This document shows, in pieces, positions 1 through 64,000 of a DNA stretch of 64,000 nt (the stretch's first letter is position 1; every line of letters begins with the position of its first letter). The position numbers were made by a program, and so were the translations under genes. The notes under the pieces were generated by a model. That model searched no databases. It worked only from the letters and a program-made list of their open reading frames with translations, and was not told the origin of the DNA. Source of the DNA: Thermodesulfobacteriota bacterium (GTDB taxonomy: Bacteria; Desulfobacterota; Desulfobaccia; Desulfobaccales; 0-14-0-80-60-11). The DNA is taken from contig JBMORF010000076.1 of assembly GCA_049322315.1 (NCBI GenBank), positions 73,221 through 137,220 on the forward strand, given 5' to 3'.

Positions 1-152
1 CGGATGCCCTCTTCGATATCAATTTCGCCTTTGGCGGCCCGCTTCATCTCTGCGGCAACGTCTGGAGGCACTTCAAGCCCTTCGAGCCGTTGCTGAGCAA
101 TGGCATTCTCGACGGCATGCAAATTCTGGTTGATTTTTTGTTCGTCTGTCAT
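1..152 (-). CDS. VbhA-like antitoxin (inhibitor of a Fic toxin); 3' end cut by the window edge
   Basis: Absent from the ORF track because no stop lies inside the window. ATG at 152-150. My translation MTDEQKINQNLHAVENAIAQQRLEGLEVPPDVAAEMKRAAKGEIDIEEGI resembles Bartonella VbhA (..NALASQRLEGLEP..). The Fic toxin partner would lie left of the window. Confidence 0.55.
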   Translation of the reverse strand, partial: MTDEQKINQNLHAVENAIAQQRLEGLEVPPDVAAEMKRAAKGEIDIEEGI

Positions 153-200
153 AAGCAAAATTCTGTATTCTTTATAGATACCTTCTATAAATCCGGCCAA

Positions 201-515
201 TTAGCACGGGGCCACTTCCAAATGAATGCCTTCCCGGGTTTGCAGGTGTTTAATGATCTGAAACAGGTTGTCCGCACGCGGGTTTCCCTTGGGGCCAAAC
301 ATGCGCCTCAGGCTTTTGGCCGGTATGTGGGTAGCTTCGGACAAAAGACCAAAACCCACAGCCGCGTTGATGTAGTCGCGCAAAATAGCTTTGCCGGTTT
401 CCACGTCACCGGCAAGCATGGCGTCGATGCCCTCTTTGAGCATGGCCTTGCGGAACTCGGCGTCCTTCTGGGCACGTTCCAGCAAGGTGGTGCGAAATCC
501 TCTGGTAAGAGCCAT
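201..515 (-). CDS. HigA-family addiction-module antidote / HTH DNA-binding protein
   Basis: Inner ATG of ORF 201..659 (MALTRGFRTTLLERAQKD..). The C-terminal 'LSEATHIPAKSLRRMFGPKGNPRADNLFQIIKHL' is typical of COG3636-type antidotes. No killer gene lies directly upstream. Confidence 0.6.
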   Translation of the reverse strand: MALTRGFRTTLLERAQKDAEFRKAMLKEGIDAMLAGDVETGKAILRDYINAAVGFGLLSEATHIPAKSLRRMFGPKGNPRADNLFQIIKHLQTREGIHLEVAPC

Positions 516-519
516 AACG

Positions 520-903
520 TCACTTAAGCAGCAGTGCGGCGATTTCGGTCGGCGCACGAGCAATAACGGCGAGGAATGCCTGAGCCGGCTGATCGGGCTG
601 GGATCGCCCTTGTTCCCAGTCACGAAGCGTTCCCAGGGGAATATGATAGCGAGCCGCAAATTCTTTCTGGGTCAGCCCCAGGGCTCGACGGAGCGTTTTT
701 ACACGCGGTACAGGTCTTAATTGGGCCTCCCGTTCCGGGGTGAGTGGTGGATTATCAGAATCGCTGGCCGCGGCAGCTTCTATGTCAGCATCGCGCATCG
801 GAGCAACCGGCATAACGGGGACAACCTCTTCGCTGCCATCCGGTCGGCGCTTCGCAAGCTTCCCATCATGTTGCATTCTGGCGATAGTATTTGTCTTTTT
901 CAT
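520..903 (-). CDS. Antitoxin partner of BrnT: DUF4415-like N-terminal region plus XRE-type HTH
   Basis: Start moved to MKKTNT (aa 22 of ORF 520..966). 'DADIEAAAASDSDNPPLTPE' is DUF4415/BrnA-like and 'LGLTQKEFAARYHIPLGTLRDWEQGRSQP' is an HTH. Overlaps the 3' end of brnT, as expected for a TA operon. Confidence 0.6.
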   Translation of the reverse strand: MKKTNTIARMQHDGKLAKRRPDGSEEVVPVMPVAPMRDADIEAAAASDSDNPPLTPEREAQLRPVPRVKTLRRALGLTQKEFAARYHIPLGTLRDWEQGRSQPDQPAQAFLAVIARAPTEIAALLLK

Positions 904-1147
904 ATCTTGTTGCCCTGCGTGCGGAGATGATACGGATGCGATCGTGGCGCTCTGTGTACACCACACTCAGAATCTGACCGCTGCTTATGCCGAGAAGAAT
1001 GACTCTTTCCTCACAATATGAGGCTCTTTCGTCTAACCACTCAACCCCGAACGGATCAAGAAAAGCATAGGCGGCCTGCTCAAAAGTAACGCCATGCTTG
1101 CGAAAATTCAGGGCGGCCTTGGCGTCATCCCATTCAAAATTTAACAT
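866..1147 (-). CDS. brnT: BrnT-family ribonuclease toxin (DUF497)
   Basis: 'FEWDDAKAALNFRKHGVTFEQAAYAFLDP' is the DUF497 N-terminal signature. 93 aa, directly upstream of the antitoxin. Confidence 0.8.
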   Translation of the reverse strand: MLNFEWDDAKAALNFRKHGVTFEQAAYAFLDPFGVEWLDERASYCEERVILLGISSGQILSVVYTERHDRIRIISARRATRYEKDKYYRQNAT

Positions 1148-1700
1148 AACAAACTACTGATTACCAGTATTTTTGTGAAACAGGGCAGCGGGTATAAAAA
1201 ATATAAGTCTACATGAGGCGGGATGCGCTTCCCCTTCCTGTCCTACCTTGCTAAGAATGATAAGAATAATAAGAAAGAAGATCTTTGTAAAATTCTCTTT
1301 TTGAAGCAAGGGTATAATTTCATATTTAAATATAATATTTGTGAAAACGTTCATTTATTTTTTCTGTATTGATTTTAGTTAAAATAGAAGCTTTAATGTA
1401 TTACGGATTAGATGGCGGAAATTATTATGATAAGTTAAAATATTTATCAAAATATTCAAAGAAAGATATTATTAATAATATACTAGGAAAAGCTGTAGCA
1501 CGTAAAATATGTTTTCAAATGGGAATTAATCAATTAAAAAAAGATGGCATTGAATTAGACTCTCTTTAGTAAAGTTAATTTATATAAATTCTTTAATAAT
1601 TAACGAAGTGTGTCATGCTCTCTATTTGAATATTTTTTAAGATTTTCAGGCCAGATAACTTTCCTGAAGATAAGCAAAAGTTCCCCATCCTCTGCAAATT

Positions 1701-3395
1701 TCACAACGTCAAAATCAACGGCAGAATCATGGGCCGGCGTTCCAGGGCCTTGAAGAAGAGTTTGCGCAGGGCCTTGCCGGCCTGGGCCTGGATTTCCAGC
1801 CAGTCTTGATTGGGTTCGCTTAAGCCGCGCTCCACGATCTCCCGGAAGACCTTTAGGGCCTGTTCCAGCAGGGGGGCCTGTTCATCTTCCAGGGCGAAGC
1901 CCCGGGTAATGAGGTCCGGCTCGGAGACGATCTGGGCGGCCACCGGGTCCACGGCCACCAGGGCGATGACCAGGCCGTCCCCGGCCAGGTGGCGCCGGTC
2001 CCGGAGCACCATCCGGCTCACGTCGCCCACCCCTTTGCCGTCCACGAAGACCCGTCCCACCTCAATGCCGCCGTTGATGGCGGCCTCTCCGTCCTCAAAG
2101 CGCACCTGATCCCCATCTTTGGCCAGGAGCAGGCTCTCTTCCGGGAGGCCCACGGCCCGGGCCAGGTGGGTGTGTTTGATGAGGTGGCGGAACTCCCCGT
2201 GAATGGGGATGAAATAGCGGGGCCGGGTCAGGTTCAGCAGCAGTTTCAGCTCCTCCTGGGAAGCGTGGCCGGAGACGTGGATGTCCGCCACCTGCTGGTA
2301 GACCACCTCTGCGCCCAGGCGGTAGAGATTGTTGATGACGTTGGTGATGGCCCGCTCATTGCCGGGGATGAACTTGGAGGAGAGGATCACCAGATCACCT
2401 TTTTGAATATGGATGTGCTTGTGGGCCTCCAAGGCGATGCGGGCCAGGGCGCTCATGGGCTCCCCCTGGCTGCCGGTGGTGACGATGATGGTTTTTTCGG
2501 GGGGCAAATTTTTCAAGTCCCCCACGTTGATCTCCATCCCCGTGGGGATCTCCAGGTAGCCCAGTTCTTTGGCCAACCGGGTATTGGTGAGCATGGACTT
2601 GCCGTTAAAGAGGATCTTGCGCCCATGTTTGGCGGCTAAGGTGACGATTTGATGCAAGCGGGGGATATGGGAGGCAAAGACCGCGACAATGACCCGGCCC
2701 GGGGCTCCCCGGATGAATTCCTCCAGGGTGGCGCTGATTTCCCGCTCGCTCAGGGTGTAGCCGGGGCGCTCGGCATTGGTGGAATCGGAGAGCAGCGCCA
2801 GCACGCCCTGTTCCCCGTAATGGGCGAAGCGGTCCAGGTCCATGGCTGGACCCAGCACCGGGTTCCGGTCCACCTTAAAATCCCCGGAGTGGATCAGCAC
2901 CCCCTGGGGGGTGCGCAGGGCAAAGCCCACGCCGTCGACGATGGAATGGGGCACGGGGATGAACTCAAACTCAAATGGCCCCAAGACCAGGGGTTCCCGG
3001 AGGTGAATCTCCCGGAGATCGGTGGCCTCCAGGAGGCCGTGCTCCCGGAGTTTCTCCCGGAGCAGAGCCAGGGTCAAAGGCGTGCCGTACACCGGCAGGT
3101 CCATCTCCTTGAGGAGGAAGGGCACTGCGCCGATGTGGTCTTCGTGGCCGTGGGTCAGGATCAAGGCGCAAAGCTTGTTCTGACGTTCCCGGAGATAGGT
3201 AAAATCGGGAATGACGATGTCAATTCCCAACATGTGGTCTTCCGGGAACATGAGGCCCGCGTCCACCACCACCAGGTGCTCCGGGGTCTCCACGGTCATC
3301 AGGTTGAGGCCGATCTCCCCCAGCCCCCCCAGAAAAGTCAAATCAACCCAGTTAGCCGTGGCCGCCTCCCGGACCATAGGGGTAATAGGGGTCAT
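1701..3395 (-). CDS. rnj: Ribonuclease J (beta-CASP metallo-beta-lactamase)
   Basis: 564 aa with the 'ILTHGHEDHIGAVPFLL' HxHxDH motif, a beta-CASP region and an RNase J C-terminal domain. The start may be the inner Met (MVREA). Confidence 0.9.
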   Translation of the reverse strand: MTPITPMVREAATANWVDLTFLGGLGEIGLNLMTVETPEHLVVVDAGLMFPEDHMLGIDIVIPDFTYLRERQNKLCALILTHGHEDHIGAVPFLLKEMDLPVYGTPLTLALLREKLREHGLLEATDLREIHLREPLVLGPFEFEFIPVPHSIVDGVGFALRTPQGVLIHSGDFKVDRNPVLGPAMDLDRFAHYGEQGVLALLSDSTNAERPGYTLSEREISATLEEFIRGAPGRVIVAVFASHIPRLHQIVTLAAKHGRKILFNGKSMLTNTRLAKELGYLEIPTGMEINVGDLKNLPPEKTIIVTTGSQGEPMSALARIALEAHKHIHIQKGDLVILSSKFIPGNERAITNVINNLYRLGAEVVYQQVADIHVSGHASQEELKLLLNLTRPRYFIPIHGEFRHLIKHTHLARAVGLPEESLLLAKDGDQVRFEDGEAAINGGIEVGRVFVDGKGVGDVSRMVLRDRRHLAGDGLVIALVAVDPVAAQIVSEPDLITRGFALEDEQAPLLEQALKVFREIVERGLSEPNQDWLEIQAQAGKALRKLFFKALERRPMILPLILTL

Positions 3396-4113
3396 AGCCC
3401 GCGGCCATGCTGGCGTGCACTGCGGCCATCAACTCTTCCTTGCGGCGGTATTTTTGGGGGAAAATAGGGGGATGAACCACTATTTTTACGGGTCCGGGCT
3501 GCACCCGGATGGTGCCCCGGGGCTGAATGAAGCGGGTGCCGCTGATGGACACCGGCACCACCGGCTGCCCGGACCTCTGGGCCATGATGAAAACCCCTTT
3601 CTTAAAGGGTATCAGCTCCGGAGAGGTCGTCCGGGTCCCTTCGGGAAAGATGGCGATGGAGTTGCCCTCCTTGACCCGGGCCGCGGCCAGGTTGAGGGAG
3701 CGGATGGCCTGCTGAATGTTTTCCCGATCCACAGGCACGCAACCCATGCGGTAAATGGCCTGGCCGAAAAGAGGAATATTAAACAGGGATTTTTTAGCCA
3801 CAAAGGCAATGTCACTGGGCAGGAAGGCCAGCAGCAGGTAGATATCGAAGTTGCTGCGATGATTGGCGGCGAAAACGTAAGTCTGGCCTGGCGCCAGGTT
3901 TTCCAAACCCTCTACCTGAACCGTTACCCGGCCCAAAGCTAACAGGCTCTGGCCCCACCAGCGGGCGATCCGGTGCAGCATCCAGCCGCCCCGGTCCAGG
4001 AAGCTGAAGAGAATCGTCAAGGTTCCGCCGATAATGGTGACGGGCACCAGCCAGAAATGGAACCAGAGACCAAAGGCCAGAGAAAAATTTCCGCGTGAAC
4101 GGGGCATGGGCAT
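3352..4113 (-). CDS. plsC: 1-acyl-sn-glycerol-3-phosphate acyltransferase
   Basis: N-terminal TM helix, HX4D motif 'NHRSNFD' and 'FPEGTR' motif. Confidence 0.8.
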   Translation of the reverse strand: MPMPRSRGNFSLAFGLWFHFWLVPVTIIGGTLTILFSFLDRGGWMLHRIARWWGQSLLALGRVTVQVEGLENLAPGQTYVFAANHRSNFDIYLLLAFLPSDIAFVAKKSLFNIPLFGQAIYRMGCVPVDRENIQQAIRSLNLAAARVKEGNSIAIFPEGTRTTSPELIPFKKGVFIMAQRSGQPVVPVSISGTRFIQPRGTIRVQPGPVKIVVHPPIFPQKYRRKEELMAAVHASMAAGYDPYYPYGPGGGHG

Positions 4114-4465
4114 ATGATTAACCTAAAAATGGCAAGTTCGTCAACCGGGATAAATTTTTACCACAGCAGGGAAGGAGTATCAGGGCAAAAAAGCCTGGGC
4201 TTCCTTTCTCCGGCAAGCTGAACGAAATCGGTATCCCCGTGATTGGTATCCTGGCGCTGCACCGGGATATTCAAATGGCGTGTCTTGAGGGAAAACGCCT
4301 GGATAATCGTTTTGCCGCAACAGAAATGGATAAGATCGTCAACCTGTTGCAAGAGCCTGTTATTGCCCCTTCCTCATAATTACTCGCGGCAAATTCACAA
4401 TTTTTTGGATCTCCATCACGCCGGAGGTCCCGGGTTCGAGTCTCGTCGTCCCCGCCCGCACAAAT

Positions 4466-4503
4466 AAAAAGGGATTAGCCGCAGGGCTAACCCCTTTTTC
4501 TTT
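4466..4503. terminator. Bidirectional rho-independent terminator
   Basis: aaaaa-gggattagcc-gcag-ggctaacccc-tttttcttt: a 10-bp stem with one mismatch, with A-run and T-run flanks. Lies 37 nt past the stop of the minus-strand gene 4540..5880. Confidence 0.6.
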
Positions 4504-4539
4504 GTGGCGCAGGGGCGTTGTGCGGATTTGGTCTGATTC

Positions 4540-5880
4540 CTAATCAGTCAGGAGGAGGTTGGTAGTAAGGGGCATGACCGTGGTTTTCTCCGGTTCCACG
4601 ATAAGCAATTGGCCGCCGGAGCGTTGGGGGATAGTCAACAACCCGGCGGGGCTGGCGGTGATGGCAGTGCCGGGACCGGTCTTACTAGTTATCCAGTAAC
4701 GGTAACGCCGATTCGGCAATACGCGGAATCGCTGCAGGCGTCTCAGGGTGACATCGGCCGTGCCGCTGCCCACCAGGAGCACCTCATAGTGATTGGTTTG
4801 ATCGACAATGCTGGCCGGGTCCCAACTGAAGGCATACAGGTCGTTGACCATACCGGTAGCCGGCGGTTCCACGCCATAGCCGCTGCGGTTGGTGAAGGCC
4901 AGGAAGCTCTGGTTGCGCCGGAAATTGGCCAACCAGTTCATCTGCACAAAGCACTCATCCGAATGTCCCCAGGGATGGCGTAAGTAAAAAAATCCCCTCT
5001 TCTGGGTGTCAAACACCGGCTGCATCAGGTCCCCTCCCGAGGCGGCGGGTACGACGTCATCGGCCATCCCGGCGGTAATGGCCACAAAAGGCGTCTCCCA
5101 GGCCGGTTGCCGATAATTACTGAGCCACCAGGCCAGGTTGGCATAATCCCGGGCCGGATAAGGATGGCCGCCTGGATCCCGGATAATTATGCCGTCACCG
5201 GGGCCGCCCACGATATCGTTCTCGAATTGTTCCTGAAAGGGGCCCACCGGCGGGGTAAACCGGGCAAACCCCGAGTGGGCGTGAACCGCCGCAAAGACCT
5301 CGGGATTGCGCACTCCCAGTTGCCAGGCGCCGGTGCCGCCGATGCTGCTGCCGAACAGATAGACCCGGTTGGGGTCAACGGTGACGCCGGGGAGGTGGTC
5401 GGGAATCAGAGAAGTGTTCACCGCCTCCCGGACAATGTTCATCACCGCCTGATGCGCCCACAGGCGGCACTCCCCGCCCCAGCGGGTGCCGAACCACCAA
5501 TCATCTTCATTGCCGGTGGCGGGCTTGTATTGGAAAGAAAGCATGACAAAGGAGTATGCCCGGGGCACATAGGAGGCAATATCCTCCTGCCGCTGGAAGT
5601 TGCCCCCCCATTCATGCACCTGGACCAGCAGGGGCAGATCGGCGCCCGGGGCGCCGTAAAGATTCAACCGAAAAGACAAGGTTTCATTCAGACCCAGGTG
5701 CCCCGCAATGGTGCGGTCCTCTTCATAGACGAGACTGGGGCGATAATCCCCATCTGCATGCTCATAACTATTAAAAATACCGGCTCCCTGTGCCGAGGGC
5801 AGCCCGAGGAAGGCCCCCAACAAAAGATAGCAGAGGCTGACTTTTAAGGCCAGGATGGCAGACTTTACCACGGTCTTCAT
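4540..5880 (-). CDS. Secreted alpha/beta-hydrolase (esterase/depolymerase-like)
   Basis: Signal peptide (..LGLPSAQGAG), a GxSxG nucleophile elbow 'LFGSSIGGTGAW' and 'AVHAHSGF'. Ends in ..TTNLLLTD. Confidence 0.55.
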   Translation of the reverse strand: MKTVVKSAILALKVSLCYLLLGAFLGLPSAQGAGIFNSYEHADGDYRPSLVYEEDRTIAGHLGLNETLSFRLNLYGAPGADLPLLVQVHEWGGNFQRQEDIASYVPRAYSFVMLSFQYKPATGNEDDWWFGTRWGGECRLWAHQAVMNIVREAVNTSLIPDHLPGVTVDPNRVYLFGSSIGGTGAWQLGVRNPEVFAAVHAHSGFARFTPPVGPFQEQFENDIVGGPGDGIIIRDPGGHPYPARDYANLAWWLSNYRQPAWETPFVAITAGMADDVVPAASGGDLMQPVFDTQKRGFFYLRHPWGHSDECFVQMNWLANFRRNQSFLAFTNRSGYGVEPPATGMVNDLYAFSWDPASIVDQTNHYEVLLVGSGTADVTLRRLQRFRVLPNRRYRYWITSKTGPGTAITASPAGLLTIPQRSGGQLLIVEPEKTTVMPLTTNLLLTD

Positions 5881-5994
5881 AGACTCCCTCCAAGTCTTGA
5901 GAGGAAAGGAGTAGGGTTATCTACTTCGTTTCGTTACCAAAATGCAGAGGTGACACGCCTGGCAACCGGTCATTAATTAATCGGGGTAAAAAAA

Positions 5995-7254
5995 TTAGTC
6001 ACTCAGTAAAAGCAGGGTGGAGGGAACCAAAGCGCCTGAAGATTTAAACTCATCTGCGCCGATATCGATGCCGGCGCCCCGGGGCCGGGGATCGCCATCG
6101 AAGTCGGTGGCCAGGCCGGCAATGATTCTCCCCTGGTCGACCACGGTTTTGATAACTGACTTCAGGTGCAAATCTCCGGCCGGGGGATTTACGAACCAGC
6201 TTGCCTGGGCATTGGTCACATTGTCAGACACCGTGCCGGTGGCGCCATCACGCGGGCTGATGGCTTTGTTGGTGAGATTGTTGGCTATGAGGACACCGGT
6301 GGTGGCGGGGAAACGATACTCAATGGCATGGGGATAACTATGTTCCTGGTAGATGGTGTTATTATAAACCTGGGCCCCGGGAGCCGATTCCACCGCGATG
6401 CCCACATCCGCGAACCCTTCCACCGCATTGTGGTAGATCATATTGTTGCGCACAATCCCTCGCTGATGCCCCCGATCCCCCAGGCCCAGGCCGATGGCGC
6501 GATCACAGTTGATGATGATGTTCCTTTCCACCAGGGTGTCCTCGGAACCGGACCAGAAATGGATGGCGAATTCGGCCACGTCTTCGCTGGGACTTCTAAT
6601 TCCCCGGAAAATATTGCGCCGCACGATCCAATTGCGGGCATTATGAGCGTCGACGCCGCCGATGTACCACTGGGGACCGATACCGGCGCTGTATTCCAAG
6701 AGACAGTCTTCCACCACCCCGTTGTCCGCTCTTTTGCCCAGGTCGGCGGGGTCGTAGGAGACCTTGATCATTTGTTCGTAGGTGTCCAGGATGTGGACGT
6801 TTCTGATAGTGGGAGCGGTGGCGTTGTAGTTGCCATGTATCTGAATGGCATGGTTACATACCCCCTTTAAGGTGACGTCCCGCACGGTGAAGTTGGCTCC
6901 CGGGACGTTGAAAATGTGGGACACGTCTCCGGCCATGCCCTGGCCCTGAATGATCACCGCGCTGCGGTTTCCCGACAAGCTGCGCACGGTGACCCCTGCG
7001 GCCTCCACCCACAACCCGTCATCAAGAGTATAAGTCCCATCCCGGATCAGGATGGTTTTCGGCCCGCCCAGGTTGGCCTGAACCACGGCCTCGGCCAGTT
7101 CCGCGGCCGTGCCGACAATGACCTCGCCCGGGTCCGTCTCCAAGGAATTTTCTACAACCTGTTTTTGCTTATTAACAATGCCGGCTGAAGAAGTGGCGGG
7201 AAGAAGAAAATAAGGCAGCAACAGGAGAAAGGTGACAGAAACCCGTAGGGCCAT
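5995..7254 (-). CDS. Secreted right-handed parallel beta-helix protein (polysaccharide lyase/hydrolase-like)
   Basis: Signal peptide (..PATSSAG), repeated NxxI/V beta-helix turns (NHAIQIHGN, NIIINCDRAIGLG, NNMIYHN, NNTIYQE), and a 'GDPRPRGAGIDIGADEF' tail like choice-of-anchor-Q regions. Ends in ..STLLLLSD. Confidence 0.65.
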   Translation of the reverse strand: MALRVSVTFLLLLPYFLLPATSSAGIVNKQKQVVENSLETDPGEVIVGTAAELAEAVVQANLGGPKTILIRDGTYTLDDGLWVEAAGVTVRSLSGNRSAVIIQGQGMAGDVSHIFNVPGANFTVRDVTLKGVCNHAIQIHGNYNATAPTIRNVHILDTYEQMIKVSYDPADLGKRADNGVVEDCLLEYSAGIGPQWYIGGVDAHNARNWIVRRNIFRGIRSPSEDVAEFAIHFWSGSEDTLVERNIIINCDRAIGLGLGDRGHQRGIVRNNMIYHNAVEGFADVGIAVESAPGAQVYNNTIYQEHSYPHAIEYRFPATTGVLIANNLTNKAISPRDGATGTVSDNVTNAQASWFVNPPAGDLHLKSVIKTVVDQGRIIAGLATDFDGDPRPRGAGIDIGADEFKSSGALVPSTLLLLSD

Positions 7255-7911
7255 GGAAGGTCCTCCCCGCCGTCATCTGGGTTACTGCTAAATTATCTGG
7301 GGTTAGGCGGCAACCTGGCCGCCGCCCTCGAAAAATGGTCTTGTAACCTTTTGGTTCCAGGAAAATCTCCCAAAGTTTCTGTCCTGGAAGCCGAATCCTG
7401 GCCGCGCTGTTATGATACTATAATTTTCCCTGAATTTATCAACTCACTAGTGGGATAGTTAAATTTTCGGAAATTTTGGCCCACTTACCCCTCAGCCCCC
7501 TGATACCTGACGGTGAAAGAGACCAGGGACCTGCATCTCAAACCGTTCGTAATTAAGCGCCAGTAAGAATGATGCGAGATGAAGGCGAGAATTACCTGCC
7601 AGCTTAGGTAGTTATCATCTGATAGGGAAGAATTCCTGATATGCTCTGAATATAAAAATGGTAACCATGGAAGGAACGGAGCGGAGATGCTGCAGATAGC
7701 AACACTCCACTTCAGCCTGGCTAATCAAGCGTTTGAACAGATTTGGCATGGAGCCTTACTGCATTCGAAAATTGTATCTAGGGCCTCAACCTCCCCTCTA
7801 TCTCACTATTACCGGGTGCATTTTTTTACTGTGGGTGCCAGGGGTCACCACCTGGTATCTTCGTGGTTTTTTTTTAAAGCGACTGAGCTGCTCGTTTAGC
7901 CAAGATGTTTT

Positions 7912-8027
7912 ATACCGAGTTGCAGTCAAAAAGATACTATACAAGGGGCGAACCTTGTGTTCGCCCCGGAGCCACGGGCGAACACAAGGTTCGCTACAGT
8001 TCAACGTCCTTTGAATGCGAATTGGTA
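7912..8027 (+). repeat. GEPCVRP-hairpin element, long (about 116 bp) MITE-like form, copy A1
   Basis: Core ggggcgaaccttgtgttcgcccc-N8-gggcgaacacaaggttcgc (7945-7994). Flanked by ataccgagttgc...gcgaattggtat imperfect terminal inverted repeats. Reverse-complement copy at 15198-15312. Confidence 0.85.
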
Positions 8028-8122
8028 TTAGGTGGCGTAAGCTGGTATGGACGCGGCAGAAATGATAGGACCCCGAGGGGATCAACCCACGGGGTCTCAA
8101 GTTAATTTAAGAAGGGCTGAAG

Positions 8123-8704
8123 TCAGAGCGTTTCACCGGTGCAGGACCACATCGTGAAGCTCTGCGCCGGCAGGAAATCGAAAGAATTAGATAGTTGGTA
8201 TCCTGCTGACTCCATCGCTTTATGGATCACCTCAACAGGCGTGAAGTGTTTGAATATGTTTACAAAACCGAATCCTCGCGAGGGCACGTGGTCTATTACC
8301 ACGACAATTCCCTCAGGTGTCAGCGCTCTTTTGAGGCTGCGGAAATAGCCTGCTGGATCAGTTAAATGGTGGAAAACATTTCGCGAAAAAATCAAGTCTA
8401 AAGCAGCCTCCGGCAGAGCGACCGCTTCATTCCCCGCCTCCACGGAGACGATATTACTCAATCCCGCCTTTTCTGCCTGGCGTTTCACGAAGTCCAAGTG
8501 ATTTGGTTTGTTATCAACCGCATATACCTTTCCGTTCTTACCTACCTTCTGCGCAAAAAGGAGCGAAAAATAGCCGCCTCCTGACCCAATATCCGCTACT
8601 GTCTTGCCCTCGGTCAGGTGCAGGCTTTCGATGATGCGCTGGGCTCCGCTTTTAGGCGAAGATGCTTCGCGGTTAAGAATTGTTAGAAAGATATTTGTTA
8701 GCAT
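8123..8704 (-). CDS. Class I SAM-dependent methyltransferase
   Basis: Motif I 'VADIGSGGGYFSLLFA' and motif post-I 'VYAVD'. Start set at the inner Met (MLTNIF), so it overlaps the marR stop by 32 nt. The alternative start is 8812. Confidence 0.7.
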   Translation of the reverse strand: MLTNIFLTILNREASSPKSGAQRIIESLHLTEGKTVADIGSGGGYFSLLFAQKVGKNGKVYAVDNKPNHLDFVKRQAEKAGLSNIVSVEAGNEAVALPEAALDLIFSRNVFHHLTDPAGYFRSLKRALTPEGIVVVIDHVPSRGFGFVNIFKHFTPVEVIHKAMESAGYQLSNSFDFLPAQSFTMWSCTGETL

Positions 8705-9194
8705 TTGCTCCTCCTGTATCTGCAGTTCCTTGTCGGCTTTTCCTCCGGTGAGAGGTATCAAAGCTATCTCTGACCTTTTGCAGCACTGATACGGCAAATT
8801 GCAAATCCCCATCGCCCGCGTCGATTTTCAACCTTGATATGAAGTCTCCCTCTTTTTCGGCCACGGCAGTCATCAATTCCTCTCCCTTAGGTGTTAGTCT
8901 TATGAGACCGGATCGTCTGTGCGCAGGATTAGAAATTACTTCCACTAAACCTTCTTGGCTGAGCTGGTTGACAATCGTTTGGATGTACTGCCGGGAAACC
9001 GGTCTGGCCCGGGCCATTTGCGGCACCGTTTGGGGACCATGCCGTTCAATGCCCTTTAGGACGCCGCGCTGTGCCGGAGTAAGCCCGATATCAGCGTGAA
9101 CCCGAGCCGCAACAACCTGCAAGAGATGGTATAAGGCCACCACTTCATCGATGAGCTCTTCAATAACCGGCCTTTTATGTTGAAGTGCATACAT
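8673..9194 (-). CDS. MarR-family transcriptional regulator
   Basis: Winged-helix region 'LTPAQRGVLKGIERHGPQTVPQMARARPVSRQYIQTIVNQLSQEGLVE..NPAHRRSGLIRLTPKG'. Confidence 0.8.
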   Translation of the reverse strand: MYALQHKRPVIEELIDEVVALYHLLQVVAARVHADIGLTPAQRGVLKGIERHGPQTVPQMARARPVSRQYIQTIVNQLSQEGLVEVISNPAHRRSGLIRLTPKGEELMTAVAEKEGDFISRLKIDAGDGDLQFAVSVLQKVRDSFDTSHRRKSRQGTADTGGANANKYLSNNS

Positions 9195-9229
9195 GACAAC
9201 TATATTGTCATAATGACAATGTAGTTGTC
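9195..9229. promoter_or_regulatory. Palindromic operator candidate at the marR start
   Basis: gacaactatattgtcat-a-atgacaatgtagttgtc: a 17-bp inverted repeat with one mismatch, starting at the base next to the marR ATG (9194). Confidence 0.45.
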
Positions 9230-9549
9230 AAGAAAATTTTCCATAACTAGGCCGTTTTTCTCCAGGTTGCGAAACCCCGTCTCTTCATGGAAGAACAGCA
9301 GGGTGGGGGCCTGGGGTCCCGCGGCGTAAAAGCGTCCGCCGGCGGCCACCCCGGGTGCCACCGGGATGAACATCTCTTGGGCAGTGGTGGGCGGATTAAA
9401 TAAGGCTAACTCCGGCCGGGGGTGAAAAAGGGGCAGAAGAACCTCGGGACATCCAGGGCGGCATAATCTTGCGGAAGGGCGGTCATCATCTGGGATACTC
9501 ATCATGGCTGGAATATTTACTGGTCATCTTGCTGGCCAGAATGGCAAAC

Positions 9550-12234
9550 TCAAAATGAACTTGAAGCACTATCCAGCACTTCCCTGACTTTTTGCACGAG
9601 GGCCAGCATCCTGAAAGGCTTGGGAATGAAATTGACATCAGAATTTAATACCCCATGATGGACGATGGCGTCTTCGGTATAACCCGACATAAATAGCACC
9701 TGCATTTCCGGGTGCAGCAGCTTTAGCCGTTGGGCCAGGGCGCCACCGCTCATCTGGGGCATCACCACATCGGTGAGCATTAAATGGATGGGGGCCTCTT
9801 CTCTCTCACAGAGCAGCAGGGCCTCCCCTCCTTGGGCAGCCTCCAACACCTTAAACCCATACTGGCGCAGGGCCTTGGAAATCAACTCCCGTAACCCGAC
9901 GTCGTCTTCCACCAGGAGGATGGTCTCTTTTCCTTCCAAAGAAATAACCGGGGCTGTCTTCGGTTTGACCATTTCCAGGCTTTCTTCCACCCGGGGGAGA
10001 TATACTTTGAAAGTTGTGCCCTGTCCGGGCTCACTGTATACCCAGATATTGCCGCCACTTTGTTTGATCACCCCGTAAACGGTGGCCAAACCCAGACCGG
10101 TGCCTTTGCCGCTCTCCTTGGTGGTAAAAAAAGGCTCAAAAATGTGGGACAAGGTTTCCGCATCCATCCCGGTGCCATTATCGCTCACCGCCAGCATCAC
10201 ATGGGGACCAGGGGTAGCGTCTGCCCGCCCCTGGACATAAGCCTGGTCTAAATAGACGTTGGCGGTTTCAATGGTCAGTTTGCCCCCCCGGGGCATGGCA
10301 TCCCGGGCATTTACCACCAGATTCATGATGATCTGTTCGATCTGGCCGGGATCAGCCTTGACCAAACCCAACTCCTGGTCAATGAAGGTGACCAGTTCTA
10401 TGTCTTCGCCGATCAGCCGCTGCAACATCTTGTCCATATCCTTGACCACGTCGTTGAGGTTGATCACCCGGGGCTGGAGAATCTGCTTGCGGCTGAAGGC
10501 GAGGAGCTGATTGGTCAGGGAGGCCCCCCGGTTCACCGCCTTGGTGATCTCTTCCACATATGAGTGGAAAGGGTCTTCTGGGCGGAGGTCCAGCATCATC
10601 ATTTCGCTGTAGCCCATGATGGCGGTAAGCAGGTTGTTAAAATCGTGGGCCACGCCTCCCGCCAGCCGCCCCACCGCTTCCATCTTTTGGGACTTGAGAA
10701 GTTGTTCCTCCAATTTCTTGCGGTCGGTAACATCAAAAATTACCCCGTTGATAAAGTCAATCCTGCCGGCGTCATCCAGGAAGATCTGCCCATGGACTTG
10801 CACCCAGATAATCTCCCCGGACTTTTTGCGGATGCGGTATTCTTTTTCATAGGACCCCGTGGTCTTCAGGCCTTCCAGTAATTCGTTTTTGGCTTCGGGG
10901 AGGTCGTCTGCCAAAATCAGATCGGACCATTTGCGGCGGCGGGAGTCAAAATCTTCTTTGGGATACCCGGTGAGGGTCTCAATTTTCCGATCGAAAATAT
11001 CTAGGCTCCCGTCGGCATAGCCCCTAAACACCACCGCCGGAATCTGGTCGACCAACAACCGGTACTTTTTTTCGCTCTCCCGCAGGGCCAATTCGGCGGC
11101 CTTGCGTTGGGAAATATCCCGGCACACGCAAAATATCAGCTTCTGTCCCCCCAATACGGCTCCATTAGTACTGATTTCAACGTCAAAAATCGTGCCGTCC
11201 TGGCGCCGGTGGCGGGTCTCGAAGTGATCCCCGGTTTCATCGATGGTTTGTATCATTTCTAATAATTTTTCCCGGGTCCATTGCGCGTCCCAATCCCAAA
11301 CGTATAGTTGGCGTAATTCCTCGGCCGAATATCCCAACATCTCGGCATAGCTTTGGTTTGCCTCGTAGACCTTGCCGGTTTGGTCGAGGACGACGATCCC
11401 GTCTCGCGACTGCTCCACCAGGATGCGGCGCCGGATCGCTTCTTCCGCCAGCTCCGCCTCGGCCTGTTTGCACGCGGTGATATCGGTGGCGATGTGAATG
11501 ATTTTCTCAAGCCGCCCGGCCTCATCCAAGACCGGCGTGCAGGAAACCAGGAACGTCCCGCCCAAGGCATCCATTTCCATTTCCATGGCTTCCAGCCGGC
11601 CGGTTCGCAGCATTTTCTTCAGAGGACAGTTATCGGGAGGCTGTTGGCTGTCGTGAAAGAATTCGTAGCATTTTTTGCCCCGCAGTTCCCCTTCCCAAAG
11701 CCCCACTGCCTGGCACGCCGCGCGGTTGGCGTTGATGATGTGATACTCCGGGTCTAAGATAAGGGTGGGATGGCCGATGGCTTGAAAGATTTCCTCCCAA
11801 TCCCGGCGAGCCTCCTGCAGTGCCGCCACTGACCGCGCCTTTTCGGCCTTGAGTTGACGCCTCTCCAAAACCTTGTGAATGGTGATGGGTAAGCGTTGAA
11901 TATGGCTGGGGGTCTTGATGATGTAGTCCGAAGCTCCGGCGCGCATGGCCTCCACCGCGATTTCCTCAGAGCCGGTGCCGGTGACGATAATCACCGGCAG
12001 GTACGGGTCCTTGGCCTTCACCGCTTTAATGACCTGCAACCCCTCGTAGCCCAGGATGTTGAAATCGCTCAGCACCAGGTCGAACCCGCCCTCCTGCAAG
12101 CGGGCTTCAAACTCCTGGCGGGAGGCCGCCTCCGTGATGTGGAACCCTTCCTGCTCCTTCTCCAGGGCGTCCCGCACCAGCTCCCGGTCCAGGGGATTGT
12201 CGTCCACATAAAGCACTCGAATAAGGGGATTCAT
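9550..12234 (-). CDS. Hybrid sensor histidine kinase (REC, 3x PAS, HisKA, HATPase_c, REC)
   Basis: N-terminal REC '[20 protein letters not shown]'. H-box '[17 protein letters not shown]'. N/G boxes '[11 protein letters not shown]','DNGTGMD','[11 protein letters not shown]'. C-terminal REC '[16 protein letters not shown]'. A ggagga SD precedes the ATG. Confidence 0.9.
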
Positions 12235-12237
12235 TGG

Positions 12238-12684
12238 TTATCCTCCATGGGGGGGAGCCACGTTGAGGATGAGCCAGTAGCTCTGCACCTGTTCCACCAC
12301 CTTCAGAAAACCTTCGAAAGACACGGGTTTGACCAGGTAACTGTTGGCCCCGCAATCGTAAGATAAGGCCAAATCGCCTTCTTCTCTGGAGGAGGTGAGA
12401 ATGATTACGATGAGGCGTTTCAGTTCCGGCGCACTCTTAACCTGACGCAGGACTTCGAACCCGTCAAGGCCCGGCATCTTCAGGTCCAGGAGAATAATAT
12501 CCGGCAGGGGATACTGCTGACGGTCGGCATATTCCCCCTGGCCAAAGAGGTATGCCAAAGCCTCCTCGCCGTTTTTGGACACGTGAATCGTATTGCCCAG
12601 GCGGGCTTCCCTGAAGGCGTCCAGGGTTAACTCGATGTCCAGGCGATTGTCCTCCACCAGTAAGATATGCGCAGGTCTGGGCAT
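12238..12684 (-). CDS. Single-domain response regulator (CheY-like)
   Basis: 'ILLVEDNRLD...IILLDLKMPGLDG...SYLVKP'. Tightly packed between the two kinases. Confidence 0.9.
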   Translation of the reverse strand: MPRPAHILLVEDNRLDIELTLDAFREARLGNTIHVSKNGEEALAYLFGQGEYADRQQYPLPDIILLDLKMPGLDGFEVLRQVKSAPELKRLIVIILTSSREEGDLALSYDCGANSYLVKPVSFEGFLKVVEQVQSYWLILNVAPPHGG

Positions 12685-12687
12685 GGT

Positions 12688-14697
12688 TCACTCCTTGGGT
12701 ATTTTCAGGTAAAAGGTGCTGCCCTTGCCTAATTCAGACTCCACCCAAACCTGGCCCCCCAACATGATCACCGACTTTTTGACGATGGCCAGGCCGATGC
12801 CGGTGCCGGGATATTCATCCTCGCTGTGCAGGCGCTGGAAGACGCTAAAGATCTTCTCGTGGTAGGCGGGGTCGATACCGATGCCGTTATCGCTCACCCT
12901 TAAGACAATTTGGTCCTCTTCGAGGCGCCAGGTAATCTGGATCCGGGGAGGGACCCCGGCCTGACGATAGGTGAGAGCGTTGTCCAATAGATTAGTGAAG
13001 ATCTGCCGTAAGAGGGTGGGATCGCCGGGCACCCAAGGCAAATCCTCGGCCACCTGTACTGCCGCCCCCAAGGTGGCAACCCGGGAGTCCAGGTCATCCA
13101 GTACCTGCCGGAGGACTTCTTTTAAGTCCAAGTTCCTGATCTTAAGAGCCTGGCGCCCCAGACGGGAGTAAGTCAACAGATCATCGATGAGATGCGCCAT
13201 GCGTTCCGCGGCCAGGACGATGTTATCCACATAGTGCCGGCCTTCCTCGTTGAGCGCCGCCTTGTGGCGGCGGGCGATAATCTGGGCAAAGCCGCTCACC
13301 GCCCTGAGCGGGGCCCGCAGATCGTGGGAGATGGAATAGGCGAAGGCTTCCAGTTCCTTGTTGACGACCTGCAGTTGGAGAGTGCGCTCCCGCACCCGAT
13401 GGTCCAATTCCCTGGCGTGATCTTGCAGTTCCCGGTACAACAGGGCGTTGTGTAGGCCCATGGCGATCTCCCCGGCGACGGTTTCCAGAAACCTCGCCTG
13501 GCCCTGCAGGTCTTGCACTTCGGCCCAGGCCAGCCCCAGCACCCCCAGGATCTGCTCGCCGCTGACCAGCGTCAGGGCCGCAAAGGACCGGACCCCGGCC
13601 TCTTTGCAGGCCGTCAGGGAACACCGGGTATCAGCATGGATATTAGGAGAATAGATCGACTTCTCCTCCTGTAAAGCCAAACCGCACAGGCATTCCCCGA
13701 TCCGCAGCCGCCCTTGGTTACAGCTCAGGAGAAGCCGGTCCGGCCTGGTTCCCTGCAGGGCCAAATGGTCGGCTTCTCTCACATAGAGCAAAGTTTGGTC
13801 GGGCATAACGGTATAAACCGTCGGGTCCAGGGCCGCAGCCACCAGCTCTTCCAGGGAGAGGCAGGCCCCCACCCGGTGGGCCAAGGCATTGAGGCCTGTC
13901 AGTTCTTCGGTGCGTTGCTCCAGCGCCTCTTCGGCCCGTTTGCGTTCGGTGATGTCGGAACCGATACTCAGAATCTCCGCCAACTGCCCCTGGTTATCGA
14001 GAATCATCTTGTTGGTCCAGGCAACCCAGACTCGCTCACCATTACGGCGAATGTTTTCGTTAACGTTATTCTCAAATTTCTTAGGGTCGGCGCAGATCTC
14101 AGTCATCATCGGCTTGAGATTGCGGCCGGTGCTCTCGTTCTCGGGAACAATGGTGCCTATCACATGGCGCCCGATAATTTCCTCTTCGGTGTAGCCGAAA
14201 AATTTCTGGCCAAACTCGTTAATAAACGTTATCTTGCCGTCTTTGGTCAAGCGCAGGATGATGCTGTTGGCATTTTCCACCAGTTCCCGATACTTATGTT
14301 CACTCTCCTTTAGCGCCTCCTCGGCGCGCTTGCGCATGGTGATATCCATGAAGTAGGCTAAAGTTGCCCTCTCCCCCTGGTAAAGAGTGGAGGCCACGGT
14401 CCCCATGGCCCACCCTTCCTCGCCGCTCTTGGTGATAAAGGGGAATTCATAAGGTAAAGAGCATTCCCCTTTTAAGGTGCGAATGGCTTTTTCCCTGACC
14501 TGATCTTTAAATTCAGGGACAACCATGGTCAGAGGCTCCATAGCCATCAACTCGGCTTCACTATAGCCGGTGATTTGCTGGAACCCTGGATTAACCAGTT
14601 CGATTTTTTTCCCTTTTGCAATGAAGATGCCAATGGGGGCGTGGGTAAACAGTTTCTCGAAGGCCTCGTCTTCCAACCGGCGGGTTGTTATGTTCAT
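12688..14697 (-). CDS. Sensor histidine kinase (PAS, PAS, GAF, HisKA, HATPase_c)
   Basis: H-box 'FAYSISHDLRAPLR', 'NLLDNALTY', 'DNGIGID', 'GTGIGLAIV'. Start set at MNITTRR (aagagg SD 8 nt upstream). The ORF stays open up to 14856. Confidence 0.85.
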   Translation of the reverse strand: MNITTRRLEDEAFEKLFTHAPIGIFIAKGKKIELVNPGFQQITGYSEAELMAMEPLTMVVPEFKDQVREKAIRTLKGECSLPYEFPFITKSGEEGWAMGTVASTLYQGERATLAYFMDITMRKRAEEALKESEHKYRELVENANSIILRLTKDGKITFINEFGQKFFGYTEEEIIGRHVIGTIVPENESTGRNLKPMMTEICADPKKFENNVNENIRRNGERVWVAWTNKMILDNQGQLAEILSIGSDITERKRAEEALEQRTEELTGLNALAHRVGACLSLEELVAAALDPTVYTVMPDQTLLYVREADHLALQGTRPDRLLLSCNQGRLRIGECLCGLALQEEKSIYSPNIHADTRCSLTACKEAGVRSFAALTLVSGEQILGVLGLAWAEVQDLQGQARFLETVAGEIAMGLHNALLYRELQDHARELDHRVRERTLQLQVVNKELEAFAYSISHDLRAPLRAVSGFAQIIARRHKAALNEEGRHYVDNIVLAAERMAHLIDDLLTYSRLGRQALKIRNLDLKEVLRQVLDDLDSRVATLGAAVQVAEDLPWVPGDPTLLRQIFTNLLDNALTYRQAGVPPRIQITWRLEEDQIVLRVSDNGIGIDPAYHEKIFSVFQRLHSEDEYPGTGIGLAIVKKSVIMLGGQVWVESELGKGSTFYLKIPKE

Positions 14698-15197
14698 GGC
14701 CACTACCTCTTTTACGATCCGGCCTAGAGCGTCGGCAAAGGGGAAGGCTGAGAAGTTGAGGAATAAAGGCGTCTTTTCTTTATTGATAAACACTTTTCTC
14801 CCGGAAGCCAGTGGCTTGCGGCTCCGGAACAGCAGTTCCGGACCCTGGTGGGCCACCCCCGGGGCAAACCGCTAGTGATGATTTCATCCAGGACCTTAAT
14901 AACGGCAGGTGATTTGGCTAACTGACTGAATTGCAGCTCTTTCTGCTTTTTTCGCTGGACCATGGATGTCACTGCCTCCTTTTCTCAAGGCAATCAAAAC
15001 CGTCTCAGATGATCAGCGAATAATGCTTTATATACCTAATCGTCAAAGTTAAAACCCAAATTAATCTCAGCTAGTTATTTTTTTTAATATCTCCATATTC
15101 TTAATCGCTTTTAACGGAGATCACCCTAAACGGAGAGGAGTAAATGCCATGGAAAGTCAAGTTCCCGGTCCTTATGGCCTGGAAAAGCACGGTATTT

Positions 15198-15312
15198 ATA
15201 CCAATTCGCATTCAAAGGACGTTGAACTGTAGGGGCGAACCTTGTGTTCGCCCGTGGCTCCGGGGCGAACACAAGGTTCGCCCGTATAGTATCTTTTAAC
15301 TGCAACTCGGTA
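15198..15312 (-). repeat. GEPCVRP-hairpin element, long form, copy A2 (inverted relative to A1)
   Basis: ataccaattcgcattcaaaggacgttgaactgtaggggcgaaccttgtgttcgccc..gggcgaacacaaggttcgccc..gcaactcggtat is the near-exact reverse complement of 7912-8027. Confidence 0.85.
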
Positions 15313-15468
15313 TTAGAATACCGGGGTTATCTACTGGAATCTCTCTATCCCGCTGTTGTACGAAGAGGCCATCTCCCTGGGGAACCGCTAAAGGCTAAAT
15401 TTTATTAAAAAGAAGTTGGATTAAAGCAAAGGGGGTAACCGGAGGGCTAACCGCTTCTTCTTGGTGGT

Positions 15469-16446
15469 CTACAGCCAGCCTGCAGCCTTATACCAGGCTG
15501 CGGCGTCGGCCAGGCCGGTTAACAGGTCCATGGACGGCTGGAAGCCGATCTCGGCCTTGGCCCGGGCATTACTGCATAGCCATTGGGCCTGCCGTATGTC
15601 CCGGAGCTTGTCAAGACTCATTAAGGTGGGAGTGGAGGTGAACTGGGAGGTGAGAGAGCCACCCAGGGCTACCAGACGCATGAGCCACCAGGGCACATAA
15701 AAGGTCAGGTAGCGTTTGCCCAGCGCCCGGCCCGTATATTCCCCGATGGTCCGCCAATCATAATGCCCTTCGCCGCAGATAAAATAGATGCGCCCCTGGC
15801 TCCGGGGGGAGGCCGCGGCCAGCAAGATCCCGGTCACCAGATCGTGGACGTGCGCCAGGCTCACTTTTTGCCCGGGACCGCCGGGAATAACGTGGAGGCC
15901 CCGATTAATGCTTTTGATCAGCAAAAAAGTGTCCCGGTCCCGGGGGCCATAGACCACAGGAGGGCGGATGATGGTGGCGCCGCGGCTTTGGCTGTACTCC
16001 AGGACGGCTTTCTCCGCGGCCAGCTTAGAGGCGCCGTAGGCGGATACGGGTTGCGGCTCCTGGTCCTCGGATAGGGGGGCGCCGGAGCTGGGACCGGCGG
16101 CAGAGAGACTGGAAATTAATACGAATTTTTGCTCTGGAGGACCATAATGCTCACAGGCCTGGAGCAGGTTGAGGGTAGCCTCGAAGTTGGCCCGGAAAAA
16201 GGCGGCCCGGTCCCGGGCCCGGGTGGCGCCGGCCACGTGGAACACCACTTCGGTGTCCGCCACCGCCGGGGCCAGGGAGGCCGGGTCCTGGAAATCCCCG
16301 GTCACCAGAGTTACCGGCAGATTTTTGAGCCAGATAAGGTTGCTGCCCCGGCGCACCAGGCACTTGACCGCGGCGCCTGCGGCCAGCAAGCGATCCACCA
16401 GGTTGCTGCCGATAAAGCCGCTGGCTCCGGTAACCAAGGCGCGCAT
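15469..16446 (-). CDS. Extended-SDR NAD(P)-dependent reductase/epimerase (HpnA / cinnamoyl-CoA-reductase-like)
   Basis: Start at MRALVTGASGFIGSNLV (GxxGxxG). Catalytic 'YGASKLAAE' (YxxxK). Begins 4 nt after the PPTase stop. Confidence 0.8.
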   Translation of the reverse strand: MRALVTGASGFIGSNLVDRLLAAGAAVKCLVRRGSNLIWLKNLPVTLVTGDFQDPASLAPAVADTEVVFHVAGATRARDRAAFFRANFEATLNLLQACEHYGPPEQKFVLISSLSAAGPSSGAPLSEDQEPQPVSAYGASKLAAEKAVLEYSQSRGATIIRPPVVYGPRDRDTFLLIKSINRGLHVIPGGPGQKVSLAHVHDLVTGILLAAASPRSQGRIYFICGEGHYDWRTIGEYTGRALGKRYLTFYVPWWLMRLVALGGSLTSQFTSTPTLMSLDKLRDIRQAQWLCSNARAKAEIGFQPSMDLLTGLADAAAWYKAAGWL

Positions 16447-16450
16447 GGGC

Positions 16451-17218
16451 TTATCCCCCCGGGGCCGGAGTCTTAGGGGCGGCAAGGCGCATCCAGGCCA
16501 CCGAGAGCCAAACCTGGTGCAGGCGGATGGAGGCTACCGCCAAGACTTCTTGACTCCCCCAAGGAGCCGGGTCCGGACCGGGAGCCTCCAAATAGCCGCG
16601 CCAGCAGGGGCCGTGGTCCCCTTTACCGGTGCTTTCCACCCGGATCTGGCGGGGGCCGCAGAAATGGTAGCCGCAGCCCCGGGCTTTCACCACCGCTTCC
16701 TTGGCCGACCAGAGGAGGGCCGCGGCTTCTTCCCGGTCCCCTCCCGTCAGGGAGGTGGCCGCCTGCCACTCCCCGGTCCGAAAGACCTTGTGCACGGGAT
16801 AGGCCCCGGTAAACTCATAAGGTGAGGCCGCGTCCAAGCCGATCCAGGAACTGGTGGTGCCCAGGGCCGCCCACCATGCCCCCGCGCTCCAACTGAAAGA
16901 AACCCCGGGTCCGGGAGCGCCGTCCAGCAGAAGATGGGGTTTGCCCCAGCGGTTTTGCACCAGGGACAATTCCCGAGTCCTGCCGGAGGGGTAGTGTTCC
17001 TGGAGCAGGGCCGACAGGAATTCTTGTTTCATTTGCAAGCTAAAGGACCTGGGCCAAAGACGCCTGGAATTACTCCCGTTCTCCGGCAGTAAGGCCAGAT
17101 AAGCAGGCTCCCCATAGGGAGAATAGAGCGCCCCGCGGCTCACCCCTGGATGGTGGAGGTTCCAGGCCAGAGGGCCATAACTGTCCTGCTCCCTGATTGT
17201 TCCCGATACCTGCATCAT
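16451..17218 (-). CDS. Sfp-type 4'-phosphopantetheinyl transferase
   Basis: 'WIGLDAAS' (the GxD metal site) and 'LWSAKEAVVKARGCG' (the W..KEA..K motif). The start overlaps the PKS stop by 4 nt (atga). Confidence 0.75.
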   Translation of the reverse strand: MMQVSGTIREQDSYGPLAWNLHHPGVSRGALYSPYGEPAYLALLPENGSNSRRLWPRSFSLQMKQEFLSALLQEHYPSGRTRELSLVQNRWGKPHLLLDGAPGPGVSFSWSAGAWWAALGTTSSWIGLDAASPYEFTGAYPVHKVFRTGEWQAATSLTGGDREEAAALLWSAKEAVVKARGCGYHFCGPRQIRVESTGKGDHGPCWRGYLEAPGPDPAPWGSQEVLAVASIRLHQVWLSVAWMRLAAPKTPAPGG

Positions 17219-20200
17219 CCGGAAAACCAGCGCATCTGGAGGTTCCTTACCTGCATCAGGGGCTGGCCGTCGGCGTCGCTGGCTTGGGCGTCCCAGACCA
17301 TGCCCTTATCGTCATCGACGCGCAACCGGGCCTCCAGAATAATTTGCTCCTGATCCCGGCACTGACGGCCAATAACCATCTCCCCAATGGCCACGGGGAT
17401 AAAGGTGCGGTCATCCTCCTCATTTCTCATCTTCAGGTAAAAGCTGGTCATCTGCATCAGGCTTTCCAAGAGATAGGGAGCGTATTGGAGGCTGGGCGCT
17501 TGCAGGTGAGAAAAGTCCGGGTTGATCCGGTAGATGCCCGCGCCTCGCACTACTCCTGGCCCGGAGCCGTCCAAATGGCCCACCACCCTATATCGGCCTT
17601 GCATTTCCGTGTGCTCATCATACCATTCAATGATTTCTTCTAAATCCGCGGGACGAGTGTCCAACTCTTCCAGCTTCACGGGAAAATCCGGGAGATCGAG
17701 CCAGGGTAGTGCGCCTTCTCCCCCCATAAGCACTTGGGCCTGGTAATTGAGGGCTTTCTTCTCCAGTACCCTGCCCGTGGGAGAGATAAGCGGGGTTTCC
17801 ATGGTGAGGTCGCATACCGTCAACCCACCTTGATGTCGGCAACTTTGGCAGGTGATGTAGGAATCGATGGCCACTTCCACCGGGACCTCGATGACCTCGG
17901 TAAACTTTGCCTCTCTTACTCCCAACACCCGCAGGTAGGGATACAGGAGGCGGGATGCTTCCATAAAGGTCTCCAGGGCCATGATGGTGGAGACCAGGGG
18001 ATATTTTAAAAATTTGAAGGGTTTATGGTCGGCGATCCACAGGTCTTTTTCCTGGGAAAACGTCCGGTTCGCCCGTAACCACCCCTGGCGCAGGGAGAGC
18101 TGGGAAACGGCGTCGATCATGGGGAACTGTTCCGGGGCAAAGACCAGACTGCCCGTGGTGACGCCCGGCGAGGGCTGGGGTGCGCTTTCCGTATCCAGCC
18201 GGACGCTCTTGATCTCCGGGAGCCGGGACATGAACATCACCCAGACCTCGTCAGGCTCTCCCAGGAGCAGCTCCCGGCAGAAGAGTTCCGCGAGTTCCAC
18301 CGGCTCAAAATAACCGACCCCCATCTTTTCCAGGAAACGGCGCACCTCTTCGTTGTCGGCCATGCCGCTGCCGCTGATGGGGGGCAGCATCAGGGCCTTG
18401 CACCGGATTTCCGGATGGTTCTCCTTTATCTGACTCAGGAGGCCGGACATCATGCGGTTGGCCGCGGTATAGTTGGACTGCCCCCGGTTGCCCTGAATGG
18501 CCGCCGCGGAAGACAGGGCCACCAGGAAGCGCAAGCCGCTGGACCTGGCGGTGGTGAACAGGTTCCAGAGGCCCCGGAACTTGACGTCCAGGACGCTGGC
18601 GATATCATCGGCAGACAAGTCCGGTAGTAACCGGTCCCGTACCAGGCCGGCGGCGTGCACGATGCCATCGAGCCGGCCGTACTTGTCGAGGATTGCCCGG
18701 ACTGCGGCCTGCACCTGGGCCGGGTCCGTCACGTCGCAGGAGAGATAAGTGACCTCCAGGCCTGAGGCCCGCAGGTCTGCCAGGGTCTTCAGGACCTGCC
18801 GGGCCTGCAAGAGACGGGTAATCTCCCGGCCTAAATTATCCTGGGAGATGTCCGGCTGCTGCTGCATAATCTCCCAGCGCAGGGCTTTTTCCGCAGGCTC
18901 GTCTTCCTGGAGCAGTTCCACCAGCTTCGGCTCCAGGTCGATGGCGGTGCGGCCCAGGATGACCACCCTGGGTTTTAAGGGGGCCAGACCCTTGACCAAA
19001 TGGGGGGTGATGCCGTAACCGCCCCCGGAGAAGACCACCACGTCTTCCCGGTTCAAGGTCAGGCGCGGTTCCCCAGAAACCAAGGACAAAGCCATCCGGC
19101 CTTCCCTGGTCAGGAGCTGCCCTTGCTGATAGATGGTCTCCACCACCGGCTGTCGGGGGTCCAGGGCCTGGCGCAACGCCCGGGTCAGGTCCGCGTCCCG
19201 GTCCAGCCGCAGGGTGCGGCACAATACGGAGGGGTACTCTAAAGCGCTGCTCAGGAAGAGGCCCAGAAGCCCCTGGGCCAGCAGGCCCAACCCGCCGGTT
19301 TCCTCCCCGGAGCAATTAAGGGTGAGGGCAAATTTCTTCCGGGGCGCGGCCACCAAGGTCTGCATCAGGGAGAAAAAGCCCTGGACCAGGTGGGGCAGGT
19401 CCACCATTTCGTGGAGTTCTGGGGTCAGGCTGTCGTCCAGGAGAAAGACCACCCCGGCCAGGGAGTCATCTTCCTTAATCTTGGCCGCGGCCCGGGCGGC
19501 CTCTTCCGGCTGGCGCAGGTCGAAACCCGCCCCCTCCTGGCCCGGGTGAGACTCCAGGAAGGCGAAGGTCTTCGGAGTGACGCCAAAAATCTGGCGGAAG
19601 TGGTCGTTAATCCGTTCCCGCCATTCCGACTTCAGAGTGGGGCAGAACAGGGCCACGGTGTCGGCTGAGGTCAATTCCAGGGGTTGGGGCTCGAAGTCCG
19701 CCAGGGGCGCCGGATGGAAGGTCAGCCGCTTGAGCTTCTCCTCCTCAGGGACCTGGGGCTCCGGAGACTCCCGGCCGGGGGCGGCTGCAGCTTTGGCCGC
19801 CTGGGTCACGGCCCCCGGTTCTCCGCCCCGGGCCGCCACTTCGGCAATCTGGGTGGCCAGTTCCCGGACGGTGCGGACATCCATGAAGTCTTCCAGGCGG
19901 ATTTCAATGCCGAACTTGGTTTCGGCCGCGTCCATGATCACCGGCAGGCGGCTGGAGCGGATGGCCAGGTCGGTCCGCAGGTCCATGTCCGGCTCAATCT
20001 CATCCCGATCATAGCCGGTGGCCTCCATGATGAGGAGGATCACCTCTTCCAGATAGTCGGAGACCGGCTGGGCTCCGGCCGGGACGGGCACAGCCGTTGC
20101 GGCTGCCGGGGTTGGCAGGGCCGCCGCGGCGGCAAAAGCCGAGGTGAGGGCCGAGGCCTGGCTTCCGGCCATCTGCCGGGCTTGCAGCCACTGTTCCAGA

Positions 20201-23200
20201 CTGTCCTCGGAGAAATGGGGATCGTGCTCCCGGCGGATGGCCGCCAGCAGGCCCGGTTTCAAGAAGCGTCCGAAGCTTTCCAGGACAAAGGCGTTGATCT
20301 CCCGCTGGACAATGCGCTCCATAGGGTCCATCGGCGTTATCGGCGTCAGACCGGAGCGCGCCGTGCCGGACGTCGCCGGCGCCGAGGCCGGGCGCTGGCC
20401 CGGAACCGTGGGGAAGGAGATGAACTTCAATGGCTTAGGCGCGGTCAGATGACCACCGGCCACCAGTTGGGCGGTGGCCGTTTTCAGGGTCTGGCCTTCC
20501 GCTTCCGCCAGGCAGGTGGCAATACATCGGGGCGATTCCAGGGTTTCGGTGATGAGATTGCTGAGCGCGTCTCCCGGCCCCACTTCCAAAAAGACCCGGA
20601 TGCCGAAATCCTGCCATAAGGTGCGGACATTGCTGATCCACTGCACCGGAGATTCCAGGTGGGCCATGACGATCTTTTTGATGGCCTCCGGGTCATCGGG
20701 GAAGGGCTCCTTGGTGGTGTTGGAGATCACCGGGATCTTGGGAGCGTGGAAGGGCAAAGGCGTGATGAACGCCAACATATCGTCATGGATCACCCGCATA
20801 ATGGGAGAATGGAAGGACATGCTCACCTTCAGCTGGGTGGCCCGGTAACCTTCGGACTTGATCTCCAGCCGCAGGGCCTGGACGGTGTTAGTCTCTCCTC
20901 CCACCACTATCTGGTTGGGGGCGTTATAGTTGGTGATAAAGACGTCCTTTAAGGCCTTCACCTTCGCTTCCACCAACTCCAGGGGCATGTCGGTGGCGAT
21001 CATGATGCCGGGGTCCAGGTTCAGCAGGCAGGCCTTGTCCATGCAGATGGCCCGCTGGTTCACCAACCGGAAGCCGTCCTCAAAGGAAAATACTCCGGAG
21101 ATAGCCAGGGCCGTGAGTTCTCCCAGGCTGTGGCCGGCCATGGCCTTAGGCCTAATGCCCAGGGAGAGGAGGTACTGCACCATGGCGTATTCCAGGGTGA
21201 AGGTGGCGGGTTGCTGCCAGCGGGTCTTCTGGAGGTCCTCTTCCCGGTTATTAAAGATTAAATCCAAAAGATCGAAATCGGCGAAGGACGCGGCCTGGTC
21301 CATATACTCCCGGATGATGGGGAAGTTTTCATAGAGTTCCCGGCCCATGCCGGAGTATTGGGCCCCCTGTCCGGGAAAGACCAGGGCGAGGGGCGGGGGC
21401 GTGACGTTTTCCGGCCCCAGAAAGACTCCTTTGCGCCCCAAAACCCGCAGGGTCTTCTCCGGGAGAGGACCGTTAGGTGAGAGGGGTTCCAGTTCCTGAA
21501 TCCGGTCTAAGGCCTCCTTTTCGGAGTCGGCCGGCAGGGCCACCCGGTAGGGATGCCCGTCTAACGTAGTGCGGCCGCAAATGACGCCAATGGGGGGGGC
21601 GACTTCCGGGCCGGAAGCCTCAGCCCCGGTGGACTCCGGCGGCAGAGAGACCAAGACGGTGTCCCGGCTGTCCAGTGACTCCTCCAGATGCATGACATAG
21701 TTGGAGCCGCCGAATCCGAAAGAATTTACCTGGAGCCTACGGGGGCGTCCATTGGCGGCGGGCCAGTCCAGGGGCTCGGTGGCCACCATGAGCCCGGATT
21801 CCTCGATGCCCATGGCGGGATCATGGTTCCGGTAGTTGAGGGTGGGGGGAAAGACCCCGGCCTGCATGCCCGAGACGCCCCGGATGAGGCTGTTGATACC
21901 GGAGGCGCCCAGAGTGTGGCCGATTTGGGATTTAAAAGAGGATAACACGGTGCGGCTGTTGCCCTGGTAAAAGGTCTGGAGGGCCTTGACCTCTTCCACG
22001 TCCCCCTGGAAAGTAGCGGTAGCATGGCATTCAATCAGATCCACCGCCTCCGGGCCGTAAGGCAGGTCCTCAAAGGAGGTCCGGATGGCGATCTCCTGGG
22101 TGTCCCGGGAGGATTCCACCAGCCCCAGGTTGTTGTTGGAGGCGCCGGTGCCGGTGAGGTAGGCGTGCACCCGGGCGCCCCGGCGCCGGGCCACCGACTC
22201 CGACTCGATGACGATCATGCCTCCGCCTTCCCCCAGCACCATGCCGTCCCGGGTGAGGTCAAAGGGACGGCTGCCCTCTTCCGGGGGATGCTGCTTTCCG
22301 GAGATGCCCGCCAAGGCCCCCAGCGCCGAAAATTCCAGGAAGTGCATGGGGGTGAGATTCTCTTCGCCGCCGCCGACGATGGCCGCGTCGATGATGCCGT
22401 TGTTAATCATCTGGATGGCGCTGTACAGAGCCACCAGGGAGGTGGCGCAGGCCGCGGACACCGCAAAACTGGGACCTTGAAAGCCGTATTTATTGGAAAT
22501 GAAACCGCCGGCGGTGCAGTTGAGCCTCCCCAGCAGGGTGGTATCGTCAATGGCCAGCCGCCCGTCTTTCACCTCATTGGTGATGGCCTCAGCCAATTCC
22601 GGGGACAGGGAAACCACCCGCTGAATGGTGTGCAGGATTTCATCCCAGGCGCCCCGCACCAACAAGTCCATGAGGGTACCCGCGGCCTCGCCGGAATTCT
22701 GGGAGATAAGCACGCCGATGCGCTCCGGGGGGATGCCGGCGGAGAGGATGCCGGATTCCTCAATGGCCTTGGCCGCCAGCCACAGGGTAAGCCTGGTGGC
22801 GTGGGTCATGGTGCGGAAGTCCTGGGGCGCGATATCCAGGTCCTTCCGGGTGATGACTAAATGATGGAAGGCCCCCACCTGGCAATAGGTTTTCTCCGGG
22901 GTCCGGGGCCGGGGATGGAAAAAGAGTTGATGGTTCCAGCGCTCCGGCGGCACCAGGGTGATGCCGCTTTTCAAAGCCAGGCTGGCAGCCCACACCTCGG
23001 TGGGGGAGTTCCCCAGGGCGTTCACCAGGCTCATGCCGGTGATGGCGATCCTCTCCCCTTCGTCCCTCCGGGAGGTGGAGCCCCGATGCCGGGGTCCCGG
23101 GGTGGCGGTTTTTCGGGGGGCCCCCAATTCCGGCTGCTCTAAGCTAAGGGGACCCTCGGCCAACTCCCGGTGCAGCTCCGCCACGGATTGGACCTGGGTG

Positions 23201-25167
23201 ATGGCGCCGGCGCAGGCCCCGCTCATAAACTGGCCCTGGTCCAGGCACGCGGCCTCCGGCAACCGGGGGCCTTGAGGCCCGGCCGTGCCCCGGGCGGCTA
23301 CCAGCAGGCTGCCGGCGGCCAGGGTTTCCATGTCCCGGCGAAAGGAGGCTTCGTCCTGGCGGCCACACCTAAAATCTTGTTCCAGGGCGGCGATGCGGTC
23401 CATGGCCGGAGTTTTTAAAGACCGCACCCGGAGTCCGGAACATTCCCCGCTGATCACCGTGGACCCGGGGGCGGATTCCAGAATGAGCCGCTGATAGAGG
23501 GCGGATAAGGCCCCGGTGCTGACTATTTCCCGGGTGGCCAGGTAAGCGGTGCCCATTTGCAGGGCGTCGGCTCCCAGCATGGCGGCCATGGAGGCCGTCT
23601 CCCGGTGATAGATGCCCCCGGCCAGGATCAGCCGCCGTCCTTCCAGGAGTTGCGGTTCTTTACGCTTCAGTTCCAGGAGGATTTGGGCCAGGGTAAAGGT
23701 GGTGTGCTGGCCCACGTGGCCGCCGGCTTCATTGCCCTCCAGGATGAGGTAGCGCACCCCGGCCCCGCAGGCCAGGCGCAGCAGGTCCTCGTTGGGGGCG
23801 ATATAGATGGCTTCGATGCCCTGCTTTTGCAGCTCGGCCGCAAAGGATGGCTCCCCCGCGGCAATGACCGCGAAGCGGGGGCGATTTTGGGTAATCCAGG
23901 CCAGTTGGCTGTCCCGATGGGGATTTTCCGCCAGGGCAATGACATTGACCGCGTAAGGCAAATCCCCCATGACTTCTGGCAGGCGCTGAAGTTTTTGGGC
24001 CAAAGCCTCCCGGTCCATGAGCCCCAAAGCCACGGTGGGCAGGCCTCCGGCCTCGGCCACCGCCCGGGCGAATTCCGGGACATCGGTGATCCAGGACATG
24101 GCCCCTTGAATGAGGGGGTATTTACAGCCCATTTCCCGGGCCACGGGGCTTCTGCCCAAAATTTCCGCCTTTTCCTGGGCCTGGGCCAGTTGCCCCTTGA
24201 TGGCGGCCAGGAAGCCTGCCAGCGCTTGCTGGGTTCTTGAGCCGTAGTGGGCGGCAAAATCCTGGGCAAAGGCCGCCTCCACTCCCAGGGGAATGAGTTC
24301 CTCCCGGTGAAACCGGCTTTCCTGGACGGGGACGGCCATCCGGGCGACTTCCCGGGCAAAGGCCCGGCGGGATTCTCCAGTTAACTCGCCCCCGGCGGCC
24401 GCGGCCGCGTCCTGAACCTTCTTTACCGCCTGGGAGTTGCCCCGATTGAAAAAGCGGTGGGGAACTCCCAGATCGAGGCCCACCAATTGGGTGTGATCGG
24501 GACGCAAGCGGGCCAGCCCCTGGCGGGGGGCCTCTCCCAGGCCCACCAGGTCCGTCAGCCAATGGAGACTTTCCAAAACGATGCCCCGGGCGCCGGTGGC
24601 CAAAAAGGCCGCGGCTGCTTCCGGAGTAGCCACCCCTCCCCGGATTACCAGGGAAGGAGCGGACTGCCGCTGACGCAACCGGTCCCGGACCGCGGCATAC
24701 ATGGTGAAGATGGATTCACTGCCCACCCAGCCTGCGGCTTCACAACCTTTAAGGACCAGATGGGGGAGCTGGGGAAGATGGTCCAAGGTCTCCAGGATAA
24801 AAGGGGTATCGCTGAGAATGGGAAAGACTTCCACGTCAGGGCTGAAGGCCAGGAGCCTCTCCAGGGCCAGTGGAGGGGATTCATCCAGCACCAGGGGCTG
24901 AAATTCCACCCACAGCCCTTTGAGGGCCAGAGATTCCAGAAGCTCGGGAAGTAAGGGGTCTTTCAAGACCTCCGGGGCCACCTGGAGATGGACCGCTTCC
25001 CCAGGAAATTCAGCCTGCTTTAAGGCCGGAACTGCGGCGCTCAAAGTCAAGTGAGATATATCGACCAGGGCGATAGTCCCTGTATCCCGGGCCATTTGTG
25101 CCACTGCCGGCGAGAACTCTTCCAGCCGCCAGACCGTGGCAATTATCGGACGCATGGGTGCCAACAC
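17215..25167 (-). CDS. Single-module type I PKS / PUFA-synthase-like enzyme (TIM-like, ER(NPD), KS, AT, ACP, KR, DH)
   Basis: 2650 aa. Domain motifs are listed in the seven domain features that follow. No thioesterase, reductase or condensation release domain was recognised. Confidence 0.9.
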   Translation of the reverse strand: MLAPMRPIIATVWRLEEFSPAVAQMARDTGTIALVDISHLTLSAAVPALKQAEFPGEAVHLQVAPEVLKDPLLPELLESLALKGLWVEFQPLVLDESPPLALERLLAFSPDVEVFPILSDTPFILETLDHLPQLPHLVLKGCEAAGWVGSESIFTMYAAVRDRLRQRQSAPSLVIRGGVATPEAAAAFLATGARGIVLESLHWLTDLVGLGEAPRQGLARLRPDHTQLVGLDLGVPHRFFNRGNSQAVKKVQDAAAAAGGELTGESRRAFAREVARMAVPVQESRFHREELIPLGVEAAFAQDFAAHYGSRTQQALAGFLAAIKGQLAQAQEKAEILGRSPVAREMGCKYPLIQGAMSWITDVPEFARAVAEAGGLPTVALGLMDREALAQKLQRLPEVMGDLPYAVNVIALAENPHRDSQLAWITQNRPRFAVIAAGEPSFAAELQKQGIEAIYIAPNEDLLRLACGAGVRYLILEGNEAGGHVGQHTTFTLAQILLELKRKEPQLLEGRRLILAGGIYHRETASMAAMLGADALQMGTAYLATREIVSTGALSALYQRLILESAPGSTVISGECSGLRVRSLKTPAMDRIAALEQDFRCGRQDEASFRRDMETLAAGSLLVAARGTAGPQGPRLPEAACLDQGQFMSGACAGAITQVQSVAELHRELAEGPLSLEQPELGAPRKTATPGPRHRGSTSRRDEGERIAITGMSLVNALGNSPTEVWAASLALKSGITLVPPERWNHQLFFHPRPRTPEKTYCQVGAFHHLVITRKDLDIAPQDFRTMTHATRLTLWLAAKAIEESGILSAGIPPERIGVLISQNSGEAAGTLMDLLVRGAWDEILHTIQRVVSLSPELAEAITNEVKDGRLAIDDTTLLGRLNCTAGGFISNKYGFQGPSFAVSAACATSLVALYSAIQMINNGIIDAAIVGGGEENLTPMHFLEFSALGALAGISGKQHPPEEGSRPFDLTRDGMVLGEGGGMIVIESESVARRRGARVHAYLTGTGASNNNLGLVESSRDTQEIAIRTSFEDLPYGPEAVDLIECHATATFQGDVEEVKALQTFYQGNSRTVLSSFKSQIGHTLGASGINSLIRGVSGMQAGVFPPTLNYRNHDPAMGIEESGLMVATEPLDWPAANGRPRRLQVNSFGFGGSNYVMHLEESLDSRDTVLVSLPPESTGAEASGPEVAPPIGVICGRTTLDGHPYRVALPADSEKEALDRIQELEPLSPNGPLPEKTLRVLGRKGVFLGPENVTPPPLALVFPGQGAQYSGMGRELYENFPIIREYMDQAASFADFDLLDLIFNNREEDLQKTRWQQPATFTLEYAMVQYLLSLGIRPKAMAGHSLGELTALAISGVFSFEDGFRLVNQRAICMDKACLLNLDPGIMIATDMPLELVEAKVKALKDVFITNYNAPNQIVVGGETNTVQALRLEIKSEGYRATQLKVSMSFHSPIMRVIHDDMLAFITPLPFHAPKIPVISNTTKEPFPDDPEAIKKIVMAHLESPVQWISNVRTLWQDFGIRVFLEVGPGDALSNLITETLESPRCIATCLAEAEGQTLKTATAQLVAGGHLTAPKPLKFISFPTVPGQRPASAPATSGTARSGLTPITPMDPMERIVQREINAFVLESFGRFLKPGLLAAIRREHDPHFSEDSLEQWLQARQMAGSQASALTSAFAAAAALPTPAAATAVPVPAGAQPVSDYLEEVILLIMEATGYDRDEIEPDMDLRTDLAIRSSRLPVIMDAAETKFGIEIRLEDFMDVRTVRELATQIAEVAARGGEPGAVTQAAKAAAAPGRESPEPQVPEEEKLKRLTFHPAPLADFEPQPLELTSADTVALFCPTLKSEWRERINDHFRQIFGVTPKTFAFLESHPGQEGAGFDLRQPEEAARAAAKIKEDDSLAGVVFLLDDSLTPELHEMVDLPHLVQGFFSLMQTLVAAPRKKFALTLNCSGEETGGLGLLAQGLLGLFLSSALEYPSVLCRTLRLDRDADLTRALRQALDPRQPVVETIYQQGQLLTREGRMALSLVSGEPRLTLNREDVVVFSGGGYGITPHLVKGLAPLKPRVVILGRTAIDLEPKLVELLQEDEPAEKALRWEIMQQQPDISQDNLGREITRLLQARQVLKTLADLRASGLEVTYLSCDVTDPAQVQAAVRAILDKYGRLDGIVHAAGLVRDRLLPDLSADDIASVLDVKFRGLWNLFTTARSSGLRFLVALSSAAAIQGNRGQSNYTAANRMMSGLLSQIKENHPEIRCKALMLPPISGSGMADNEEVRRFLEKMGVGYFEPVELAELFCRELLLGEPDEVWVMFMSRLPEIKSVRLDTESAPQPSPGVTTGSLVFAPEQFPMIDAVSQLSLRQGWLRANRTFSQEKDLWIADHKPFKFLKYPLVSTIMALETFMEASRLLYPYLRVLGVREAKFTEVIEVPVEVAIDSYITCQSCRHQGGLTVCDLTMETPLISPTGRVLEKKALNYQAQVLMGGEGALPWLDLPDFPVKLEELDTRPADLEEIIEWYDEHTEMQGRYRVVGHLDGSGPGVVRGAGIYRINPDFSHLQAPSLQYAPYLLESLMQMTSFYLKMRNEEDDRTFIPVAIGEMVIGRQCRDQEQIILEARLRVDDDKGMVWDAQASDADGQPLMQVRNLQMRWFSG
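17218..18135 (-). other. PKS dehydratase (double hot-dog) domain, aa ~2345-2650
   Basis: 'LWIADHKPFKFLKYPLVS' has His2381 with Pro at +9, i.e. HxxxGxxxxP spacing with G replaced by K. It is the C-terminal domain of the protein. Confidence 0.6.
18235..19044 (-). other. PKS ketoreductase catalytic subdomain, aa ~2042-2311
   Basis: 'VVVFSGGGYGITPHLVKGLA' Rossmann motif, 'CDVTD', 'GIVHAAG' and 'SSAAAIQGNRGQSNYTAAN' (S..Y..N). A putative structural subdomain lies upstream, from about 19662. Confidence 0.75.
19825..20064 (-). other. PKS acyl carrier protein domain (single copy), aa ~1702-1781
   Basis: 'EPDMDLRTDLAIRSSRLPVIMDAAETKFGIEI'. Ser1738 occupies the DSL position, but the motif reads I-R-S-S rather than (G)xDS(L/I). 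Confidence 0.65.
20551..21390 (-). other. PKS acyltransferase domain, aa ~1260-1539
   Basis: 'LVFPGQGAQYSGMG', the active-site 'AGHSLGE' (Ser1347), 'SFHSPIM' and 'FLEVGPG'. Confidence 0.85.
21679..23055 (-). other. PKS ketosynthase domain, aa 705-1163
   Basis: 'ERIAITGMS'. Active-site Cys907 in 'AVSAACATSLVA' (codon 22447-22449). 'ECHATAT' and 'KSQIGHTLGASG' His motifs. 'NSFGFGGSNYVMHLEE'. Confidence 0.85.
23158..24141 (-). other. PKS enoyl-reductase domain, PfaD/PksE-type (nitronate monooxygenase fold), aa ~343-670
   Basis: 'CKYPLIQGAMSWITDVPEFARAVAEAGGLPTVALG', 'EGNEAGGHVG', 'LQMGTAYLATRE'. Confidence 0.75.
24178..25167 (-). other. PKS N-terminal degenerate TIM-barrel/NPD-like region (aa 1-330)
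   Basis: 'LVLKGCEAAGWVGSESIFTMY' parallels 'LILEGNEAGGHVGQHTTFTL' of the next domain, but the FMN/His motif is degenerate. Confidence 0.4.
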
Positions 25168-25374
25168 CGAAACCTCGCTTATAAATTACTTAATGGTTTA
25201 ATATCACTTTTTCCAGGAATAGAGGAAAAAATGAAGGATATAAGCCCTTTTCCAAAGAAGCAATCCCCTCTAGCCGTCAAGCGCTGAGCTTTTTCAGCCT
25301 GAGGGAGGCATTATTATCACCGGTCAAACTCCAGGTCTGCCTGCCGCGGGTAAGGGGCGGTTATGCATGGCCGT

Positions 25375-26484
25375 TTATAAGCAGTCGGGGCAGTGGAGGT
25401 CGTAGCCGTAACGTTCAAAGGTTGGCCCCCAATGCTGACGTACTTTGGCGATGGTGGCGGCGTCCAGTCTATAGGTGTTTTTCCGGTAATTTTTCTGGGA
25501 TTCCAAATAGGGAACCACCCGGCGCCAACATTCCTCAAACCCAGGCAGGCCGAGGGCGGCATAGATGTTTTGCAAAGTCTCCCGGGGATTGCTTACCAGG
25601 TCTTCGTATCTTACTTCCACCAGGGACCCGGCCGGAATTAACCCCCGATCCCGCTCGTACAGTGAATAAAGCTCGGTATACCAGGATAAAATATTCTTTT
25701 CCACGGCCTCCGGATCGGGAATCTGGAGATGAGTGTAGCTGAAGCCGGTCTGCCACAAATGTTTCATGGAAAGATAGACTTTATAAGGATTGCGGTAAAT
25801 ATGAATAAATTTGGCCTGGGGAAATAATTCCAACAAGAGGCGCACGCGGCCTAAATGGGGGGGTGATTTGAAGACAATCCTCTTGCCTTTGGAAAAGGTA
25901 AGTTTCTCCACAAAATACAAAAAAGCGGCCTTCCATTCATCCAGGTCCTCCTTCTCCAAATGGGCAGGGTCCAGGGCCCCAAAACCATTATCGCCGCTGC
26001 CGGGGAAAAGCACGCGCATATAGGGGGAGACGGTGGCCAGCGCCGCCAGGGCGAATTCATCTTCATGGGGCACTTTGGCGGCAATGGTCATGTTGTCCAT
26101 GGGTCTTTTCGACGGAGAGAAATAGTTGAAGATGGTCATGGCCCAGGGCTGGGTATAGACAAAATGGTGCGGAAACATGACCTGGTAATAAGTAGGCGTG
26201 GTGAAGTTTTCATCCTGATTCAGGAGGTTGTGCAGATGGGTCGTGCCGCTGCGCCAACAACCGATGATAAAAATCGGGGGGGCCACGGGCTTGGTACCCT
26301 TGATCTTATAATCGTTGCAACGGCGTTCGAAGCAGGCCAAAACCGAATTAACACCGGCCATACCAAATAAATAAAGAAGCCGCTGCCAATAGCGGGGAGC
26401 CACCTGAAACCGGTTACGCCACAATACCCGCCAAAGAGTTGTCAAATTCATGCCAGGAATTGCTTGCCAAAATAGTTTTTTCAA
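25375..26484 (-). CDS. PAPS-dependent sulfotransferase (Sulfotransfer_3-like), stand-alone
   Basis: 5'-PSB loop 'IIGCWRSGTTHLHNLL' and a 3'-PB-like 'FIHIYRNPYKVYLS'. 369 aa. Confidence 0.75.
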   Translation of the reverse strand: MKKLFWQAIPGMNLTTLWRVLWRNRFQVAPRYWQRLLYLFGMAGVNSVLACFERRCNDYKIKGTKPVAPPIFIIGCWRSGTTHLHNLLNQDENFTTPTYYQVMFPHHFVYTQPWAMTIFNYFSPSKRPMDNMTIAAKVPHEDEFALAALATVSPYMRVLFPGSGDNGFGALDPAHLEKEDLDEWKAAFLYFVEKLTFSKGKRIVFKSPPHLGRVRLLLELFPQAKFIHIYRNPYKVYLSMKHLWQTGFSYTHLQIPDPEAVEKNILSWYTELYSLYERDRGLIPAGSLVEVRYEDLVSNPRETLQNIYAALGLPGFEECWRRVVPYLESQKNYRKNTYRLDAATIAKVRQHWGPTFERYGYDLHCPDCL

Positions 26485-26784
26485 AGTTTTTAGGACCCCT
26501 ATTACTTCGCATCACCAGGAGCGAGCTTGTATGTTTGCAGGATGATGATTTTTGATGCTTGAGGTTCCTGAAAAAAAACGTCCAGATAAAAGGAAAATTT
26601 AGCCACATCAGAGGCAGCCGGTTTTCCCCGGATATTTCTGGGCCCCTCCGTGGTTAAGAGTTTCTCCCCAGGCGAGTACTTCTTCAATTATACTTAAAGA
26701 TTACCAAAAACCAAAGTTGGCAGGCTGTGGGGGCCAGGGTTGTACCTCTTTTTCCGGGTGATCAATGCCGACGGCAGCATCCCT

Positions 26785-27306
26785 TTAGGAGATATAGCCG
26801 CATTTCTCCAGATAAGTCAGTATCTTGGCCATACTGTCATCAATAGTTTCCTGAGCCGTCTGGACCATAATCTCCGGTGACTCGGGAGGCTCGTAGGGAT
26901 CGGAGACACCCGTGAAATTCGAGATTTCTCCTGCCAGGGCCTTGGCATATAGTCCTTTGGGGTCCCGGGTTTTGGCGACCTCTACAGGACAGTCGCAAAA
27001 GACCTCCAGGTAATGGTCGATAATCTGGCGGTTTTTCGCTCTGGTAGCCGCGTACGGGGAAATCGCGCCGACGATGGCGATTACCTCATTCTTGTTTAAC
27101 AACTGGGAAATGAGGCCCAGGCGGCGCACCTGAATGTCCCGGTCCCGCTGGCTGAATCCCAAATCCTGGTTAAAGGCGGTGCGTATCAGATCGCCATCCA
27201 GTAATTCGACTTTGAGACCCCGGGATTTTAAATGAAAATATATCCCTTGCGACAAAGTTGTTTTTCCAGACGCAGGAATGCCGGTGAACCACAAAGTAAA
27301 GCTCAT
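26785..27306 (-). CDS. cysC: Adenylyl-sulfate (APS) kinase
   Basis: 'LWFTGIPASGKTTLS' P-loop, 'LLDGDLIRTAFNQDLGFSQRDRDIQVRRLG' and 'AISPY'. Confidence 0.85.
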   Translation of the reverse strand: MSFTLWFTGIPASGKTTLSQGIYFHLKSRGLKVELLDGDLIRTAFNQDLGFSQRDRDIQVRRLGLISQLLNKNEVIAIVGAISPYAATRAKNRQIIDHYLEVFCDCPVEVAKTRDPKGLYAKALAGEISNFTGVSDPYEPPESPEIMVQTAQETIDDSMAKILTYLEKCGYIS

Positions 27307-27403
27307 AAGAATATTTAGGTGATGTAAGGATAAAATCTTACGTAGTAAATGTTAATCAACCTGCCGTAGTTTGATCGGGCAGCAGGAAGGCGCAGCACCT
27401 GGG

Positions 27404-28540
27404 TTAGGCGGCCAATTCCTTGCGGTATAACCTGAATCTTTTGTTCACCTTGGCGCCGCCATCAAGATACCATTGGTTGATCAAATCATTGTCTTCCAGG
27501 TTCCAGCCTAATTCAATGTACTGATATCTAGCATACTTTGGATTATCCATCAACAACCGGAACAGGTAATCGAAGGCCACCAGGGGCAGCCCCTGTTGCT
27601 GGTACTTTTTTCTGATGCCAAAGATCATCCCCCGCCAGCCGTTGATCTCTCTTTTGTAAAGGAGATACTTGAGCAAACCCAGGAGTCCCACTTTGCCGTT
27701 GAGCCTTTTTAGCAGGGGATAGATATCGTCGACCACCATCCCCACGCCCACCGGTTCCTCCCCGTCCACCAGGAAGAAACAGAGATCCGGGTCCACGATG
27801 CGCGCCAGGTGGCGGCCCATATCCTCGACTTCGGCGTCGGTCATGGGCACAAACCCCCAGTTGTCGAACCAGGCCTCATGATAGATCTCCTTCACATAAT
27901 TCATTTCCGTGTGGATATCTTTGAGGCGAAAGGGCCGCATCTGGATATTACTCTTGTTGATGATGCGCCGGGCCAGACGATTCACCCAGGGCGGCGGCTG
28001 CCAGCCGCGATCCACCCGGAAGGCCAGCAGATCCTTTTCTTTGGTGAAGCCCTGGGCTTCCACCAACCCCGGATAATAGGAAGGATTATAGCTCATCATA
28101 AATACCGGGGGTTGGGCAAATCCCTCCACCAGCATGCCGCTTTCGTAATTGGTGGAAGGGTTCAAGGGGCCCCGGATAAAGGTCATGCCCCGGCTCCGAA
28201 CCCAGTCCCCGGCCGCGGCCAAGAGGGCTCCCGCAACCTCAACGTCGTCGGCGCATTCAAAAAAACCCCAGATGCCCATGCGCTCATCGTGAAACCGGTT
28301 GTAATTATGGTCCACGATGGCGGCGATGCGCCCCACAATCTCTGAACCGCGCTGAGCCAGAAAGAGTTGGCGCTGGGCGAACTTCCAGAAAGGATGAGCC
28401 TGGGGGTCGAGAAGCCGGGCCACCTCCTTTTTTAAAGGGGGCACCCATTGGGGGTCCCGGGCGTAAATCTTCCAGGGCAGGTCCACAAAGGCCCGTATCT
28501 GCCCGGGTTGCTCCACGGGGATGACTTTCACTTGTTCCAT
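27404..28540 (-). CDS. Large (378 aa) GNAT-fold acyltransferase of unknown substrate
   Basis: 'FVDLPWKIYARDPQWVPPL' N-terminal signature of an uncharacterised GNAT family. Acyl-CoA loop 'IFGIRKKYQQQGLPLVAF'. Confidence 0.5.
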   Translation of the reverse strand: MEQVKVIPVEQPGQIRAFVDLPWKIYARDPQWVPPLKKEVARLLDPQAHPFWKFAQRQLFLAQRGSEIVGRIAAIVDHNYNRFHDERMGIWGFFECADDVEVAGALLAAAGDWVRSRGMTFIRGPLNPSTNYESGMLVEGFAQPPVFMMSYNPSYYPGLVEAQGFTKEKDLLAFRVDRGWQPPPWVNRLARRIINKSNIQMRPFRLKDIHTEMNYVKEIYHEAWFDNWGFVPMTDAEVEDMGRHLARIVDPDLCFFLVDGEEPVGVGMVVDDIYPLLKRLNGKVGLLGLLKYLLYKREINGWRGMIFGIRKKYQQQGLPLVAFDYLFRLLMDNPKYARYQYIELGWNLEDNDLINQWYLDGGAKVNKRFRLYRKELAA

Positions 28541-28605
28541 ATATTCCTAATAACTTTATGGGTATAAGCTTAACTTTGAGCTGTAAGGCTTGAACCTGAA
28601 AAATA

Positions 28606-30177
28606 TCATATCTGAGGATGATATTCTTTCCTAATCTTGAGCATGAATTCCCGGAAAATATACATATCCTCGCCCATAGCCAGTGTTTGCAAGTACTTGA
28701 TCAGACGGGAAGGATTCTGACGATATACTGCCAGTAACTGGCGCCAGAATTGTCCCCGGTAAGAGGCTAAAACTCCCCGGCGCCAACAGAGGGTCACTAA
28801 GGCAAGGAGGGCGTAAAGCTGTGCGGTCAAGGGAGCTTTCGTCCGGGGGCGACTTGGGTTCGGGGGCGCTCCCCGCTTTTTGGCCAGGGCCGCCCGGGTG
28901 GGCCTGATCCTGAGAGCAAACCGGTAAGCCCGTTCCAAAAAATGGCGGGGCTCATAAAGGTCTTCCCATAAATTAAAGTATTCCGCCATGATTTCGGCTT
29001 CCGGCCTGGTGGGCACATAGCTGAGGGTCTTATCCACCAGATCGCTGTTAAATCGGTCTTCCAGCAGGCGTCCTTCCTGCCGGAGGCGATGCTGCAACTT
29101 GGTCCCGGGCAGAGGCACCAGGAAACTGACTTGGAGAAGAGGGGTGGCGGTCTCCTCCACCAGGGCGCGGATACGCTCGCCGGTTCCCGGTTTTTCCCCG
29201 TCCAGGCCGACAATAAAGCTGGCCAACACCCCCAGACCGTTGGCGGTGATGGTGTTAAGGCTATCTGAGAGGGGATTGCGCAGGTTATGATATTTATGGG
29301 CCGCGGCCAGGGCTTCCGGGTCCGGAGACTCAACGCCGATGAAGACCATACTGAAGTTGGCCCGGGTCATGAGATCGATCATTTCCAGATCCTGGGCCAG
29401 GTCCAGCGAGGTTTGCGTCCAGAAAGTAAAAGGCTCCCCCCGCTCCTCTATCCAAGGGATCAAGCGTTGCAGCAAGTCCACGGCATGATTTCGGTTGCCG
29501 ATGAAATTGTCGTCACAAACGAAAACTTCTTTCCTCCAACCCAGGCGGTAAATGGCCTCCAGTTCGGCCATAACCTGAGAGCTGTCCTTGATCCGACACT
29601 TACGCCCAAAGAGGCTGGAGACATTGCAGAACTCACAGGCATAAGGACATCCCCGGGTAGTCTGGATCCCCATGGTCAGATAATGGTGGATCTTGAGGAG
29701 ATCGAAGCGGGGAATCGGCGAGGCGGAAAGCTCAGGTTTTTGCCCCTTATCCAGGACCAACCCCCGGCGGCCTTCTTCAAGAGCGGCAAAGAATAACGGC
29801 AAGGTGTTTTCCGCTTCCCCTTTGATCAGGAGATCACAACCCGCCGCCATCAGTGCCTCAGGCTCGGAACTGGCATAGGGACCTCCCGCCACTACTATTT
29901 TGCCCCGCTGTTTTGCTTCTCGCACCAAATCCAGAAAAGGCAAACGATGGACCACCATGCCGGAAATCATCACCATCTCGGCCCATTCCCAATCCTCGGG
30001 AGTGAGAGTTTCTATTTCCAGATCCACCAGGCGCAATTCCCATTCCGGGGGGAGCAGGGCTGCCACCGTAATCAGGCCCAGGGGCGGGAAAAGGGCTTTT
30101 TTGCCGCTCAATCGGCATAATTCCGGCAACTTCCAGTACAACATCGGGGCCTGCGGTTGGATTAACAAGACCTTCAT
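28606..30177 (-). CDS. B12-binding radical SAM enzyme with a DUF4070-like C-terminal region
   Basis: N-terminal cobalamin-binding Rossmann region (MKVLLIQP..ISGMV..VVAGGP) and the radical SAM cluster 'TTRGCPYACEFCNV' (CxxxCxxC). 523 aa. Confidence 0.85.
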   Translation of the reverse strand: MKVLLIQPQAPMLYWKLPELCRLSGKKALFPPLGLITVAALLPPEWELRLVDLEIETLTPEDWEWAEMVMISGMVVHRLPFLDLVREAKQRGKIVVAGGPYASSEPEALMAAGCDLLIKGEAENTLPLFFAALEEGRRGLVLDKGQKPELSASPIPRFDLLKIHHYLTMGIQTTRGCPYACEFCNVSSLFGRKCRIKDSSQVMAELEAIYRLGWRKEVFVCDDNFIGNRNHAVDLLQRLIPWIEERGEPFTFWTQTSLDLAQDLEMIDLMTRANFSMVFIGVESPDPEALAAAHKYHNLRNPLSDSLNTITANGLGVLASFIVGLDGEKPGTGERIRALVEETATPLLQVSFLVPLPGTKLQHRLRQEGRLLEDRFNSDLVDKTLSYVPTRPEAEIMAEYFNLWEDLYEPRHFLERAYRFALRIRPTRAALAKKRGAPPNPSRPRTKAPLTAQLYALLALVTLCWRRGVLASYRGQFWRQLLAVYRQNPSRLIKYLQTLAMGEDMYIFREFMLKIRKEYHPQI

Positions 30178-30554
30178 CTTTTTCCTGTCTTAAGGGACGC
30201 TATTAACTTAGTCTGTTCCGAGTGGGGGCAGGCTGATTGTGTAGGCTGCAGTTTAGAGGATAACTGCTATTTTCCCCAAACTTTTATTTTAACAAATATT
30301 TTTGCAAAACCACCTAATTTCTGCGGGGGGCAGACAATATCCAACCATCCCGGCCCCTTGCGGCTGCACTCCTGTTGCTCCAGCCTGAAAAACTGCGGGC
30401 GGTTAGGTCAGGGAGAAGGCCCCTGGGAAGAATTTTTCTCCTGCCCACGGAGCATGAAGTGCTTTTGATGAACCTGTTAGAAAGGGGAGCTAGGTGAGGT
30501 TGAGAAGTTAAGGCCCAGGGCCCGGGCGTATAATTTCACAGGTTTTATGGCCAG

Positions 30555-31997
30555 TTAGGCGTTTATCCCCCGCCAGCCTTTGGCATAGTGATTATAGATA
30601 AACAACAGGAGGGCGGCTGCCAGGGCGGCCAGGGCAAAGGGCACCCAGACCCAGGAGGGGTCGTACTGATCCCACAGGATTTGCGTCACCGCGGCCGGGG
30701 ATTGGCCCAGCATCTCCGTTAACCTGGCAAAGGCCTGGGGGCGAGGCGGCAGCTTCTGGACCTGTAATACTTCGGACATATATTTCAGGGCCAGCCCTGC
30801 CTTTTCCCCGGCGCGCTCATAAATCCGCCCGGCCACCAAAGCCCCGAAGCCCCAGCCGATGGCATTGGGGATGTTGGCATAGCCCATGTACAGGGCCTTC
30901 TTATCCGGGGGCGCGATCACGCCCAGGTACTCGTTCAACTTCGGGGAGCAGAGCATCTCTCCCATCGAAAAGCAGGCGATGCCGCCCAGGCAGATGTAGA
31001 TGGACCTGCTTGACCCGGCCAGGTAAAGCCCCGCTCCGGCGATGACAAAACCCCAGAATATGGAAGTGAGGCGGCGCATCTGCCGGTTGACCAGCCAGGA
31101 TAGGGGCGCCACCAAAAGGATGATGAGGAAGGGGTTAAAATTGATCACCCATTCCTGGGCGATCTGGGGACCCCGGGAGACGTCCCGGGAGAGCATGAAG
31201 CCCGGGAGGTGGCGGGCCAGCGCGCTGCTGTCCACCCAGTCGACAATAAAGTTGGGCAGCATATCCCATAGCTGCGTGAACACGGCCCAAAAGAGAGAGG
31301 CAATCAGCAAGAAGGCCAGCAGGCGGAGGTCGAGGAGTTGTCGCACCGTCGTCACCGCTACCTGCAGGGCGCTGGTGGTTTTATCCGCGCCGGAATCCAC
31401 GCGGCGGTAGGACAGGAGCCAGAAGAAGTTCAAGCTGACCATCGCGGCACAGCCAGAAAAGACCAGGGGCCAGGAGTAACCGCAGAGAAAATGGGCCAGG
31501 GGCGCCCCCAAAAAACCGCCCAAATTGACCAACATATAAAAAATGCCCCAGCCCACTCCCGAGGTCTCCCGGGAGAGCATCTTGACAAAGGTCCCCTGCA
31601 CCGGGGGTTTGAAGATGGCGGTCCCCGCGGCCAACAGCAGGCAACCGGCAAAGAACGGCCAGAACTGGCGCTGGGTGGCCATGGTCAAGTAGCCCAGTAT
31701 TTTTAAGAAAATGGCTAGGACAATCTGTCTTTTATAGCCGTAACGATCGGCGCTGCCCCCGGTAAACACCGGCAGGGCGGATTGCACCAGGGCCCACCAC
31801 AAGAAGATGAAACCCTTATCTCCCTGGGTGAAGTGGAGGCCGCCGATTTCATCGGCCTGGGCGATATAAATGGGAATGACCACCCGCACGCCGTAGTAGG
31901 CCAGGCGTTCGGTCATTTCCATGATATTGGCGGCCCAGAAAGGCCAGGCCAGGCCTCGGATCTGGGCCCAGAAGGAGGAGGTATCCCGTTGGCTCAT
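30555..31997 (-). CDS. MFS transporter, POT/PTR2-like
   Basis: ExxERxxYYG-type motif 'EMTERLAYYGVR'. About 12 hydrophobic segments, 480 aa. Confidence 0.7.
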   Translation of the reverse strand: MSQRDTSSFWAQIRGLAWPFWAANIMEMTERLAYYGVRVVIPIYIAQADEIGGLHFTQGDKGFIFLWWALVQSALPVFTGGSADRYGYKRQIVLAIFLKILGYLTMATQRQFWPFFAGCLLLAAGTAIFKPPVQGTFVKMLSRETSGVGWGIFYMLVNLGGFLGAPLAHFLCGYSWPLVFSGCAAMVSLNFFWLLSYRRVDSGADKTTSALQVAVTTVRQLLDLRLLAFLLIASLFWAVFTQLWDMLPNFIVDWVDSSALARHLPGFMLSRDVSRGPQIAQEWVINFNPFLIILLVAPLSWLVNRQMRRLTSIFWGFVIAGAGLYLAGSSRSIYICLGGIACFSMGEMLCSPKLNEYLGVIAPPDKKALYMGYANIPNAIGWGFGALVAGRIYERAGEKAGLALKYMSEVLQVQKLPPRPQAFARLTEMLGQSPAAVTQILWDQYDPSWVWVPFALAALAAALLLFIYNHYAKGWRGINA

Positions 31998-32198
31998 GGG
32001 CTTTTAAGGGGACTATCTTACGCCATGCCGCCGTTATCTGCAATTTATTACTCGGAGGGTAAATGGAGGTTGATTTAGTCAATTTGATAAAGAAGTTAAA
32101 AATCAGTTTAACTTTGTTAATGTTTTTCTGTTTCCTGCCTCTAATAGCTAAGAATCATCGATTGCTGCCGCAATGTGGGTGATAAATGGGGGGAGAAA

Positions 32199-32429
32199 AT
32201 GAGAAAAGCAACGGTAGTTTTACTTCTCTTATTGGTGGTAAGCGGTTGTGCCGGTATGACTCCCACTGAGCAGCGGGTTTTGAGTGGCGGGGCCCTAGGC
32301 GCGAGCAGTGGCGCGGTCATCGGCGCGGTCGCGGGTTCTCCGGCCATAGGTGCGGCTGTGGGCGGTGGCGCCGGCCTGCTCGGCGGCTTGGTCTATGATC
32401 AGTACCAGAAATCTCAGGGAAGACCCTGA
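32199..32429 (+). CDS. Glycine-zipper lipoprotein (YMGG / 17-kDa-antigen-like)
   Basis: Start at MRKATVV. Lipobox 'LVVSGC'. 'GGALGASSGAVIGAVAGSPAIGAAVGGGAGLLGG' glycine zipper. Confidence 0.6.
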   Translation: MRKATVVLLLLLVVSGCAGMTPTEQRVLSGGALGASSGAVIGAVAGSPAIGAAVGGGAGLLGGLVYDQYQKSQGRP

Positions 32430-32565
32430 ACTATCACCATCAGCCGGTGCCCGGCCTAGTCCTGGGCCTGGTAATCCCGGTGGCCCCAGCCTGCCGGCTA
32501 AGGCCACTGGGATTAGTTTTTTGAGAGCGGCAGCGCCAAGGCGTACCTGCCGGCTTTTTCCCCAT

Positions 32566-32793
32566 TCACTGCGTCGAGCATTTATCCTGCTCTGCGGCTA
32601 CCGACCCTGGTCCGGCCAGGGGTTTGAACATCTTTTTGCTGGCGCCGCAACAAGGGCATTGCCAATCTTCCGGCAGGTCTTCAAACCTGGTGCCCGGGGG
32701 AATCTTCCCCTTTTTATCCCCTCGGGCCGGATCGTAGATATAGCCGCAGTTGCTCATCTGGCATTGCCACATATCTTCGAGTTTAGTAGCCAT
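32566..32793 (-). CDS. Rubredoxin with a C-terminal extension
   Basis: '[14 protein letters not shown]' (CxxC) and '[11 protein letters not shown]' (CPxCG). An aggag SD lies 5 nt upstream of the ATG. Confidence 0.8.
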
Positions 32794-33270
32794 TGTCTCC
32801 TTTCTTTCGGTCAGCTGGAGTCGGCTGCCCTAAAATAAAATGGTAATCATTATTGATTGGTAATAACCATGATATATCGGGAATCAAGGGCCGCCGGCGA
32901 TAAAAATATACTTCCCGGGTGTTCCGGCATCCCCCTTTTTTTCTTGACATTAAGCTGGCTTGGCTAAAAAATTTAAGTATTTGGAGCAAATTGCCGTATC
33001 TTATCAGTGAGCCGAATAAGTTTCATATACATGCCGACACCAGATCTGACGTAAGCTGATAAACTACTGTCATGTCTACTAAGATTGGGCTCCACGAAAA
33101 GGCAAATCTGAATAAAGAGAGGCTAAGCTGGGGGTGGATCCTCCAGTCAATCTTCCCCAATAGACCTTCCTCAATATGTTCTCACCTTAAAATCCCCGGG
33201 GAATACACTTCTAGATCCAGGCGGAAGATGGAGGCGAAGTTCGTCGGCAATTTAGGCTTTGAGGTCCATA

Positions 33271-35241
33271 ATGAAGGATGAGGATAAGAGCAGAGAGCAA
33301 CTCTTGCAGGAGGTAAAAGAGTTGCGCCGGCAACTGTGGGAATCGGAACAGTCGGAAAAAAGCCGCAGTTTGATGGCTCAGAACTTGCTGAAGGAGAAAA
33401 TCCTCTCCGAAGCGGTAATAGAAAGCCTGCCAGGTATCTTTTATCTTTTTGATACCCAGGGAAAAATGATCCGTTGGAATGAAACCTTTGAGACTGTTAC
33501 CCGTTATTCCACGGAAGAAATTGCCAACATGGGACCCCTGGATTTCTTTGCAGATGCAGACCGAAAAAAAACCGAAACCGCCATTAGCCAGGCTTTTATC
33601 GAGGGCAAGGCCACGGTGGAAGCAGATCTGGTATCGAGAGATAACAGCCCCATCCCCTATCTGCTTTCCGGCAAACGGATAACCTTGGAAGGCCTGGATT
33701 ACGTGGTGGGCCTGGGCATCGATATCACCAAGCGCCGGCGTTTGGAAGAGGCTTTTCGGGACCTCTTTTTTTATGCCCCCATCGGCATCTATATTGTTCA
33801 GAAACGCAAATTGAGATTGGTTAATCCCGGATTCCTAAAAATTACCGGCTACAGCGAGAAGGAATTGCTGGGCAATGATTGTTTAGATCTGGCCACCTCC
33901 GAATACAAAGAAAGGATCAGAGTCTCGGCGGTGGATATGCTGAAAGGCAAAACCACCACCCCCTATGAATATCAATTCCAGACCAAGGGAGGAGAGATCA
34001 GGTGGGCCATGGAGTCGGTGACCACCACTTCTTTTAACGGCAAGAAAGCCACCATCGGCTACTTCATGGACATTACGGAGGTCAAGCGTCTGGAAAATCA
34101 GTTGACCCAGGCCCAGAGAATGGAGGCCGTGGGGATTTTGGCCGGAGGCATCGCCCACGACTTCAATAACCTGCTCACTGCCATCATGGGGTATGGGGAA
34201 CTCATGAAGATGGATCTGGATAAGAATGATCCCCATTACCACTATACCGACGAGATTATGAAAACCGCGACGCGGGGCTCCACCCTCACCCATCAGCTCT
34301 TGGCCTTCAGTCGCAAACAGATTCTCCAACCCAGCGTCCTCAGCATCAACAACCTGGTCAACAACATGGAAAAGCTGCTCCGGCGTCTCATCGGGGAAGA
34401 TGTCGAACTGGTGACGATTATTGACCCTGAGTTAGGAGCGGTGCGGGCCGATAAAGGCCAGATTGAACAGATCATCATGAACCTGGCGGTCAACGCCCGG
34501 GACGCCATGCCCTACGGAGGGAAGCTTACCATTGAAACAGCCAACGCCCTCCTGGATGAAGACTATGGACGCAGCCACCTGGACGTGGTCCCAGGCCCCT
34601 ACGTGATGCTGGCGGTAAGCGATAATGGCATGGGGATGGATACGCCGACCCAAGCCCATATTTTTGAACCCTTTTTCACCACTAAGACTTTAGGGCAGGG
34701 GACCGGACTGGGCCTGGCCACCGTTTATGGCATCGTCAAACAAAGCGGCGGCCATATATGGGTTTATAGCGAGAAAGGGCAGGGGACCACCTTTAAGATC
34801 TATCTACCCCGGGTGGAAAAGGCCGTGAGCGGCGCCGAGCCGAAGGCGGTGGTAGTCACCCAGCTTAAAGGTGCGGAAACCATTTTGGTGGTGGAAGACG
34901 ATGATACCCTGAGACAAGTAATTGCCAGGGGTTTGAAGAGGTTTGGCTATAAAGTGCTGACTGCCGCCAATGGCGGTGAAGCCCTGCTGACTTGCGAAAG
35001 AAGGAAGAGCCCCATCCATCTGCTGCTGACCGACGTCATCTTGCCCCAGATGGGGGGCCGGGAACTGGCCGAACGTCTCACCTCTCTGCGGCCCGATCTG
35101 AAGGTCCTGTACATGTCCGGCTACACCGAAAACGCCATCGTCCATCATGGGATTCTCAACGATGACATAGGCTTCCTGCAAAAGCCCTTCAAGGTCAACG
35201 TCATGGTCGAAAAAATCCGGGAGATCTTGGACTCCCCTTAA
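33271..35241 (+). CDS. Hybrid sensor histidine kinase (coiled coil, 2x PAS, HisKA, HATPase_c, REC)
   Basis: ATG at 33271 (the track uses TTG at 33259). '[19 protein letters not shown]', '[11 protein letters not shown]', '[11 protein letters not shown]', '[16 protein letters not shown]'. The C-terminal half is paralogous to 9550..12234. Confidence 0.9.
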
Positions 35242-35341
35242 GAAGGTGCTTCTGTGTCTCCGCCAAGGTAAGGTCGAGACGCCTTTTCTTCTGACCAGAC
35301 GATTTATGGTAAACGCCGGTGACAGAGGAAATACACTTCTC

Positions 35342-35578
35342 TCATTTTTCCCGAAGATAGTCCCCAAGAAGTCCCCGGCTATGCTCATCCTCGTGGCAGT
35401 AGACGCAGAGATTCTCCCAGTTGGAGCCGTCCGGGGGGTTGTTTAAGGGATTGCCGTCCTTGTGGTGCACCGTCAACAACTGCCGATTGCGGTGGGTGAA
35501 TTCCCGGCCGCACTTGGCGCAGATCATCCCGTGGATCTTCAGGGAACGCTCCCGGTAGTTACCTGTTGGTGATTTCAT
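35342..35578 (-). CDS. yajD: YajD-type HNH nuclease
   Basis: 'YRERSLKIHGMICAKCGREF..LTVHHKDGNPLNNPPDGSNWENLCVYCHEDEHSR' is collinear with E. coli YajD. Confidence 0.8.
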   Translation of the reverse strand: MKSPTGNYRERSLKIHGMICAKCGREFTHRNRQLLTVHHKDGNPLNNPPDGSNWENLCVYCHEDEHSRGLLGDYLREK

Positions 35579-35623
35579 TGGATTATTCCTTTGTTGCTAA
35601 TTTGTTATCTCATATATATTTTT

Positions 35624-35680
35624 GGGCGAACCTTGTGTTCGCCCCGGAGTTCCAAGGGCGAACACAAGGTTCGCCCCTAC
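35624..35680. repeat. GEPCVRP-hairpin element, short form, copy A3
   Basis: gggcgaaccttgtgttcgcccc-N10-gggcgaacacaaggttcgcccctac, in the intergenic space. Confidence 0.85.
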
Positions 35681-35694
35681 GCTTGAATACCTTT

Positions 35695-36033
35695 TTATCT
35701 GCAACTCATTATAATCGAGGGTAAAGAGGTGAGCAATCCCTCCAAAAACCCATCAAATGCCGCGGCCGCCTCTTCGCTGGCGTATAAGACCACCCCGTAT
35801 TTCTCCAAAACCCCGTTGCCCAGGTATTCCTTTAGTTCCTTACCCTTCTCGAAGCCCAGGAATACGGTGCCCAGCTTGCAGCCCATCTGCTCCTTGGTGA
35901 GGAACAAGCTCCGTCCTTCCCCGGCCAGCTCCAGGGACAAATAATTGGTTGCCGGGAAAATTTTGGAGTAAAGGTGGCCTTGCCGGAGAAGGTCTGGTAT
36001 CTTATTTTTAATAAAATTTACCCAACCGCACAA
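35695..36033 (-). CDS. Hypothetical protein (start uncertain)
   Basis: ORF 35695..36126 overlaps the divergent rSAM gene, so a TTG at 36033 is proposed as the start. No motif was recognised (..GTVFLGFEKGKELKEYLGNGVLEKYGVVLYASEEAAAAF..). Confidence 0.3.
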   Translation of the reverse strand: MCGWVNFIKNKIPDLLRQGHLYSKIFPATNYLSLELAGEGRSLFLTKEQMGCKLGTVFLGFEKGKELKEYLGNGVLEKYGVVLYASEEAAAAFDGFLEGLLTSLPSIIMSCR

Positions 36034-36043
36034 ACAGCCATCA

Positions 36044-37114
36044 ATGATGAAACCTGGAAGTCCTTCCCCGGAACCTAAAATTCCGCCTCTCCGCCTCCTG
36101 GCCTGGGAGACCACCCGGCGCTGCAACCTGGCCTGCCTCCATTGCCGGGCGGCCGCGGGCTCCGGGCCTTACCCCGGGGAACTGAGCACTGCCGAAGGGA
36201 GCAAACTCCTGGACGACCTGGCCACCATGGGCCAGGTGGTGGTTATCTTGACCGGGGGCGAGCCTCTGCTCCGGGAGGATATTTTCGACCTCACGGCCCA
36301 CGGCCACAGATTAGGCCACCGCATGGTGATGGCGGTGAACGGCACGCTCCTCACCCCGGCCATTGCCGCGCGCTTAAAAGAGGTGGGCATTCAACGCTTA
36401 AGCATCTCCTTAGACGGGGCCACCGCGGCCGGCCATGACGCGCTCCGGGCCGTGCCCGGCGCGTACACCGGCGCGCTGGCGGGTATTGCCGCGTGTAAGG
36501 AAGCGGGCCTGCCTTTCCAGATCAATACCACCGTCACCCGGGCCAACCGGAGCGAACTCCCGGCCATCCATGAACTGGCCATTTCTCTGGGGGCCGCGGC
36601 CCACCACGTCTTCATCCTGGTGCCCACGGGCCGGGGCGAGGAGATCCGGGACCAACTGGTGCACCCGGAAGAATACGAAGAGACCCTGGGCTGGCTGCTG
36701 GCGCGCCAGAAGGAAGGCAAACTCTTCATCAAGCCCACTTGCGCGCCCCAGTATTACCGCCTCTGGCGCCAGGACGCGGCCGCCCGGGGGGAGAAGATCA
36801 CCCCCGCCAGCCACGGTATGGAGGCCATGACCAAGGGCTGTTTAGGGGGCCAGGGGTTCGCGTTCGTCTCTTATAAAGGGGAGGTGCAGCCCTGTGGCTA
36901 TCTGGAGTTGGTGGCCGGGAATATCCGGGAGACGCCCTTCCCGGAAATCTGGGCTAATTCCGAACTATTTCAGCAACTTCGCCGGGTGGACGACTACCAC
37001 GGCAAGTGCCATGCCTGCCAGTACCGCAAGGTCTGCGGCGGCTGCCGGGCCCGGGCCTATGCCCTGAGCGGCGACGTCCTGGGGGAAGACCCTATCTGCC
37101 CATATGAGGGCTGA
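36044..37114 (+). CDS. Radical SAM/SPASM haem-pathway enzyme (AhbC/AhbD/NirJ family)
   Basis: 'ETTRRCNLACLHCR' CxxxCxxC cluster. C-terminal SPASM cysteines 'CGYLE..GKCHACQYRKVCGGCRARAY..DPICPY'. Adjacent to an AhbA/B-like gene. Confidence 0.75.
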   Translation: MMKPGSPSPEPKIPPLRLLAWETTRRCNLACLHCRAAAGSGPYPGELSTAEGSKLLDDLATMGQVVVILTGGEPLLREDIFDLTAHGHRLGHRMVMAVNGTLLTPAIAARLKEVGIQRLSISLDGATAAGHDALRAVPGAYTGALAGIAACKEAGLPFQINTTVTRANRSELPAIHELAISLGAAAHHVFILVPTGRGEEIRDQLVHPEEYEETLGWLLARQKEGKLFIKPTCAPQYYRLWRQDAAARGEKITPASHGMEAMTKGCLGGQGFAFVSYKGEVQPCGYLELVAGNIRETPFPEIWANSELFQQLRRVDDYHGKCHACQYRKVCGGCRARAYALSGDVLGEDPICPYEG

Positions 37115-37161
37115 AAAATAAAAAATTTCTCGCAAAGGCGCAAAGACGCAAGAAATTGTCA

Positions 37162-37647
37162 ATGACTACGGAAAACGGAAAACGGAAAACGGAAAACGGT
37201 CCTTTAGACGACTTGGACAAGGCTATTTTGAACGAAATACAGTCCCACTTCCCCATAGTCTCCCAGCCCTATGCGGCGATGGGGGAAAGGGTAGGGGCCC
37301 CGGAGGCGGAGGTGCTGGGCCGGGTGCAGGCCATGGTGGACGCCGGCATTATCCGCCGCATCGGCGCCAATTTCACCTCCCGGAAACTGGGCTACACCAG
37401 CACCCTGTGCGCCGCCAGCGTGCCCCCTAACGAGGTGGAGCGCTTCGCGGAGACGGTGAACCATTACCCCGGCGTGACCCATAATTACCTGCGCCGCCAC
37501 CGGTTCAACGTCTGGTTCACCCTCATCGCCGAATCAACGGCGCGGCTGGAGGAGATTTTAGCCGAGATATCCAGGGTTACGGGTATCCAGGTCTTGAGCC
37601 TGCCGGCCTCTGAGATCTTTAAAATCAAAGTGGATTTCCCGGTGTAA
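37162..37647 (+). CDS. Siroheme decarboxylase subunit (AhbA/AhbB, NirD/L/G/H-like Lrp/AsnC fold)
   Basis: 'LDKAILNEIQSHFPIVSQPYAAMGERVG..EVLGRVQAMVDAGIIRRIGANF..GVTHNYLRRHRFNVWFTL'. N-terminal codons 3-12 are encoded by the acggaaa x4 heptamer tract. Confidence 0.75.
   Translation: MTTENGKRKTENGPLDDLDKAILNEIQSHFPIVSQPYAAMGERVGAPEAEVLGRVQAMVDAGIIRRIGANFTSRKLGYTSTLCAASVPPNEVERFAETVNHYPGVTHNYLRRHRFNVWFTLIAESTARLEEILAEISRVTGIQVLSLPASEIFKIKVDFPV
37168..37199 (+). repeat. Heptanucleotide tandem tract, acggaaa x4.5
   Basis: The perfect run acggaaaacggaaaacggaaaacggaaaacgg lies inside the 5' end of the ahbA/B-like ORF. Confidence 0.9.
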
Positions 37648-37657
37648 GAAAAAAATA

Positions 37658-37773
37658 ACCGCAGAGGCGCAGAGGACGCAGAGGGTCACAGAGAAAAGAT
37701 TTTGTATTTGGCGCTTTGCGCCAATACAAAATTATTATCTTTGCGGAACTCTGCGCTCTCTGCGTCTCTGCGG
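37658..37773. repeat. 'cacagag/gcagagg' nested long hairpin, copy D1
   Basis: ccgcagaggcgcagaggacgcagagggtcacagag ... ttttgtatttggcgc-tt-gcgccaatacaaaa ... ctctgcgctctctgcgtctctgcgg. Outer arms and inner palindrome are both self-complementary. Confidence 0.85.
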
Positions 37774-37786
37774 TGAGGTTTTCATT

Positions 37787-38320
37787 ATGGCGGATAAAAC
37801 CCCCAAAAATGCTTTACGCCAGGAATTGGCCGCCCACCTGGAGGCCCTGGCCCAACGGCTCCGCCAGGGAGAAGCGGGTGAAGATATTAATCTCGCTCCG
37901 GGCATTGAAGCTTACGTCCATATCAAAGAGAAAAAAGGGCGCCTGGCCGCCAAGGTTAGCATTAAATGGCTGCCTCCGGCCTACGCCACCCCGGATTTGG
38001 TTCCCTGCAAGGATGAGGGGTTGCAACAACTGGCGAGTTTTAAAGAGGTGAAGAAACGGTTGAACGGGCTTTTCCGGGAGTTGCAGAAAATCGCCAGCCG
38101 GGGGAATTTCCCGGAAGAAACCAAGCTACAGGATTTTATGGCGATTTCCCGGGAATTCAACCGCTTCGCCGAACCGGAGTGGCAGACGGAAATGCAGGTA
38201 TACTTGGACCACGTGGCCAACCTGGAACTGGCCTGGAAGAACCGGCAGTTGGAGATGTGGCAACATGAGTTGCAGGATTTGCAGAAGCAGATGATGACTT
38301 GCCATCGGGAGTATAAATGA
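37787..38320 (+). CDS. Amphi-Trp-like N-terminal domain plus XXXCH-type C-terminal domain ('GAK system' XXXCH-like)
   Basis: The N-terminal half 'LRQELAAHLEALAQRLRQGE..VHIKEKKGRLAAKVSIKWLP' resembles amphi-Trp domains. The C-terminus 'LQKQMMTCHREYK' carries the xxxCH motif. Assignment is from memory of the TIGRFAM descriptions, not from a search. Confidence 0.45.
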   Translation: MADKTPKNALRQELAAHLEALAQRLRQGEAGEDINLAPGIEAYVHIKEKKGRLAAKVSIKWLPPAYATPDLVPCKDEGLQQLASFKEVKKRLNGLFRELQKIASRGNFPEETKLQDFMAISREFNRFAEPEWQTEMQVYLDHVANLELAWKNRQLEMWQHELQDLQKQMMTCHREYK

Positions 38321-38321
38321 T

Positions 38322-38777
38322 TTATTCTTTTCCCAGGGGCACGCAGAGGACGGGGCAGGGAAGGAGGCGCACCACTTTCTCGGCGGTGGAGCCGAAAAAG
38401 ACCTCTTCCAGGGGGGCCTGCCCCCGATTGCCATGTCCTCCCAGGACCACCAAATCCACCGCCAAGTCCCGGGCCAACACGGAAATCTGTTGAAAGGGGA
38501 CTCCCACCGTCACCATGCTCTCGATTTGCAGGGTTTCCGGGTCGCAATATTTGATAAAGGACTGCAGTTGCTCGTTGGCCCGTTCCCTTAGTTCCGGGAT
38601 CAGGGTTTCGGGCGCCACCTTCATGTGGTCCGCCAGAATTGCCACCCGGCGTTCATTAATGACATGGAGGAGGATAATCTTGGCGCGAAAAGGCCGGCCC
38701 AACTTTTTTGCGGTCTGAAAGGCGGAGCAGGCGCATTCGGAAAAATCGGTGGCTAATAGAATGGATTGCAGGTCCAT
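38322..38777 (-). CDS. Universal stress protein (UspA family)
   Basis: 'ILLATDFSE', 'ILLHVIN' and the ATP-binding 'LVVLGGHGNRGQAPLEEVFFGSTAEKVVRLLPCPVLCV'. Confidence 0.8.
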   Translation of the reverse strand: MDLQSILLATDFSECACSAFQTAKKLGRPFRAKIILLHVINERRVAILADHMKVAPETLIPELRERANEQLQSFIKYCDPETLQIESMVTVGVPFQQISVLARDLAVDLVVLGGHGNRGQAPLEEVFFGSTAEKVVRLLPCPVLCVPLGKE

Positions 38778-38795
38778 TTCTCGCGTTCCAAAAAA

Positions 38796-38917
38796 TTAAC
38801 CACAGAGATACACAGAACACAGAGATACACAGAGACAATAACTTTGCTTTGGCGCTTTGCGCCGAAGCAAAAATTTTCCTCTGTGAAACTCTGTGTCCTC
38901 TGGGTTTCCGTGGTTAA
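38796..38917. repeat. 'cacagag' nested long hairpin, copy D2
   Basis: ttaaccacagagatacacagaacacagagatacacagaga ... tttggcgctttgcgccgaa ... ctctgtgaaactctgtgtcctctgggtttccgtggttaa. Confidence 0.85.
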
Positions 38918-38926
38918 TCTTTCTTT

Positions 38927-39490
38927 TTACTTCACTTTGCCCTTAATCTCCTTCAGGGCCTCGTCCGCGTTTTCAAAAGAGCCGATGTGGACCCAGAGAA
39001 TCTTGCCGGATTTATCCAGCAGCACGCTCACCGGATAGGGATGGAATTTCAGGGCATCCCCGAAGACGCTCTTGGGATCTGCAATAACCGGAAAGGGGAT
39101 CTTTTGAAAAGCTTTCCACATTTTTGCGGCATTGGCATCATTTCCCTGGGCCAGTGACATGAACTTCACTTTGTCTTTAAGGGCGGCATCGTTCTGGACC
39201 TGGGAGAAAAGCTGATTCATGATGGGAGCCTGGGCCAGACAATGGGGACAGGTGGTGCTGAACTGCTCCACCAGGATATAGGGAGCTTTAATGTCCTTTA
39301 AAGTGAATTCCCCGGCCTTGGCCAGGCCGAAATACTTGGCGTCCTCATCGGTCATGGGTTTAGGGAATTTTACGTTGCCTACGGACTGCCCCGCTGTGGG
39401 TTCCTTCTCCTGAGCAGAGGAAACGGCGGTGCAGAAGACTAACAACGCCAGACAGCACCCCAAGGCTAACCACCGGCTTTTCCGGTTCAT
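38927..39490 (-). CDS. TlpA/ResA-like periplasmic thiol:disulfide oxidoreductase
   Basis: Start at MNRKSRWLALGCCLALLVF (signal or lipoprotein-like). Thioredoxin motif 'STTCPHC'. Confidence 0.7.
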   Translation of the reverse strand: MNRKSRWLALGCCLALLVFCTAVSSAQEKEPTAGQSVGNVKFPKPMTDEDAKYFGLAKAGEFTLKDIKAPYILVEQFSTTCPHCLAQAPIMNQLFSQVQNDAALKDKVKFMSLAQGNDANAAKMWKAFQKIPFPVIADPKSVFGDALKFHPYPVSVLLDKSGKILWVHIGSFENADEALKEIKGKVK

Positions 39491-39726
39491 TGCATACCCC
39501 TTTCGCGGTTTTTGGCAAAATATAGAATAACCGCGGCCAAAGGGCAAGCAAAGAATAAGAGGGTTTGTGAATGTAAGCAGTGGAAGTCTGCATCACTTGC
39601 CCCTTACCCACCTAAATTTTTCCTAACATCCACCAGTTACTCTAAGGTTCTGTCATTTTTTTAACGATAAGAAACTTATATTGAACCGTGCTGCAAATCC
39701 TGAATTCGAAAGTGAGACCTCGGACC

Positions 39727-41523
39727 ATGGACTCGGTCATCAAAATCATCGTCATCACCTCAGTTGCAGTACAATTTACCGCGGCCATCCTGGCTTTCCG
39801 GCTAATTTCCATCACCGGCAGGAGAATTGCCTGGATTTTCATCGCCTCGGCCACTTTACTCATGGCCCTCAGACGTTGCCTGACCTATTATGGTTGGCTT
39901 CTCGATTCCCCATCGCTTTCCGCCGACCTTGCCTCGGCCATCGCCTCCCTGGCGATTTCCATATCCATGCTACTGGGCGTGGCCCTGATCGTGCCTTTAT
40001 TTTCAGCCATCGATAAAGACAAAAAGCGGCTGGCCCAGAGCCAGCAGGAATTTCAATCGCTGGTCAACAACATCCCGGCCATAGTCTTTACGTGGGATAA
40101 GGATGAAACCGTAAGGTTTTATGACAATAAAGTCCTGGAGCTAACCGGTTATCCTCGGGATATGTTCGAGAAGAATATCATAAAATGGCCGGATATTGTG
40201 GTGGCGGCAGATTGGGAAAAAGGCAAGAAAGTCCTCATCAATGCCTGGAAAACTGATTTGTCTTATGTCCGGGAGTACAGAATAATCCATAAAAACGGAC
40301 ACCATGTCTGCCTCCAGGAAAGGAGCCGGATTATTTGTGATGCTGATCATAACATCAAGTATATCAACGGGGTATTCTTCGATATTACGGAAAAACGGCA
40401 GATTGAAGACACCTTGCAAGGAGCCATGGCCAAACTTGAGAATACGGTTACGGAAATAAACAAACATAACCAACAGATCTCCTTGCTGAATGAAATGGGG
40501 GAATTGCTTCAGGCGTGCCTCACTTGTCAAGAAGCCTACCAAAGTATTGCCCAGGTGCTCCCTAAATTCTTTCCCGAACTGGCAGGCATTCTCTTTATGG
40601 TCACCCCTCGGCAAAGCAAATTTATCCAGGCCGTCATTAGCTGGGGAGGCATCTCCGCTAATGAAGATGTATTCACGGTAAACGGGTGTTGGGCCTTGCG
40701 GCGTGGCGGGGTGCATCTCGGCAATAATTATGCATCCGGTTTAATTTGCACACATATTCCGGCGGCAACCACCGATTATATGTGTGTTCCTTTAATCGCC
40801 CAGAGCGAAATTTTAGGCCTGATTTATCTGCAGCCCGCCGACCTTAGCTCCCAAAATATCCCGGAAGCATCGGCAGATTCTTGGTTAGCCCAGAATCAGC
40901 ATTTGGCCACCACCGTGGCCAAGCAAATCTCCATGGCCCTGGCCAACCTGAACTTGCGGGAAAGCCTGCATATGCAGGCCATTATCGATCCCTTAACGGG
41001 TCTGTACAATCGGCGCTATATGGAAGAGACCCTGGAACGGGAAATACACCGGGGCCGGAGAAGGAAAGCTCCCTTAGGGATCATTCTGATGGACCTCGAT
41101 TATTTTAAACGGGTTAACGACACCTATGGCCATGAAGCCGGCGATACTTTACTGGCGGCCATCGGCAGGTTTCTCAAGAAGCATATCCGCCGGGAGGATG
41201 TCCCCTGCCGCTATGGGGGAGAGGAATTTTTACTGATATTACCGGATGCCTCTTTGGAAAATTCTTATAAGCGGGCGGAAGAATTGCGCCACTTATTGGG
41301 CCGGCTTGATATCAAGCATCAGGGACAATCTTTGGGCAAGATCACCGCTTCCTTGGGGGTAGCCAACTGCCCCGGACATGGTGACAATGTGGAGGAAGTC
41401 ATGCGCGCCGCCGATGCCGCGCTCTATCAGGCGAAAACAGGGGGAAGAAACCAGGTGGTGGTCCACAAGGGGGCTATTACCTATGAGGGGCCGCAAGATA
41501 TTGGCCTTACCGCCACTAATTGA
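39727..41523 (+). CDS. Membrane-anchored PAS-GAF-GGDEF diguanylate cyclase
   Basis: ATG at 39727 (the track uses GTG at 39688). Two to three N-terminal TM helices. The active site 'RYGGEEFLLIL' has an RxxD I-site (RRED) 5 aa upstream. Confidence 0.85.
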   Translation: MDSVIKIIVITSVAVQFTAAILAFRLISITGRRIAWIFIASATLLMALRRCLTYYGWLLDSPSLSADLASAIASLAISISMLLGVALIVPLFSAIDKDKKRLAQSQQEFQSLVNNIPAIVFTWDKDETVRFYDNKVLELTGYPRDMFEKNIIKWPDIVVAADWEKGKKVLINAWKTDLSYVREYRIIHKNGHHVCLQERSRIICDADHNIKYINGVFFDITEKRQIEDTLQGAMAKLENTVTEINKHNQQISLLNEMGELLQACLTCQEAYQSIAQVLPKFFPELAGILFMVTPRQSKFIQAVISWGGISANEDVFTVNGCWALRRGGVHLGNNYASGLICTHIPAATTDYMCVPLIAQSEILGLIYLQPADLSSQNIPEASADSWLAQNQHLATTVAKQISMALANLNLRESLHMQAIIDPLTGLYNRRYMEETLEREIHRGRRRKAPLGIILMDLDYFKRVNDTYGHEAGDTLLAAIGRFLKKHIRREDVPCRYGGEEFLLILPDASLENSYKRAEELRHLLGRLDIKHQGQSLGKITASLGVANCPGHGDNVEEVMRAADAALYQAKTGGRNQVVVHKGAITYEGPQDIGLTATN

Positions 41524-41542
41524 CCGAATGCAGAGGGATGAT

Positions 41543-41666
41543 TTCACCACCGGGACACGGAGATCACAGAGGTTCACAGAGATAATAATTTTGGCTTGGC
41601 GCTTAGCGCCCAGCCAGAAATCTTCTCCTCCGTGCTCCTCTGTGTCTTCTGCGTTTCTGTGGTGAA
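41543..41666. repeat. 'cacagag' nested long hairpin, copy D3
   Basis: ttcaccaccgggacacggagatcacagaggttcacagag ... ttggcttggcgcttagcgcccagccag ... ctcctccgtgctcctctgtgtcttctgcgtttctgtggtgaa. Fills the gap between convergent genes. Confidence 0.85.
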
Positions 41667-41669
41667 TCC

Positions 41670-44561
41670 TTACTCTTTCCCGCCGAAAAACCGCTCTTCC
41701 CGCCAATCCACGGGGACCCGCACCAGCGGGCCCTGGCGGTGCTGGTAGAGGAGGTAGCCCTTCTCCGCGCCGAAGGTAAAGAGCCGTTGGGTGAGCAGCA
41801 CGTCCTGGCGGCAGTAGGACTCCAACTCCTCCCATTTGCCCGCGGCGTAAAGCTCCAGGGCCAACAGGCCGTCCCCGGTCTTGGCCTCCCCCAGGGTCTT
41901 TTCCGCCAGGTGGCCCAGGGAAAGGCGATGCCCCAGGTTTTTTTGGATGTCCTCCAGGATGTCCAGGGTGGGCAGGGAGGCCAGGTCAATGTTGGTGTAA
42001 GGCTGGAGCACCCGGTAGTCGAAGCGCTTGATATTGAAGCCCACTACCAGGTCCAGTTCCTGGAGGCGGCGGCCCAGATCCTCCAAATTCCCTTCCCGGT
42101 AGGTGGCCATCCGGGGCGGGTTAGACTCCCCCAGGACCGCCAGGGAGACCCCCATGCGGTGGCACTGGCCCCAGCCGCCCACGTCCGCGGCGGAGCAGCA
42201 GGTCTCCAGGTCTAAAAATCCCACTTTCCGGCCCTTGATCCAGGTTTCCGGTTCAGGTTCGGGTTTAGGAGAGGGTAGGGGGCCTACCAAAAATTCCGAC
42301 GGGGCCTCGGCCACTGCCGGAGTTTCCAACCCCAGGAGCAACCCCGCGGTGAGGACCGCGGCCTCCTTGTCCAGGGGTTTATTGCCGGAGCCGCATTTGG
42401 GGGAATGGACGCAGGAAGGGCAGCCGTCTTCGCAGGGGCAGGCGTCGATGACCTCCCGGGTGCGGATAAGCAAGTCCTCCAGGATCTCAAAGGCCCGCTC
42501 CGCCAGGCCCACACCCCCGGGGTAGCCGTCATAAATGAAAATCGCGGCGCGGCCCACCTGGGGGTGCGCCGGGTGCGAGATGCCGCCGATGTCGTAGCGG
42601 TCCGCCAGGGTGAAGAGGGGGAACATGCTGATAAGCACGTGCTCCAGAGCATGGATGCCCCCCATGAAATGGCGGCCCGCCGCGTAGACCGCGTTCTTCA
42701 CCTCGTCCGGAATCTCCAGCCACATGCCCACGGTCTCAAAGATGGAAGGCGGCAGGTCCAGGGGCGCCACGCCCATAAGCTCCTGGCCCGGCAGCCGCCG
42801 TTTTTCGTAGCTCAGCAGGCGCTCGGTGACTTTGAGCCGCCCGGTGCAGGCGGTAAATTGGGCGATACGGCGCTTCTCCCGCACCTCCAGGATTTCCGTC
42901 TCTTTATCCGACTGGATGCGGGTGAAATAATTGGGTTCGATGGGCTCCACCCAGATATTGCGGCGCTCCAGGTCCAATCTCTGCACCGTATAGGTCTTGG
43001 CCTTGTGGAGATAAACCGCGCCGGGGTGGCACTCCCTAAAAGCCCGGTGTCCGTCCACGGAACCCAAAGGTTTTTTGCGGCCTTCCAGAAAGATGGGAAA
43101 GCTGTCCCCCACCCCCCGGATATTCACTTCCTTTTGGGGAAAACGGGCCCGGGCGAACCAGGCGTCGGCGCCGTGCCCCTGGAGGAGGTGGTTGGTCCGG
43201 GCCAGTTCCTGGACCACCGCGTCATAAGCCTTGAGGTCAAAGAAAGCATCATCCTCCCGCAAAGGCAGTTCCTGGGCGGCGCAGGGGAGGTGTTCTTTGA
43301 CTACGTAAATGTTATCCGGGTCCACCACCGCGGTCTCCAGCGGCCTCCCGAAGAACTGGTCCGGGTATTTAATAAAATACTGGTCCAGGGCGTCGGCCTG
43401 GGCCACCAGGACGATGAGGGAGTCCCGGCCCTGGCGGCCCACCCGGCCGGCCCGCTGCCAGGTGGTGACCATGGTGCCGGGGTAGCCCACCAGGATACAG
43501 ACGTCCAGGCCGCCGATATCGATGCCCATCTCCAGGGCGCTGGTGGAAATCACCCCCCGCATACGGCCGGAGGCCAGGGCCTGTTCGATCTCCCGGCGCT
43601 CCTCCGGCAGGAACCCTGCGCGATACGAGCTGATATAGCGGCGCAGCTCCGGCGCCAGGCGCTGGGACCAGAGGTGGATCAATTCCGTGAGCTTCCGGGC
43701 CTGGGTGAAGCAAATAGTGGCCAGACCCTCCCGGATGGCCTGGGCGAAGATTTGAGCGGCCACGTTGGGCGCGCCCTGGGGCGGATTCAAAAAAAGAAAA
43801 TGCCGGCCCGACAGGGGCGCGCCGCTCTCAGCAATGGTCTCCACCTCCAGGCCCGTGAGTTTAAAAATAAAATCCGCGGGCTTGGCAATGGTGGCCGAAG
43901 AAAAGATGAATTGGGGCGAGGCGCCGTAGTGGGCGCAGATGCGCCTGAGGCGTCTGAGCACCTGGGCCATGTGGCTGCCCATGATGCCCCGGTAGGTGTG
44001 GACCTCGTCCACCACCACGAATTTCAGGCCCTTGAAGAAATCCACCCAGGTGCCGTGGTAGGGCATGATCCCCAGGTGCAGCATGTCGGGGTTGCTGATG
44101 AGCACGTGCGGAGGCCGGGCTTTCAAGGCCTGGCGGTCCCCGGGGGGCGTGTCGCCGTCATAAATCCCGGCCCGTAGGAAAGGGGAGGGCAGGGCCGCGT
44201 CCAGTTCCTTCAACGCCTTAAGCTGGTCCTGCTCCAGGGCTTTCAAGGGAAAGAGATAGAGAGCGTGGCCCCGGGGGTCTTTAAAAAGGGCCTCCAGCAC
44301 CGGCAGATTATAGATCAAGGTCTTGCCGCTGGCCGTGGGCGTGGCCACCAGGATATTTTGTCGTGCCCGGATATGGGCCAACGCCTGAGCCTGATGGCAG
44401 TAAAGCCGGGGAATGCCCAACTTCTTCAAAGCCGCCACCAGGGAAGGGGCCAGGCTGGTCTCCCCATACTCCGCGGGCTTATCCGGCAGGTAATGATAAT
44501 GGGTGAGAATATCCCGGTGTTCCGCGCCGGTTTTCAGGGAGTGGATGAAGTCGGTTAGCAT
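41670..44561 (-). CDS. MrfA/YprA-like DEAD/DEAH helicase (DUF1998 Zn domain) fused to a YprB/MrfB-like RNase-H-fold exonuclease
   Basis: Walker A 'ATPTASGKT', 'DEVH', 'SATI' and helicase C motifs. Cys4 cluster 'CPCEDGCPSCVHSPKCGSGN' (42387-42446). The C-terminal region is listed as the next feature. Confidence 0.85.
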   Translation of the reverse strand: MLTDFIHSLKTGAEHRDILTHYHYLPDKPAEYGETSLAPSLVAALKKLGIPRLYCHQAQALAHIRARQNILVATPTASGKTLIYNLPVLEALFKDPRGHALYLFPLKALEQDQLKALKELDAALPSPFLRAGIYDGDTPPGDRQALKARPPHVLISNPDMLHLGIMPYHGTWVDFFKGLKFVVVDEVHTYRGIMGSHMAQVLRRLRRICAHYGASPQFIFSSATIAKPADFIFKLTGLEVETIAESGAPLSGRHFLFLNPPQGAPNVAAQIFAQAIREGLATICFTQARKLTELIHLWSQRLAPELRRYISSYRAGFLPEERREIEQALASGRMRGVISTSALEMGIDIGGLDVCILVGYPGTMVTTWQRAGRVGRQGRDSLIVLVAQADALDQYFIKYPDQFFGRPLETAVVDPDNIYVVKEHLPCAAQELPLREDDAFFDLKAYDAVVQELARTNHLLQGHGADAWFARARFPQKEVNIRGVGDSFPIFLEGRKKPLGSVDGHRAFRECHPGAVYLHKAKTYTVQRLDLERRNIWVEPIEPNYFTRIQSDKETEILEVREKRRIAQFTACTGRLKVTERLLSYEKRRLPGQELMGVAPLDLPPSIFETVGMWLEIPDEVKNAVYAAGRHFMGGIHALEHVLISMFPLFTLADRYDIGGISHPAHPQVGRAAIFIYDGYPGGVGLAERAFEILEDLLIRTREVIDACPCEDGCPSCVHSPKCGSGNKPLDKEAAVLTAGLLLGLETPAVAEAPSEFLVGPLPSPKPEPEPETWIKGRKVGFLDLETCCSAADVGGWGQCHRMGVSLAVLGESNPPRMATYREGNLEDLGRRLQELDLVVGFNIKRFDYRVLQPYTNIDLASLPTLDILEDIQKNLGHRLSLGHLAEKTLGEAKTGDGLLALELYAAGKWEELESYCRQDVLLTQRLFTFGAEKGYLLYQHRQGPLVRVPVDWREERFFGGKE
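41711..42254 (-). other. C-terminal RNase-H-like (YprB/MrfB-type) exonuclease domain of the helicase
   Basis: 'VGFLDLETCC' (DxE), 'LVVGFNIKRFDYRVL' and 'YCRQDVLLT' (an H/Y-x3-D-like motif), about aa 770-950. Confidence 0.6.
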
Positions 44562-44577
44562 AGTGGTCAGTGGTCAG
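44562..44577 (+). repeat. Heptamer tract, agtggtc/agtggtc
   Basis: agtggtcagtggtcag abuts the helicase ATG (44561) and contains the stop of ORF 44574..44933. Confidence 0.7.
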
Positions 44578-44933
44578 AATGTAGGGCGGGCACTGCCCGC
44601 CATTTCTTCTCGCTCGTCAGGTTGAACGCTTGGTGAAGCTTTATTTCTTGAGCGGATCAAGTCCAATTCTTGGCGAAGATCGTTTACCTTGCCGCGTACA
44701 GGGCTTTCAAAATGGTTGTCAAAAATGTTAGCGTGCCTATCTATCAGGGCTCTCTTGTTGCTGGGTGATTCCGTGCAGAGAAAATTATAAAAATACAAAT
44801 ACTCCTTAATCATGCCGGCACGTTCGAATTTCTGGCGGACAGTTAATTTTTTGTATCCACGCGTTTTTGGGTCTTGGAGTTCCCTCTCTTGCTCTGAAAT
44901 GATGTCAGAATGAAGGCGGGCAGTGCCCGCCAT
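44574..44933 (-). CDS. Small hypothetical protein in an AT-rich cassette; both termini encoded by GC hairpins
   Basis: 119-aa ORF. The core (44640-44880) is visibly AT-rich. The first 6 and last 8 codons derive from the ggcgggca(c/g)tgcccgcc hairpins. No family was recognised. Confidence 0.3.
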   Translation of the reverse strand: MAGTARLHSDIISEQERELQDPKTRGYKKLTVRQKFERAGMIKEYLYFYNFLCTESPSNKRALIDRHANIFDNHFESPVRGKVNDLRQELDLIRSRNKASPSVQPDEREEMAGSARPTF

Positions 44934-45037
44934 ACATTAAAATCGGTGGCACAGGCGTCTCGCCTATGCCCGCGCCGACGCAGGCTAAAGCCTGCGGCTA
45001 CCAAAAATTTTGCGGAGGGCGGGCGAGGACGCCCACC

Positions 45038-45082
45038 CTACTGACCACTGATTACTGATCCCTGGCCCCTAATCCCTAACCC
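45038..45082 (+). repeat. Mixed heptamer tract (ctgacca/ctgatta/ctgatcc, cccctaa-type)
   Basis: ctgaccactgattactgatccctggcccctaatccctaacccc. Confidence 0.7.
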
Positions 45083-45279
45083 CAATACGGTTCACTTAAG
45101 AGGTTAGGAATCGGTGGGCAGTGCCCACCCTACGTTATGTCATTCTGAACGGAGCGAAGCGGAGGGAAGAATCTCTGCTTCTCCAGGAAGTTAGAAATTA
45201 TTCGGTTGCCTCCGGCTCCCTGAGAATGACATTTTAAATGACTTCCTTTCATCTTGATACGCCTAAGTGAACAGCATTG
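45083..45279 (+). mobile_element. 197-bp MITE, copy B1
   Basis: TIRs are caatacggttcacttaag ... c(c/t)taagtgaacagcattg. It contains an internal ggtgggcagtgcccaccc hairpin and a gtcattctgaacggagcgaagcgg...gctccctgagaatgac inverted pair. Near-identical copy at 62051-62247. Confidence 0.8.
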
Positions 45280-45340
45280 CCCCTAACCCCTAACCCCTAA
45301 CCCCTGCCCACTGGCTACTGACTACTGGCTACTGGCTACT
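45280..45340 (+). repeat. Heptamer tracts, cccctaa x3 then ctggcta/ctgacta x4
   Basis: cccctaacccctaacccctaacccctgcccactggctactgactactggctactggctact. Overlaps the stop codon of 45340..46413. Confidence 0.85.
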
Positions 45341-46413
45341 CACTTCGTGCCCACGTCCACGTGCTCCCAGTCCGTGGTGTTGAAGTTATAGTAGAACCAT
45401 TCCTGGGGCAGGCGGCAGCCCAGCCATTTGGCCGTGGTGTAGACCCAGCCGGGCATGTTCCGGGCATCGAGTTTATGCATGGCGTCCCGGTTGAACTGGC
45501 GGATGGAATCGCTGATGGGATTGGGGGAGCCGTCCTTGACGCCGTTACCCCGGAAATTATAGTCATTCAGGTCCAGGGCCAGTCCTAAGCGGTGGTTGGA
45601 GCCGGGAGAATGGCGGCCGTGGTACATGGCGGCCCAATCCGGGAATTGGCACAGGGCCACGGTGGCGGCCAGAGAAGCGCCTTTCTCGTCCGGGAAGCTC
45701 AGGCACTCCGCAATAACCGGGGCGCCGCCGGCCTTGGCCGAGAAGGTGTCTTCTCCTCCTCTTACCACTAACAGGGGCACCCGGCGGTTGACGTCGTAGT
45801 AGCCCTCCCGGAAGATGTATTCCAGGAGCAGGCCCACCAGGGGCGCGAATTTGCTGTTGATTTCGATCTGCAATCGCTCTATCCGGTAATGGGCCTTATC
45901 GTTAATGGCCCTCATTTTCCCCACGTGCCAGACATAGCCGCAGGGCCGGTGCGGGTTCGCCGCCACGGTCTGCCATTTCTTCTCGAAGCCGCAGTAAGTC
46001 TTGATCTTTTTGGCCCCGGCGGGCACCCAGACGGGAACACTCAAAGTCACCCCCACCTGGTCGCCCTGGGGAAAGCGGCGGCGGCGCAGGTCCTCCCAGG
46101 AGACTTCCCCGCATAAGGGCCTTAAGTTCAGGGTTTGATGGCGCAGTTCCACCAGGCGCCCAACGCCCAACAGCCTTTTGGCTAGGCGCACCTTGGTGAG
46201 AAAGTCCCGATCCCGGTCCCGGGGCGTCATCTGGGGGTCATATTTCAGGGCCACCTGGCGCATAACCCTAACGGCCTGGGGGGCCTGGGAAGTTTCCAGA
46301 ATATCAGGTGGGGAAGGGGCGACGCCGGCGCCCCGTGCTGCGGCCGGCCAGCCCGGGGTGAGGCAGATCGCCAGGACCAATAACGCCAGGACGGACCGGG
46401 ATCGCATGGCCAT
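45340..46413 (-). CDS. Secreted peptidase-M15-like (VanY / D-Ala-D-Ala carboxypeptidase fold) protein
   Basis: Start at MAMRSRSVLALLVLAICL (signal peptide). Zn motif 'SNHRLGLALDL' (Hx6D). C-terminal 'DWEHVDVG' supplies the second His. Confidence 0.55.
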   Translation of the reverse strand: MAMRSRSVLALLVLAICLTPGWPAAARGAGVAPSPPDILETSQAPQAVRVMRQVALKYDPQMTPRDRDRDFLTKVRLAKRLLGVGRLVELRHQTLNLRPLCGEVSWEDLRRRRFPQGDQVGVTLSVPVWVPAGAKKIKTYCGFEKKWQTVAANPHRPCGYVWHVGKMRAINDKAHYRIERLQIEINSKFAPLVGLLLEYIFREGYYDVNRRVPLLVVRGGEDTFSAKAGGAPVIAECLSFPDEKGASLAATVALCQFPDWAAMYHGRHSPGSNHRLGLALDLNDYNFRGNGVKDGSPNPISDSIRQFNRDAMHKLDARNMPGWVYTTAKWLGCRLPQEWFYYNFNTTDWEHVDVGTK

Positions 46414-46492
46414 TATTGTATGTGAGCCGGGGAGGGCAGTCAACGCGAGAATGACTTGGCCCCGGAAGAAGAAGATAAAGCACCTGATGGTG

Positions 46493-46672
46493 TTAGGATT
46501 TTTCTTTCTTCGCGTATTTCTGGGGCTCCGCCGCGAACTTCTCTTTACAGAGTTTGGAGCAGAAATAATAAACCTCATCTTCAAAATCGTACATGTGCTT
46601 GCCGTGGATTTCGCTCAGTTCCATATTGCAGACCGGGTCGATGTCACACTTGGGTTTTTCTACCGCAGACAT
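46493..46672 (-). CDS. YHS/TRASH-domain metal-binding protein
   Basis: Start at MSAVEKPK (a ggggagga SD lies upstream). 'DPVCNMEL...YYFCSKLCKEKF'. Confidence 0.7.
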   Translation of the reverse strand: MSAVEKPKCDIDPVCNMELSEIHGKHMYDFEDEVYYFCSKLCKEKFAAEPQKYAKKEKS

Positions 46673-46828
46673 TTTCTTCCTCCCCTGGTGATTATTCATT
46701 TATAAGTTAATGGTTCTGACCCCGGCCGTCATCGGCCTGGGGGGAGATTTCTTAAAAAACTAGCGAAATTTCACGAATTGAATAGTGGTGTATTTCAGAA
46801 TTAAAGCGACATCTGTAAGGAAGGTCTT

Positions 46829-46915
46829 TTAACCCCCCTTTCCTAAAGGGGGGGCAGGGGGGATTCTTGTAAGCCTTTAAAATCCCCCTAAATCCCCCTT
46901 TAGAAAAGGGGGACT
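46829..46915. repeat. ccccc/ggggg-box repeat, inverted dimer, copy C1
   Basis: aacccccctttcctaaagggggggcaggggggatt ... aaatccccctaaatccccctttagaaaagggggac. Confidence 0.8.
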
Positions 46916-46979
46916 TTAGAAGGTCTTGGAAGGACCAAATATATTAGCTGACATACAATATATCAAATATAACAGCAGG

Positions 46980-48152
46980 TTATTGGGCCTCAAGGATGAA
47001 GCACTTGAGGTAGAGACTTTCCGGCAAAGACAGCAGCGCCGGGTGGTCTCTAGACGCGCCCCGGCGTTCAATGAGCCGGGCCTGGCGGTGGGCGTCGGCC
47101 GCGGCCTGGCGGACGATCTCCAGGAATTCCGGTTCGCTCAGGTTGTAGGAGCAGGAGCAGGTGATGAGCACCCCCCCGGGATTGAGGAGTTGGAAGGCCC
47201 GGCGGTTGATCTCAAGGTAGCCTTTGATGGCGCTCTCCCGGTCCCGGCGGCTCTTGGCGAACGCCGGGGGATCAAGCACAATGCAGTCAAAGCGCCGCCC
47301 CTGGGCCACCGCCTCTTTCAGGAAGGCGAAGACGTTTTCTTTCACCGGCTCCAGATTATCTAGATGATTAAGCCTGGCGTTCTCCTGAGCCCGGCTGAGC
47401 GCGGCCCCGGAGCTTTCCACCAGAGTTACTTTTTTACATTGCCGGGCCAGATGCAGGGCAAAGCCTCCCTGGTAGCTGAAGCAATCCAGGGCTTCACCTT
47501 GGGCATAAGTCGCCGCGGCCAGGTGGTTTTCCCGCTGGTCCAGGAAAAGGCCGGTCTTCTGGCCCCCCCTAAGGTCCACCAGGAAGCGCACCCCGCCTGC
47601 GGCCACCTCCACCAGGGGGGGCAGCTCCCCCCGGACGGTGGCTACTTCCCGGGGCAGACCCTCCAGACGCCGCACCTCCACGTCATTCCTTAAGGTGATA
47701 GATAGGGGAGTAAGATATTCTGTAAGAATATCAATCATTTCCGGCAGCACGGCCTCCATTCCCGGGTGCAGGACCTGGAGGGCCAGATGCCCGGCGTAAT
47801 GGTCAACGATCAGCCCCGGAAAGCCGTCCGCTTCTCCGTAAATCAAGCGGTAAGCCTCGGTGTCCGCCACCACCTGTTGCCGGTAGGCCCAAGCCTGCTT
47901 CAGGCGCTTTTCCCAGAAGCCCCGGTCGAGGGCTTCATCCTGATAAGTGACAAATCTCAAGGCGATACGGGATTTGGCGCTGTAGCAGGCCCGGCCCAGA
48001 AAGCGGCCTTGATGGTCCAGGACCCGCACCCAGGCCCCTCCAGGCAGCTCCGGGGGGGACACCGCCAGGTCATTCAAGTAGATCCAGGGGTGCCCGGTGC
48101 GCTGCCAGCGCCAACCCTTGGCCGTGAGACGCACCTCCGGCAACTGCGACAT
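46980..48152 (-). CDS. rlmI: 23S rRNA m5C methyltransferase RlmI-like (PUA plus class I MTase)
   Basis: 'GHPWIYLNDL' PUA/EEHEE N-terminus, 'ALDCFSYQGGFALHLA' motif I and 'IVLDPPAFAKS' motif IV. Confidence 0.8.
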   Translation of the reverse strand: MSQLPEVRLTAKGWRWQRTGHPWIYLNDLAVSPPELPGGAWVRVLDHQGRFLGRACYSAKSRIALRFVTYQDEALDRGFWEKRLKQAWAYRQQVVADTEAYRLIYGEADGFPGLIVDHYAGHLALQVLHPGMEAVLPEMIDILTEYLTPLSITLRNDVEVRRLEGLPREVATVRGELPPLVEVAAGGVRFLVDLRGGQKTGLFLDQRENHLAAATYAQGEALDCFSYQGGFALHLARQCKKVTLVESSGAALSRAQENARLNHLDNLEPVKENVFAFLKEAVAQGRRFDCIVLDPPAFAKSRRDRESAIKGYLEINRRAFQLLNPGGVLITCSCSYNLSEPEFLEIVRQAAADAHRQARLIERRGASRDHPALLSLPESLYLKCFILEAQ

Positions 48153-48170
48153 GATGACTCCGTTTTGTGT

Positions 48171-48201
48171 CAGTAGTCAGTGGTCAGTGGCCAGTGGCCA
48201 G
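48171..48201 (+). repeat. Heptamer tract, cagtagt/cagtggt/cagtggc
   Basis: cagtagtcagtggtcagtggccagtggccag begins 19 nt upstream of the rlmI start codon. Confidence 0.85.
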
Positions 48202-48295
48202 AAAAAAAGCAAGGGTAATTGGTCGCGGGATAATGGGTAGGGAAGGGGGGAGGGAAACCAATAGTTTGGGGACTCTAACCCCTGACCCCTGATTT

Positions 48296-48682
48296 TTATG
48301 GCCGCTTATTCTTTATTTCCTGATGGTCCGCATACTTTTTGCGGATAAACCTGGGGGCAAACTCCGGGTGTCCCAAATAGGCAGCCAGGGAGGACCGCAG
48401 TTGTTCCTGGAGCTGCGCCACGAGGGCGGGGATCTCCCCGGCTTCCACGAATATCCGCTCTTCCTGTTTGACAAACACCACTTTCTCGCCCAGGGCGGCG
48501 TTGACCTTATCCCCTTGGGATTGCAGTTCCGGAGGCAGGTTCTCGGGGGTAACGGCCACCGGCACCCTAATTTCCACCGCCACCTGCCAGCGGTCTCCGG
48601 TAAGGAGCCGGGACCGGTCCCAGAATTCCAGGATCAAGCCGTTCTTTAAGTTCTCCCGGGAGAGTAATTTCTCAGGTTCCAT
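48296..48682 (-). CDS. Hypothetical protein
   Basis: 128-aa ORF with normal composition and no overlap with a better ORF. No motif was recognised. Confidence 0.45.
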   Translation of the reverse strand: MEPEKLLSRENLKNGLILEFWDRSRLLTGDRWQVAVEIRVPVAVTPENLPPELQSQGDKVNAALGEKVVFVKQEERIFVEAGEIPALVAQLQEQLRSSLAAYLGHPEFAPRFIRKKYADHQEIKNKRP

Positions 48683-48895
48683 CTCGATTTTCCTTCAGTC
48701 TGTATTATACTATAAAAAATTAGGGCGCCTCGCCAATCCTCCTGCGATCCTGCCGCGCCCGGCGCGTAAGTCTCATGTCAAGATTAGGCGTTTGCTTCGC
48801 TTCCTGGGAAGGACATTATACCCGACTTTTTCAGGGTTCTTATAAAGTTCAGGCTTTTTTAACCTCTAGGCCATAATTTATTTTAAGGAGAGTGC

Positions 48896-49471
48896 ATGCG
48901 TAAACCGGTCATTTTTGCGATTATTGTGGCCCTCCTGGCCGGGAGCGCCATCCTGGGCGGCTACCTTTACCATCAGTACCAGCAATCCCCCCGCTACGCC
49001 CTGCAGCAGATGGTCCTGGCTTTGAAGGCCAAGGACATGGATAAGTTGTTTAACTACCTGGATATAAAGGAAATATTCCAGAACCTGGTGGATTCCTCCA
49101 CCAAGGCAAGCAATAATCCCCAGGACCAGCCAGCCGACGATTGGACCCGCTTCAGCCGCCAACTGGGACGTAAATTCGCCCGCCAGATCTTCCCCAAACT
49201 CTACGATAATTTTGAGACCCAGATTAAGCAGGCCATTGCTGCATATCTTCAAGACCTGAACCATACCCAAGTCCTGGCCCTGACCGCGGCCGTAGCCACT
49301 GCCAAAATCGAGGTGCAGGGGGAGGAGGCCCGGGTCACCATCTATGATCCCAAAAACCACCGGCCCATGCGCTTTCGCCTGCGCCGTTCCCCGGAGTCTG
49401 GCGCCTGGCGGGTGGTGTCCCTGAACTATAACGACTTTAAACATTTACTAAAAAGAGAATTATTCGGTTAA
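48896..49471 (+). CDS. Membrane-anchored hypothetical protein (DUF2939-like)
   Basis: aaggag SD. N-terminal TM helix 'VIFAIIVALLAGSAILGGYL' followed by 'SPRYALQQMVLALKAKDMDKLFNYLD'. The antisense ORF 48878..49444 is rejected. Confidence 0.55.
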   Translation: MRKPVIFAIIVALLAGSAILGGYLYHQYQQSPRYALQQMVLALKAKDMDKLFNYLDIKEIFQNLVDSSTKASNNPQDQPADDWTRFSRQLGRKFARQIFPKLYDNFETQIKQAIAAYLQDLNHTQVLALTAAVATAKIEVQGEEARVTIYDPKNHRPMRFRLRRSPESGAWRVVSLNYNDFKHLLKRELFG

Positions 49472-49517
49472 ACGCTCCAAAAGATAACGTCTGATAATAT
49501 ATATTATGTAAACTAAG

Positions 49518-49976
49518 ATGATAGTGGAAGAAGTCTGTCCCCAATGCGGTTACCGCACCCGGCGTTACCGCAATCCCATCCCCACCGTGGATCTAATTAT
49601 TGAATTGCCGGATCAGGGTCTGGTATTGATTGAGCGCGGCCGGCCTCCCTGGGGCTGGGCCTTGCCCGGAGGCTTCGTGGACTACGGCGAGTCCCTGGAG
49701 GACGCCGCCCGCCGGGAGGCCCGGGAAGAAACCAATCTAGAGGTGAAACTTTTAGGTCAGTTCCAGACGTATTCCGACCCCGGCCGGGACCCCCGGCAGC
49801 ATACCATCACCACCGTGTACGTGGCTTTAGGCCACGGCGTCCCCCAGGCCGCGGACGACGCCCGGGCCCTGGCGGTCTTTCCCCCGGAGAAAATCCCTGA
49901 AGTCCTGGCCTTCGACCACGCCCGGATACTGGCGGATTACCTCAAGGTTCGCCGGGAATGGCTGGCGAAAATCTGA
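49518..49976 (+). CDS. NUDIX hydrolase with an N-terminal zinc ribbon
   Basis: 'CPQCGYRT' and the Nudix box '[24 protein letters not shown]'. Confidence 0.85.
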
Positions 49977-50044
49977 GAAAAACTCTAAGTAAATTCCTTA
50001 ACCGAAAAAATTTAAAATTGTGATCTCTGCGAAGTGCCTCTTTT

Positions 50045-50178
50045 GCCATTCTGAACGGAGCGCAGCGCAAGAATCTCGTTTTTGGCAGCACAGCTTTTCC
50101 GCCACATACTGATAATTACTACCTGATTGGGATTCCTGGGCGCTAACATGCGAGATCCTTCACTGCGTTCAGGATGAC
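50045..50178. repeat. 'cattctgaacggagcg' hairpin element (related to the MITE B core)
   Basis: gccattctgaacggagcgcagcgcaagaatctcg ... cgagatccttcactgcgttcaggatgac. Confidence 0.7.
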
Positions 50179-50228
50179 AGAAAAACAGATTCTGTCATTA
50201 TCTTGCCCCTGGTAAAAATAACTTCTTG

Positions 50229-50265
50229 AAAATCCCCCTAAATCCCCCTTTAATAAAGGGGGACT
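50229..50265 (+). repeat. ccccc/ggggg-box repeat unit, copy C2
   Basis: aaatccccctaaatccccctttaataaagggggac. Confidence 0.8.
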
Positions 50266-50270
50266 TTTAA

Positions 50271-50349
50271 GGCTTGGTTATAGGCCCGAAGGCTTGGTTA
50301 TAGGCCCGAAGGCTTGGTTATAGGCCCGAAGGCTTGGTTATAGGCCCGG
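50271..50349 (+). repeat. Perfect 20-bp tandem repeat x4
   Basis: (ggcttggttataggcccgaa) x4; only the last base of the fourth unit differs. Confidence 0.95.
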
Positions 50350-50415
50350 AAGTTGGCGGGAACAAAGGTCTCTTTTTTACATATTCGAAATTATTAAAGA
50401 AATGGCGGTATTTTG

Positions 50416-50454
50416 ATCCCCCCCTTTTCTAAAGGGGGGCCAGGGGGGATTTTT
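50416..50454 (-). repeat. ccccc/ggggg-box repeat unit, copy C3 (inverted relative to C2)
   Basis: atcccccccttttctaaaggggggccaggggggattttt ends 17 nt before the methyltransferase ATG. Confidence 0.8.
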
Positions 50455-50471
50455 CCCCGGCAGGAGAGCCC

Positions 50472-52097
50472 ATGGCCGACTGGAAAAACCAGCTCTTTTT
50501 CGGGGACAACCTGGAGATACTCCGGGAGCACATCCCCGTGAACAGCGTGGACCTGATCTACCTGGACCCGCCTTTTAACTCCAAGGCCACCTACAACGTC
50601 CTGTTCGCGGAAAAAAGCGGCGAGAAGTCCGCGGCCCAGATCACCGCGTTCGAGGACACCTGGCACTGGGGCCGGGAGTCCGAGGCCGCCTACCACGAAG
50701 TGGTGACCCTGGGTCCCCGGAAGCTCTCCGACCTTCTCCAGGCCCTGCGCAGCTTTTTGGGCGCCAACGACATGATGGCCTACCTCACCATGATGGCCGT
50801 GCGCCTGGTGGAACTCCACCGGGTCCTGAAGGCCACGGGGAGTATTTATCTGCATTGTGATCCCACGGCGAGCCATTATCTGAAACTTGTCTTGGATTCA
50901 ATTTTTTCACCTTATAATTTTAGAAATGAAATTACATGGCGAAGATCCCACCCGAAAGGCCATGCCTTCAAAAGATTTGCTCGGAACCATGATATAATTT
51001 TTGCTTATGCAAAAGAATTTCGCAATGTTACGTGGAATCCCCAATTTAAACAACATGATATTGAAAAAGTATCTAAACAATATACTCTTAAAGATGCAGA
51101 TGGAAGGCTCTATCAATTAACAAGTTTATTAAACCCAAACCCTGACCGCCCAAATCTTACTTATGAATTTTTGGGAGTGACAAAAGTATGGCGTTGGACC
51201 AAAGATCGCATGTTAGAAGAGCTTTTAAAAGGTCGGATAATTGTCCCTAAAGGAGGGAGAGGAATTCCTCGTTATAAAAGGTATCTAGATGAACAAGAAG
51301 GAGTTCCTATTGATGACTTTTGGTACGATATTGAATTCCCTGCCGGAAGTGAACGCCTCGGCTACCCCACCCAAAAACCCGAAGCCCTGCTAGAACGTAT
51401 CATCCAGGCCGGTAGCAATGAAGGGGACGTAGTCTTGGACCCCTTCTGCGGTTGCGGCACCGCGCTCATCGCCGCGGAACGCTTAAAGCGCCGCTGGCTG
51501 GGCATCGACATCACCCACCTGGCCATCACCCTCATAAAGAACCGCCTGCACGACACCTTCGGCCCGGACCTGGCGTCTTTCGAGGTCATCGGCGAGCCCG
51601 CGGACTTGACCAGCGCCCAGGCCCTGGCCCAGGAAAACCGCCATCAGTTCGAATATTGGGCCTTGGGCCTGGTGGACGCCCGCCCCGCCCAGGATAAGAA
51701 AAAGGGCGCGGACTCCGGCGTGGACGGCATTATAGACTTTAACGACGACAACAGCGGCATCTATAAAAAATTGGTTATCCAGGTGAAGAGCGGCCACGTG
51801 GCGGCAGCCCAAATCCGGGACCTGAAAGGGGTGCGGGAGCGGGAGAAGGCACCCATCGCCGCGTTTATCACCCTTAACCCCCCTACCCGGCCCATGAAGG
51901 AGGAGGCCGCGGCCGCGGGCTTCTATGAGCCGGAACACTTCCCCGGCCATCGCTACCCCCGGGTGCAGATTCTCACCATCGCCGAAATTTTCGGGGGCAA
52001 GACCCTGGAGTACCCCCGCTTCGCCCTCCCCGGCACCTTCAAAAAGGCGGTCCGCCGCCGCCGGGACCCGGGGGACAAGCAGGATAAGCTGCTATGA
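50472..52097 (+). CDS. Beta-class N4/N6 DNA methyltransferase with a C-terminal Mrr-like nuclease-fold domain
   Basis: Motif IV '[11 protein letters not shown]' comes first, and motif I '[28 protein letters not shown]' comes later (beta order). The tail is listed as the next feature. No separate REase gene is adjacent. Confidence 0.85.
51640..51890 (+). other. Mrr_cat-like (PD-(D/E)xK) domain in the methyltransferase tail
   Basis: '[31 protein letters not shown]' matches the D...(E/Q)xK pattern of Mrr-type restriction endonuclease domains. Confidence 0.5.
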
Positions 52098-52113
52098 TTT
52101 TCCCGTTGCCTTT

Positions 52114-52191
52114 GTCATTCTGAGGGAGCCGCAGGCGACAAGAATCTCTAAAGGCGAGATTCTTCACTCCGCTGCGCTCCGTTCAGAATGA
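52114..52191. repeat. 'gtcattctga...tcagaatgac' hairpin element
   Basis: gtcattctgagggagccgcaggcgacaagaatctc-taaaggc-gagattcttcactccgctgcgctccgttcagaatgac. Confidence 0.8.
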
Positions 52192-52214
52192 CAAAATGAC
52201 CAATAATGCCAGAT

Positions 52215-52412
52215 ACCTAAAACCTAAAACCTAAAACCTAAAACCAAGACCCAAGAACCAAGACCCAAGACCCAAGACCCAAGAACCAAGACCCAAGAAC
52301 CAAGACCCAAGAACCAAGAACCAAGAACCAAGACCCAAGAACCAAGAACCAAGACCCAAGAACCAAGAACCAAGAACCAAGAACCAAGAACCAAGAACCA
52401 AGAACCTAAAAA
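52215..52412 (+). repeat. Long heptanucleotide tandem array (acctaaa x4, then ccaagaa/ccaagac for about 24 units)
   Basis: 198 nt of uninterrupted 7-nt periodicity, ending 10 nt upstream of the waaA ATG. ORF 52231..52491 (LGSWF repeats) is its translation artefact. Confidence 0.95.
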
Positions 52413-52422
52413 CCGCCTCTAA

Positions 52423-53730
52423 ATGATTCCTTTCTATAAAACCGTCAGCACCCTGGCCGGCCTCCTGGGCTGGCCATATTTCTATTGGCATCTGAAGCGC
52501 CGGGGCTTAGGCGAGAGTTTTTTGCCCCGCCTGGGGGTGGCACTACCCCCCCCTCCCCCGCCGGGCCAGCCCCGCCTCTGGCTCCATGGCGTTTCCGTGG
52601 GGGAAATCCTGGCGGCTGCGCCCCTGTTTCAGGAAATAAAGCGCCTCCTGCCCCAGGCGGCCCTTACCATCACCACGGGCACGGAAACCGGCCAGGCCGT
52701 GGCCCGGAAGAATTATGCACCCTTAGGCGCGCAGGTCTGCTACTTCCCCCTGGATATTCCCTGGGCCGTGGCTCGCTACCTGCGGCATCTTCAGCCCCGG
52801 GTCTTTGTCACCCTGGAATCGGAGCTTTGGCCCAACTTCCTGACCCAGGCCCATGAGGCGGGGGTGCGCCTGGCCTTGGTCAATGGCCGGCTGTCCGATA
52901 AATCCTTCAGAAGGTTTATTAAATATAGGCGGTATGTTATTGATATATTAGATTATATTGAAGTATATGCCGCGGGTTCTCCCCAGGATTACGAACGCTA
53001 TCAGGCCTTGGGGCTGGACCCCGGCAAGCTCCATCTCACCGGCAACCTCAAGATCGACCGCCTCCTGATGGCCCGGGAACCGCAAAAAGTGGCGGAATTT
53101 CGCGGGATTTTGCACCTGGACAGGGATTTATCGCCGCCGCCCCCCGTCTTCCTGGCCGCGTCCACCCACCCCGGAGAAGAAGACGTGGTCCTGGAGGCTT
53201 ATCAGGAATTACGGGCCCCCTACCCTGCTCTACTCCTCCTTTTGGCCCCCCGCCATCCGGAACGGGCCCCGGAGTTGGGCCGTCTGCTGCAAGAATTCCA
53301 TCTGCCCTGCCATTACTTCAGCCGCCTGAAAGAAGGCCGGGAAAGCCGGGTGCACCCGGTGGTCATCATCGACACCATCGGCGACCTTTTCACTCTTTAC
53401 GGCCTGGCGACCGCGGCCCTGGTGGGCGGCAGCCTGGTGCCCCACGGCGGCCAGAATATCCTGGAACCCGCGGCCTGGGGACTGTCTCCCATTTACGGCC
53501 GGCACCTGGATAATTTCCGTTGGGCCGAAGCCATCCTTAGGGAAGCCCAAGCCGGGACCCTGATCCGGGACGTGTCTTCCCTGACAGAAGCCCTCCGCCG
53601 CCATCTGGACCACCCGGAGGAAGTCCGGGCGGCAGGGTTACGGGCCCAAAACGCGCTCAGCCTCCACCAGGGCGCGGCCCGACGCCAGGCGGAGTTGATT
53701 GTTAAGTTAGCAGTAAGCAGTGAGCAGTAA
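52423..53730 (+). CDS. waaA: 3-deoxy-D-manno-octulosonic acid (Kdo) transferase
   Basis: 'LWLHGVSVGEILAAAPLFQEIK', 'TTGTETG' and a GT-B C-terminal half. The last codons and stop lie inside the gcagtaa heptamers. Confidence 0.9.
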   Translation: MIPFYKTVSTLAGLLGWPYFYWHLKRRGLGESFLPRLGVALPPPPPPGQPRLWLHGVSVGEILAAAPLFQEIKRLLPQAALTITTGTETGQAVARKNYAPLGAQVCYFPLDIPWAVARYLRHLQPRVFVTLESELWPNFLTQAHEAGVRLALVNGRLSDKSFRRFIKYRRYVIDILDYIEVYAAGSPQDYERYQALGLDPGKLHLTGNLKIDRLLMAREPQKVAEFRGILHLDRDLSPPPPVFLAASTHPGEEDVVLEAYQELRAPYPALLLLLAPRHPERAPELGRLLQEFHLPCHYFSRLKEGRESRVHPVVIIDTIGDLFTLYGLATAALVGGSLVPHGGQNILEPAAWGLSPIYGRHLDNFRWAEAILREAQAGTLIRDVSSLTEALRRHLDHPEEVRAAGLRAQNALSLHQGAARRQAELIVKLAVSSEQ

Positions 53731-53734
53731 GCAG
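53710..53734 (+). repeat. Heptamer tract gcagtaa/gcagtga (left arm)
   Basis: gcagtaagcagtgagcagtaagcag is the reverse complement of the tract at 53896-53941. Confidence 0.85.
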
Positions 53735-53895
53735 TTATGCCTGAGTCTGGGGGGTAACCGTGAACCGGAAGAAGCTCTCCCCCCTCACCCCGGCCCTCTC
53801 CCCCCAGCAGGGGAAGAGGGAGTAATAACTCCTCAACTAAACTTTCAGGGCGGTAAGTACAGAATATCCCCAAAGTAATTTTATGGCCGCCGCCC

Positions 53896-53941
53896 ACTGC
53901 TTACTGCTTACTGCTTACTGCTTACTGCTTACTGCTCACTG
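53896..53941 (-). repeat. Heptamer tract ctgctta x5.5 (right arm, inverted)
   Basis: cactgcttactgcttactgcttactgcttactgctcactg. Confidence 0.9.
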
Positions 53942-54020
53942 TCCCCCCCTTTCCACTGGAAAAGTTCTGGGTTATAGGTTATATATTGAAAAAATAAAGG
54001 AAAATACCCATCTTTCTCTG

Positions 54021-55820
54021 ATGAAACGAGATCTGCAATTATATTTCCGGCTTTTACGGTATTTAAAACCCATGTGGCTGCGTTTTGTGGTGGCCACCGT
54101 AGCCATGCTGACGGTCTCCGCCATCACCGCCCTCCTGGCCTTCCTGGTGAAGCCGGTGTTGGACGACGTCTTTTTCGCCAAACGCGTGGAAATGCTCTAT
54201 CTGCTCCCTCTCCTGGTGGTGGTGCTCTATTTTGTCAAAGGAGTGATGACCTATACCCATCAATATCAGATGAGCTATATCGGCAACGGCACCATTAACC
54301 GCCTGCGGGACGAGCTTTTCTCCCATATCCAGCGCCAGTCCCTGTCCTTTTTCGACCACCAGCCCTCCGGGGAACTGATGAGCCGTATCGCCTATGACGT
54401 CAACCTCCTCCAGGAGTCGGTGACCCGGGTGGTCACCGGCTTTTTTAAGGACGCGTTCACGGCTGCCGGCCTCATTACCATCATTTTCTACCGGGAATGG
54501 CGCCTGGCTCTGATGGCCATCGTCGCCTTCCCCCTGGCGGTTTGGGTCATCGTCCGGGTGGGCAAACGCCTCCGCCGCATTTCCATCCATACCCAGGAGG
54601 CCATGGCCCGGCTCTATATCGTCCTCCAGGAGAGCATCGCCGGCCAACGCATCGTTAAGGCCTTCACCCGGGAAGACTATGAAAGCCGGCGGTTCGCCCG
54701 CCAAAACCTGGAGTATTTCCAGGCCCGGGTGAGACAGACCGCCACCCGGGAGCTGACGCCGCCCACCATGGAGATGCTGGGGGCTTTGGGCATGGCCGGC
54801 ATCATCTTTTACGGCGGTTATAACGTCATCCAGGGGACTTCCACCCCCGGCACCTTCTTTTCATTTCTGGCCGCCTTGTTGATGCTCTATCAGCCCGTCA
54901 AGGGGCTAAGCGGCGTGCATAACACCATCCAGGAAGGGCTGGCTGCGGCCCAGCGGGTCTTCGGCCTCCTGGATTTGGAGCCCTCCATCCAGGACCGCCC
55001 CGGGGCCCGGACCCTGCCGCCCATTTCCCGGGATATCGTCTATCAGGGGGTCTCCTTTACCTATGATGACCGTCCGGTGCTCCGGGAGATCGACCTGACG
55101 GTGCGCCGGGGAGAGATGCTGGCCCTGGTGGGTCCCAGCGGCGCCGGGAAAACCACGCTACTTAACCTTCTGCCCCGCTTCTATGAGGTGACCCAGGGGG
55201 CCATCCTGATCGACGGCCAGGACCTCCGGGAGGTGACCCTGGACTCGCTGCGGGCCCAGATGGGGCTGGTGACCCAGCAGACCATCCTCTTCAACGACAC
55301 GGTGCGCTACAACGTGGCCTACGGCCGCATCGAGGCCGGGGAAGAGGAAATCATCGACGCGCTCAAAGCGGCGTATGCTTATGATTTTGTCATGCAGCTC
55401 CCTAAAGGCCTGGATACCATGATCGGCGAGCAGGGGGTGCGGCTGTCCGGCGGTGAACGCCAGCGCCTGGCCATCGCCCGGGCCTTGCTCAAGGACCCCC
55501 CCATCCTCATTTTGGATGAAGCCACCTCGTCTCTCGACTCCGAAGCCGAACGGGAGGTGCAACAAGCCCTGGACCAGCTCATCAAAGGCCGCACCACCCT
55601 GGTCATCGCCCATCGCCTCTCCACCGTCCGCAATGCCGACCGTATCATCGTCCTGGCCGAGGGCCGCATTGTCGAAGTGGGCTCCCACGGGGAACTGATG
55701 CAACAGGACGGCCTCTATAAGCGCCTCTACGAGATGCAGTTTAGGGAAGAAGAGGTGGAGGAGGCGGAGGAAGAGCTAAAGGATAGTTCAAGGTTCAAGG
55801 TTCAAAGTTCAAGGTTATAG
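54021..55820 (+). CDS. msbA: Lipid A export ABC transporter (MsbA)
   Basis: Start at MKRDLQLYFRLLRY (the track ORF starts at 53883, inside the heptamers). Six TM segments, Walker A 'GPSGAGKTT', 'LSGGERQR' and 'ILILDEATS'. The last ~10 codons are encoded by aaggttc heptamers. Confidence 0.9.
   Translation: MKRDLQLYFRLLRYLKPMWLRFVVATVAMLTVSAITALLAFLVKPVLDDVFFAKRVEMLYLLPLLVVVLYFVKGVMTYTHQYQMSYIGNGTINRLRDELFSHIQRQSLSFFDHQPSGELMSRIAYDVNLLQESVTRVVTGFFKDAFTAAGLITIIFYREWRLALMAIVAFPLAVWVIVRVGKRLRRISIHTQEAMARLYIVLQESIAGQRIVKAFTREDYESRRFARQNLEYFQARVRQTATRELTPPTMEMLGALGMAGIIFYGGYNVIQGTSTPGTFFSFLAALLMLYQPVKGLSGVHNTIQEGLAAAQRVFGLLDLEPSIQDRPGARTLPPISRDIVYQGVSFTYDDRPVLREIDLTVRRGEMLALVGPSGAGKTTLLNLLPRFYEVTQGAILIDGQDLREVTLDSLRAQMGLVTQQTILFNDTVRYNVAYGRIEAGEEEIIDALKAAYAYDFVMQLPKGLDTMIGEQGVRLSGGERQRLAIARALLKDPPILILDEATSSLDSEAEREVQQALDQLIKGRTTLVIAHRLSTVRNADRIIVLAEGRIVEVGSHGELMQQDGLYKRLYEMQFREEEVEEAEEELKDSSRFKVQSSRL
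55786..55816 (+). repeat. Heptamer tract, gttcaag/gttcaaa
   Basis: gttcaaggttcaaggttcaaagttcaaggtt covers the msbA 3' end. Confidence 0.85.
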
Positions 55821-55904
55821 CCCTTGTGTGACAATGTCCGTTTCATTAGCGACTCCTTGTATGATACCTATCTATGACAAAATAATTAAACCGGGTGTTC
55901 ACAT

Positions 55905-56387
55905 ATGGATATGGCAAGTGTGGAAAAGGATCTCCGGCGTCGAATAAACCAATCAAGCGAATGGATAGAATCCGGTAGGACAAGCTTGATTTCGGATTTA
56001 CAAATTAGAAAGTTCCCTTGTAAAGCCGAACCGGTTAAATTTCTTGATTATAGGAATAGGGTTGAAAGATATGGAATTAGGTTTCGCCTTGAATTTATCA
56101 CGTCGCAAGGTTCATATGAATCCTTCGTCGATATCTTGATAAAAGATACTCGATCTATGTCTAAGGACGAGAAATCAATTGCTAACCCTCCATATATTGT
56201 TATCTATGCCTTAAACCATGAAACTCAAAAGACCGAGCTTATTTCTTATGAATATTTGGAAAACACACAGGTCTATAAAAAAAGTTTATCCCAATCTATT
56301 GAGGAATGGTACAAAGATTGGCTTTTTAAAACATTACGCCATGATAAAAATGTCTCGAAGATAATCAAATTCAAGAAGAAAACATGA
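55905..56387 (+). CDS. Hypothetical protein in an AT-rich insert between msbA and lpxK
   Basis: 160-aa ORF that is visibly AT-rich against GC-rich neighbours. Lys/Ile/Tyr-rich with no recognised motif. Followed by a hairpin and T-run. Confidence 0.45.
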   Translation: MDMASVEKDLRRRINQSSEWIESGRTSLISDLQIRKFPCKAEPVKFLDYRNRVERYGIRFRLEFITSQGSYESFVDILIKDTRSMSKDEKSIANPPYIVIYALNHETQKTELISYEYLENTQVYKKSLSQSIEEWYKDWLFKTLRHDKNVSKIIKFKKKT

Positions 56388-56400
56388 TGCATTTCTAACT

Positions 56401-56435
56401 CGTTCCCAAGCTCTCCTTGGGAACGCAATTTTTTT
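56401..56435 (+). terminator. Rho-independent terminator candidate
   Basis: cgttcccaag-ctctc-cttgggaacg, then gcaattttttt. A second hairpin, ttgccgaagctctgcttcggcaa, follows (56434-56456). Confidence 0.55.
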
Positions 56436-56505
56436 GCCGAAGCTCTGCTTCGGCAACGCCGGAAACCGCTTGCGCCCTGTAATTCAGGAAATAATTTAGC
56501 GAAAC

Positions 56506-57591
56506 ATGCGCGTCCCCCTTCAAAACCTTTTTGACCGCCTCCAGGATCAGAACGCGGTCTCCCCTCCCGGCTTACCTCTAAAGGCCCTGGCCGCGGCCCT
56601 GGCGGGGTTTTACGGTCTCGGGGCCAGAACCCGCCGGGCCCTCTATACCCAAGGCTGGTTGAAGGTGAAACGCCTGCCTGCGCCCGTAATCAGCGTGGGC
56701 AACCTCACCGTGGGGGGCACGGGGAAGACCCCCATGGCGGCCTGCCTGGCCCGGCTCTTACAGGGCCAGGGGCAAAAAGTGGCCATTCTCAGCCGGGGTT
56801 ACGGGGGCGCAGCAAAAAACGTCATCTGCATTTCTGACGGACGGCAGATCTACCAAAAACCTCCGGAAGTGGGGGAAGAGGCTTACTGGCTGGCCAAGAG
56901 CCTCCCCGGCGTGGCGGTGTATACCGGATTGTCACGCTATGCCGCGGGCCTGGCGGCCTGGCGGGAGATCCAGCCGGATTTTTTTATATTGGATGATGGC
57001 TTTCAGCACTTTCAACTGCATCGAGACCTGGACGTGGCGCTCCTGGACGCTCAAGCGCCTTTTGGCAACGGCTATCTCCTGCCCCGGGGTCCCTTAAGGG
57101 AGCCTAGGGCCACGCTGAAGACCGCCGGGGTGCTGGTCCTCACCCGTTTCCAGGCCGAGGCGCATCAGGACCGGCTGGCTTTCCTGCAACGGCAATTTCC
57201 CGGCAAAACCGTGCTCACTGCGGCCATCTTGCCCACCGGCGCCCGGATTTATTCGGAAGGCCGGGGCATTTCTCTGCCCAGTCTTAAGAACCAAAAACTC
57301 CTGGCCTTCGCGGGTCTGGCCCGGCCCCAAGTCTTTTCTGACACCCTCCGGGACCTGGGGGTGAATCTTTTAGGCTGCCGGGACTTCCCGGACCATTACG
57401 CCTTTCAAGCCCGCGACCTGGAGAGCCTGGTAAAAGAGGGCCAAACCCTGGGGGCCGCGGGTCTCATCACCACTGCCAAAGACTGGGCTCGCCTGGGGGA
57501 CAGATGGGATTGGCCCACGCCGCTTTATGTCCTGGAGGTGGAAGCGCGGCTGGATGGGGAGGGGGAAGAGAAAATATTAGAAATTTTGGGG
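56506..57591 (+). other. lpxK: Tetraacyldisaccharide 4'-kinase portion
   Basis: 'VISVGNLTVGGTGKTP' P-loop, 'ILSRGYGG' and 'ILDDGFQH'. About 362 aa, the normal LpxK length. Confidence 0.85.
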
Positions 57592-58938
57592 GATGCTGCC
57601 GGTTTCGGCTACGGGAAAGAAGCCTGTTCCTCTGGAAAGGGACATTCTTCTCGTAGGGGCGAACCTGGTGTTCGCCCCGGGCCTGGGCGAACACCAGGTT
57701 CGCCCCTACAAATTAACAGATGTTTAACTGTAACAAAGCATAATGCCTCGTATCCTAACATTGTGGCCGGGTTTGACTGCTTTCCCCGGCAGATACCTGA
57801 CATCACCTCCCCTGAACAACCCCTCCCTCTCCCCCCGGAGGTCAAGCAACGCTTTGGGGAATTGCGGGTGAGGGGCCAGGGGAAAATTGATCCGCAAAAG
57901 GTGCGGCGCCTCCTGGTCCGGGTCCCCAACTGGGTGGGGGACGCGGTCATGAGCCTGCCCACCCTGGCCGGGGTGCAGGCGCTCTTCCCCCAGGCGGAGA
58001 TTACGGTGCTGGCCGCACCCCGGGTGGCGCCCCTTTTTGCTGGCATCCCCGGAGTGTTCCAGGTGGTAGTCTATCCCGACGGAGGAGAAAAATGGCGTAT
58101 TCTTTGGCGTATGCGCCAGGGGCAGACAATTTACGAAAAACGAAAAACGAAAAACGAAAAACTTTCTTTCGATTTAGGTCTATCTCTCCCCAATTCCTGG
58201 GAAGCGGCCTTGGGCCTGTGGCTGGCCGGGGCCGAAACCCGGCTGGGCTACGCCACCCAGGGGCGGGGGCTTTTGCTCAACTTGGCGGTAACGGGGATGG
58301 ATTCTCTGGCGGGCCTGCACACGGTTTATTATCTCCTGGGGGTGCTCCAGGGCCTGGGCGGAGTGGATTTTATTGTCAGTCCCCGGCTTTATCTCCGGGA
58401 TGATGAAGTGCAGGAGGCGGCCGCGCTCTTAAAGACTAGTCAAGGGCAGGGACCCTGGGTGGGGCTGAGCCCGGGCGCGGCTTTCGGCCCGGCCAAACGC
58501 TGGCCCCCGGAGCGTTTCGCCGCTTTGGGTCAAGAGCTGCAAGCTGAATTCGGGGCCCGCCTGGTGCTGTTGGGCGGTCCGGAGGACCGGGAGACGGCCG
58601 CGAAGGTTAAGGAGCGGCTCCCCGGCGCCCTGGACCTGGTGGGCCGCACCACCTTGCGCCAGGCCCTGGGCGTGTTGACCCGGCTTTCCCTGTTAATCAC
58701 CAATGATTCCGGATTGATGCACGCGGCTGCGGCCTTGGGCGCCCCCCAGGTGGCCCTCTTCGGCTCCACCGACCCCACGGCCACCGGGCCGTTTACTGAT
58801 CGGGCCACGGTGCTCCGGCACCCCCTGCCTTGCAGCCCTTGTTTTAAGCGCACCTGTGACCTGGATTACCGGTGCCTGCTGGATATCAGCGTGCCGGAAG
58901 TCCTGGACGCGGCTAAGGGATGGCTGAAGGAAGGATAA
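56506..58938 (+). CDS. Continuous 810-aa ORF encoding LpxK then WaaF, joined by a ~100-codon non-conserved linker
   Basis: One open frame in the track. The two conserved halves are listed as the next two features. The linker contains the GEPCVRP hairpin A4. Confidence 0.7.
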   Translation: MRVPLQNLFDRLQDQNAVSPPGLPLKALAAALAGFYGLGARTRRALYTQGWLKVKRLPAPVISVGNLTVGGTGKTPMAACLARLLQGQGQKVAILSRGYGGAAKNVICISDGRQIYQKPPEVGEEAYWLAKSLPGVAVYTGLSRYAAGLAAWREIQPDFFILDDGFQHFQLHRDLDVALLDAQAPFGNGYLLPRGPLREPRATLKTAGVLVLTRFQAEAHQDRLAFLQRQFPGKTVLTAAILPTGARIYSEGRGISLPSLKNQKLLAFAGLARPQVFSDTLRDLGVNLLGCRDFPDHYAFQARDLESLVKEGQTLGAAGLITTAKDWARLGDRWDWPTPLYVLEVEARLDGEGEEKILEILGDAAGFGYGKEACSSGKGHSSRRGEPGVRPGPGRTPGSPLQINRCLTVTKHNASYPNIVAGFDCFPRQIPDITSPEQPLPLPPEVKQRFGELRVRGQGKIDPQKVRRLLVRVPNWVGDAVMSLPTLAGVQALFPQAEITVLAAPRVAPLFAGIPGVFQVVVYPDGGEKWRILWRMRQGQTIYEKRKTKNEKLSFDLGLSLPNSWEAALGLWLAGAETRLGYATQGRGLLLNLAVTGMDSLAGLHTVYYLLGVLQGLGGVDFIVSPRLYLRDDEVQEAAALLKTSQGQGPWVGLSPGAAFGPAKRWPPERFAALGQELQAEFGARLVLLGGPEDRETAAKVKERLPGALDLVGRTTLRQALGVLTRLSLLITNDSGLMHAAAALGAPQVALFGSTDPTATGPFTDRATVLRHPLPCSPCFKRTCDLDYRCLLDISVPEVLDAAKGWLKEG
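57653..57709. repeat. GEPCVRP-hairpin element, copy A4 (intragenic, compensated variant)
   Basis: gtaggggcgaacctggtgttcgcccc-N8-gggcgaacaccaggttcgcccctac. Both arms carry the matching change (ccttgtg to cctggtg, cacaagg to caccagg). Translated as RRGEPGVRPGPGRTPGSPLQ. Confidence 0.85.
57901..58938 (+). other. waaF: ADP-heptose:LPS heptosyltransferase II (GT9) portion
   Basis: From the GTG at 57901. 'LLVRVPNWVGDAVMSLPTL', 'LPNSWEAAL', 'GLSPGAAFGPAKRWPPERFAAL' and 'TNDSGLMHAAAALG' are collinear with E. coli WaaF. Confidence 0.8.
58133..58162 (+). repeat. Heptamer tract acgaaaa x4, inside the waaF coding sequence
   Basis: acgaaaaacgaaaaacgaaaaacgaaaaac is translated as ..YEKRKTKNEKL.., an insertion relative to E. 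coli WaaF between 'LREK' and 'RYDRAYVLPNSF'. Confidence 0.9.
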
Positions 58939-59498
58939 TGAAAGAGATTGCGGTCTTTCTCGATCGGGACGGGACCATCAATGAACAGATGGGATATATC
59001 AACCACCTGAGCCGTTTTGTACTACTGCCCCGGAGCGCGGCGGCCATCAAGCTGCTCAATGATGCGGGGCTCAAGGTAGTGGTGGTTACCAACCAAGCCG
59101 GCGCGGCCCGGGGTTACTACCCTCCATCCCTGGTGCAGGAAGTCCATGCCCTCATGCAAAATCTACTGGCCGCGGCGGGAGCGCGGCTGGACGCCATATA
59201 CGCCTGCACCCACGGCCCCCGTGATGACTGCGCCTGCCGCAAACCCCAGCCAGGCTTGATTTTACAGGCCGCAAAGGAACTTAATCTGGATCTCTCCCGG
59301 TCCTACCTGGTGGGGGACCGGTATAATGATATCGAAACCGGGGCCAGGGCCGGGGTCCAGGGAATTTTGGTGCTCACCGGCTATGGCCGGGGGGAATACG
59401 AGCATTTTGCACCCACTTGGGACATCAGTCCGGTGCACGTGGCCGCGGACCTTTGGGACGCAGCGGCGTGGATCATCAAGGAACTGGATAAAGCTTAA
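58938..59498 (+). CDS. gmhB: D-glycero-beta-D-manno-heptose-1,7-bisphosphate 7-phosphatase
   Basis: Start at MKEIAVFLDRDGTIN (DxDxT), overlapping the upstream stop (ataatg). 'VVVTNQAG' and the Zn-site 'CTHGPRDDCACRKP'. Confidence 0.85.
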   Translation: MKEIAVFLDRDGTINEQMGYINHLSRFVLLPRSAAAIKLLNDAGLKVVVVTNQAGAARGYYPPSLVQEVHALMQNLLAAAGARLDAIYACTHGPRDDCACRKPQPGLILQAAKELNLDLSRSYLVGDRYNDIETGARAGVQGILVLTGYGRGEYEHFAPTWDISPVHVAADLWDAAAWIIKELDKA

Positions 59499-59562
59499 CT
59501 GCCGGGGATGAGAGAAAGACCTAAAAACAGTAAGGAGTCCAGGCGAAGAATTGCTGTATTTA

Positions 59563-59646
59563 AGTCCCCCTTTATAAAGGGGGATTAGGGGGATTTTTCG
59601 AGGACTTATAAAATCCCCCCTACCCCCCTTTAGAAAAGGGGGGAAT
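59563..59646. repeat. ccccc/ggggg-box repeat, inverted dimer, copy C4
   Basis: agtccccctttataaagggggattagggggattttt ... aaaatcccccctacccccctttagaaaagggggga. Confidence 0.8.
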
Positions 59647-59676
59647 TTTTGTCGTTGCTTTTTTTCGACTATTACT

Positions 59677-60756
59677 ATGATTAGGCATCAACCCCGCATT
59701 TTAATGATCAAACTCAGCGCCTTCGGGGACGTGCTCCATACCCTGCCGACGCTGGAGGCCCTCAGGGCCGCGTTTCCGGAAGGGGACATCACCTGGCTGG
59801 TGGAAGCCCAATTTGCGCCGCTCTTAGAGGGACACCCGGCCTTGGATGCAGTCTGGGCCGTGCCCCGGGTGCGCCTGGGGCAAAAGGTCTCCCGGCGGGA
59901 GTTGCAGGACCTGTTCCGGCTGGCGCGCCGGGTGCGGACCACCCCCTTCGACCTGGTTATCGACCTCCAGGGGCTGCTGAAGAGCGCCCTGTGGACGTCC
60001 CTGGCCAAAAGCCCCCGGAAAGTGGGCTACGACCGCACCCGGGAAATGAGCTATCTGGCCCTGACGGAGCGGCTGCCGCCCTACGCCCGGGAGGCCCATG
60101 CGGTCTGGCGCTACCTGAACGTGGCCCGCTACCTGGGCGCCCCCCCTGCCCTGCCCAAGTTTAGATTGGGATTGAGGCCGGTTTTTCCTGATGCCTTATT
60201 CCAGACAGTCAATGTAGGGGCGAATCTTGTATTCGCCCAAACCCCAGGGCGAACACAAGGTTCGCCCCTACGAGGAAATACCTCTTTGGTGGCGCTTCAC
60301 CCCGGGGCGCGTTGGCCCACCAAAATCTGGCCGCCTTCGTCCTGGGCGCATTTGGCGGATTGGCTCATCCGGGAAAAAGGTTTGAGGGTGGTCCTCACCG
60401 GCAGCGGTGCCGACCGGGAACTGGCGGATCAAATTTGTGCGCAGATGCATGAGAAAGCCCTGAACCTGGCGGGACGAATGACCCTGGCGGAATTAGCCGG
60501 GGTCCTGCAACTAGCCAGGCTAGCCGTCACCGCGGACACCGGCCCCATGCACCTGGCCGCGGCTTTAGGCACCCCGGTGGTGGCCATCTTCGGCCCCACC
60601 GCGCCGGGGCGCAGCGGCCCCTTCGGGGCAGGACACCGGGTGGTGCGCTTAGGCGTGGCCTGCAGCCCCTGCTTTAAAAGACGCTGCCAGGAACCCCGGT
60701 GCCTGACGGACCTGGCCCCGGAGGCGGTGCAGGCGGTAGTGGAGAAATCCTTGTGA
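59677..60756 (+). CDS. waaC: ADP-heptose:LPS heptosyltransferase I (GT9) carrying an in-frame hairpin-repeat insertion
   Basis: 'ILMIKLSAFGDVLHTLPTLEALR', 'DLQGLLKSALWTSL', 'TADTGPMHLAAALGTPVVAIFGPT'. It is collinear with E. coli WaaC except for ..VNVGANLVFAQTPGRTQGSPLRGNTS.. (repeat A5). Confidence 0.8.
   Translation: MIRHQPRILMIKLSAFGDVLHTLPTLEALRAAFPEGDITWLVEAQFAPLLEGHPALDAVWAVPRVRLGQKVSRRELQDLFRLARRVRTTPFDLVIDLQGLLKSALWTSLAKSPRKVGYDRTREMSYLALTERLPPYAREAHAVWRYLNVARYLGAPPALPKFRLGLRPVFPDALFQTVNVGANLVFAQTPGRTQGSPLRGNTSLVALHPGARWPTKIWPPSSWAHLADWLIREKGLRVVLTGSGADRELADQICAQMHEKALNLAGRMTLAELAGVLQLARLAVTADTGPMHLAAALGTPVVAIFGPTAPGRSGPFGAGHRVVRLGVACSPCFKRRCQEPRCLTDLAPEAVQAVVEKSL
60214..60271. repeat. 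GEPCVRP-hairpin element, copy A5 (intragenic in waaC)
   Basis: gtaggggcgaatcttgtattcgccc-N8-gggcgaacacaaggttcgcccctac. The left arm has two substitutions. Confidence 0.85.
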
Positions 60757-60789
60757 CCCTCCGCCAATAATTGGTAAGATGCAAAATAG

Positions 60790-60861
60790 TACAGCCTGGC
60801 TATAAACGGCTATATCACCGGCCAGACCTTGAACGTCAACGGCGGCTGGTACATGAGTTAG
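60790..60861 (+). pseudogene. C-terminal remnant of a FabG-like short-chain dehydrogenase
   Basis: My translation of the 23-codon open frame after a TAG is YSLAINGYITGQTLNVNGGWYMS*. 'ITGQTLxVNGG.YM' is the characteristic SDR/FabG C-terminus. No upstream body exists. Confidence 0.45.
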
Positions 60862-60866
60862 AGACA

Positions 60867-60946
60867 GTTTTCCGTTTACCGTTTTCAGTTTTCCGCCAAA
60901 AGCAGGAATGAAAGCTCTACGGAAAACGGAAAACGGATGAAAACGG
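60867..60946. repeat. Inverted heptamer-arm hairpin (ttttccg / cggaaaa)
   Basis: gttttccgtttaccgttttcagttttccg ... cggaaaacggaaaacggatgaaaacgg ends 7 nt before the trm112-like ATG. Confidence 0.75.
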
Positions 60947-60953
60947 AGGCGTT

Positions 60954-61124
60954 ATGGCCATCAGTAAAGAGCTTCTGGAGATTTTAGCCTGCCCCCAATG
61001 CAAGGGGGACATCCACTTGAATGACAAGGGCGACGGCCTCATCTGCGACAAGTGCAAATTGCTTTACGAAATCAAGGATGACATCCCCATCATGCTCATC
61101 GACGAGGCCAAACCCTTTAAATAA
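60954..61124 (+). CDS. Trm112/YcaR-family small zinc-ribbon protein (UPF0434)
   Basis: 56 aa, so below the track cut-off. My translation is MAISKELLEILACPQCKGDIHLNDKGDGLICDKCKLLYEIKDDIPIMLIDEAKPFK, with the CPxC...CxxC and 'IPIML.DEA' signature. E. coli ycaR lies near lpxK and kdsB. Confidence 0.75.
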   Translation: MAISKELLEILACPQCKGDIHLNDKGDGLICDKCKLLYEIKDDIPIMLIDEAKPFK

Positions 61125-61125
61125 T

Positions 61126-61213
61126 CGTTTTTCGTTTTTCGTTTTGCGTTTCCCGTAAATGAAAAAAGACCTTCCGGGAAGCACGAAAAACGAAAAACGA
61201 AAAACGAAAAACG
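61126..61213. repeat. Inverted heptamer-arm hairpin (cgttttt / acgaaaa x4)
   Basis: cgtttttcgtttttcgttttgcgtttcccg-loop-cgggaagcacgaaaaacgaaaaacgaaaaacgaaaaacg. The right arm ends 4 nt before the GT2 ATG. Confidence 0.85.
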
Positions 61214-61217
61214 TACC

Positions 61218-61982
61218 ATGCGGCTTTCAGTTACCGTCATCGCCCTCAATGAAGAGGCCAACATCGTCCCCTGCCTGGAGTCGGTGCGCTTTGCCGATGA
61301 GATCATCGTGGTGGATTCCGGCAGTACGGACCGGACCCTGGAGTTGGCCCGAAACTTCACGGACCGTATCTTTACCACCGATTGGCGGGGATTTGCGGGC
61401 GCCAAAAACTTCGCCCTGGACCAGGCCCGGATGGAGTGGGTCTTTTCCCTGGACCTGGATGAGCGGGTGCCGCCTGACTTGCAACAGGAAATACTAGAGG
61501 TGGTGCAAGCCGACGGACCCCTGGCCGCCTACAAAGTCCCCCGGAAAAACTATGTGGGCCGCCGCTGGATCAGGCATCTGGGCTGGTACCCGGATCATAC
61601 CTTGCGGCTCTTCCGCCGCGACCAGGGGCGCTTCCGGGAGCGGGAGGTGCACGAGGAAGTGGTGGTGCCCGGGCCGGTGGGTTTATTGCGCACTCCCCTG
61701 GAGCATTATTCTTATAACAACCTGGAGGAATATGCGGCGCGCCAGGACCGCTACGCCCGCCTGGCCGCGGGGGAGATGCGTAAAGCCGGACGCCGTCCCT
61801 TGCCCGGGGAACTCCTGTGGCGGCCGGCCCTCACTTTCTTGAATCTTTTTGTGCTGAAGCGGGGTTTCCTGGAAGGCAATTTGGGGTTAAAGCTGACGCT
61901 GCAAGCCAGCCGCTATAATTTCTTGAAATACCATTACCTGCGGGAATTCTTTCGTAGGGGCGAACCTTGTGTTCGCCCGTAA
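61218..61982 (+). CDS. Family 2 glycosyltransferase (LPS core, WaaE/KdtX-like)
   Basis: 'LSVTVIALNEEANIVPCLESVRFADEIIVVDSGSTDRT' and the 'SLDLDE' DxD-type motif. The last 7 codons and stop (..RRGEPCVRP*) come from repeat A6. Confidence 0.8.
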   Translation: MRLSVTVIALNEEANIVPCLESVRFADEIIVVDSGSTDRTLELARNFTDRIFTTDWRGFAGAKNFALDQARMEWVFSLDLDERVPPDLQQEILEVVQADGPLAAYKVPRKNYVGRRWIRHLGWYPDHTLRLFRRDQGRFREREVHEEVVVPGPVGLLRTPLEHYSYNNLEEYAARQDRYARLAAGEMRKAGRRPLPGELLWRPALTFLNLFVLKRGFLEGNLGLKLTLQASRYNFLKYHYLREFFRRGEPCVRP

Positions 61983-62013
61983 TCGTCCAGGGCGAACACA
62001 AGGTTCGCCCCCA
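61954..62013. repeat. GEPCVRP-hairpin element, copy A6
   Basis: gtaggggcgaaccttgtgttcgccc-gtaatcgtcca-gggcgaacacaaggttcgcccccac. The spacer supplies the GT2 stop codon. Confidence 0.85.
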
Positions 62014-62050
62014 CGAAAATAACTATTTTGATGAAAAATCGGCCTAATAC

Positions 62051-62247
62051 CAATACGGTTCACTTAAGCGGTTAGGAATCGGTGGGCAGTGCCCACCCTA
62101 CGTTATGTCATTCTGAACGGAGCGAAGCGGAGGGAAGAATCTCTGCTTTTCCAGGAAGTTAAAGATTCTGTGTTTGCCTCCGGCTCCCTCAGAATGACAT
62201 GTTAATTGACTTCCCTTCATTTTGATACGCTTAAGTGAACAGCATTG
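62051..62247 (+). mobile_element. 197-bp MITE, copy B2
   Basis: Same length, TIRs and internal hairpins as 45083-45279, with only scattered substitutions. Confidence 0.8.
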
Positions 62248-62281
62248 GGTCTAAGAACGCATCCCGAGGAACAGACTTTTA

Positions 62282-62362
62282 AGTCCCCCTTTTTTAAAGG
62301 GGGATTTAGGGGGATTTTCAGGCGCTTAGAAAATCCCCCCGGCCCCCTTTAGAAAAGGGGGA
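62282..62362. repeat. ccccc/ggggg-box repeat, inverted dimer, copy C5
   Basis: agtcccccttttttaaagggggatttagggggatttt ... aaaatccccccggccccctttagaaaaggggga. Confidence 0.8.
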
Positions 62363-62432
62363 GAAGATACCTCCTGTTACCAGGCCTCATGCTCTAAACG
62401 GAAGGCATTAAACTACGGAACTCAGGCAAATT

Positions 62433-63239
62433 ATGACAATCGATCCCAGCGCCAAAATCGCCCCGGACGTGGAACTGGCGCCGGACGTGGAGGTGGGTCC
62501 CGGAGTGATCATCGAGGGTCCCAGCCGCATCGGGCCGGGAAGCCGCATCCAGGCTCATGCCTATATCGGTCCTTATACCACCCTGGGCGCCAACAACCTC
62601 ATCGGCTTCGGGGCCATCATCGGCCATGAGCCCCAGGATTACGCCTTCAAAGGGGAAGAGAGCTATACCCTCATCGGTGACCACAACCTCATCCGGGAAT
62701 ACGTCACCATTCACCGGGGCACCAAGCCGGGGAGCGCCACCCGGGTGGGAAACCACTGTTTCCTCATGGGCTTAAGCCACATGGCCCACAACGCGGTCTT
62801 GGGAGACCATGTCATCGTGGTCAACGGCGCTTTGGTGGGGGGTTACGTGGAAGTGGCGGACCGGGCCTTCATCTCCGCCAACTGCCTGCTGCACCAGTTC
62901 ATCCGGGTGGGCACCCTGGTGATGATGCGGGGCGGAGCCCGGGCCTCCCGGGACCTGCCGCCCTATAGCAATATTGATGACACCCACGTGGTCAAGGGCG
63001 TCAACCTGGTGGGCCTGCGCCGGGCCGGTTTTAGCAGAGACCAGATCGGGCCGTTGCGCCAGGCCTTCCGGATCCTGTTCGGGCGGCGCACCAATCTGAA
63101 GCAAGCCCTGGAACAGGTGGAGGCCGAGGCGCCCATGACCAAGGAAGTGGCGCATCTGCTGGCATTTATCCGCGCCTCTAAACGGGGCGTGGCCATGGGT
63201 CCCAGGCAGGTCAGGACCAACGACGAAGATGAGTTTTAA
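62433..63239 (+). CDS. lpxA: Acyl-ACP:UDP-N-acetylglucosamine O-acyltransferase
   Basis: Left-handed beta-helix hexapeptide repeats, then the LpxA C-terminal helical region 'VKGVNLVGLRRAGFSRDQIGPLRQAFRILF'. Confidence 0.9.
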   Translation: MTIDPSAKIAPDVELAPDVEVGPGVIIEGPSRIGPGSRIQAHAYIGPYTTLGANNLIGFGAIIGHEPQDYAFKGEESYTLIGDHNLIREYVTIHRGTKPGSATRVGNHCFLMGLSHMAHNAVLGDHVIVVNGALVGGYVEVADRAFISANCLLHQFIRVGTLVMMRGGARASRDLPPYSNIDDTHVVKGVNLVGLRRAGFSRDQIGPLRQAFRILFGRRTNLKQALEQVEAEAPMTKEVAHLLAFIRASKRGVAMGPRQVRTNDEDEF

Positions 63240-63263
63240 TACTTTATGTAATTAGTATAAGTT

Positions 63264-64000
63264 ATGTATTTTAATAATGAAAAACGAAAAACGGAAAACG
63301 ACAAACAGTTTCAGAACATCCTGGTGATCAAACTGAAACAGCCCGGGGACGTGCTGGTGAGCAGCCCGGTGCTGGCTGCCTTGAAAGAGGCCTGGCCCCA
63401 AGCCCGCGTCAGTTATCTGGTGCCCCGGGGCACGGAAGAGATGATCACTGAGCACCCTTTGCTGGACCGGGTCTATGTGGCGAAGCGACGGGGTGCGACC
63501 CTCAGGGGCACTTTGGCATTTCTCCGGGAATTGCGCCGGGGCCGCTTCGATCTGGTGCTGGAACTCTCCGGGGGGGACCGGGGGGCTTTTTTGTCCTGGG
63601 TAACCGGAGCCAGAGAACGTTTGGGGTTTAACTACGGCGGCCGGGCCTTTTGGCACCGGTTCTGCTTTTCCCGGCTGCTGCCGGCGCCGCCTCTGAAAAT
63701 GCATCTGGTGGAGCACAACCTGGAGATGGTGCGGGCCTTGGGGATTTCGCCCCGGGCTCCCCGGCTGCAATTCTTCTGGCAGCCGGAAGTGGAGGCCGGG
63801 GTTCGGAATCTCCTGGCGGCTCATTCCCTTACCCCCGGCGGCTTCGTGGTCCTGCACCCCGGCGCGGGCTGGCGCTTCAAGTGCTGGACCCCTGAAGGAT
63901 ATGCCCGGATCATCGACTTTCTTCAAAAAGAAAAACATCTGCCCGTGATCCTCACCGGCTCCCAGGCCGCTCATGAGCAAGAACTGGTGGCCGCGCTGCT
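63264..64000 (+). CDS. Third GT9 heptosyltransferase (WaaQ-like), 3' end cut by the window
   Basis: Absent from the track because it has no stop. My translation from the ATG at 63264 is MYFNNEKRKTENDKQFQNILVIKLKQPGDVLVSSPVLAALKEAWPQARVSYLV...FVVLHPGAGWRFKCW. Codons 6-14 are heptamer-encoded. Confidence 0.75.
   Translation, partial: MYFNNEKRKTENDKQFQNILVIKLKQPGDVLVSSPVLAALKEAWPQARVSYLVPRGTEEMITEHPLLDRVYVAKRRGATLRGTLAFLRELRRGRFDLVLELSGGDRGAFLSWVTGARERLGFNYGGRAFWHRFCFSRLLPAPPLKMHLVEHNLEMVRALGISPRAPRLQFFWQPEVEAGVRNLLAAHSLTPGGFVVLHPGAGWRFKCWTPEGYARIIDFLQKEKHLPVILTGSQAAHEQELVAAL
63279..63306 (+). repeat. Heptamer tract gaaaaac/gaaaaac/ggaaaac/gacaaac in the 5' coding end of the GT9 gene
   Basis: Four units, two of them perfect. 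A second ATG (63277) lies in another frame just upstream of the tract. Confidence 0.85.

Follow-up and report, generated by a model that had tools for sequence, protein, structure and literature searches.

Bacterial ceramide synthesis, as described in Caulobacter and E. coli B, uses Spt, bCerS (CC_1154, the YghO protein) and CerR (CC_1164) (PMC9386255, PMC11087976). In the former study yghO is equated with CC_1154, the Caulobacter ceramide N-acyltransferase, and the Rhodobacterial Spt takes a dedicated acyl-ACP (PMC9386255). Pseudomonas sphinganines are made by an iterative PKS, SgaA, and an oxoamine synthase, SgaB (PMC12134224); SgaA is termed only a monomodular PKS there. Pfa-like 'secondary lipid' clusters (Shulse & Allen 2011, PMC3098273) are found in Deltaproteobacteria and their products are mostly unknown by type; links to sphingolipid genes or sulfotransferases are not described in that survey. 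In the Black Sea, sulfate-(1-deoxy)ceramides are sulfated on their C32-C39 fatty acyl chain; anaerobes, Desulfobacterota among them, are named as their source, and no genes have been linked to them (PMC11334938, PMC12619533).

The locus studied here lies in a 64-kb stretch of DNA, called the window below. Its GNAT protein and SDR are homologous over their full length to the acyltransferase and reductase that serve the ceramide pathway, Spt-like genes occur in the same locus of its relatives, and in both systems the acyl donor would be held on a dedicated carrier protein. Unlike that pathway, the window lacks Spt, AcpR and AasR, its GNAT falls in a separate clade whose members always accompany a 2,650-aa synthase, and a sulfotransferase (ST), CysC and a B12-binding radical SAM (B12-rSAM) enzyme are added. 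As in SgaAB of Pseudomonas fluorescens MYb115 (PMC12134224), an iterative bacterial PKS appears to feed long chains into a sphingolipid pathway, but in SgaAB, which has no sulfation module, the PKS works with an oxoamine synthase to form the sphingoid base, whereas the invariant partner here is a bCerS paralogue. With the Pfa-like clusters the window shares KS-AT-ACP-KR domains, a PfaD/FabK-type ER and a dedicated PPTase. It differs in having one polypeptide with one ACP and a PKS-type DH, and since it has no CLF, FabA-type DH pair or tandem ACPs it is not a PUFA synthase. We propose, with a probability of about 0.5, that the block is an ST-bearing form of a conserved cassette (bCerS paralogue, iterative PKS, PPTase and CerR-like SDR) which branched off from bacterial sphingolipid biosynthesis, and that its products are sulfated ceramides or 1-deoxyceramides whose N-acyl chain is very long.

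Organization of the locus

The original prediction of eight co-directional minus-strand genes at 15469-31997 is borne out by an ORF check and profile searches, which found all eight ORFs with their stated domains:

15469-16446, minus strand: SDR, 325 aa from the ATG at 16446; Epimerase / 3-beta-HSD type (Pfam)
16451-17218, minus strand: PPTase, Sfp-type, ACPS family (Pfam E 1.6e-9)
17215-25167, minus strand: PKS, 2650 aa, iterative fully reducing type I synthase
25375-26451, minus strand: ST, Sulfotransfer_3 (Pfam E 1e-38)
26785-27306, minus strand: CysC, APS_kinase (E 9e-53)
27404-28540, minus strand: G2, tandem GNAT, 378 aa, fold-based call
28606-30177, minus strand: B12-rSAM enzyme, B12-binding, Radical_SAM and DUF4070 (Pfam)
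30555-31997, minus strand: MFS transporter, MFS_1 (E 1.8e-26)

Pfam and TIGRFAM calls agree with most of the labels first given, except that 'POT-like' is unsupported for the transporter and the 378-aa GNAT is invisible to profiles. Both 4-nt junctions claimed earlier are read in the sequence: the TGA of the PKS and the ATG of the PPTase overlap in a common ATGA, and 4 nt separate the TAA of the PPTase from the ATG of the SDR. The PPTase is probably translationally coupled to the PKS, and it is kept downstream of the PKS in relatives. The remaining intergenic gaps are wider (207, 333, 97, 65 and 377 nt), and promoter and terminator scans of the block gave chance-level scores; together with the gaps of 207-377 nt, these scans make co-transcription of the block no more than possible. 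PAS/histidine-kinase genes bound the block on either side.

The synthase

Profile searches place an NMO/FabK-type ER (residues 346-671), KS (705-1112), AT (1263-1546), a single ACP (1709-1772), KR (2124-2271) and PS-DH (about 2515-2648) in the PKS. The KS Cys-His-His, AT GHSLG, KR Ser/Tyr and DH HxxxKxxxxP motifs are present in the translation, and an extra ~340 aa at the N-terminus resembles another NMO barrel in degenerate form (E 0.057). These calls agree with the lipid-type ER-KS-AT-ACP-KR-DH synthase proposed originally and support an iterative, fully reducing enzyme with its own PPTase. Its orthologues in related loci have 2577-2710 aa and 49-83% identity. Domain searches found no release domain (TE, reductase or condensation) in the PKS; the lack of a thioesterase, already remarked for this cluster, extends to the whole cluster and its relatives.

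The tandem-GNAT protein and the SDR

The 378-aa protein gave no match to Pfam, NCBIfam or PDB sequences even at E 10. Its AlphaFold model (pLDDT 80.7) matches tandem-GNAT structures (Foldseek E 5e-11), and the protein is predicted to fold as a tandem GNAT; the earlier GNAT label holds for the fold, while sequence profiles are blind to the protein. Over its full length it is 30% identical to E. coli YghO (E 7e-48) and 32% identical to its positional counterpart in a Caulobacter-type cluster from Roseomonas. Identity to the Spt-adjacent proteins, named G1, is 39-42%. G1 and the PKS-adjacent G2 have 34 positions in common that are conserved to at least 95%, and show a single fixed difference. By sequence, G2 is a distinct paralogue, not an orthologue, within the YghO/CC_1154 (bCerS) family. 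Since it belongs to this family, a candidate N-acyl transfer would fill the missing release step, and we propose that G2 is the chain-release enzyme of the PKS. Where G1 co-occurs, G1 could be the ceramide synthase, and the role of G2 could be O-acylation, acylation of another amine, or priming.

The SDR (Pfam Epimerase, E 2.9e-39) is assigned to the extended, 3-beta-HSD/HpnA/OleD-like type, as a sequence homologue of the CerR-position reductase in bacterial sphingolipid clusters. It shares 38-39% identity with the Spt-neighbouring SDRs of loci L077 and L045 and 30% (E 5e-37) with the SDR of the E. coli spt-acp-SDR-FAAL-yghO locus; Spt-side SDRs resembling it (30-39%) occur in E. coli, Myxococcaceae and Desulfuromonadales. 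The original prediction had the GNAT as an added enzyme and let the SDR reduce or release the product. By homology neither is a generic tailoring enzyme: they belong with the bacterial ceramide synthase and with the SDR in the ceramide-reductase position, in a cassette that is physically joined to serine-palmitoyltransferase (Spt) genes in relatives.

Distribution of the cassette and linkage to Spt

G2 lies immediately upstream of an orthologous PKS in more than 40 of 83 loci (80 from a genome scan and three others). G2-PKS-PPTase was found in more than 40 species of several phyla, with G2-PKS in Desulfobacterota, Desulfuromonadales, Nitrospirota, Aminicenantes, Acidobacteriota, Verrucomicrobiota and Binatia. 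GNAT-PKS-PPTase(-SDR) is a widespread, uncharacterised cassette of which the window block is an ST-bearing version. With this cassette in dozens of species across phyla, the cluster is not the unique orphan it was thought to be. Synteny extends over G2-PKS-PPTase(-SDR) and, in a subclade, over the ST and rSAM genes, but not over the MFS gene.

In Geobacter/Desulfuromonadales a single cluster reads SDR-Spt-bCerS-PAP2-G2-X-PKS-PPTase. The whole SDR-Spt-G1-PAP2-G2-X-PKS order was read in L030 and L045, and parts of it on truncated contigs (L036, L039, L043); L033 has SDR-Spt-PAP2-G2-X-PKS-PPTase without G1. In close relatives of the window, a MacAB-TolC-type exporter and a Spt-like oxoamine synthase flank the cluster. 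One of these, L084 (identity to the window: G2 69%, PKS 67%, SDR 70%, ST 67%), has a Spt-like oxoamine synthase and MacB-ABC-OEP-MFP directly beside G2-ST-PKS-PPT-SDR. The best NCBIfam match of this oxoamine synthase is SPT with 414 bits versus 338 for bioF, and the layout of L087 is the same. No Spt/oxoamine synthase gene was found within the 64-kb window, and none of the best 120 oxoamine synthase matches lies on a contig with the length of its source contig. Most G2-PKS loci of Desulfobacterota likewise have no Spt at a distance of up to 10 kb.

These absences would suit another reading, in which G2 offloads the chain to a non-sphingoid amine or alcohol (such as an amino acid, a polyamine or a head-group amine), the SDR serves as reductase for a keto group on the chain, and sulfation by the ST gives a sulfated N- or O-acyl lipid. 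Its further grounds are that the G2 clade is separate from Spt-adjacent G1, that G1 already fills the role of ceramide synthase where both occur (L030, L045), and that tandem GNATs acylate amines of many kinds. We consider this unlikely, but the most probable of the alternatives. Nearly all highly conserved positions are common to G1 and G2; the Spt-like oxoamine synthase adjoins the cassette in the closest long-contig ST-bearing relatives (L084, L087) and the ST itself in L086; and the Desulfuromonadales Spt clusters contain an embedded G2-PKS. Moreover, Spt is frequently not co-located with bCerS and CerR (PMC11334938).

In a further reading, the PKS and PPTase would supply the long-chain base, taking over from AasR/AcpR as the acyl-ACP source of an Spt-like enzyme, as SgaA does for SgaB; G2 would be a standard ceramide synthase that draws its acyl donor from the cell, and sulfation of the product would fall to the ST. 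The preference of the Rhodobacterial Spt for a dedicated acyl-ACP (PMC9386255) and the long-chain sphinganines of SgaA and SgaB (PMC12134224) are in line with this, as are the FAAL/ACP genes of the E. coli and Roseomonas clusters, which have no counterpart in PKS-linked clusters. However, it is G2 and not Spt that invariably adjoins the PKS, an adjacency kept in dozens of Spt-less loci, and the environmental sulfated lipids have ordinary C18-C22 sphingoid bases and an unusual acyl chain (PMC11334938). This arrangement is quite improbable, and we prefer the PKS as the source of the N-acyl chain.

Sulfotransferase and APS kinase

The ST has an RSGTT 5'-PSB loop and a hydrophobic stretch at its N-terminus. 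Its matches in PDB sequences are 2z6v, 2zq5 and 4gox (E 2.9e-7), the last deposited as 'Polyketide synthase', which we take to be the ST domain of the Synechococcus olefin synthase (Ols). We assign it as a putative stand-alone, PAPS-dependent ST of the mycobacterial Stf / Ols-ST type. The Stf family, which sulfates a hydroxyl on a long lipid chain, provides its best relatives of solved structure (2z6v, 2zq5), albeit with low identity, unrelated substrates and another genomic context. Many ST homologues carry the JGI/KEGG label 'omega-hydroxy-beta-dihydromenaquinone-9 sulfotransferase'. CysC scores 199.5 bits against TIGR00455 (cutoff 138.7), also exceeds the NF003013 cutoff, and is predicted to be the APS kinase that converts APS to PAPS. 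Profiles confirm the separate ST gene with an APS kinase described originally, and ST-PKS cassette linkage is conserved in five contigs read directly. The ST lies between G2 and PKS in L004, L005, L084 and the P0129 contig; in L006 it is directly downstream of G2, and the contig ends short of the PKS. Eight further contigs, paired by length between the G2 and ST match lists, probably carry the same linkage. A single G2 subclade holds all ST-positive clusters, with or without CysC. CysC is found in L004, L005 and the P0129 contig, and L087 has it upstream of G2; it is absent from the L084 cluster.

ST and CysC have the lowest GC3 of the cluster and are flanked by gaps among its largest, and a ST-CysC module of the same family lies remote from any PKS in L085. 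Such features would fit a block that is no single unit: the synthase, with the domain set of a complete FAS, would be a type I FAS for bulk membrane lipids, and ST and CysC an unrelated insertion, for example for polysaccharide sulfation. A core-FAS role was speculated for the Type S cluster of Desulfobacterium autotrophicum (PMC3098273), which may have the same architecture. We find this very unlikely, as the ST slot between G2 and PKS is kept even though ST identity across linked contigs drops to about 59-67%, and the genes linked to the cassette are those for Spt, PAP2 and exporters rather than for glycerolipids. No polysaccharide genes adjoin the block.

In CurM and cyanobacterial Ols ST-TE, a Sulfotransfer_3-type PAPS-dependent ST is likewise tied to a PKS, and the original prediction allowed for sulfation followed by elimination. 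The ST would then sulfate a beta-hydroxyacyl intermediate, with sulfate as the leaving group and an olefin or hydrocarbon as product. The resemblance to 4gox, the dedicated PAPS supply and the KR and DH of the PKS suit such chemistry, but we judge it extremely unlikely. The ST stands apart from the PKS polypeptide, a thioesterase is missing from cluster and relatives alike, and the closest solved structures are mycobacterial lipid sulfotransferases of the Stf type. The window-type ST also adjoins an oxoamine synthase and exporter without a PKS in L086. Since L001 and L007 are ST-negative yet otherwise identical, the ST is better seen as an accessory decoration than as release chemistry.

The B12-rSAM enzyme and the transporter

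The Pfam domains and a CxxxCxxC motif agree with the predicted B12-binding rSAM enzyme with a DUF4070 tail, while every NCBIfam match is far under its cutoff. L004-L007, L084, L087 and the P0129 contig all have the gene beside the cassette, with measured identities of 38-76%; in L001 a B12-binding/radical-SAM gene, unscored, follows the SDR. As a class B (cobalamin-binding) rSAM enzyme it probably acts on the lipid at an unactivated carbon, with methylation the likeliest reaction. It co-travels with the ST-bearing G2 subclade; the MFS gene does not. The 'POT-like' label of the transporter is not sustained (PTR2 19 bits, cutoff 27), leaving a generic MFS_1 protein. Its gene is parted from the rSAM gene by 377 nt and has no homologue in any related locus, and its membership in the cluster is doubtful. 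The proposed role as cluster exporter is weakened accordingly, and two relatives have an adjacent MacAB-type ABC exporter.

Proposed pathway and product

In the pathway we propose, the PPTase, whose function is assigned by homology, would activate the single ACP of the synthase. The synthase would then iterate to a long, mostly saturated acyl chain, which would stay on the ACP; the synthase has no release domain. G2 may release the chain by attaching it to the amino group of a 3-keto or 1-deoxy sphingoid base, supplied by a Spt-like oxoamine synthase presumably encoded beyond the window. The CerR-like SDR, from its homology, would reduce the 3-keto group. APS, plentiful in a sulfate reducer, would be converted to PAPS by CysC, and the Stf-type ST may sulfate a hydroxyl of the PKS-derived chain. 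The B12-rSAM enzyme would alter the chain at an unactivated carbon, most likely by adding a methyl group. Export might involve the MFS protein in the window organism and a MacAB-TolC-type pump in relatives.

A sulfated long-chain lipid, as originally hypothesized, is still the most likely product class; the sphingolipid-like class and N-acyl release had not been considered. The match between the Black Sea lipids and the predicted product is circumstantial, and chain length, hydroxyl position and sulfation site are beyond what the sequence can tell. If the proposal is true, the sulfated very-long-chain ceramides of anoxic seas and sediments, so far unexplained, may come from clusters of this kind.

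The gene cluster and its synthase

Eight consecutive minus-strand genes are present in the ORF table at 15469–31997, as the original prediction had it, and its domain calls are upheld by Pfam and NCBIfam. PAS/histidine-kinase genes form the edges of the block on both sides. The cluster is composed of the following genes:

15469–16446, minus strand: SDR, extended, Epimerase / 3-beta-HSD type (Pfam, NCBIfam)
16451–17218, minus strand: PPTase, ACPS family (Pfam)
17215–25167, minus strand: PKS, 2650 aa, with an NMO/FabK-type ER (346–671), KS, AT, one ACP, KR and a PKS-type DH (Pfam, NCBIfam)
25375–26451, minus strand: sulfotransferase (ST)
26785–27306, minus strand: APS kinase CysC
27404–28540, minus strand: 378-aa protein, member of the PKS-adjacent clade G2 of a tandem-GNAT family
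28606–30177, minus strand: B12-binding radical SAM enzyme (rSAM)
30555–31997, minus strand: MFS transporter

The tight junctions described before can be read in the sequence: the PKS stop and the PPTase start overlap in ATGA, and the SDR ATG at 16446 lies 4 nt past the PPTase TAA. The label "POT-like" for the transporter has to be dropped, as only MFS_1 passes, with PF00854 (PTR2) reaching 19 bits where 27 are needed and TIGR00924 reaching 54 where 130 are needed. No counterpart of this transporter is found in any related locus by tblastn of the window proteins against 83 loci. Promoter and terminator scans of the cluster gave results at chance level and are uninformative on operon structure.

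Elsewhere in the window, at 36044–37647, the gene of a radical SAM-SPASM protein precedes that of an AsnC/NirDL-type (siroheme decarboxylase-like) protein, a pair resembling alternative haem biosynthesis genes. One 541-aa ORF at 50472–52097 combines N6/N4 DNA methylase and Mrr-type nuclease domains. LPS core genes form a block at 52423–60756 that includes a Kdo transferase, an MsbA-like ABC exporter, an 810-aa LpxK-GT9 heptosyltransferase fusion and a second GT9 protein.

The catalytic motifs of the PKS appear intact in translation (KS Cys/His/His, AT GHSLG, KR Ser/Tyr, DH HxxxKxxxxP), and its first ~340 residues form an additional, weakly NMO-like domain. It shares with the Pfa-type PUFA/secondary lipid synthases a PfaD/FabK-type (NMO) ER (E = 2.2e-27) together with KS-AT-ACP-KR, and the PfaA model TIGR02813 matches it partially, with 452 bits against a cutoff of 1010. 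In contrast to the Pfa type, it has a single PP-binding domain, a single KS and a DH of the PS-DH type, and lacks tandem ACPs, a KS-CLF pair and a FabA-type DH. Its identity as a PUFA synthase is ruled out by the single ACP and the absence of CLF and FabA-type DH. Among the Pfa-like secondary lipid synthase types surveyed by Shulse & Allen, none is described with the gene set of the window (PMC3098273).

By domain profile, release domains of the TE, R or C type are absent from the PKS, and no TE or alpha/beta-hydrolase match is found by Pfam and NCBIfam across all eight genes. The C-terminus of the PKS is the DH, and the ST has a gene of its own upstream. This differs from the release module of CurM/Ols, in which the end of the PKS carries an ST joined to a thioesterase or with one after it. 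A CurM-like elimination after sulfation is kept as an unlikely alternative.

Identification of the 378-aa protein and the SDR

The 378-aa protein is beyond the reach of profile search, with no match in Pfam even at an E-value of 10, in NCBIfam, or among PDB sequences by phmmer. An AlphaFold model built from 17 homologues (pLDDT 80.7, pTM 0.81) contains two GNAT lobes in a chain of about 375 residues, and its top Foldseek matches are tandem-GNAT proteins (2wpw, 5kf1, MshD, Eis and FemX; E = 5e-11, TM about 0.5). The earlier label "GNAT" is correct as to the fold, and fold and synteny together identified the protein where sequence profiles gave nothing.

More than 2,400 homologues of the 378-aa protein are found. 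Running the Spt-adjacent clade of the family (G1; Spt, serine palmitoyltransferase) by tblastn against plasmids and chromids returned two informative loci, from Roseomonas and E. coli. The Roseomonas locus has a Caulobacter-type layout with an Spt-like aminotransferase, a DAG-kinase-family protein, an LptF/LptG pair, the G-family protein, a nucleotidyltransferase, a fatty acyl-AMP ligase and an epimerase-family SDR. The order at the E. coli yghO locus is lptF-lptG, then spt-acp-SDR-FAAL, then yghO. The window protein aligns with E. coli YghO over its full length (30% identity, 383 aligned positions, E = 7e-48) and with the Roseomonas cluster protein at 32% identity (E = 7e-58). Padilla-Gomez et al. 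(PMC9386255) give CC_1154, the ceramide N-acyltransferase of Caulobacter, as the protein to which yghO (ECD_02850) is homologous; CC_1154 is named bCerS or CerS in other work (PMC11324152; PMC11087976). The SDR beside yghO is listed as a homologue of CC_1164, the ceramide reductase CerR (PMC9386255; PMC11324152; PMC11087976).

The SDR of the window is 30% identical to the SDR of the E. coli spt-acp-SDR-FAAL group (E = 5e-37) 37–38% identical to the SDRs of the Myxococcaceae loci, and 38–39% identical to the Spt-adjacent SDRs of loci L077 and L045. The NCBIfam profile matches (HpnA/OleD-like) are alike for the window and L077 SDRs. In Myxococcaceae the gene order is serine palmitoyltransferase (513 bits on NF047600), G1, SDR, and no PKS adjoins G1.

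The window protein is 39–40% identical to Spt-adjacent G1 proteins (39–42% for clade G1 against G2) and falls in clade G2, not in that of the Spt-adjacent copy as an orthologue of the latter would. The two clades have 34 common positions conserved at ≥95% in both, with a single fixed difference, which argues for the same chemistry in G1 and G2. Based on the alignments with YghO and the E. coli SDR and on the G1/G2 conservation, the "GNAT" is a PKS-dedicated paralogue of bacterial ceramide synthase (bCerS), with N-acylation of a sphingoid base as its predicted activity, and the SDR is a CerR-like extended SDR. Both G1 and G2 occur in L030, L036, L039, L043 and L045. Where G1 is also present, G2 may perform a different acylation, such as O-acylation; chains of ≥C30 are reported for 1-O-acyl ceramides (PMC12619533).

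Some further observations concern the reference loci. In four Myxococcaceae loci (L074, L075, L077 and L079) two bCerS-type copies flank the SDR (Spt-G1a-SDR-G1b). Of 5426 complete E. coli genomes, 4549 contain yghO. One of them was inspected (L090, NZ_AP022222.1 775700–794818), and its yghO has spt, acp, an SDR, a fatty acyl-AMP ligase and another lptF/lptG pair as neighbours, a full Caulobacter-like ceramide set.

Distribution and synteny of the cassette

A search with an alignment of the tandem-GNAT family, one genome per species, confirmed at least 579 relatives, and all eight window proteins were searched by tblastn against 83 loci (80 from the genome scan and 3 others). Clade G2 comprises those proteins whose identity to the window copy is ~45% or more. 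With a few exceptions, among them L021, L024, L042 and L053, every locus of sufficient length has G2 directly upstream of an orthologous ER-KS-AT-ACP-KR-DH synthase. The PPTase follows the synthase, and the SDR is located after the PPTase or just ahead of G2. This G2-PKS cassette occurs in Desulfobaccales, Syntrophobacterales, Desulfobacteraceae, Geobacter/Desulfuromonadales, Nitrospirota, Aminicenantes, Acidobacteriota, Verrucomicrobiota and Binatia. A cassette that recurs across so many phyla is no "orphan", as the cluster had been called; it is better described as the ST-bearing variant of a widespread, sphingolipid-linked PKS cassette. The family and synteny statements, taken as a whole, are held with high confidence.

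The link to sphingolipid genes is direct in several loci. L030 and L045 contain one cluster in the order SDR-Spt-G1-PAP2-G2-X277-PKS, with the PPTase present where the contig runs on, and parts of this order are seen on the incomplete contigs L036, L039 and L043. The Geobacter locus L033 reads SDR-Spt-PAP2-G2-X277-PKS-PPTase, without G1. The PAP2 protein of these clusters weakly resembles phosphoinositol dihydroceramide synthase. In the close relative L084 (identity to the window: G2 69%, PKS 67%, SDR 70%, ST 67%, rSAM 49%) an Spt-like oxoamine synthase divergently flanks G2-ST-PKS-PPT-SDR, followed by a MacB-ABC-OEP-MFP exporter and a B12-rSAM. This oxoamine synthase is 41% identical to myxobacterial SPT, and in NCBIfam it scores highest against the SPT model, with 414 bits vs 338 for bioF. 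L087 has the same layout. The order on the P0129 contig is exactly that of the window, rSAM-G2-CysC-ST-PKS-PPT-SDR.

X277 is a conserved protein of about 257–281 aa (L033:11110–11943; L045:8869–9714; L030:9492–10265) that matches nothing in Pfam or NCBIfam. In loci from Geobacter, Nitrospirota, Acidobacteriota and Verrucomicrobiota its gene separates the bCerS paralogue from the PKS. The window lacks X277, and ST and CysC take its slot there.

Sulfotransferase, CysC and the B12-radical SAM enzyme

The ST matches PF13469 (Sulfotransfer_3) with 134 bits against a cutoff of 27, and its 5'-PSB loop RSGTT, seen in translation, aligns to PRTGTT of 2z6v. The best PDB sequence matches are 2z6v and 2zq5, Stf-type sulfotransferases of mycobacteria that were deposited as uncharacterised, and 4gox, the Ols ST domain, deposited under the title "Polyketide synthase". 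CysC scores above the curated equivalog cutoffs (TIGR00455, 199.5 vs 138.7; NF003013, 168.1 vs 163). In a sulfate reducer, the formation of PAPS from APS needs CysC alone. The original idea of a sulfated long-chain lipid survives as a predicted product class.

Within the 83 loci searched by tblastn, the placing of ST and CysC between G2 and PKS is confined to L004, L005 and L006, the closest relatives, and both genes are absent from L001 and L007 (G2 identity 72–73%). Eight further contigs, recognised by their identical length, are common to the G2 and ST match lists. In a neighbour-joining tree of G2, every ST-positive cluster falls in one subclade, with the ST-negative L001 and L007 nested inside. 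GC3 is lowest in the cluster for ST (0.63) and CysC (0.62) vs 0.72–0.78 in G2, PKS, PPTase and SDR, and the gaps flanking the two genes (207, 333 and 97 nt around 25375–27306) are reported as the widest of the cluster. Because of the low GC3 and wide gaps, the data fit a later insertion of ST and CysC into the slot held by X277 in other phyla. We also keep the unlikely alternative that the synthase is a bulk FAS with an unrelated ST inserted beside it.

The ST is found in other contexts as well. At L085:8750–11714, two tandem STs (55–57% identity to the window ST) lie beside CysC near Tad pilus genes, without a PKS. L086:10001–16943 contains an ST, an Spt-like oxoamine synthase, MacB, ABC, OEP and MFP, with no PKS or G2 within 10 kb. 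This module is a hint that ordinary acyl chains also go into sulfated sphingoid lipids.

PF02310, PF04055 and PF13282 (DUF4070) all match the rSAM, whose CxxxCxxC motif is CPYACEFC. The N-terminal B12-binding domain and radical SAM core correspond to the class B cobalamin-dependent architecture. No functional subfamily reaches its cutoff in NCBIfam, the best being TIGR04013 with 104 bits vs 251. A ladderane-type or hopanoid-type enzyme is ruled out, TIGR04072, HpnR and HpnJ being far under their cutoffs. Mss-type tail-to-tail coupling was considered as a possible function of the rSAM, and it would give a route to C32–34 chains. In L004 (7331–9752) the enzyme is apparently encoded by two ORFs, a B12-binding part (8156–8638) and an rSAM+DUF4070 part (8649–9752), with a corrinoid adenosyltransferase gene ahead of them.

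Proposed mechanism and the origin of the sphingoid base

Of the canonical ceramide set (Spt, bCerS and CerR), the window holds the CerR-type SDR and lacks Spt: no Spt-type oxoamine synthase is found in the 64 kb by SPT tblastn at E = 1e-5 or by Pfam on the other large ORFs, and none is placed on the source contig among the homologues listed. Such an enzyme is present in L084, L087, L030, L033 and L045; at most Desulfobacterota G2-PKS loci it is absent within 10 kb.

We propose that the iterative, fully reducing synthase would produce a long saturated acyl-ACP, and that G2 would release the chain by N-acylation of a sphingoid base, which an Spt-like enzyme with its gene at another place in the genome would supply. 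The SDR would reduce the 3-keto group, the ST would sulfate a hydroxyl of the PKS-made chain with PAPS formed from APS by CysC, and the rSAM may methylate or otherwise alter an unactivated carbon. This mechanism is plausible because Rhodobacterial Spt uses a dedicated acyl-ACP as donor (PMC9386255) and Pseudomonas fluorescens sphinganines are made by an iterative PKS and an oxoamine synthase (PMC12134224). The same two precedents are compatible with a PKS that feeds Spt and not G2, a less likely alternative we keep beside the near-constant adjacency of G2 and PKS. Likewise kept as less likely is the acylation of another amine acceptor by G2, to be weighed against the conserved positions it shares with G1. 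The alternatives are retained because no Spt is nearby, G2 is a paralogue, co-transcription is hypothetical, and the length of the chain, the source of its hydroxyl and the site of sulfation are unpredictable from sequence. To the general scheme of a sulfated very-long-chain ceramide we assign a probability of about 0.5.

Possible relation to the sulfated ceramides of euxinic waters

Sulfate-(1-deoxy)ceramides with the sulfate on the fatty acyl chain occur in Black Sea euxinic water and sediment; the acyl chain is mostly C32–C34, up to C39, and C42 in sediments, and correlations led to their attribution to anaerobes, Desulfobacterota among them (PMC11334938; PMC12619533). No assignment of genes to them was found in the literature searched. 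The predicted product class matches these lipids. We suggest tentatively, with the odds against it, that the cassette is the genetic basis of the ≥C30 sulfated ceramides/1-deoxyceramides of euxinic water and anoxic sediments, with G2 drawing its acyl group from the ACP of the megasynthase.

If this is true, G2 would be a new kind of ceramide synthase doubling as a PKS release enzyme, and the synthase a bacterial machine for very-long-chain fatty acids. A head-group-like sulfate would be placed on the acyl chain by ST and CysC, and branches or odd carbons would come from the B12-rSAM. The ST-less cassette would mark producers of very-long-chain sphingolipids in many anaerobic phyla, Geobacter included. 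As a candidate release enzyme, the PKS-dedicated ceramide synthase paralogue would solve the problem of the missing thioesterase.

Bacterial sphingolipids have recently been found to be far commoner than supposed, and their producers were assigned by correlation alone. Genes for sphingolipid chain elongation and sulfation have been lacking so far, and the cluster is a testable gene set for both. The G2-PKS adjacency, with or without ST, is a metagenome marker for producers and bears on the use of these lipids as biomarkers. A Pfa-like "secondary lipid" synthase family that has been without a known product since 2011 is now tied to sphingolipid metabolism.

What the first reader, a model, noticed from the sequence alone, without database searches (positions are those of the whole stretch)
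17215..25167. Unusual PKS architecture: tandem TIM/NPD-like N-terminus, one atypical ACP, a terminal DH and no release domain
The domain order read from the motifs is:
- a degenerate TIM-like region (aa 1-330);
- a PfaD-type ER (343-670);
- KS (Cys907);
- AT (Ser1347);
- a ~160-aa unassigned linker;
- a single ACP whose Ser motif reads LAIRSS instead of (G)xDS(L/I);
- KR;
- DH with H-x8-P spacing but Lys in place of the usual Gly.

The protein ends in the DH. It has no TE, R or C domain, so chain release must occur in trans. The SDR at 15469 or the GNAT are candidates for that step.

An ER at the extreme N-terminus, preceded by a second degenerate copy, is not the canonical PfaA-D split.
Basis: partly seen in the sequence, partly recalled or inferred. 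Interest (0 to 1): 0.55.

Follow-up and report, generated by a model that had tools for sequence, protein, structure and literature searches.

The report
Lipid megasynthase with twin reductase domains
This 2,650-residue fatty-acid-synthase-like enzyme is conserved in about 300 species, the best-matching 80 all uncultured (mostly anaerobic lineages); it carries an inactive-looking twin of its reductase domain, an odd carrier domain and no release domain, and probably builds the fatty chain of an unknown, here sulfated, membrane lipid.

Summary
ORF 17215-25167 (-) encodes psiER-ER-KS-AT-linker-ACP-KR-DH with no TE, R or C domain.

- **N-terminus:** a confident model of aa 1-345 has the FabK/NMO fold. 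It lacks the FMN motif I and the catalytic His.
- **Second copy:** a complete ER, but FabK-type rather than PfaD-type.
- **ACP:** its serine (S1738) follows Arg instead of Asp. The motif DL(S/A)IRSSRLP is invariant or nearly so in 120 homologues.

The architecture is not rare. Full-length relatives occur in 298 species genomes. The best 80 are all MAGs, mostly Thermodesulfobacteriota and Nitrospirota. I found no characterised member.

Ending in a DH without a TE is the normal PfaA layout, and N-terminal ER fusions are already described. The His-less/His-bearing tandem also occurs in larger relatives.

The context points to a lipid pathway:
- a translationally coupled PPTase;
- a tandem-GNAT acyltransferase just upstream in 48 of 69 loci, replaced in 14 by a thioester-reductase-like SDR;
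- Spt-like genes in some relatives;
- in this subclade, a sulfotransferase, an APS kinase and a B12 radical SAM enzyme.

Best reading: an iterative, fully reducing lipid synthase released in trans, feeding a sulfated amide-linked or sphingolipid-like lipid. It is a new variant of a known kind, of moderate interest.

The parts
17215..25167 (-). Megasynthase gene, 2650 aa: psiER-ER-KS-AT-linker-ACP-KR-DH
   Evidence: ORF list and translation. Pfam and NCBIfam domains. An identical protein is in NCBI as a MAG Thermodesulfobacteriota protein on a 210,564-bp contig.
24133..25167 (-). psiER, aa 1-345: FabK/NMO-fold TIM barrel without motif I and with Trp148 in place of the catalytic His (LKGCEAAGWVG)
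   Evidence: AF2 model pLDDT 90. Foldseek top hits are FabK, NMO, PfaD and FabX. hhalign against the ER profile gives E 3e-5. Motif survey. The domain always sits at the N-terminus of proteins of about 2.45-2.68 kaa.
23155..24132 (-). ER, aa 346-671, FabK-type: motif I QGAMSW (354-359), motif III EGNEAGGH with H484
   Evidence: Pfam NMO 96.8 bits. NCBIfam FabK TIGR03151, 136 bits, is the only hit. Motifs are conserved in the family. Motif definitions come from PMC13311796.
21673..23055 (-). KS, aa 705-1165: C907, H1048, H1084
   Evidence: Pfam ketoacyl-synt N and C. Motifs conserved. The FabF, PKS_plus_SDR and PfaA models score about equally.
20530..21390 (-). AT, aa 1260-1546: GHS1347LGE, R1372, xSFH; malonyl type
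   Evidence: Pfam Acyl_transf_1. FabD TIGR00128 scores 215 bits. Motifs. The substrate call is an inference from published AT motifs (own knowledge).
20053..20529 (-). AT-ACP linker, aa 1547-1705: low-complexity Ala/Pro stretches around one conserved helical-looking block (about 1590-1650)
   Evidence: No family hit. Not ACP-like by hhalign. Conservation profile.
19828..20052 (-). Single ACP, aa 1706-1780: phosphopantetheine serine S1738 in DLAIR-S-SRLPVIMD
   Evidence: Pfam PP-binding 28 bits. Gapless alignment to AcpM, DIDSL against AIRSS. The motif is invariant or nearly so in 120 homologues. Closest NCBIfam models are type II AcpP.
18268..19737 (-). KR, aa 1811-2300: structural half plus catalytic half, GGGYGIT, K2196, Y2233, N2237, LVRD (B-type-like)
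   Evidence: Pfam KR and adh_short. The PfaA model aligns over its positions 1911-2255. Motifs. The stereochemical type is inferred from the published LDD rule (own knowledge).
17218..18135 (-). DH, aa 2345-2650: double hot-dog, H2381-x8-P2390 (HKPFKFLKYP), E2568 in LLESLMQ
   Evidence: Pfam PS-DH 47.6 bits. A family profile gives weak matches to the PksJ, CurJ, CurF and CurK DH structures, with His and the acid aligned. Motifs conserved.
16451..17218 (-). Sfp-type PPTase, 255 aa; its ATG overlaps the synthase TGA (ATGA)
   Evidence: Pfam ACPS. IGLD and WSAKEAVVKA motifs. Overlap read. A PPTase follows the synthase in 39 of 58 loci with enough flank.
15469..16485 (-). Extended SDR, 338 aa, of the 3beta-HSD/HpnA/epimerase kind; overlaps the PPTase gene by 35 nt
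   Evidence: Pfam and NCBIfam. PDB relatives. It is 40% identical to the SDR next to the Spt-like gene in L004.
25375..26484 (-). PAPS-type sulfotransferase, 369 aa: RSGTT 5'-PSB and RNPYKVYLS 3'-PB motifs
   Evidence: Pfam Sulfotransfer_3, 134 bits. Sequence. Distant PDB relatives are 2z6v, 2zq5 and the OLS ST 4gox. Conserved only in the closest subclade: L005, L006, L008, L010, L025 and the P0003 locus.
26785..27306 (-). APS kinase, 173 aa (PAPS supply)
   Evidence: Pfam APS_kinase, 179 bits. Found with the sulfotransferase in L005, L006, L008 and the P0003 locus.
27404..28540 (-). Tandem-GNAT acyltransferase, 378 aa: candidate off-loading or N-acylating enzyme
   Evidence: No Pfam, NCBIfam or PDB sequence hit. 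AF2 pLDDT 88. Foldseek matches tandem GNATs: 2wpw, 7q3a, 5kf1, MshD, FemX. It lies within 2.7 kb upstream of the synthase in 48 of 69 loci.
28606..30177 (-). B12-binding radical SAM enzyme with DUF4070, 523 aa
   Evidence: Pfam. NCBIfam gives class-B radical SAM methylase-like hits, all below cut-off. It is 69-76% identical in L005, L006 and L008.

Best explanation
The gene encodes an iterative, fully reducing, single-carrier type I fatty-acid-synthase-like lipid synthase. It belongs to the 'secondary lipid synthase' relatives of PUFA synthases.

Proposed mechanism:
1. The translationally coupled Sfp-type PPTase puts phosphopantetheine on S1738.
2. The malonyl-type AT loads the ACP.
3. KS (Cys-His-His), KR, double-hot-dog DH (His2381/Glu2568) and the FabK-type FMN reductase (His484) run repeated C2 cycles. 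This builds a long, largely saturated chain that may keep a hydroxyl.
4. The His-less first TIM barrel does no reduction. FabK/PfaD-type ERs work as dimers, so it most likely serves as the built-in dimer partner or scaffold of the active ER.
5. There is no release domain, so the chain leaves in trans. The most likely route is the conserved tandem-GNAT protein, giving an amide-linked lipid. An Spt-like alpha-oxoamine synthase encoded elsewhere is the alternative.
6. In this subclade the product is then tailored. The SDR does a keto reduction, the B12 radical SAM enzyme probably a C-methylation, and the sulfotransferase a sulfation with PAPS from the adjacent APS kinase. The end product would be a sulfated membrane lipid of the sphingolipid/aminolipid type.

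Shown here: the domain set, the motifs, the folds, the conservation and the gene neighbourhoods. Inferred: iterativity, chain type, the role of psiER, the release route and the final product.
For: - Complete catalytic set with conserved active-site motifs across 120 homologues.
- Component domains resemble type II FAS parts: FabK, FabF, FabD, AcpP and FabG models.
- psiER has the FabK fold but lacks motif I and the catalytic His. In 42 of 45 full-length representatives the first-domain motif is present and none has His; in 35 of these the second domain has E(A/S)GGH.
- ER domains of this class act as homo- or heterodimers (PMC13311796).
- The PPTase is translationally coupled and conserved downstream.
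- The tandem GNAT is directly upstream in 48 of 69 loci. A thioester-reductase-like SDR takes that place in 14. No locus has both. This is the pattern expected of alternative release enzymes.
- Relatives sit in sphingolipid-type clusters. L004 has SDR, an Spt-like gene (567 bits against a cut-off of 640), GNAT, a PAP2 weakly similar to IPC synthase, an EptA-like gene and an ABC transporter. L010, which has the sulfotransferase, has an Spt-like gene plus a MacB/OEP/HlyD exporter.
- The sulfotransferase has PAPS-binding motifs and lies next to an APS kinase.
Against: - No member has been studied experimentally, and no isolate is among the best 80 genomes.
- No Spt-like gene lies in the 64-kb window. 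Only 7 of the 85 sequences compared (84 loci plus the window) have one within 10 kb.
- Orthology of the GNAT to bacterial ceramide synthase could not be tested. Adjacency does not prove that it takes the chain from the ACP; it could load a starter instead.
- Whether psiER binds FMN is unknown. It keeps the GG phosphate loop and shows strong family-specific conservation (HWLTD, FNKGNS), which could mean a different activity.
- Chain length and degree of reduction cannot be read from the sequence.
Confidence: 0.55

Rival explanations
1. Release is by an Spt-like alpha-oxoamine synthase. The ACP-bound chain is condensed with serine or alanine to give a long-chain base. The SDR then reduces the 3-keto group, the GNAT N-acylates the amine, and the sulfotransferase sulfates a hydroxyl. 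The synthase would make the sphingoid base, not the N-acyl chain.
For: - Spt-like genes lie beside the synthase cluster in L004 and L010.
- The window SDR is the orthologue of the SDR next to the Spt-like gene in L004.
- Bacterial Spt can use acyl-ACP (PMC11087976).
- Release of TE-less reducing PKS chains by an alpha-oxoamine synthase is known from fungal fumonisin and sphingofungin pathways (own knowledge).
Against: - An Spt-like gene is near the synthase in only 7 of the 85 sequences compared, and none is in the window.
- The GNAT, not the Spt-like gene, is the constant neighbour.
Confidence: 0.2
2. Reductive release to a fatty aldehyde or alcohol by an SDR, followed by O-sulfation. The product would be a long-chain alkyl sulfate.
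For: - Type B clusters pair the synthase with a thioester-reductase-like SDR (TIGR01746, 88 bits).
- The window has an SDR translationally linked to the PPTase, plus a sulfotransferase and an APS kinase.
Against: - The window SDR is of another kind: HpnA/3beta-HSD-like, only 22-23% identical to the type B SDR, and 58.8 bits against a cut-off of 213 on the thioester-reductase model.
- This reading leaves the conserved GNAT without a role.
Confidence: 0.08
3. CurM/Ols-like terminal-alkene formation. The sulfotransferase sulfates the ACP-bound 3-hydroxyacyl chain, and hydrolysis with decarboxylative elimination gives a 1-alkene.
For: The sulfotransferase has a weak sequence match to the OLS ST (4gox, E 3e-7) and to the CurM ST (E 0.17).
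Against: - No thioesterase is present in the protein or the cluster.
- The sulfotransferase occurs only in one small subclade of the family.
- The nearer PDB relatives of the sulfotransferase are the free-standing proteins 2z6v and 2zq5.
Confidence: 0.04
4. It is the cell's housekeeping fatty acid synthase, or a PUFA synthase.
For: - It has every activity of a FAS cycle.
- A 'core FAS' role was once proposed for a pfa-like cluster in Desulfobacterium autotrophicum (PMC3098273).
Against: - The window encodes LpxA, LpxK, KdtA and MsbA. This implies ordinary type II acyl-ACP supply (inference).
- The family is patchy, with 298 of 185,579 species, and always sits among tailoring and export genes.
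- For PUFA synthesis it lacks the PfaC-type KS-CLF and FabA-like DH/I domains and the tandem ACPs. It scores 452 against a cut-off of 1010 on the PfaA model.
Confidence: 0.05
5. The tandem GNAT is a loader, priming the ACP with a starter acyl group as GNAT loading domains do in CurA-type PKSs. Release is by an unidentified enzyme.
For: - GNAT fold and constant adjacency to the synthase.
- GNAT loading domains are known in PKSs (own knowledge).
Against: - Type B clusters manage without it, and a reductase takes its place.
- The fold matches are to N-acyltransferases with two GNAT halves, not to single GNAT loading domains.
Confidence: 0.08

Closest known systems
PUFA synthase PfaA/PfaD and 'secondary lipid synthases', including fused pfaDA genes (Shulse & Allen 2011, PMC3098273; bioRxiv 10.1101/2025.10.24.682833)
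   Same: - The KS-AT-ACP-KR-DH order ends in a PKS-type DH with no TE.
- The ER is a TIM barrel and sits in front in the fused forms.
- A PPTase gene is adjacent.
- The PfaA model aligns end to end over the KS and over the KR.
   Different: - One ACP instead of 3-9.
- No PfaB or PfaC partner (KS-CLF, FabA-like DH/I).
- The ER is FabK-type, not PfaD-type.
- It scores well below the PfaA cut-off (452 against 1010).
- The extra His-less TIM barrel has not been pointed out in the papers I could read.
FabK, the FMN-dependent enoyl-ACP reductase II
   Same: - Both N-terminal domains have the FabK fold.
- The second has FabK motif I with Trp and motif III with His, and hits TIGR03151.
   Different: - Here it is fused in tandem to a megasynthase and scores below the equivalog cut-off (136 against 453).
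- The first copy lacks the catalytic motifs.
Thraustochytrid PUFA synthase ERb/ERc heterodimer (PMC13311796)
   Same: Two non-identical ER domains of one synthase pair up. This is a precedent for a two-ER unit.
   Different: - There, both copies keep the catalytic His and FMN, and they sit on two polypeptides.
- Here, the copies are adjacent on one chain and one lacks the His. Pairing has not been shown.
Bacterial sphingolipid pathway Spt-bCerS-CerR (PMC11087976)
   Same: Relatives of this cluster encode an Spt-like enzyme, GNAT-fold acyltransferases and an epimerase-type SDR side by side. Bacterial Spt can use acyl-ACP.
   Different: - No megasynthase is part of the known pathway.
- No Spt-like gene is in this window.
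- Orthology of the GNAT and the SDR to bCerS and CerR is untested.
ArsA/ArsD type I FAS of Azotobacter phenolic lipids (own knowledge; mentioned in PMC3098273)
   Same: An iterative FAS-like synthase without a TE, whose ACP-bound chain is handed directly to the next enzyme.
   Different: The domain split is different, the acceptor there is a type III PKS, and there is no tandem ER.
CurM/Ols sulfotransferase-thioesterase off-loading
   Same: A PAPS-dependent sulfotransferase is associated with a PKS/FAS. There is weak similarity to the OLS ST.
   Different: The sulfotransferase is free-standing, no TE is present, and the sulfotransferase is limited to one subclade.

Membership tests
Type I FAS/PKS megasynthase | KS with Cys-His-His, AT with GHSxG and Arg, ACP serine, KR Lys-Ser-Tyr-Asn core, DH His-x8-Pro plus an acidic residue | tested here: met
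   Pfam scores are above the cut-offs. Residues C907, H1048, H1084, S1347, R1372, S1738, K2196, Y2233, H2381 and E2568 are conserved in the family.
PUFA synthase PfaA (TIGR02813) | Score above the family cut-off | tested here: not met
   452 bits in 4 stretches against a cut-off of 1010.
PUFA synthase PfaA (TIGR02813) | Several tandem ACP domains | tested here: not met
   One PP-binding domain. The linker block is not ACP-like.
PUFA synthase system | Partner PfaC/PfaB with KS-CLF and FabA-like DH/I domains | tested here: not met
   No second KS-bearing ORF in the 64-kb window or in the loci inspected.
PfaD-type ER | Match to a PfaD family model; PfaD-type motif I | tested here: not met
   FabK TIGR03151 is the only NCBIfam hit at E<=1e-5. 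Motif I is GAMSW, with the FabK Trp (PMC13311796). I did not verify that a PfaD model is in the library.
FabK/NMO flavoenzyme (second domain, aa 346-671) | TIM-barrel family match, motif I (G/A)xM, motif III xEAGGH with the catalytic His | tested here: met
   Pfam NMO 96.8 bits. QGAMSW and EAGGH484 are conserved.
FabK/NMO flavoenzyme (first domain, aa 1-345) | Same fold | tested here: met
   Foldseek E 2e-12 to FabK, probability 1.00, TMq 0.67. hhalign to the ER profile gives E 3e-5.
FabK/NMO flavoenzyme (first domain, aa 1-345) | Motif I and the catalytic His of motif III | tested here: not met
   No G-A-M motif. CEAAGW148, and no His at this position in any of 45 full-length representatives.
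FabK/NMO flavoenzyme (first domain, aa 1-345) | FMN binding | not testable with these tools
   The GG phosphate loop is kept, but the G-T pair is replaced by E-S. Cofactor analysis of the protein is needed.
Bacterial sphingolipid cluster (Spt, bCerS, CerR) | Serine palmitoyltransferase gene in the cluster | tested here: not met
   None in the window. An Spt-like gene is present in related loci L004 (567 bits against 640) and L010 (416 bits).
Bacterial sphingolipid cluster (Spt, bCerS, CerR) | GNAT orthologous to bCerS; SDR orthologous to CerR | not testable with these tools
   No reference sequences or models were at hand. Only the fold class agrees.
CurM/Ols ST-TE off-loading | Sulfotransferase followed by a thioesterase acting on 3-hydroxyacyl-ACP | tested here: not met
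   The sulfotransferase is a separate protein with only weak similarity. No TE is present anywhere in the cluster.
Sfp-type PPTase (neighbour 16451-17218) | ACPS domain with the (V/I)G(I/V)D and (F/W)(S/C/T)xKE(S/A)xxK motifs | tested here: met
   Pfam ACPS 38 bits. IGLD and WSAKEAVVKA are present.
Tandem-GNAT acyltransferase (neighbour 27404-28540) | Two GNAT halves in one chain | tested here: met
   AF2 pLDDT 88. Foldseek E 7e-13 to 2wpw and 7q3a, probability 1.00.

The most novel reading that the evidence does not exclude
This family is a dedicated supplier of unusual, possibly very long and hydroxy-bearing, acyl chains for sphingolipid-like lipids of anaerobic bacteria. The chain would pass straight from the odd Arg-Ser carrier domain to a ceramide-synthase-like tandem GNAT. 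In this subclade the sulfotransferase would then add a sulfate.

That would give a genetic origin for the sulfate-bearing 1-deoxyceramides with C32-C39 N-acyl chains found in euxinic Black Sea water. [quoted passage not shown]

In addition, the psiER-ER pair would be an intramolecular mimic of the ER dimer, with one half given over to a new non-catalytic or regulatory role.
Probability: 0.15. Interest if true: 0.8.

Novelty: new variant of a known kind. Interest (0 to 1): 0.55.

Why it matters
- **Scale:** about 300 species carry this synthase, mostly Thermodesulfobacteriota and Nitrospirota among the best matches. It is one of their largest genes, yet its product is unknown.
- **A testable lipid question:** the synthase sits with acyltransferase, Spt-like, export and (here) sulfation genes. 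It is therefore a concrete candidate for the source of orphan environmental lipids used as biomarkers, such as sulfated or very-long-chain ceramide-like lipids of anoxic waters.
- **Enzymology, twin barrel:** a conserved His-less twin of a FabK-type reductase is fused to the active copy.
- **Enzymology, carrier domain:** the acidic residue before the phosphopantetheine serine is replaced by Arg throughout the family. This implies a co-adapted PPTase and co-adapted partner enzymes.

Tried and rejected
- **Linker as a decayed second ACP:** rejected. hhalign of the conserved block against the family ACP profile gave probability 0.2%.
- **Sequence searches of the PDB:** the DH region alone and the GNAT gave nothing. 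A DH family profile gave only weak, though architecture-consistent, hits.
- **Literature:** searches for the domain string, for PKS together with serine palmitoyltransferase, and for hglE-KS in Desulfobacterota found no characterised member. One search call failed on syntax.
- **Shulse & Allen types A-T:** I could not map the family onto them because the figure is not held. Types J and S remain possible relatives.
- **Promoter and terminator scan:** counts were at chance level, so it says nothing about operon limits.
- **MFS gene 30555-31997:** not counted as part of the cluster. It is not conserved in the closest loci.
- **P-limitation lipids of sulfate reducers (PMC11181052):** the paper mentions no related genes.
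- **KS phylogeny against PfaA, HglE, Ols and enediyne clades:** not done, because no reference sequences were available. NCBIfam scores were used as a coarse substitute.
- **Model of aa 1-700 to test psiER-ER pairing:** not run.
Full report
**1. The observation**

The minus-strand ORF 17215-25167 is 2650 codons long and starts at a GTG. GAGG lies 5 nt upstream of the GTG. NCBI annotates the same gene from Met5, and an identical protein is on record from a Thermodesulfobacteriota MAG contig of 210,564 bp.

Pfam places the domains as follows:
- NMO (TIM-barrel ER) at aa 346-671
- KS at 705-1112
- AT at 1263-1546
- one PP-binding domain at 1709-1772
- KR at 2124-2247
- PS-DH at the C-terminus

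No thioesterase, reductase or condensation domain appears in Pfam, NCBIfam or PDB sequence searches.

The other catalytic residues are present and conserved in 120 homologues:
- KS: H1048 and H1084
- AT: R1372 and xSFH
- KR: K2196, Y2233 and N2237
- DH: E2568 in LLESLMQ
- ER: motif I QGAMSW and motif III EAGGH484

**2. The N-terminal region**

Residues 1-345 hit no family model. With an alignment of homologues, AlphaFold gives a confident model (pLDDT 90, pTM 0.90). Its best PDB matches are FabK, nitronate monooxygenase/NPD, PfaD, trans-AT PKS ER domains and FabX (E down to 2e-12, TMq about 0.67, 13-18% identity).

Homology to the neighbouring ER is also visible in sequence:
- BLASTP aligns aa 136-205 with the motif III region of the ER (E 3e-4).
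- A profile-profile comparison aligns 140 columns in register (E 3e-5).

So the 'degenerate TIM-like region' is a second FabK-fold domain. It lacks motif I, and motif III reads CEAAGW, with Trp148 where the catalytic His should be. The motif definitions are from PMC13311796.

The domain is not decaying. Pairwise identity within the family is 52%. That compares with the DH (54%), is above the structural half of the KR (44%), and is well above the linkers (19-41%). It also has invariant family-specific motifs, HWLTD and FN(K/R)GNS.

**3. The real ER is FabK-type**

FabK (TIGR03151) is its only NCBIfam match, and its motif I carries the Trp that PMC13311796 describes as typical of FabK. The other domains also look like type II FAS parts joined together: the FabF, FabD, AcpP and FabG models all score. 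Only the PfaA and Pks13 models cover the KS end to end, and the PfaA model also covers the KR.

**4. The ACP**

The domain aligns without gaps to mycobacterial AcpM. This puts S1738 on the DSL serine, so the preceding Asp is replaced by Arg. The motif DL(S/A)IRSSRLP(V/I)IMD is invariant or nearly so in the 120 homologues. It is therefore a family trait, not a defect.

A Sfp-type PPTase gene follows the synthase with an ATGA overlap. It is found downstream in 39 of 58 loci with enough flank. The charge reversal next to the serine suggests a co-adapted PPTase and partners; that is an inference.

The 160-residue AT-ACP linker holds one conserved block that is not a decayed ACP.

**5. The DH**

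Pfam scores the C-terminal hot-dog (47.6 bits). A family profile aligns weakly but over its full length with the CurJ DH structure. His2381 falls on the catalytic His, and Glu2568 falls on the catalytic Asp.

**6. How common it is**

- More than 120 protein clusters align over 100% of the query at 50-75% identity. Their lengths are about 2.6-2.7 kaa.
- A scan of one genome per GTDB species with the psiER alignment found 298 species. The best 80 are all MAGs: Syntrophales, Desulfobaccales, Desulfomonilaceae, Syntrophobacteraceae, Desulfarculales, Geobacteraceae, Thermodesulfovibrionales/Nitrospirota and a few Acidobacteriota.
- In 1.84 billion representatives, psiER has 49 relatives at E<=1e-30. 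It is always at the N-terminus of proteins of about 2.45-2.68 kaa, or of fragments of them.
- Weaker hits are larger megasynthases of 2.7-4.0 kaa with the same layout.
- In 42 of 45 full-length representatives the first-domain motif III is present, and none of them has His there. In 35 of these the second domain has E(A/S)GGH.

The tandem is thus an old, general feature of 'ER-first' synthases. Fused pfaD-pfaA genes are described in the literature (bioRxiv 10.1101/2025.10.24.682833). KS-AT-ACP-KR-DH ending without a TE is the normal PfaA layout. I found no paper that characterises this family or notes the His-less twin.

**7. Gene context**

In the window the cluster runs on one strand in this order:
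- B12 radical SAM (28606-30177)
- tandem GNAT (27404-28540)
- APS kinase (26785-27306)
- sulfotransferase (25375-26484)
- synthase
- PPTase (16451-17218)
- SDR (15469-16485)

The same order recurs in the closest relatives: L005, L006, L008 and the P0003 locus.

The 378-aa protein has no family hit. Its confident model (pLDDT 88) matches tandem-GNAT N-acyltransferases.

Across the 69 sequences (loci plus the window) with at least 2.7 kb of upstream flank:

| Upstream partner | Loci |
|---|---|
| Tandem GNAT within 2.7 kb (type A) | 48 |
| Divergent SDR instead (type B) | 14 |
| Neither | 7 |
| Both | 0 |

The type B SDR resembles thioester reductases, and type B loci also carry a TIGR04072-like 'lipid biosynthesis' B12 radical SAM gene. 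This mutually exclusive pattern is what alternative release enzymes would show.

Many type A loci add an ABC-2 transporter and a FemAB-like protein; two (L003, L004) also have an EptA-like transferase. Two loci tie the family to sphingolipid-type chemistry:
- L004 has SDR, an Spt-like gene (567 bits against a cut-off of 640), a GNAT paralogue, and a PAP2 weakly similar to inositol-phosphoceramide synthase, all next to the GNAT-synthase pair.
- L010 belongs to the sulfotransferase-bearing subclade. It has an alpha-oxoamine synthase closest to Spt, plus a MacB/OEP/HlyD exporter, transcribed divergently.

The window SDR is 40% identical to the SDR beside the Spt-like gene in L004. It is of the 3beta-HSD/HpnA kind, not a thioester reductase. 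The sulfotransferase has both PAPS-binding motifs. Its nearest solved relatives are the free-standing proteins 2z6v and 2zq5, with only weak similarity to the OLS and CurM sulfotransferase domains.

**8. Interpretation**

The protein has all the parts of a reducing elongation cycle, one carrier and no release domain. The best reading is an iterative FAS-like lipid synthase whose product is taken from the ACP by a partner.

- **psiER:** ER domains of this class act as homodimers, and as a heterodimer in thraustochytrids (PMC13311796). The His-less twin is therefore most simply the built-in dimer partner of the active ER. This is inferred, not shown.
- **Release:** the tandem GNAT is my first choice, from its constancy and from its replacement by a reductase in type B. 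An Spt-like enzyme is the main rival; that route would make the synthase the source of a long-chain base.
- **Tailoring in this window:** the SDR, the B12 radical SAM enzyme and the PAPS-dependent sulfotransferase would tailor the lipid. This predicts a sulfated amide-linked or sphingolipid-like lipid.
- **Not the sole FAS:** a lipid A/LPS core cluster at 52-63 kb (KdtA, MsbA, LpxK, LpxA) implies an ordinary type II acyl-ACP supply (inference).

**9. A speculative link**

Black Sea euxinic waters contain sulfate- and sulfono-1-deoxyceramides whose N-acyl chains are C32-C34, and up to C39. According to the authors, such long chains have not been reported from any organism. Desulfobacterota are among the suggested producers (PMC11334938).

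A dedicated megasynthase next to a GNAT, a sulfotransferase and an APS kinase is the kind of gene set such lipids would need. I give this about 15%.

**10. Verdict**

Trans release with the GNAT as candidate is plausible. The architecture is widespread, and its backbone is a known type.
- It is a new variant of a known kind (PUFA-synthase-like secondary lipid synthases), uncharacterised and of moderate interest.

Noticed in passing
window 52423-63239 (+): A lipid A/LPS core gene set: KdtA (52423-53730), an MsbA-like ABC exporter (53883-55820), an 810-aa fusion of LpxK with a family 9 heptosyltransferase (56506-58938), a HAD phosphatase, a second heptosyltransferase, a GT2 and LpxA (62433-63239). 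The LpxK-heptosyltransferase fusion is unusual.
   Followed up: partly
window 9550-14856 (-): Directly downstream of the lipid cluster lie a hybrid PAS histidine kinase with two receiver domains (894 aa), a single receiver protein (148 aa) and a PAS/GAF histidine kinase (722 aa). Whether they regulate the cluster is unknown. They are not conserved next to it in the P0003 locus.
   Followed up: no
window 36044-37647 (+): A radical SAM/SPASM protein is followed by a NirDL-like siroheme decarboxylase-type regulator domain protein. This looks like part of the alternative haem (Ahb) or haem d1 route common in sulfate reducers.
   Followed up: no
window 41670-44561 (-) and 50472-52097 (+): A 963-aa DEAD-box helicase with an MrfA Zn-binding domain and an RNase H-like tail. 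Separately, a 541-aa fusion of an N6/N4 DNA methylase with an Mrr-type restriction endonuclease domain.
   Followed up: no
L001, L002 and 12 other loci (type B), e.g. L002 8692-9783 and 19254-20816: A second cluster type for the same synthase: a divergent thioester-reductase-like SDR upstream, and downstream a B12 radical SAM protein scoring 314 bits on TIGR04072 ('lipid biosynthesis B12-binding/radical SAM', cut-off 360). In L001, SAM synthetase and AdoHcy hydrolase genes follow.
   Followed up: partly
L004 5794-6912 and 8032-9153; L003/L004 genes after the PPTase: Type A loci can hold two paralogous tandem GNATs (41% identical), one beside the Spt-like gene and one beside the synthase. They also hold a third FemAB-like protein of about 390 aa and a conserved 286-aa protein with no family hit, which lies between GNAT and synthase in 22 loci.
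   Followed up: partly
window 16001-24000 versus flanks: G+C is 62-65% across the synthase gene against 50-58% in most neighbouring 2-kb bins (for example 26001-28000 at 51%). Other bins in the window also reach 61-64%, so this is not clear evidence of transfer.
   Followed up: no
P0357, P0335, P0327 and similar proteins: Larger megasynthases (2.7-4.0 kaa) from other lineages share the roughly 690-residue N-terminus: a His-less first barrel and, in most, a His-bearing second barrel before the KS. The tandem therefore predates this family.
   Followed up: partly

Follow-up and report, generated by a model that had tools for sequence, protein, structure and literature searches.

A long heptanucleotide array upstream of waaA in a Desulfobaccales bacterium, probably an expanded member of a lineage-wide class of tandem repeats

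Upstream of the waaA gene of a Desulfobaccales bacterium related to Desulfobacca lies a 198-nt array of about 28 heptamer units (52215-52414, plus strand; detected with Tandem Repeats Finder and with our own scans). All coordinates refer to the window, i.e., the whole stretch of 64,000 nucleotides that was analyzed. The array is of the same kind as the strand- and position-biased heptamers of cyanobacteria and giant sulfur bacteria; it adds a lineage, not a new kind of element. In our view it is probably a strongly expanded heptanucleotide microsatellite of a lineage-wide STRR/LSSR-type class which is driven by slippage, sits in a leader devoid of a Shine-Dalgarno sequence, may have a role in ribosome loading there, and is no on/off switch. 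Heptamer tandem repeats of the STRR and LSSR type have been known since 1990; to our knowledge, no explanation has been offered for the 7-nt preference or for any function. The same phenomenon is now at hand in an anaerobic order of sulfate reducers, an independent lineage for comparative tests of which Desulfobacca acetoxidans is a cultured relative.

The window contains 14 to 16 tandem tracts with a strict 7-nt period. The original prediction, made from the sequence, had claimed at least 14 such tracts and named eight unit types, all of which are present. The period is specific. Our own scan of the window detected ten perfect tracts of at least three units at period 7 and none at periods 1-6 and 8-13; with mismatches allowed, 14 period-7 tracts compare with 0-1 at periods 4-12. 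First-order Markov simulations of the window produced a mean of 0.06 tracts and a maximum of one, versus 14 observed. All tracts are located at 37-64 kb; there are none in the region from 1 to 37 kb despite the many intergenic gaps there.

The array starts with (ACCTAAA)x4, continues with 23 units ACCAAGA/CCCAAGA and ends with one ACCTAAA and AACC. Tandem Repeats Finder (TRF) reports the 5' block as (ACCTAAA)x4.4 (52215..52245, +; score 62, 100% matches) and the following block as (CCAAGAA/CCAAGAC)x23 (52244..52406, +; score 274). As the unit list shows, ACCTAAA units occupy both ends and the 3' block is homogeneous: C-variant units of the 23-unit block are mostly found in its 5' half, and the final seven units are pure ACCAAGA. 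The last perfect unit extends to 52406 and a partial unit to 52414, i.e., the end of the array is 9-16 nt upstream of the waaA ATG at 52423, and in this respect the early description of some 28 units shortly upstream of waaA was correct. The gene itself (52423..53730, +) codes for a Kdo transferase (Pfam PF04413/Glycos_transf_N, E = 7.5e-54). The LPS cluster around the array comprises waaA, msbA, lpxK, two GT9 genes, a GT2 gene and an lpxA-like gene.

It had also been claimed that the array sits where the promoter and ribosome-binding site of waaA should be. The array does adjoin the start. However, the 16-nt spacer TAAAAACCGCCTCTAA (52407..52422, +), with the last ACCTAAA unit, separates the last perfect unit from the ATG; it is devoid of a Shine-Dalgarno sequence, and its core, AAAACCG(C/T)(C/T)TCT, is kept before the waaA ATG in the related loci L003, L004, and L054. 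Further, waaA lacks a Shine-Dalgarno sequence in every relative, irrespective of whether a tract is present or absent, and no sigma-70-like promoter was predicted on the plus strand in 51800-54200. As RNA, the leader array is predicted to be unstructured (minimum free energy 0 kcal/mol over 150 nt), and start codons, stop codons, and Shine-Dalgarno sequences are all missing from it. On sequence it was ruled out that the main array is a CRISPR, a MITE or a G-quadruplex former; at least four runs of at least three G on one strand, as a G-quadruplex demands, are absent from the array, its complement being (TTCTTGG)n with GG at most.

The comparison set consisted of about 1.4 Mb of related loci, all of them waaA neighbourhoods, and genome-wide prevalence is an extrapolation from these. 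The WaaA relatives are Desulfobaccales/Desulfobacca MAGs from groundwater and sediment, which agrees with the initial impression of STRR-like heptamers in a deltaproteobacterial-type, non-cyanobacterial organism. Similar tracts abound in these related genomes, and again period 7 dominates: in the window plus 53 genome loci, 107 tracts have period 7, 23 have period 6, and any other period accounts for at most 5. Tract density per 10 kb is 2.2-4.1 where WaaA identity reaches 69% or more, falls to 0.6-1.0 among the other Desulfobaccales, and is as low as 0.18 in outgroups. LPS-specific clustering was ruled out; in the relatives the tracts are evenly distributed over +/-10 kb around waaA, and non-LPS genes are flanked as well.

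Every relative whose WaaA is at least 72% identical has kept the tract in the waaA leader in position, with 2.5 to 28 units of varying sequence. It precedes the waaA start by 7-16 nt in L002, L003, L004, L054, L056, L057/L109, and L058; in L055 a degenerate ACTGNNN array comes after a tract upstream of waaA. The window unit AACCAAG recurs at the same site in L056, at x2.5, and this locus has (TAACTGA)x3 9 nt before the waaA start, the sole TAACTGA array in 1.4 Mb, with none in the window. A related AAGACCC/AAGACCA unit, about x8, is found at the leader site of L003. Tract sites are conserved over about 30% protein divergence and the units are replaced. When tract lengths are compared between strains, one pair differs: L004 and L054 share about 98.5% identity over some 1.2 kb, and if the badly aligned first ~25 nt at the L054 contig end are disregarded, one 7-nt unit in the waaA-leader tract is the sole indel between them. 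The strain pair L057/L109 has identical tracts. Such a change in copy number is ordinary 7-nt indel behaviour, as reported for Cyanothece, the strains of which are separated by 7-nt indels (PMC4679880).

We envisage the following history. In the ancestor of the clade a short, A-rich AAAACCG-like heptamer tract would have been positioned directly upstream of the waaA start. By slipped-strand mispairing this tract would have gained and lost units and changed unit sequence in 7-nt steps, as slippage loops of 7 nt would exceed the size which mismatch repair can correct. A mutated unit (ACCTAAA to ACCAAGA to CCCAAGA) would then have been amplified within the older tract. The array would be part of the transcribed spacer or leader of waaA; the waaA promoter itself was not located. 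It would be tolerated in a leader because the RNA is unstructured and free of start codons, stop codons, and Shine-Dalgarno sequences. Most plausibly it would constitute a single-stranded A/C-rich platform for Shine-Dalgarno-independent ribosome loading of the ribosomal protein S1 or standby-site kind, i.e., the array may serve as a ribosome-loading spacer. The sister tracts obey the same rules, and inverted pairs would give rise to long intercistronic hairpins which probably stabilize or process the operon mRNA.

The other tracts of the window cluster at gene boundaries, as had been proposed, and their stop and start positions agree with the ORF context. The stop codon of waaA (53728-53730) is indeed contained in a tract: (AGCAGTR)x4 (53705..53735, +) encodes the final eight codons and the stop of waaA and carries TAA/TGA stops in all three frames. 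It forms the 5' arm of a waaA-msbA hairpin. The 3' arm is (ACTGCTT)x6.6 (53896..53941, +), upstream of the true msbA start; the arms are 94% complementary, and the fold of 53695-53950 has -107.6 kcal/mol (z = -7.3). At the msbA 3' end (ORF end 55820) the tract announced there is (GTTCAAG)x4.4 (55786..55816, +; TRF and ORF context). Inside the LpxK-GT9 ORF, (ACGAAAA)x4.3 (58133..58162, +) keeps the reading frame and is translated into YEKRKTKNEKL, a loop of the GT9 N-domain; L003, L005, and L047 have tracts of different units at the same position. After the GT9 gene follows the T-rich 5' hairpin arm (GTTTTCC)x4.1 (60867..60895, +), and the A-rich 3' arm (ACGGAAA)x2.7 (60919..60937, +; TRF, context) is located 16 nt before a Trm112-like ORF (60954-61124); this hairpin folds with -26.7 kcal/mol (z = -3.5). 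Directly after the Trm112-like stop codon the 5' arm (TCGTTTT)x3.9 begins (61125..61151, +; TRF and inverted-repeat scan). Its 3' arm, (ACGAAAA)x4.4 (61183..61213, +), ends 4 nt before the GT2 ATG at 61218, with no Shine-Dalgarno sequence, and the fold of 61120-61217 yields -38.4 kcal/mol (z = -6.5). The inverted pairs noted at first are confirmed at 53705/53896, 60867/60919, and 61125/61183. Finally, (GAAAAAC)x4 (63279..63306, +; TRF, scan) is found between the convergent lpxA-like gene 62433-63239 and ORF 63252-63980.

On the other side of the array, (ACGGAAA)x4.6 marks the 5' end of an AsnC/NirD-like gene (37168..37199, +; TRF, context). The tract claimed to abut the helicase start is (GACCACT)x2.3 (44562..44577, minus strand; TRF, context), next to the start codon at 44561. 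The complement of (CCCCTAA)x3.7 (45280..45305, +) is (TTAGGGG)n, a predicted G-quadruplex former that has the required G runs. The adjacent (ACTGGCT)x4.4 (45310..45340, +; TRF, context) contains the stop of ORF 45340-46584 (minus strand). This ORF had been designated an M15 peptidase gene with its stop in a tract; the position of the stop is right, the M15 identity found no backing, as no Pfam family matched the ORF, even with a cutoff of E <= 1. A last tract, (CACTGRC)x4.7 in sense reading (48169..48201, minus strand; TRF), is located 16 nt upstream of a PUA-SAM methyltransferase gene (46980-48152, minus strand; Pfam).

Orthologous inverted arms of the waaA-msbA hairpin are present in L002, L005, L047, L055, L056, and L058. 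They are built from two unit types only, AGCAGT and ATCAGT, and the mean duplex energy of the arms is -1.23 within species versus -1.15 between species, which are not phylogenetically independent. Compensatory evolution of these arms is not claimed; they agree in five of seven species versus about 3.3 expected, which is not significant. Among inverted pairs, those with the CAGT or T-rich arm first outnumber the opposite arrangement 10 to 1-2, but six of the pairs represent one orthologous locus, and we attach no weight to this bias. The hairpins do not look like intrinsic (Rho-independent) terminators: no T run follows the 3' arms at 53941 (tcccccccttt), 61213 (taccATG), and 60937 (tgaaaacgg). 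A terminator scan detected none at the tract hairpins and none at the waaA-msbA hairpin, the 27-bp stem and 160-nt loop of which are beyond the design of the scan. A search of 36000-64000 with Rfam 15 yielded nothing at or above the gathering score and, below threshold, matches to generic hairpin (miRNA) models only.

Taken together, the tracts of the window and the waaA neighbourhoods number 147 after removal of redundancy and represent more than 40 canonical units; about 86% of the tracts are not deep inside ORFs. Two families stand out. About 70 of the 147 tracts consist of AAAAC(N)G-like units, and 49 contain ACTG/CAGT, versus 6.5 expected. In degenerate arrays the ACTG core is constant and the other positions vary (L055, L002, L005; window 48169-48201). 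The units of the waaA array, CCAAGAA and ACCTAAA, are outliers with a poor fit to both families. Units as non-random as this ACTG excess are not predicted by pure neutral slippage on arbitrary seeds, which speaks against slippage as the whole explanation.

The orientation of the tracts with respect to genes follows a grammar: A-rich and ACTG tracts precede starts, CAGT and T-rich tracts are at stops, and inverted pairs are frequent. Where the flanking genes are co-directional, 18 of 21 A-rich sense tracts are nearer the start, at a median of 16 nt, and all 15 CAGT-sense tracts are at the stop. In divergent and convergent spacers the rule is followed by 19 of 22 A-class tracts. Similarly, 17 of the 19 tracts ending 0-30 nt before a predicted start are A-rich or ACTG in sense. 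An SD-like motif precedes 2 of 19 genes with such a tract and 198 of 650 others (p = 0.075), a trend only, obtained with crude start calls.

Instead of being leader elements shaped by slippage, the arrays might be binding sites for a putative lineage-specific nucleic-acid-binding protein and compose a regulon-like code, transcriptional or post-transcriptional, for which slippage delivers the raw material only; the protein would read A-rich and ACTG arrays at 5' ends and CAGT and T-rich arrays at 3' ends. A binding factor was proposed earlier for TAACTGA in Beggiatoaceae (PMC4679880) and for heptamers in Nostoc, where deletion of a heptamer repeat alters reporter output (bioRxiv 10.1101/2022.06.06.494920). 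The dominance of two restricted unit families, the constant ACTG core in degenerate arrays, the strong gene-relative orientation, and the preservation of position while units are replaced would all fit such a factor. On the other hand, no candidate protein was found, and an orthologous site can switch family: at the helicase start the orthologues L005, L019, L030, and L051 have AAAACCG tracts versus GACCACT in the window. The waaA array units belong comfortably to neither family, and 28 units are far above what a binding site needs. We consider this possibility unlikely.

Our preferred reading, a slippage-driven heptamer array in a leader, can be placed next to known repeat systems. Heptamers of the STRR type in heterocystous cyanobacteria were reportedly described by Mazel et al. 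in 1990. STRR1 to STRR3 have the units CCCCAGT, TTGGTCA, and CAACAGT. None of the three is among the canonical units of the 147 tracts; what is shared is the ACTG/CAGT core, present in many units here as it is in STRR1 and STRR3. The two systems are also alike in that the units have 7 nt, several types coexist in a genome, the location is intergenic, and inverted arrays form intercistronic hairpins. They differ in host, here Thermodesulfobacteriota, Desulfobaccales, and in the extra, dominant A-rich AAAAC(N)G family. In Nostoc and Anabaena, STRR hairpins are situated between cistrons (hupS-hupL), and effects on transcript stability or translational coupling have been proposed (PMC2670836). The TAACTGA repeats of Beggiatoaceae occur in forward orientation before start codons that lack a ribosome-binding site (MacGregor 2015, PMC4679880); direct repeats of this unit are also known from some cyanobacteria and Bacteroidetes (PMC4679880). 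Our orientation rules agree with the Beggiatoaceae reports: in both cases forward-oriented repeats stand a few nt ahead of starts, some overlap the ends of upstream ORFs, and close strains are distinguished by 7-nt indels. Yet in Beggiatoaceae one unit dominates, in 2-6 copies, whereas the present tracts draw on many units from two families, often form inverted pairs, and include an array of 28 units.

Long simple sequence repeats (LSSR) of prokaryotes with an excess of heptanucleotides and a proposed origin by polymerase slippage (Mrazek, Guo & Shah 2007, as summarized in PMC4679880 and PMC4692102) are similar, as far as these summaries go, in over-representation of period 7, intergenic location, and occurrence in organisms which are not host-adapted. 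Unlike our case, the two summaries name neither a Desulfobaccales or deltaproteobacterial example nor a gene-relative orientation grammar. The heptamers GGGAATC of Xanthomonas and GGGGA(T/C)T of Nostoc (Rehm et al. 2015, PMC4692102) also form inverted pairs and extend to 26 units, and in Xanthomonas the repeats are between the same genes with variable length and sequence (PMC4692102). In contrast, those repeats are G-rich and quadruplex-forming; in the complement of the waaA array G runs do not exceed 2, and a quadruplex is out of reach, so that (CCCCTAA)n at 45280 is the one tract of their type. With the REP/BIME elements of enterobacteria our tracts share hairpins between operon genes and a high intergenic copy number, and REP hairpins can stabilize upstream mRNA. 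However, REPs are dispersed copies of one conserved palindrome that RAYT transposases mobilize, whereas the stems observed here are locally amplified, locus-specific heptamers.

A bolder proposal would unite several of these systems in a cross-phylum punctuation of operon mRNAs: ACTG/AAAAC(N)G arrays at 5' ends would support loading independent of a Shine-Dalgarno sequence, their complements at 3' ends would form or join processing hairpins, and a conserved factor (S1, Csp-like, RNase or other) would read both. If true, it would explain arrays in cyanobacteria, Beggiatoaceae, and Desulfobaccales alike, and the 28-unit array would be an extreme allele of an element that sets the translation of an LPS-core gene. 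We rate it as a rather long shot.

A role as a contingency locus was implied by the original prediction: the copy number would tune or switch waaA, hence the LPS core, as simple sequence repeats do in Haemophilus, Neisseria, and Moraxella. In those loci, too, a tandem repeat is positioned beside an LPS gene and changes its unit number by slippage. For Moraxella uspA2, expression is modulated by the number of AGAT repeats in the 5'-UTR, as cited in PMC4679880. The array is directly upstream of an LPS core gene within the LPS cluster, and the part of the claim that concerns variable copy number stands, between strains and between species. The switch itself finds no support. The array neither interrupts the ORF nor separates two promoter hexamers, it is far too long for a -35/-10 spacer, and no promoter is predicted nearby. 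Unlike typical contingency loci, it has a 7-nt unit and is one of a region-wide set: tracts of the same kinds are found beside housekeeping and non-surface genes, i.e., the helicase, an rRNA-methyltransferase-like gene, and the AsnC/NirD-like regulator. The host is a free-living environmental bacterium without the usual host pressure, and one strain pair, L057/L109, has no length difference at all. Further, waaA normally has an essential core function and is not a typical phase-variable gene, which also counts against a contingency locus. On/off phase variation of waaA is thus not supported, and we deem a contingency role very improbable.

Even less conceivable is an origin of the tracts from mobile small repeats (MITE/REP-like) spread by transposition, be it as components or as by-products. 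The region is crowded with other small dispersed palindromic repeats. A MITE-like palindromic element, TGTCATTCTGAG...CAGAATGACA (52095..52200, no strand assigned), lies between the methylase-Mrr gene and the array and ends 15 nt before the latter; copies at 45135-45180 and 62103-62149 are 89% complementary to 52150-52196, and a copy also ends about 45 nt before (CCCCTAA)n. However, these MITE/REP-like families are sequences separate from the tracts. The tract units differ by locus, and neither common flanks nor terminal inverted repeats nor target duplications accompany them; relatives devoid of the MITE (L004, L056) have orthologous tracts, and the strain difference is exactly one unit.

That the long array is an assembly artefact, collapsed or inflated, is scarcely credible: short-read unitigs do break inside tracts and make copy number hard to assemble, but both junctions of the array 3' end are exact in an independent unitig, the pattern of C/A unit variants is non-trivial, and several independent MAGs have orthologous arrays. 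The copy number of 28 comes from one assembly. When metagenome contigs were scanned for strain variants by exact match to the right flank of the array, AAAACCGCCTCTAAATGATTCC, there were 0 hits; strain-level variation is represented by the orthologous tract in L004 and L054. A Logan unitig of 1.5 kb, found by exact WaaA look-up, is 100% identical to 52377-53924 of the window and breaks inside both flanking tracts, an instance of how such tracts interrupt short-read assemblies. They also lead to spurious ORF extensions or fusions in MAG annotation, e.g., at the msbA N-terminus and in the C-terminal codons of waaA.

The main heptamer array spans positions 52215-52414 in the presumed leader of waaA and is built of head-to-tail 7-nt units in the order ACCTAAA (x4), ACCAAGA/CCCAAGA (x23), ACCTAAA (x1) and a partial AACC. 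C-variant units are mostly found in the 5' half, and the final seven units are uniformly ACCAAGA. The ATG of waaA is at 52423 (Pfam Glycos_transf_N, E = 7.5e-54). Thus, the 3' end of the array is 9-16 nt upstream, depending on whether the partial unit is counted. The array is devoid of ATG, GTG, TTG and any stop codon, and its RNA is predicted to be unstructured (minimum free energy 0 kcal/mol over 150 nt).

This array is real, well above chance expectation, and it has company. Perfect tracts of at least 3 units number 10 at period 7 in the 64-kb window and zero at periods 1-6 and 8-13. A mismatch-tolerant scan yielded 14 period-7 tracts versus 0-1 for periods 4-12, and first-order Markov simulations predict 0.06 period-7 tracts per window. 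The at least 14 tracts of the original prediction are thus borne out, and all unit types listed there, from ACGGAAA to GTTCAAG, are present. All tracts are within 37-64 kb; positions 1-37000 contain none, despite ~15 intergenic gaps >200 nt. This part of the window, with genes mostly on the - strand, carries a PKS-like gene of 2650 aa (17215-25167), several genes for PAS histidine kinases, radical-SAM genes and a sulfotransferase gene. Across 865 kb, comprising the window and 53 genome loci, period 7 accounts for 107 tracts and period 6 for 23, with at most 5 each at periods 4, 5, 8 and 9. When metagenome loci are included (1.42 Mb in total), tract density tracks relatedness to the window, i.e., 2.2-4.1 period-7 tracts per 10 kb at a WaaA identity of at least 69%, 0.6-1.0 in other Desulfobaccales and 0.18 in outgroups (Smithella, Syntrophales, Megamonas). 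In the related loci the tracts are scattered across the full +/-10 kb around waaA with no pile-up at waaA. Genome-wide prevalence is an extrapolation, since the related loci all surround waaA and no tract occurs in the window's first 37 kb.

waaA (52423-53730) lies in an LPS core cluster encoded on the + strand, together with an msbA-like ABC transporter gene (53883-55820), an LpxK-GT9 fusion ORF (56506-58938), and genes for a HAD phosphatase (58920-59498), a GT9 (59677-60756), a Trm112-like protein (60954-61124), a GT2 (61218-61982) and an lpxA-like product (62433-63239). Upstream, also on the + strand, the domains of an N6/N4 DNA methylase and an Mrr-type restriction endonuclease are fused in a single ORF (50472-52097), whose synteny with waaA extends to the closest relatives (upstream of waaA in L004, L056, L057 and L109; L-numbers denote waaA neighbourhoods from genomes or metagenomes). 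LpxK and a heptosyltransferase-like GT9 domain share one ORF of ~800-820 aa in four species (window; L003, 5065-7461; L005, 13409-15877; L047, 13978-16428). All of the nearest WaaA relatives (63-89% identity) come from groundwater, sediment and lake MAGs labelled as Desulfobaccales, 'Desulfobacca' or unclassified deltaproteobacteria; the assignment to a deltaproteobacterial-type anaerobe was right.

Two unit families predominate among 147 non-redundant tracts. About half have A-rich units, AAAACCG (23), AAAACGG (10) and AAAACAG (9) and further AAACTCG, AAAAACC, AAAAACG, AAAAACT and AAAACTG. One third contain ACTG/CAGT (49 of 147 versus 6.5 expected when letters are shuffled within units). Where arrays are degenerate, ACTG remains as a constant core while the remaining positions drift, as upstream of waaA in L055, in the right arms of L002 and L005, and at 48169-48201 of the window. 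The unit of the main array is an outlier; only the orthologous sites of L056 (AACCAAG x2.5) and L003 (AAGACCC/AAGACCA ~x8) have related units.

About 86% of the tracts are not deep within ORFs. In co-directional spacers A-rich sense tracts adjoin the downstream start (18/21, median 16 nt), and those reading CAGT are located at the upstream stop (15/15, median overlap -1), the latter being partly automatic because every frame of (CAGTRAN)n has a stop. Tracts that are T-rich in the sense reading come after stops; those reading ACTG are placed toward the next start. Divergent and convergent spacers, which hold replication direction constant, have A-class tracts A-rich toward a 5' end or T-rich toward a 3' end in 19 of 22 cases. 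Tracts ending 0-30 nt before a predicted start are A-rich or ACTG in sense orientation (17/19); of the two that deviate, one is assigned to a spurious ORF opposite waaA. Tracts overlap the ends of waaA, msbA and the ORF at 45340-46584 and abut the helicase start, as originally described, yet that ORF, then called an M15 peptidase, has no Pfam match. The longest msbA ORF begins at 53883 and would translate an (ACTGCTT)n tract that lies within 53883-53941. According to the relatives the true start (MKQDLKLYFRLL...) is 3' of this tract; thus, heptamer tracts inflate ORF predictions here.

Inverted pairs, noted early as frequent, make up 12 of 42 neighbouring tract pairs, and these regions fold strongly: 61120-61217 (-38.4 kcal/mol, z = -6.5), 60860-60945 (-26.7 kcal/mol, z = -3.5) and 53695-53950 (27-bp stem, -107.6 kcal/mol, z = -7.3).

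All readable relatives with at least 72% WaaA identity possess a heptamer tract 7-16 nt before the waaA start, and the units differ: (AAAACCG)x3.5 in L004, (AAACCGG)x2.5 in L054, (AAAACTG)x4.5 in L002, an identical (AAACTAA)x5 in L057 and L109, AAACCG, AAAACCA and AAAACT units in L058, (AACTAAA)x2.5 followed by a degenerate ACTGNNN array in L055, (AACCAAG)x2.5, AAAACTA and then (TAACTGA)x3 in L056, and (AAGACCM)x8 followed by (GAAAACA)x4 in L003. The last bases before the ATG, AAAACCG(C/T)(C/T)TCT, are common to L003, L004, L054 and the window. No relative has a Shine-Dalgarno sequence before waaA. In more distant Desulfobaccales a NUDIX gene directly precedes waaA and no tract is present. L004 and L054 are ~98.5% identical over ~1.2 kb, and leaving out the first ~25 nt at the L054 contig end, which align poorly, the sole indel is exactly one 7-nt unit in the waaA tract. 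At three further places the site is kept and the units are replaced: the waaA-msbA hairpin (window, L002, L005, L047, L055, L056, L058), the helicase start, and the LpxK-GT9 ORF, in whose GT9 N-domain in-frame tracts with species-specific units encode variable loops of K/R/E/T/N, with perfectly conserved sequence on either side. The arms of the waaA-msbA hairpin were tested for compensatory change, with no significant result.

We attribute the tracts to slipped-strand mispairing that adds or removes 7 nt at a time, an origin suggested by the single-unit indel, the range of 2.5-28 units and the nested, 3'-homogeneous structure of the main array. Loops of 7 nt evade MutS-type repair. Slippage was proposed by Mrazek and colleagues for the general prokaryotic heptamer excess (as summarised in PMC4679880 and PMC4692102). 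We consider it rather probable that the cell tolerates slippage-made tracts, and probably exploits them, as RNA features. If transcribed, as we infer, the A/C-rich, unstructured waaA leader without codon signals may serve as a ribosome-loading or standby spacer before an SD-less start, and inverted pairs may form intercistronic hairpins which stabilise or process operon mRNA. Similar roles were proposed for cyanobacterial STRR hairpins (PMC2670836), Beggiatoaceae TAACTGA repeats (MacGregor, PMC4679880) and Nostoc recF/recO heptamers (bioRxiv 10.1101/2022.06.06.494920).

The main rival, a dedicated binding factor which reads the heptamer motifs, we regard as unlikely. In its favour are the small number of unit families and an ACTG core that does not vary; against it are the outlier unit and excessive length of the waaA array and the switch of unit families at one site. 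Classical phase variation of waaA, implied at the outset, is unsupported and quite improbable: the array is outside the ORF, a promoter scan of the + strand over 51800-54200 found no hexamers flanking it, waaA is a core function, housekeeping genes are flanked by the same tracts, and the organisms are free-living. A mobile-element origin of the tracts is a very slight prospect, and an assembly artefact is slighter still, as an independent unitig matches the 3' junction of the main array exactly, copy number being outside what it can confirm.

The tracts are best classed with the heptanucleotide LSSR/STRR repeats, as a lineage-level addition. The likeness to STRR was correctly seen, but these are not STRR sensu stricto because host and units both differ. 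The nearest described system is that of the TAACTGA repeats: 132 of 170 sets are forward before start codons without RBS, some overlap the ends of upstream ORFs, and Cyanothece strains are separated by 7-nt indels (MacGregor, PMC4679880). That exact heptamer of Beggiatoaceae and cyanobacteria occurs as (TAACTGA)x3 in L056, a Desulfobaccales metagenome contig (5972-5996), 9 nt upstream of the waaA GTG and directly 3' of (AACCAAG)x2.5. The tracts also behave like the heptamers of Xanthomonas, found in the same gene intervals in two species with variable length and sequence and in inverted pairs, and of Nostoc, with up to 26 units (Rehm et al., PMC4692102). In the literature searched, neither Desulfobaccales nor other deltaproteobacteria were described as having heptamer repeats. 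For a known kind of repeat, the orientation grammar, the two motif families and site conservation under unit turnover are a modest addition. For the main array, G-quadruplex repeat, MITE/REP and CRISPR array were rejected, and scans gave no intrinsic terminator at the hairpins and no Rfam family at the gathering score in 36000-64000.

Other small repeats accompany the tracts. Copies of a MITE-like family, whose core reads TGTCATTCTGA(A/G)CGGAGCG(A/C)AGCGGAG..GAAGAATCTC, are at 45135-45180, 50041-50067, 52150-52196 (inverted) and 62103-62149. A 212-nt pair (45075-45286 and 62043-62254) is 91% identical, and two copies come shortly before the (ACCTAAA)n tract at 52215 and the (CCCCTAA)n tract at 45280. 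The dispersed palindromic element AAAATCCCCCTAAATCCCCCTTTAGAAAAGGGGGAC, commonly in inverted pairs on either side of genes, is at 46833-46917, 50218-50274, 50416-50454, 59564-59647 and 62266-62366; similar elements are upstream of waaA in L002, L008, L055 and L063. The sole long perfect non-heptamer repeat of the window, the 20-mer AAGGCTTGGTTATAGGCCCG in four tandem copies (50269-50348), is ~120 nt upstream of the methylase-Mrr gene. Paired palindromes GTAGGGGCGAACCTGGTGTTCGCCCC (57645-57712, 60212-60282, 61943-62022) resemble REP-like insertions that genes tolerate within their coding sequence: one is in frame in the LpxK-GT9 linker and encodes ...RRGEPGVRPGPGRTPGSPL..., the others are within the GT9 gene 59677-60756 and across the GT2 gene 3' end. 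Finally, 8-10-nt motifs CGCAGAGG/CACAGAGA followed by a GGCGCTTTGCGCC hairpin occur in direct and inverted copies beside genes (37649-37776, 38790-38877, 41537-41627), and a relative of this element is 3' of waaA in L003.
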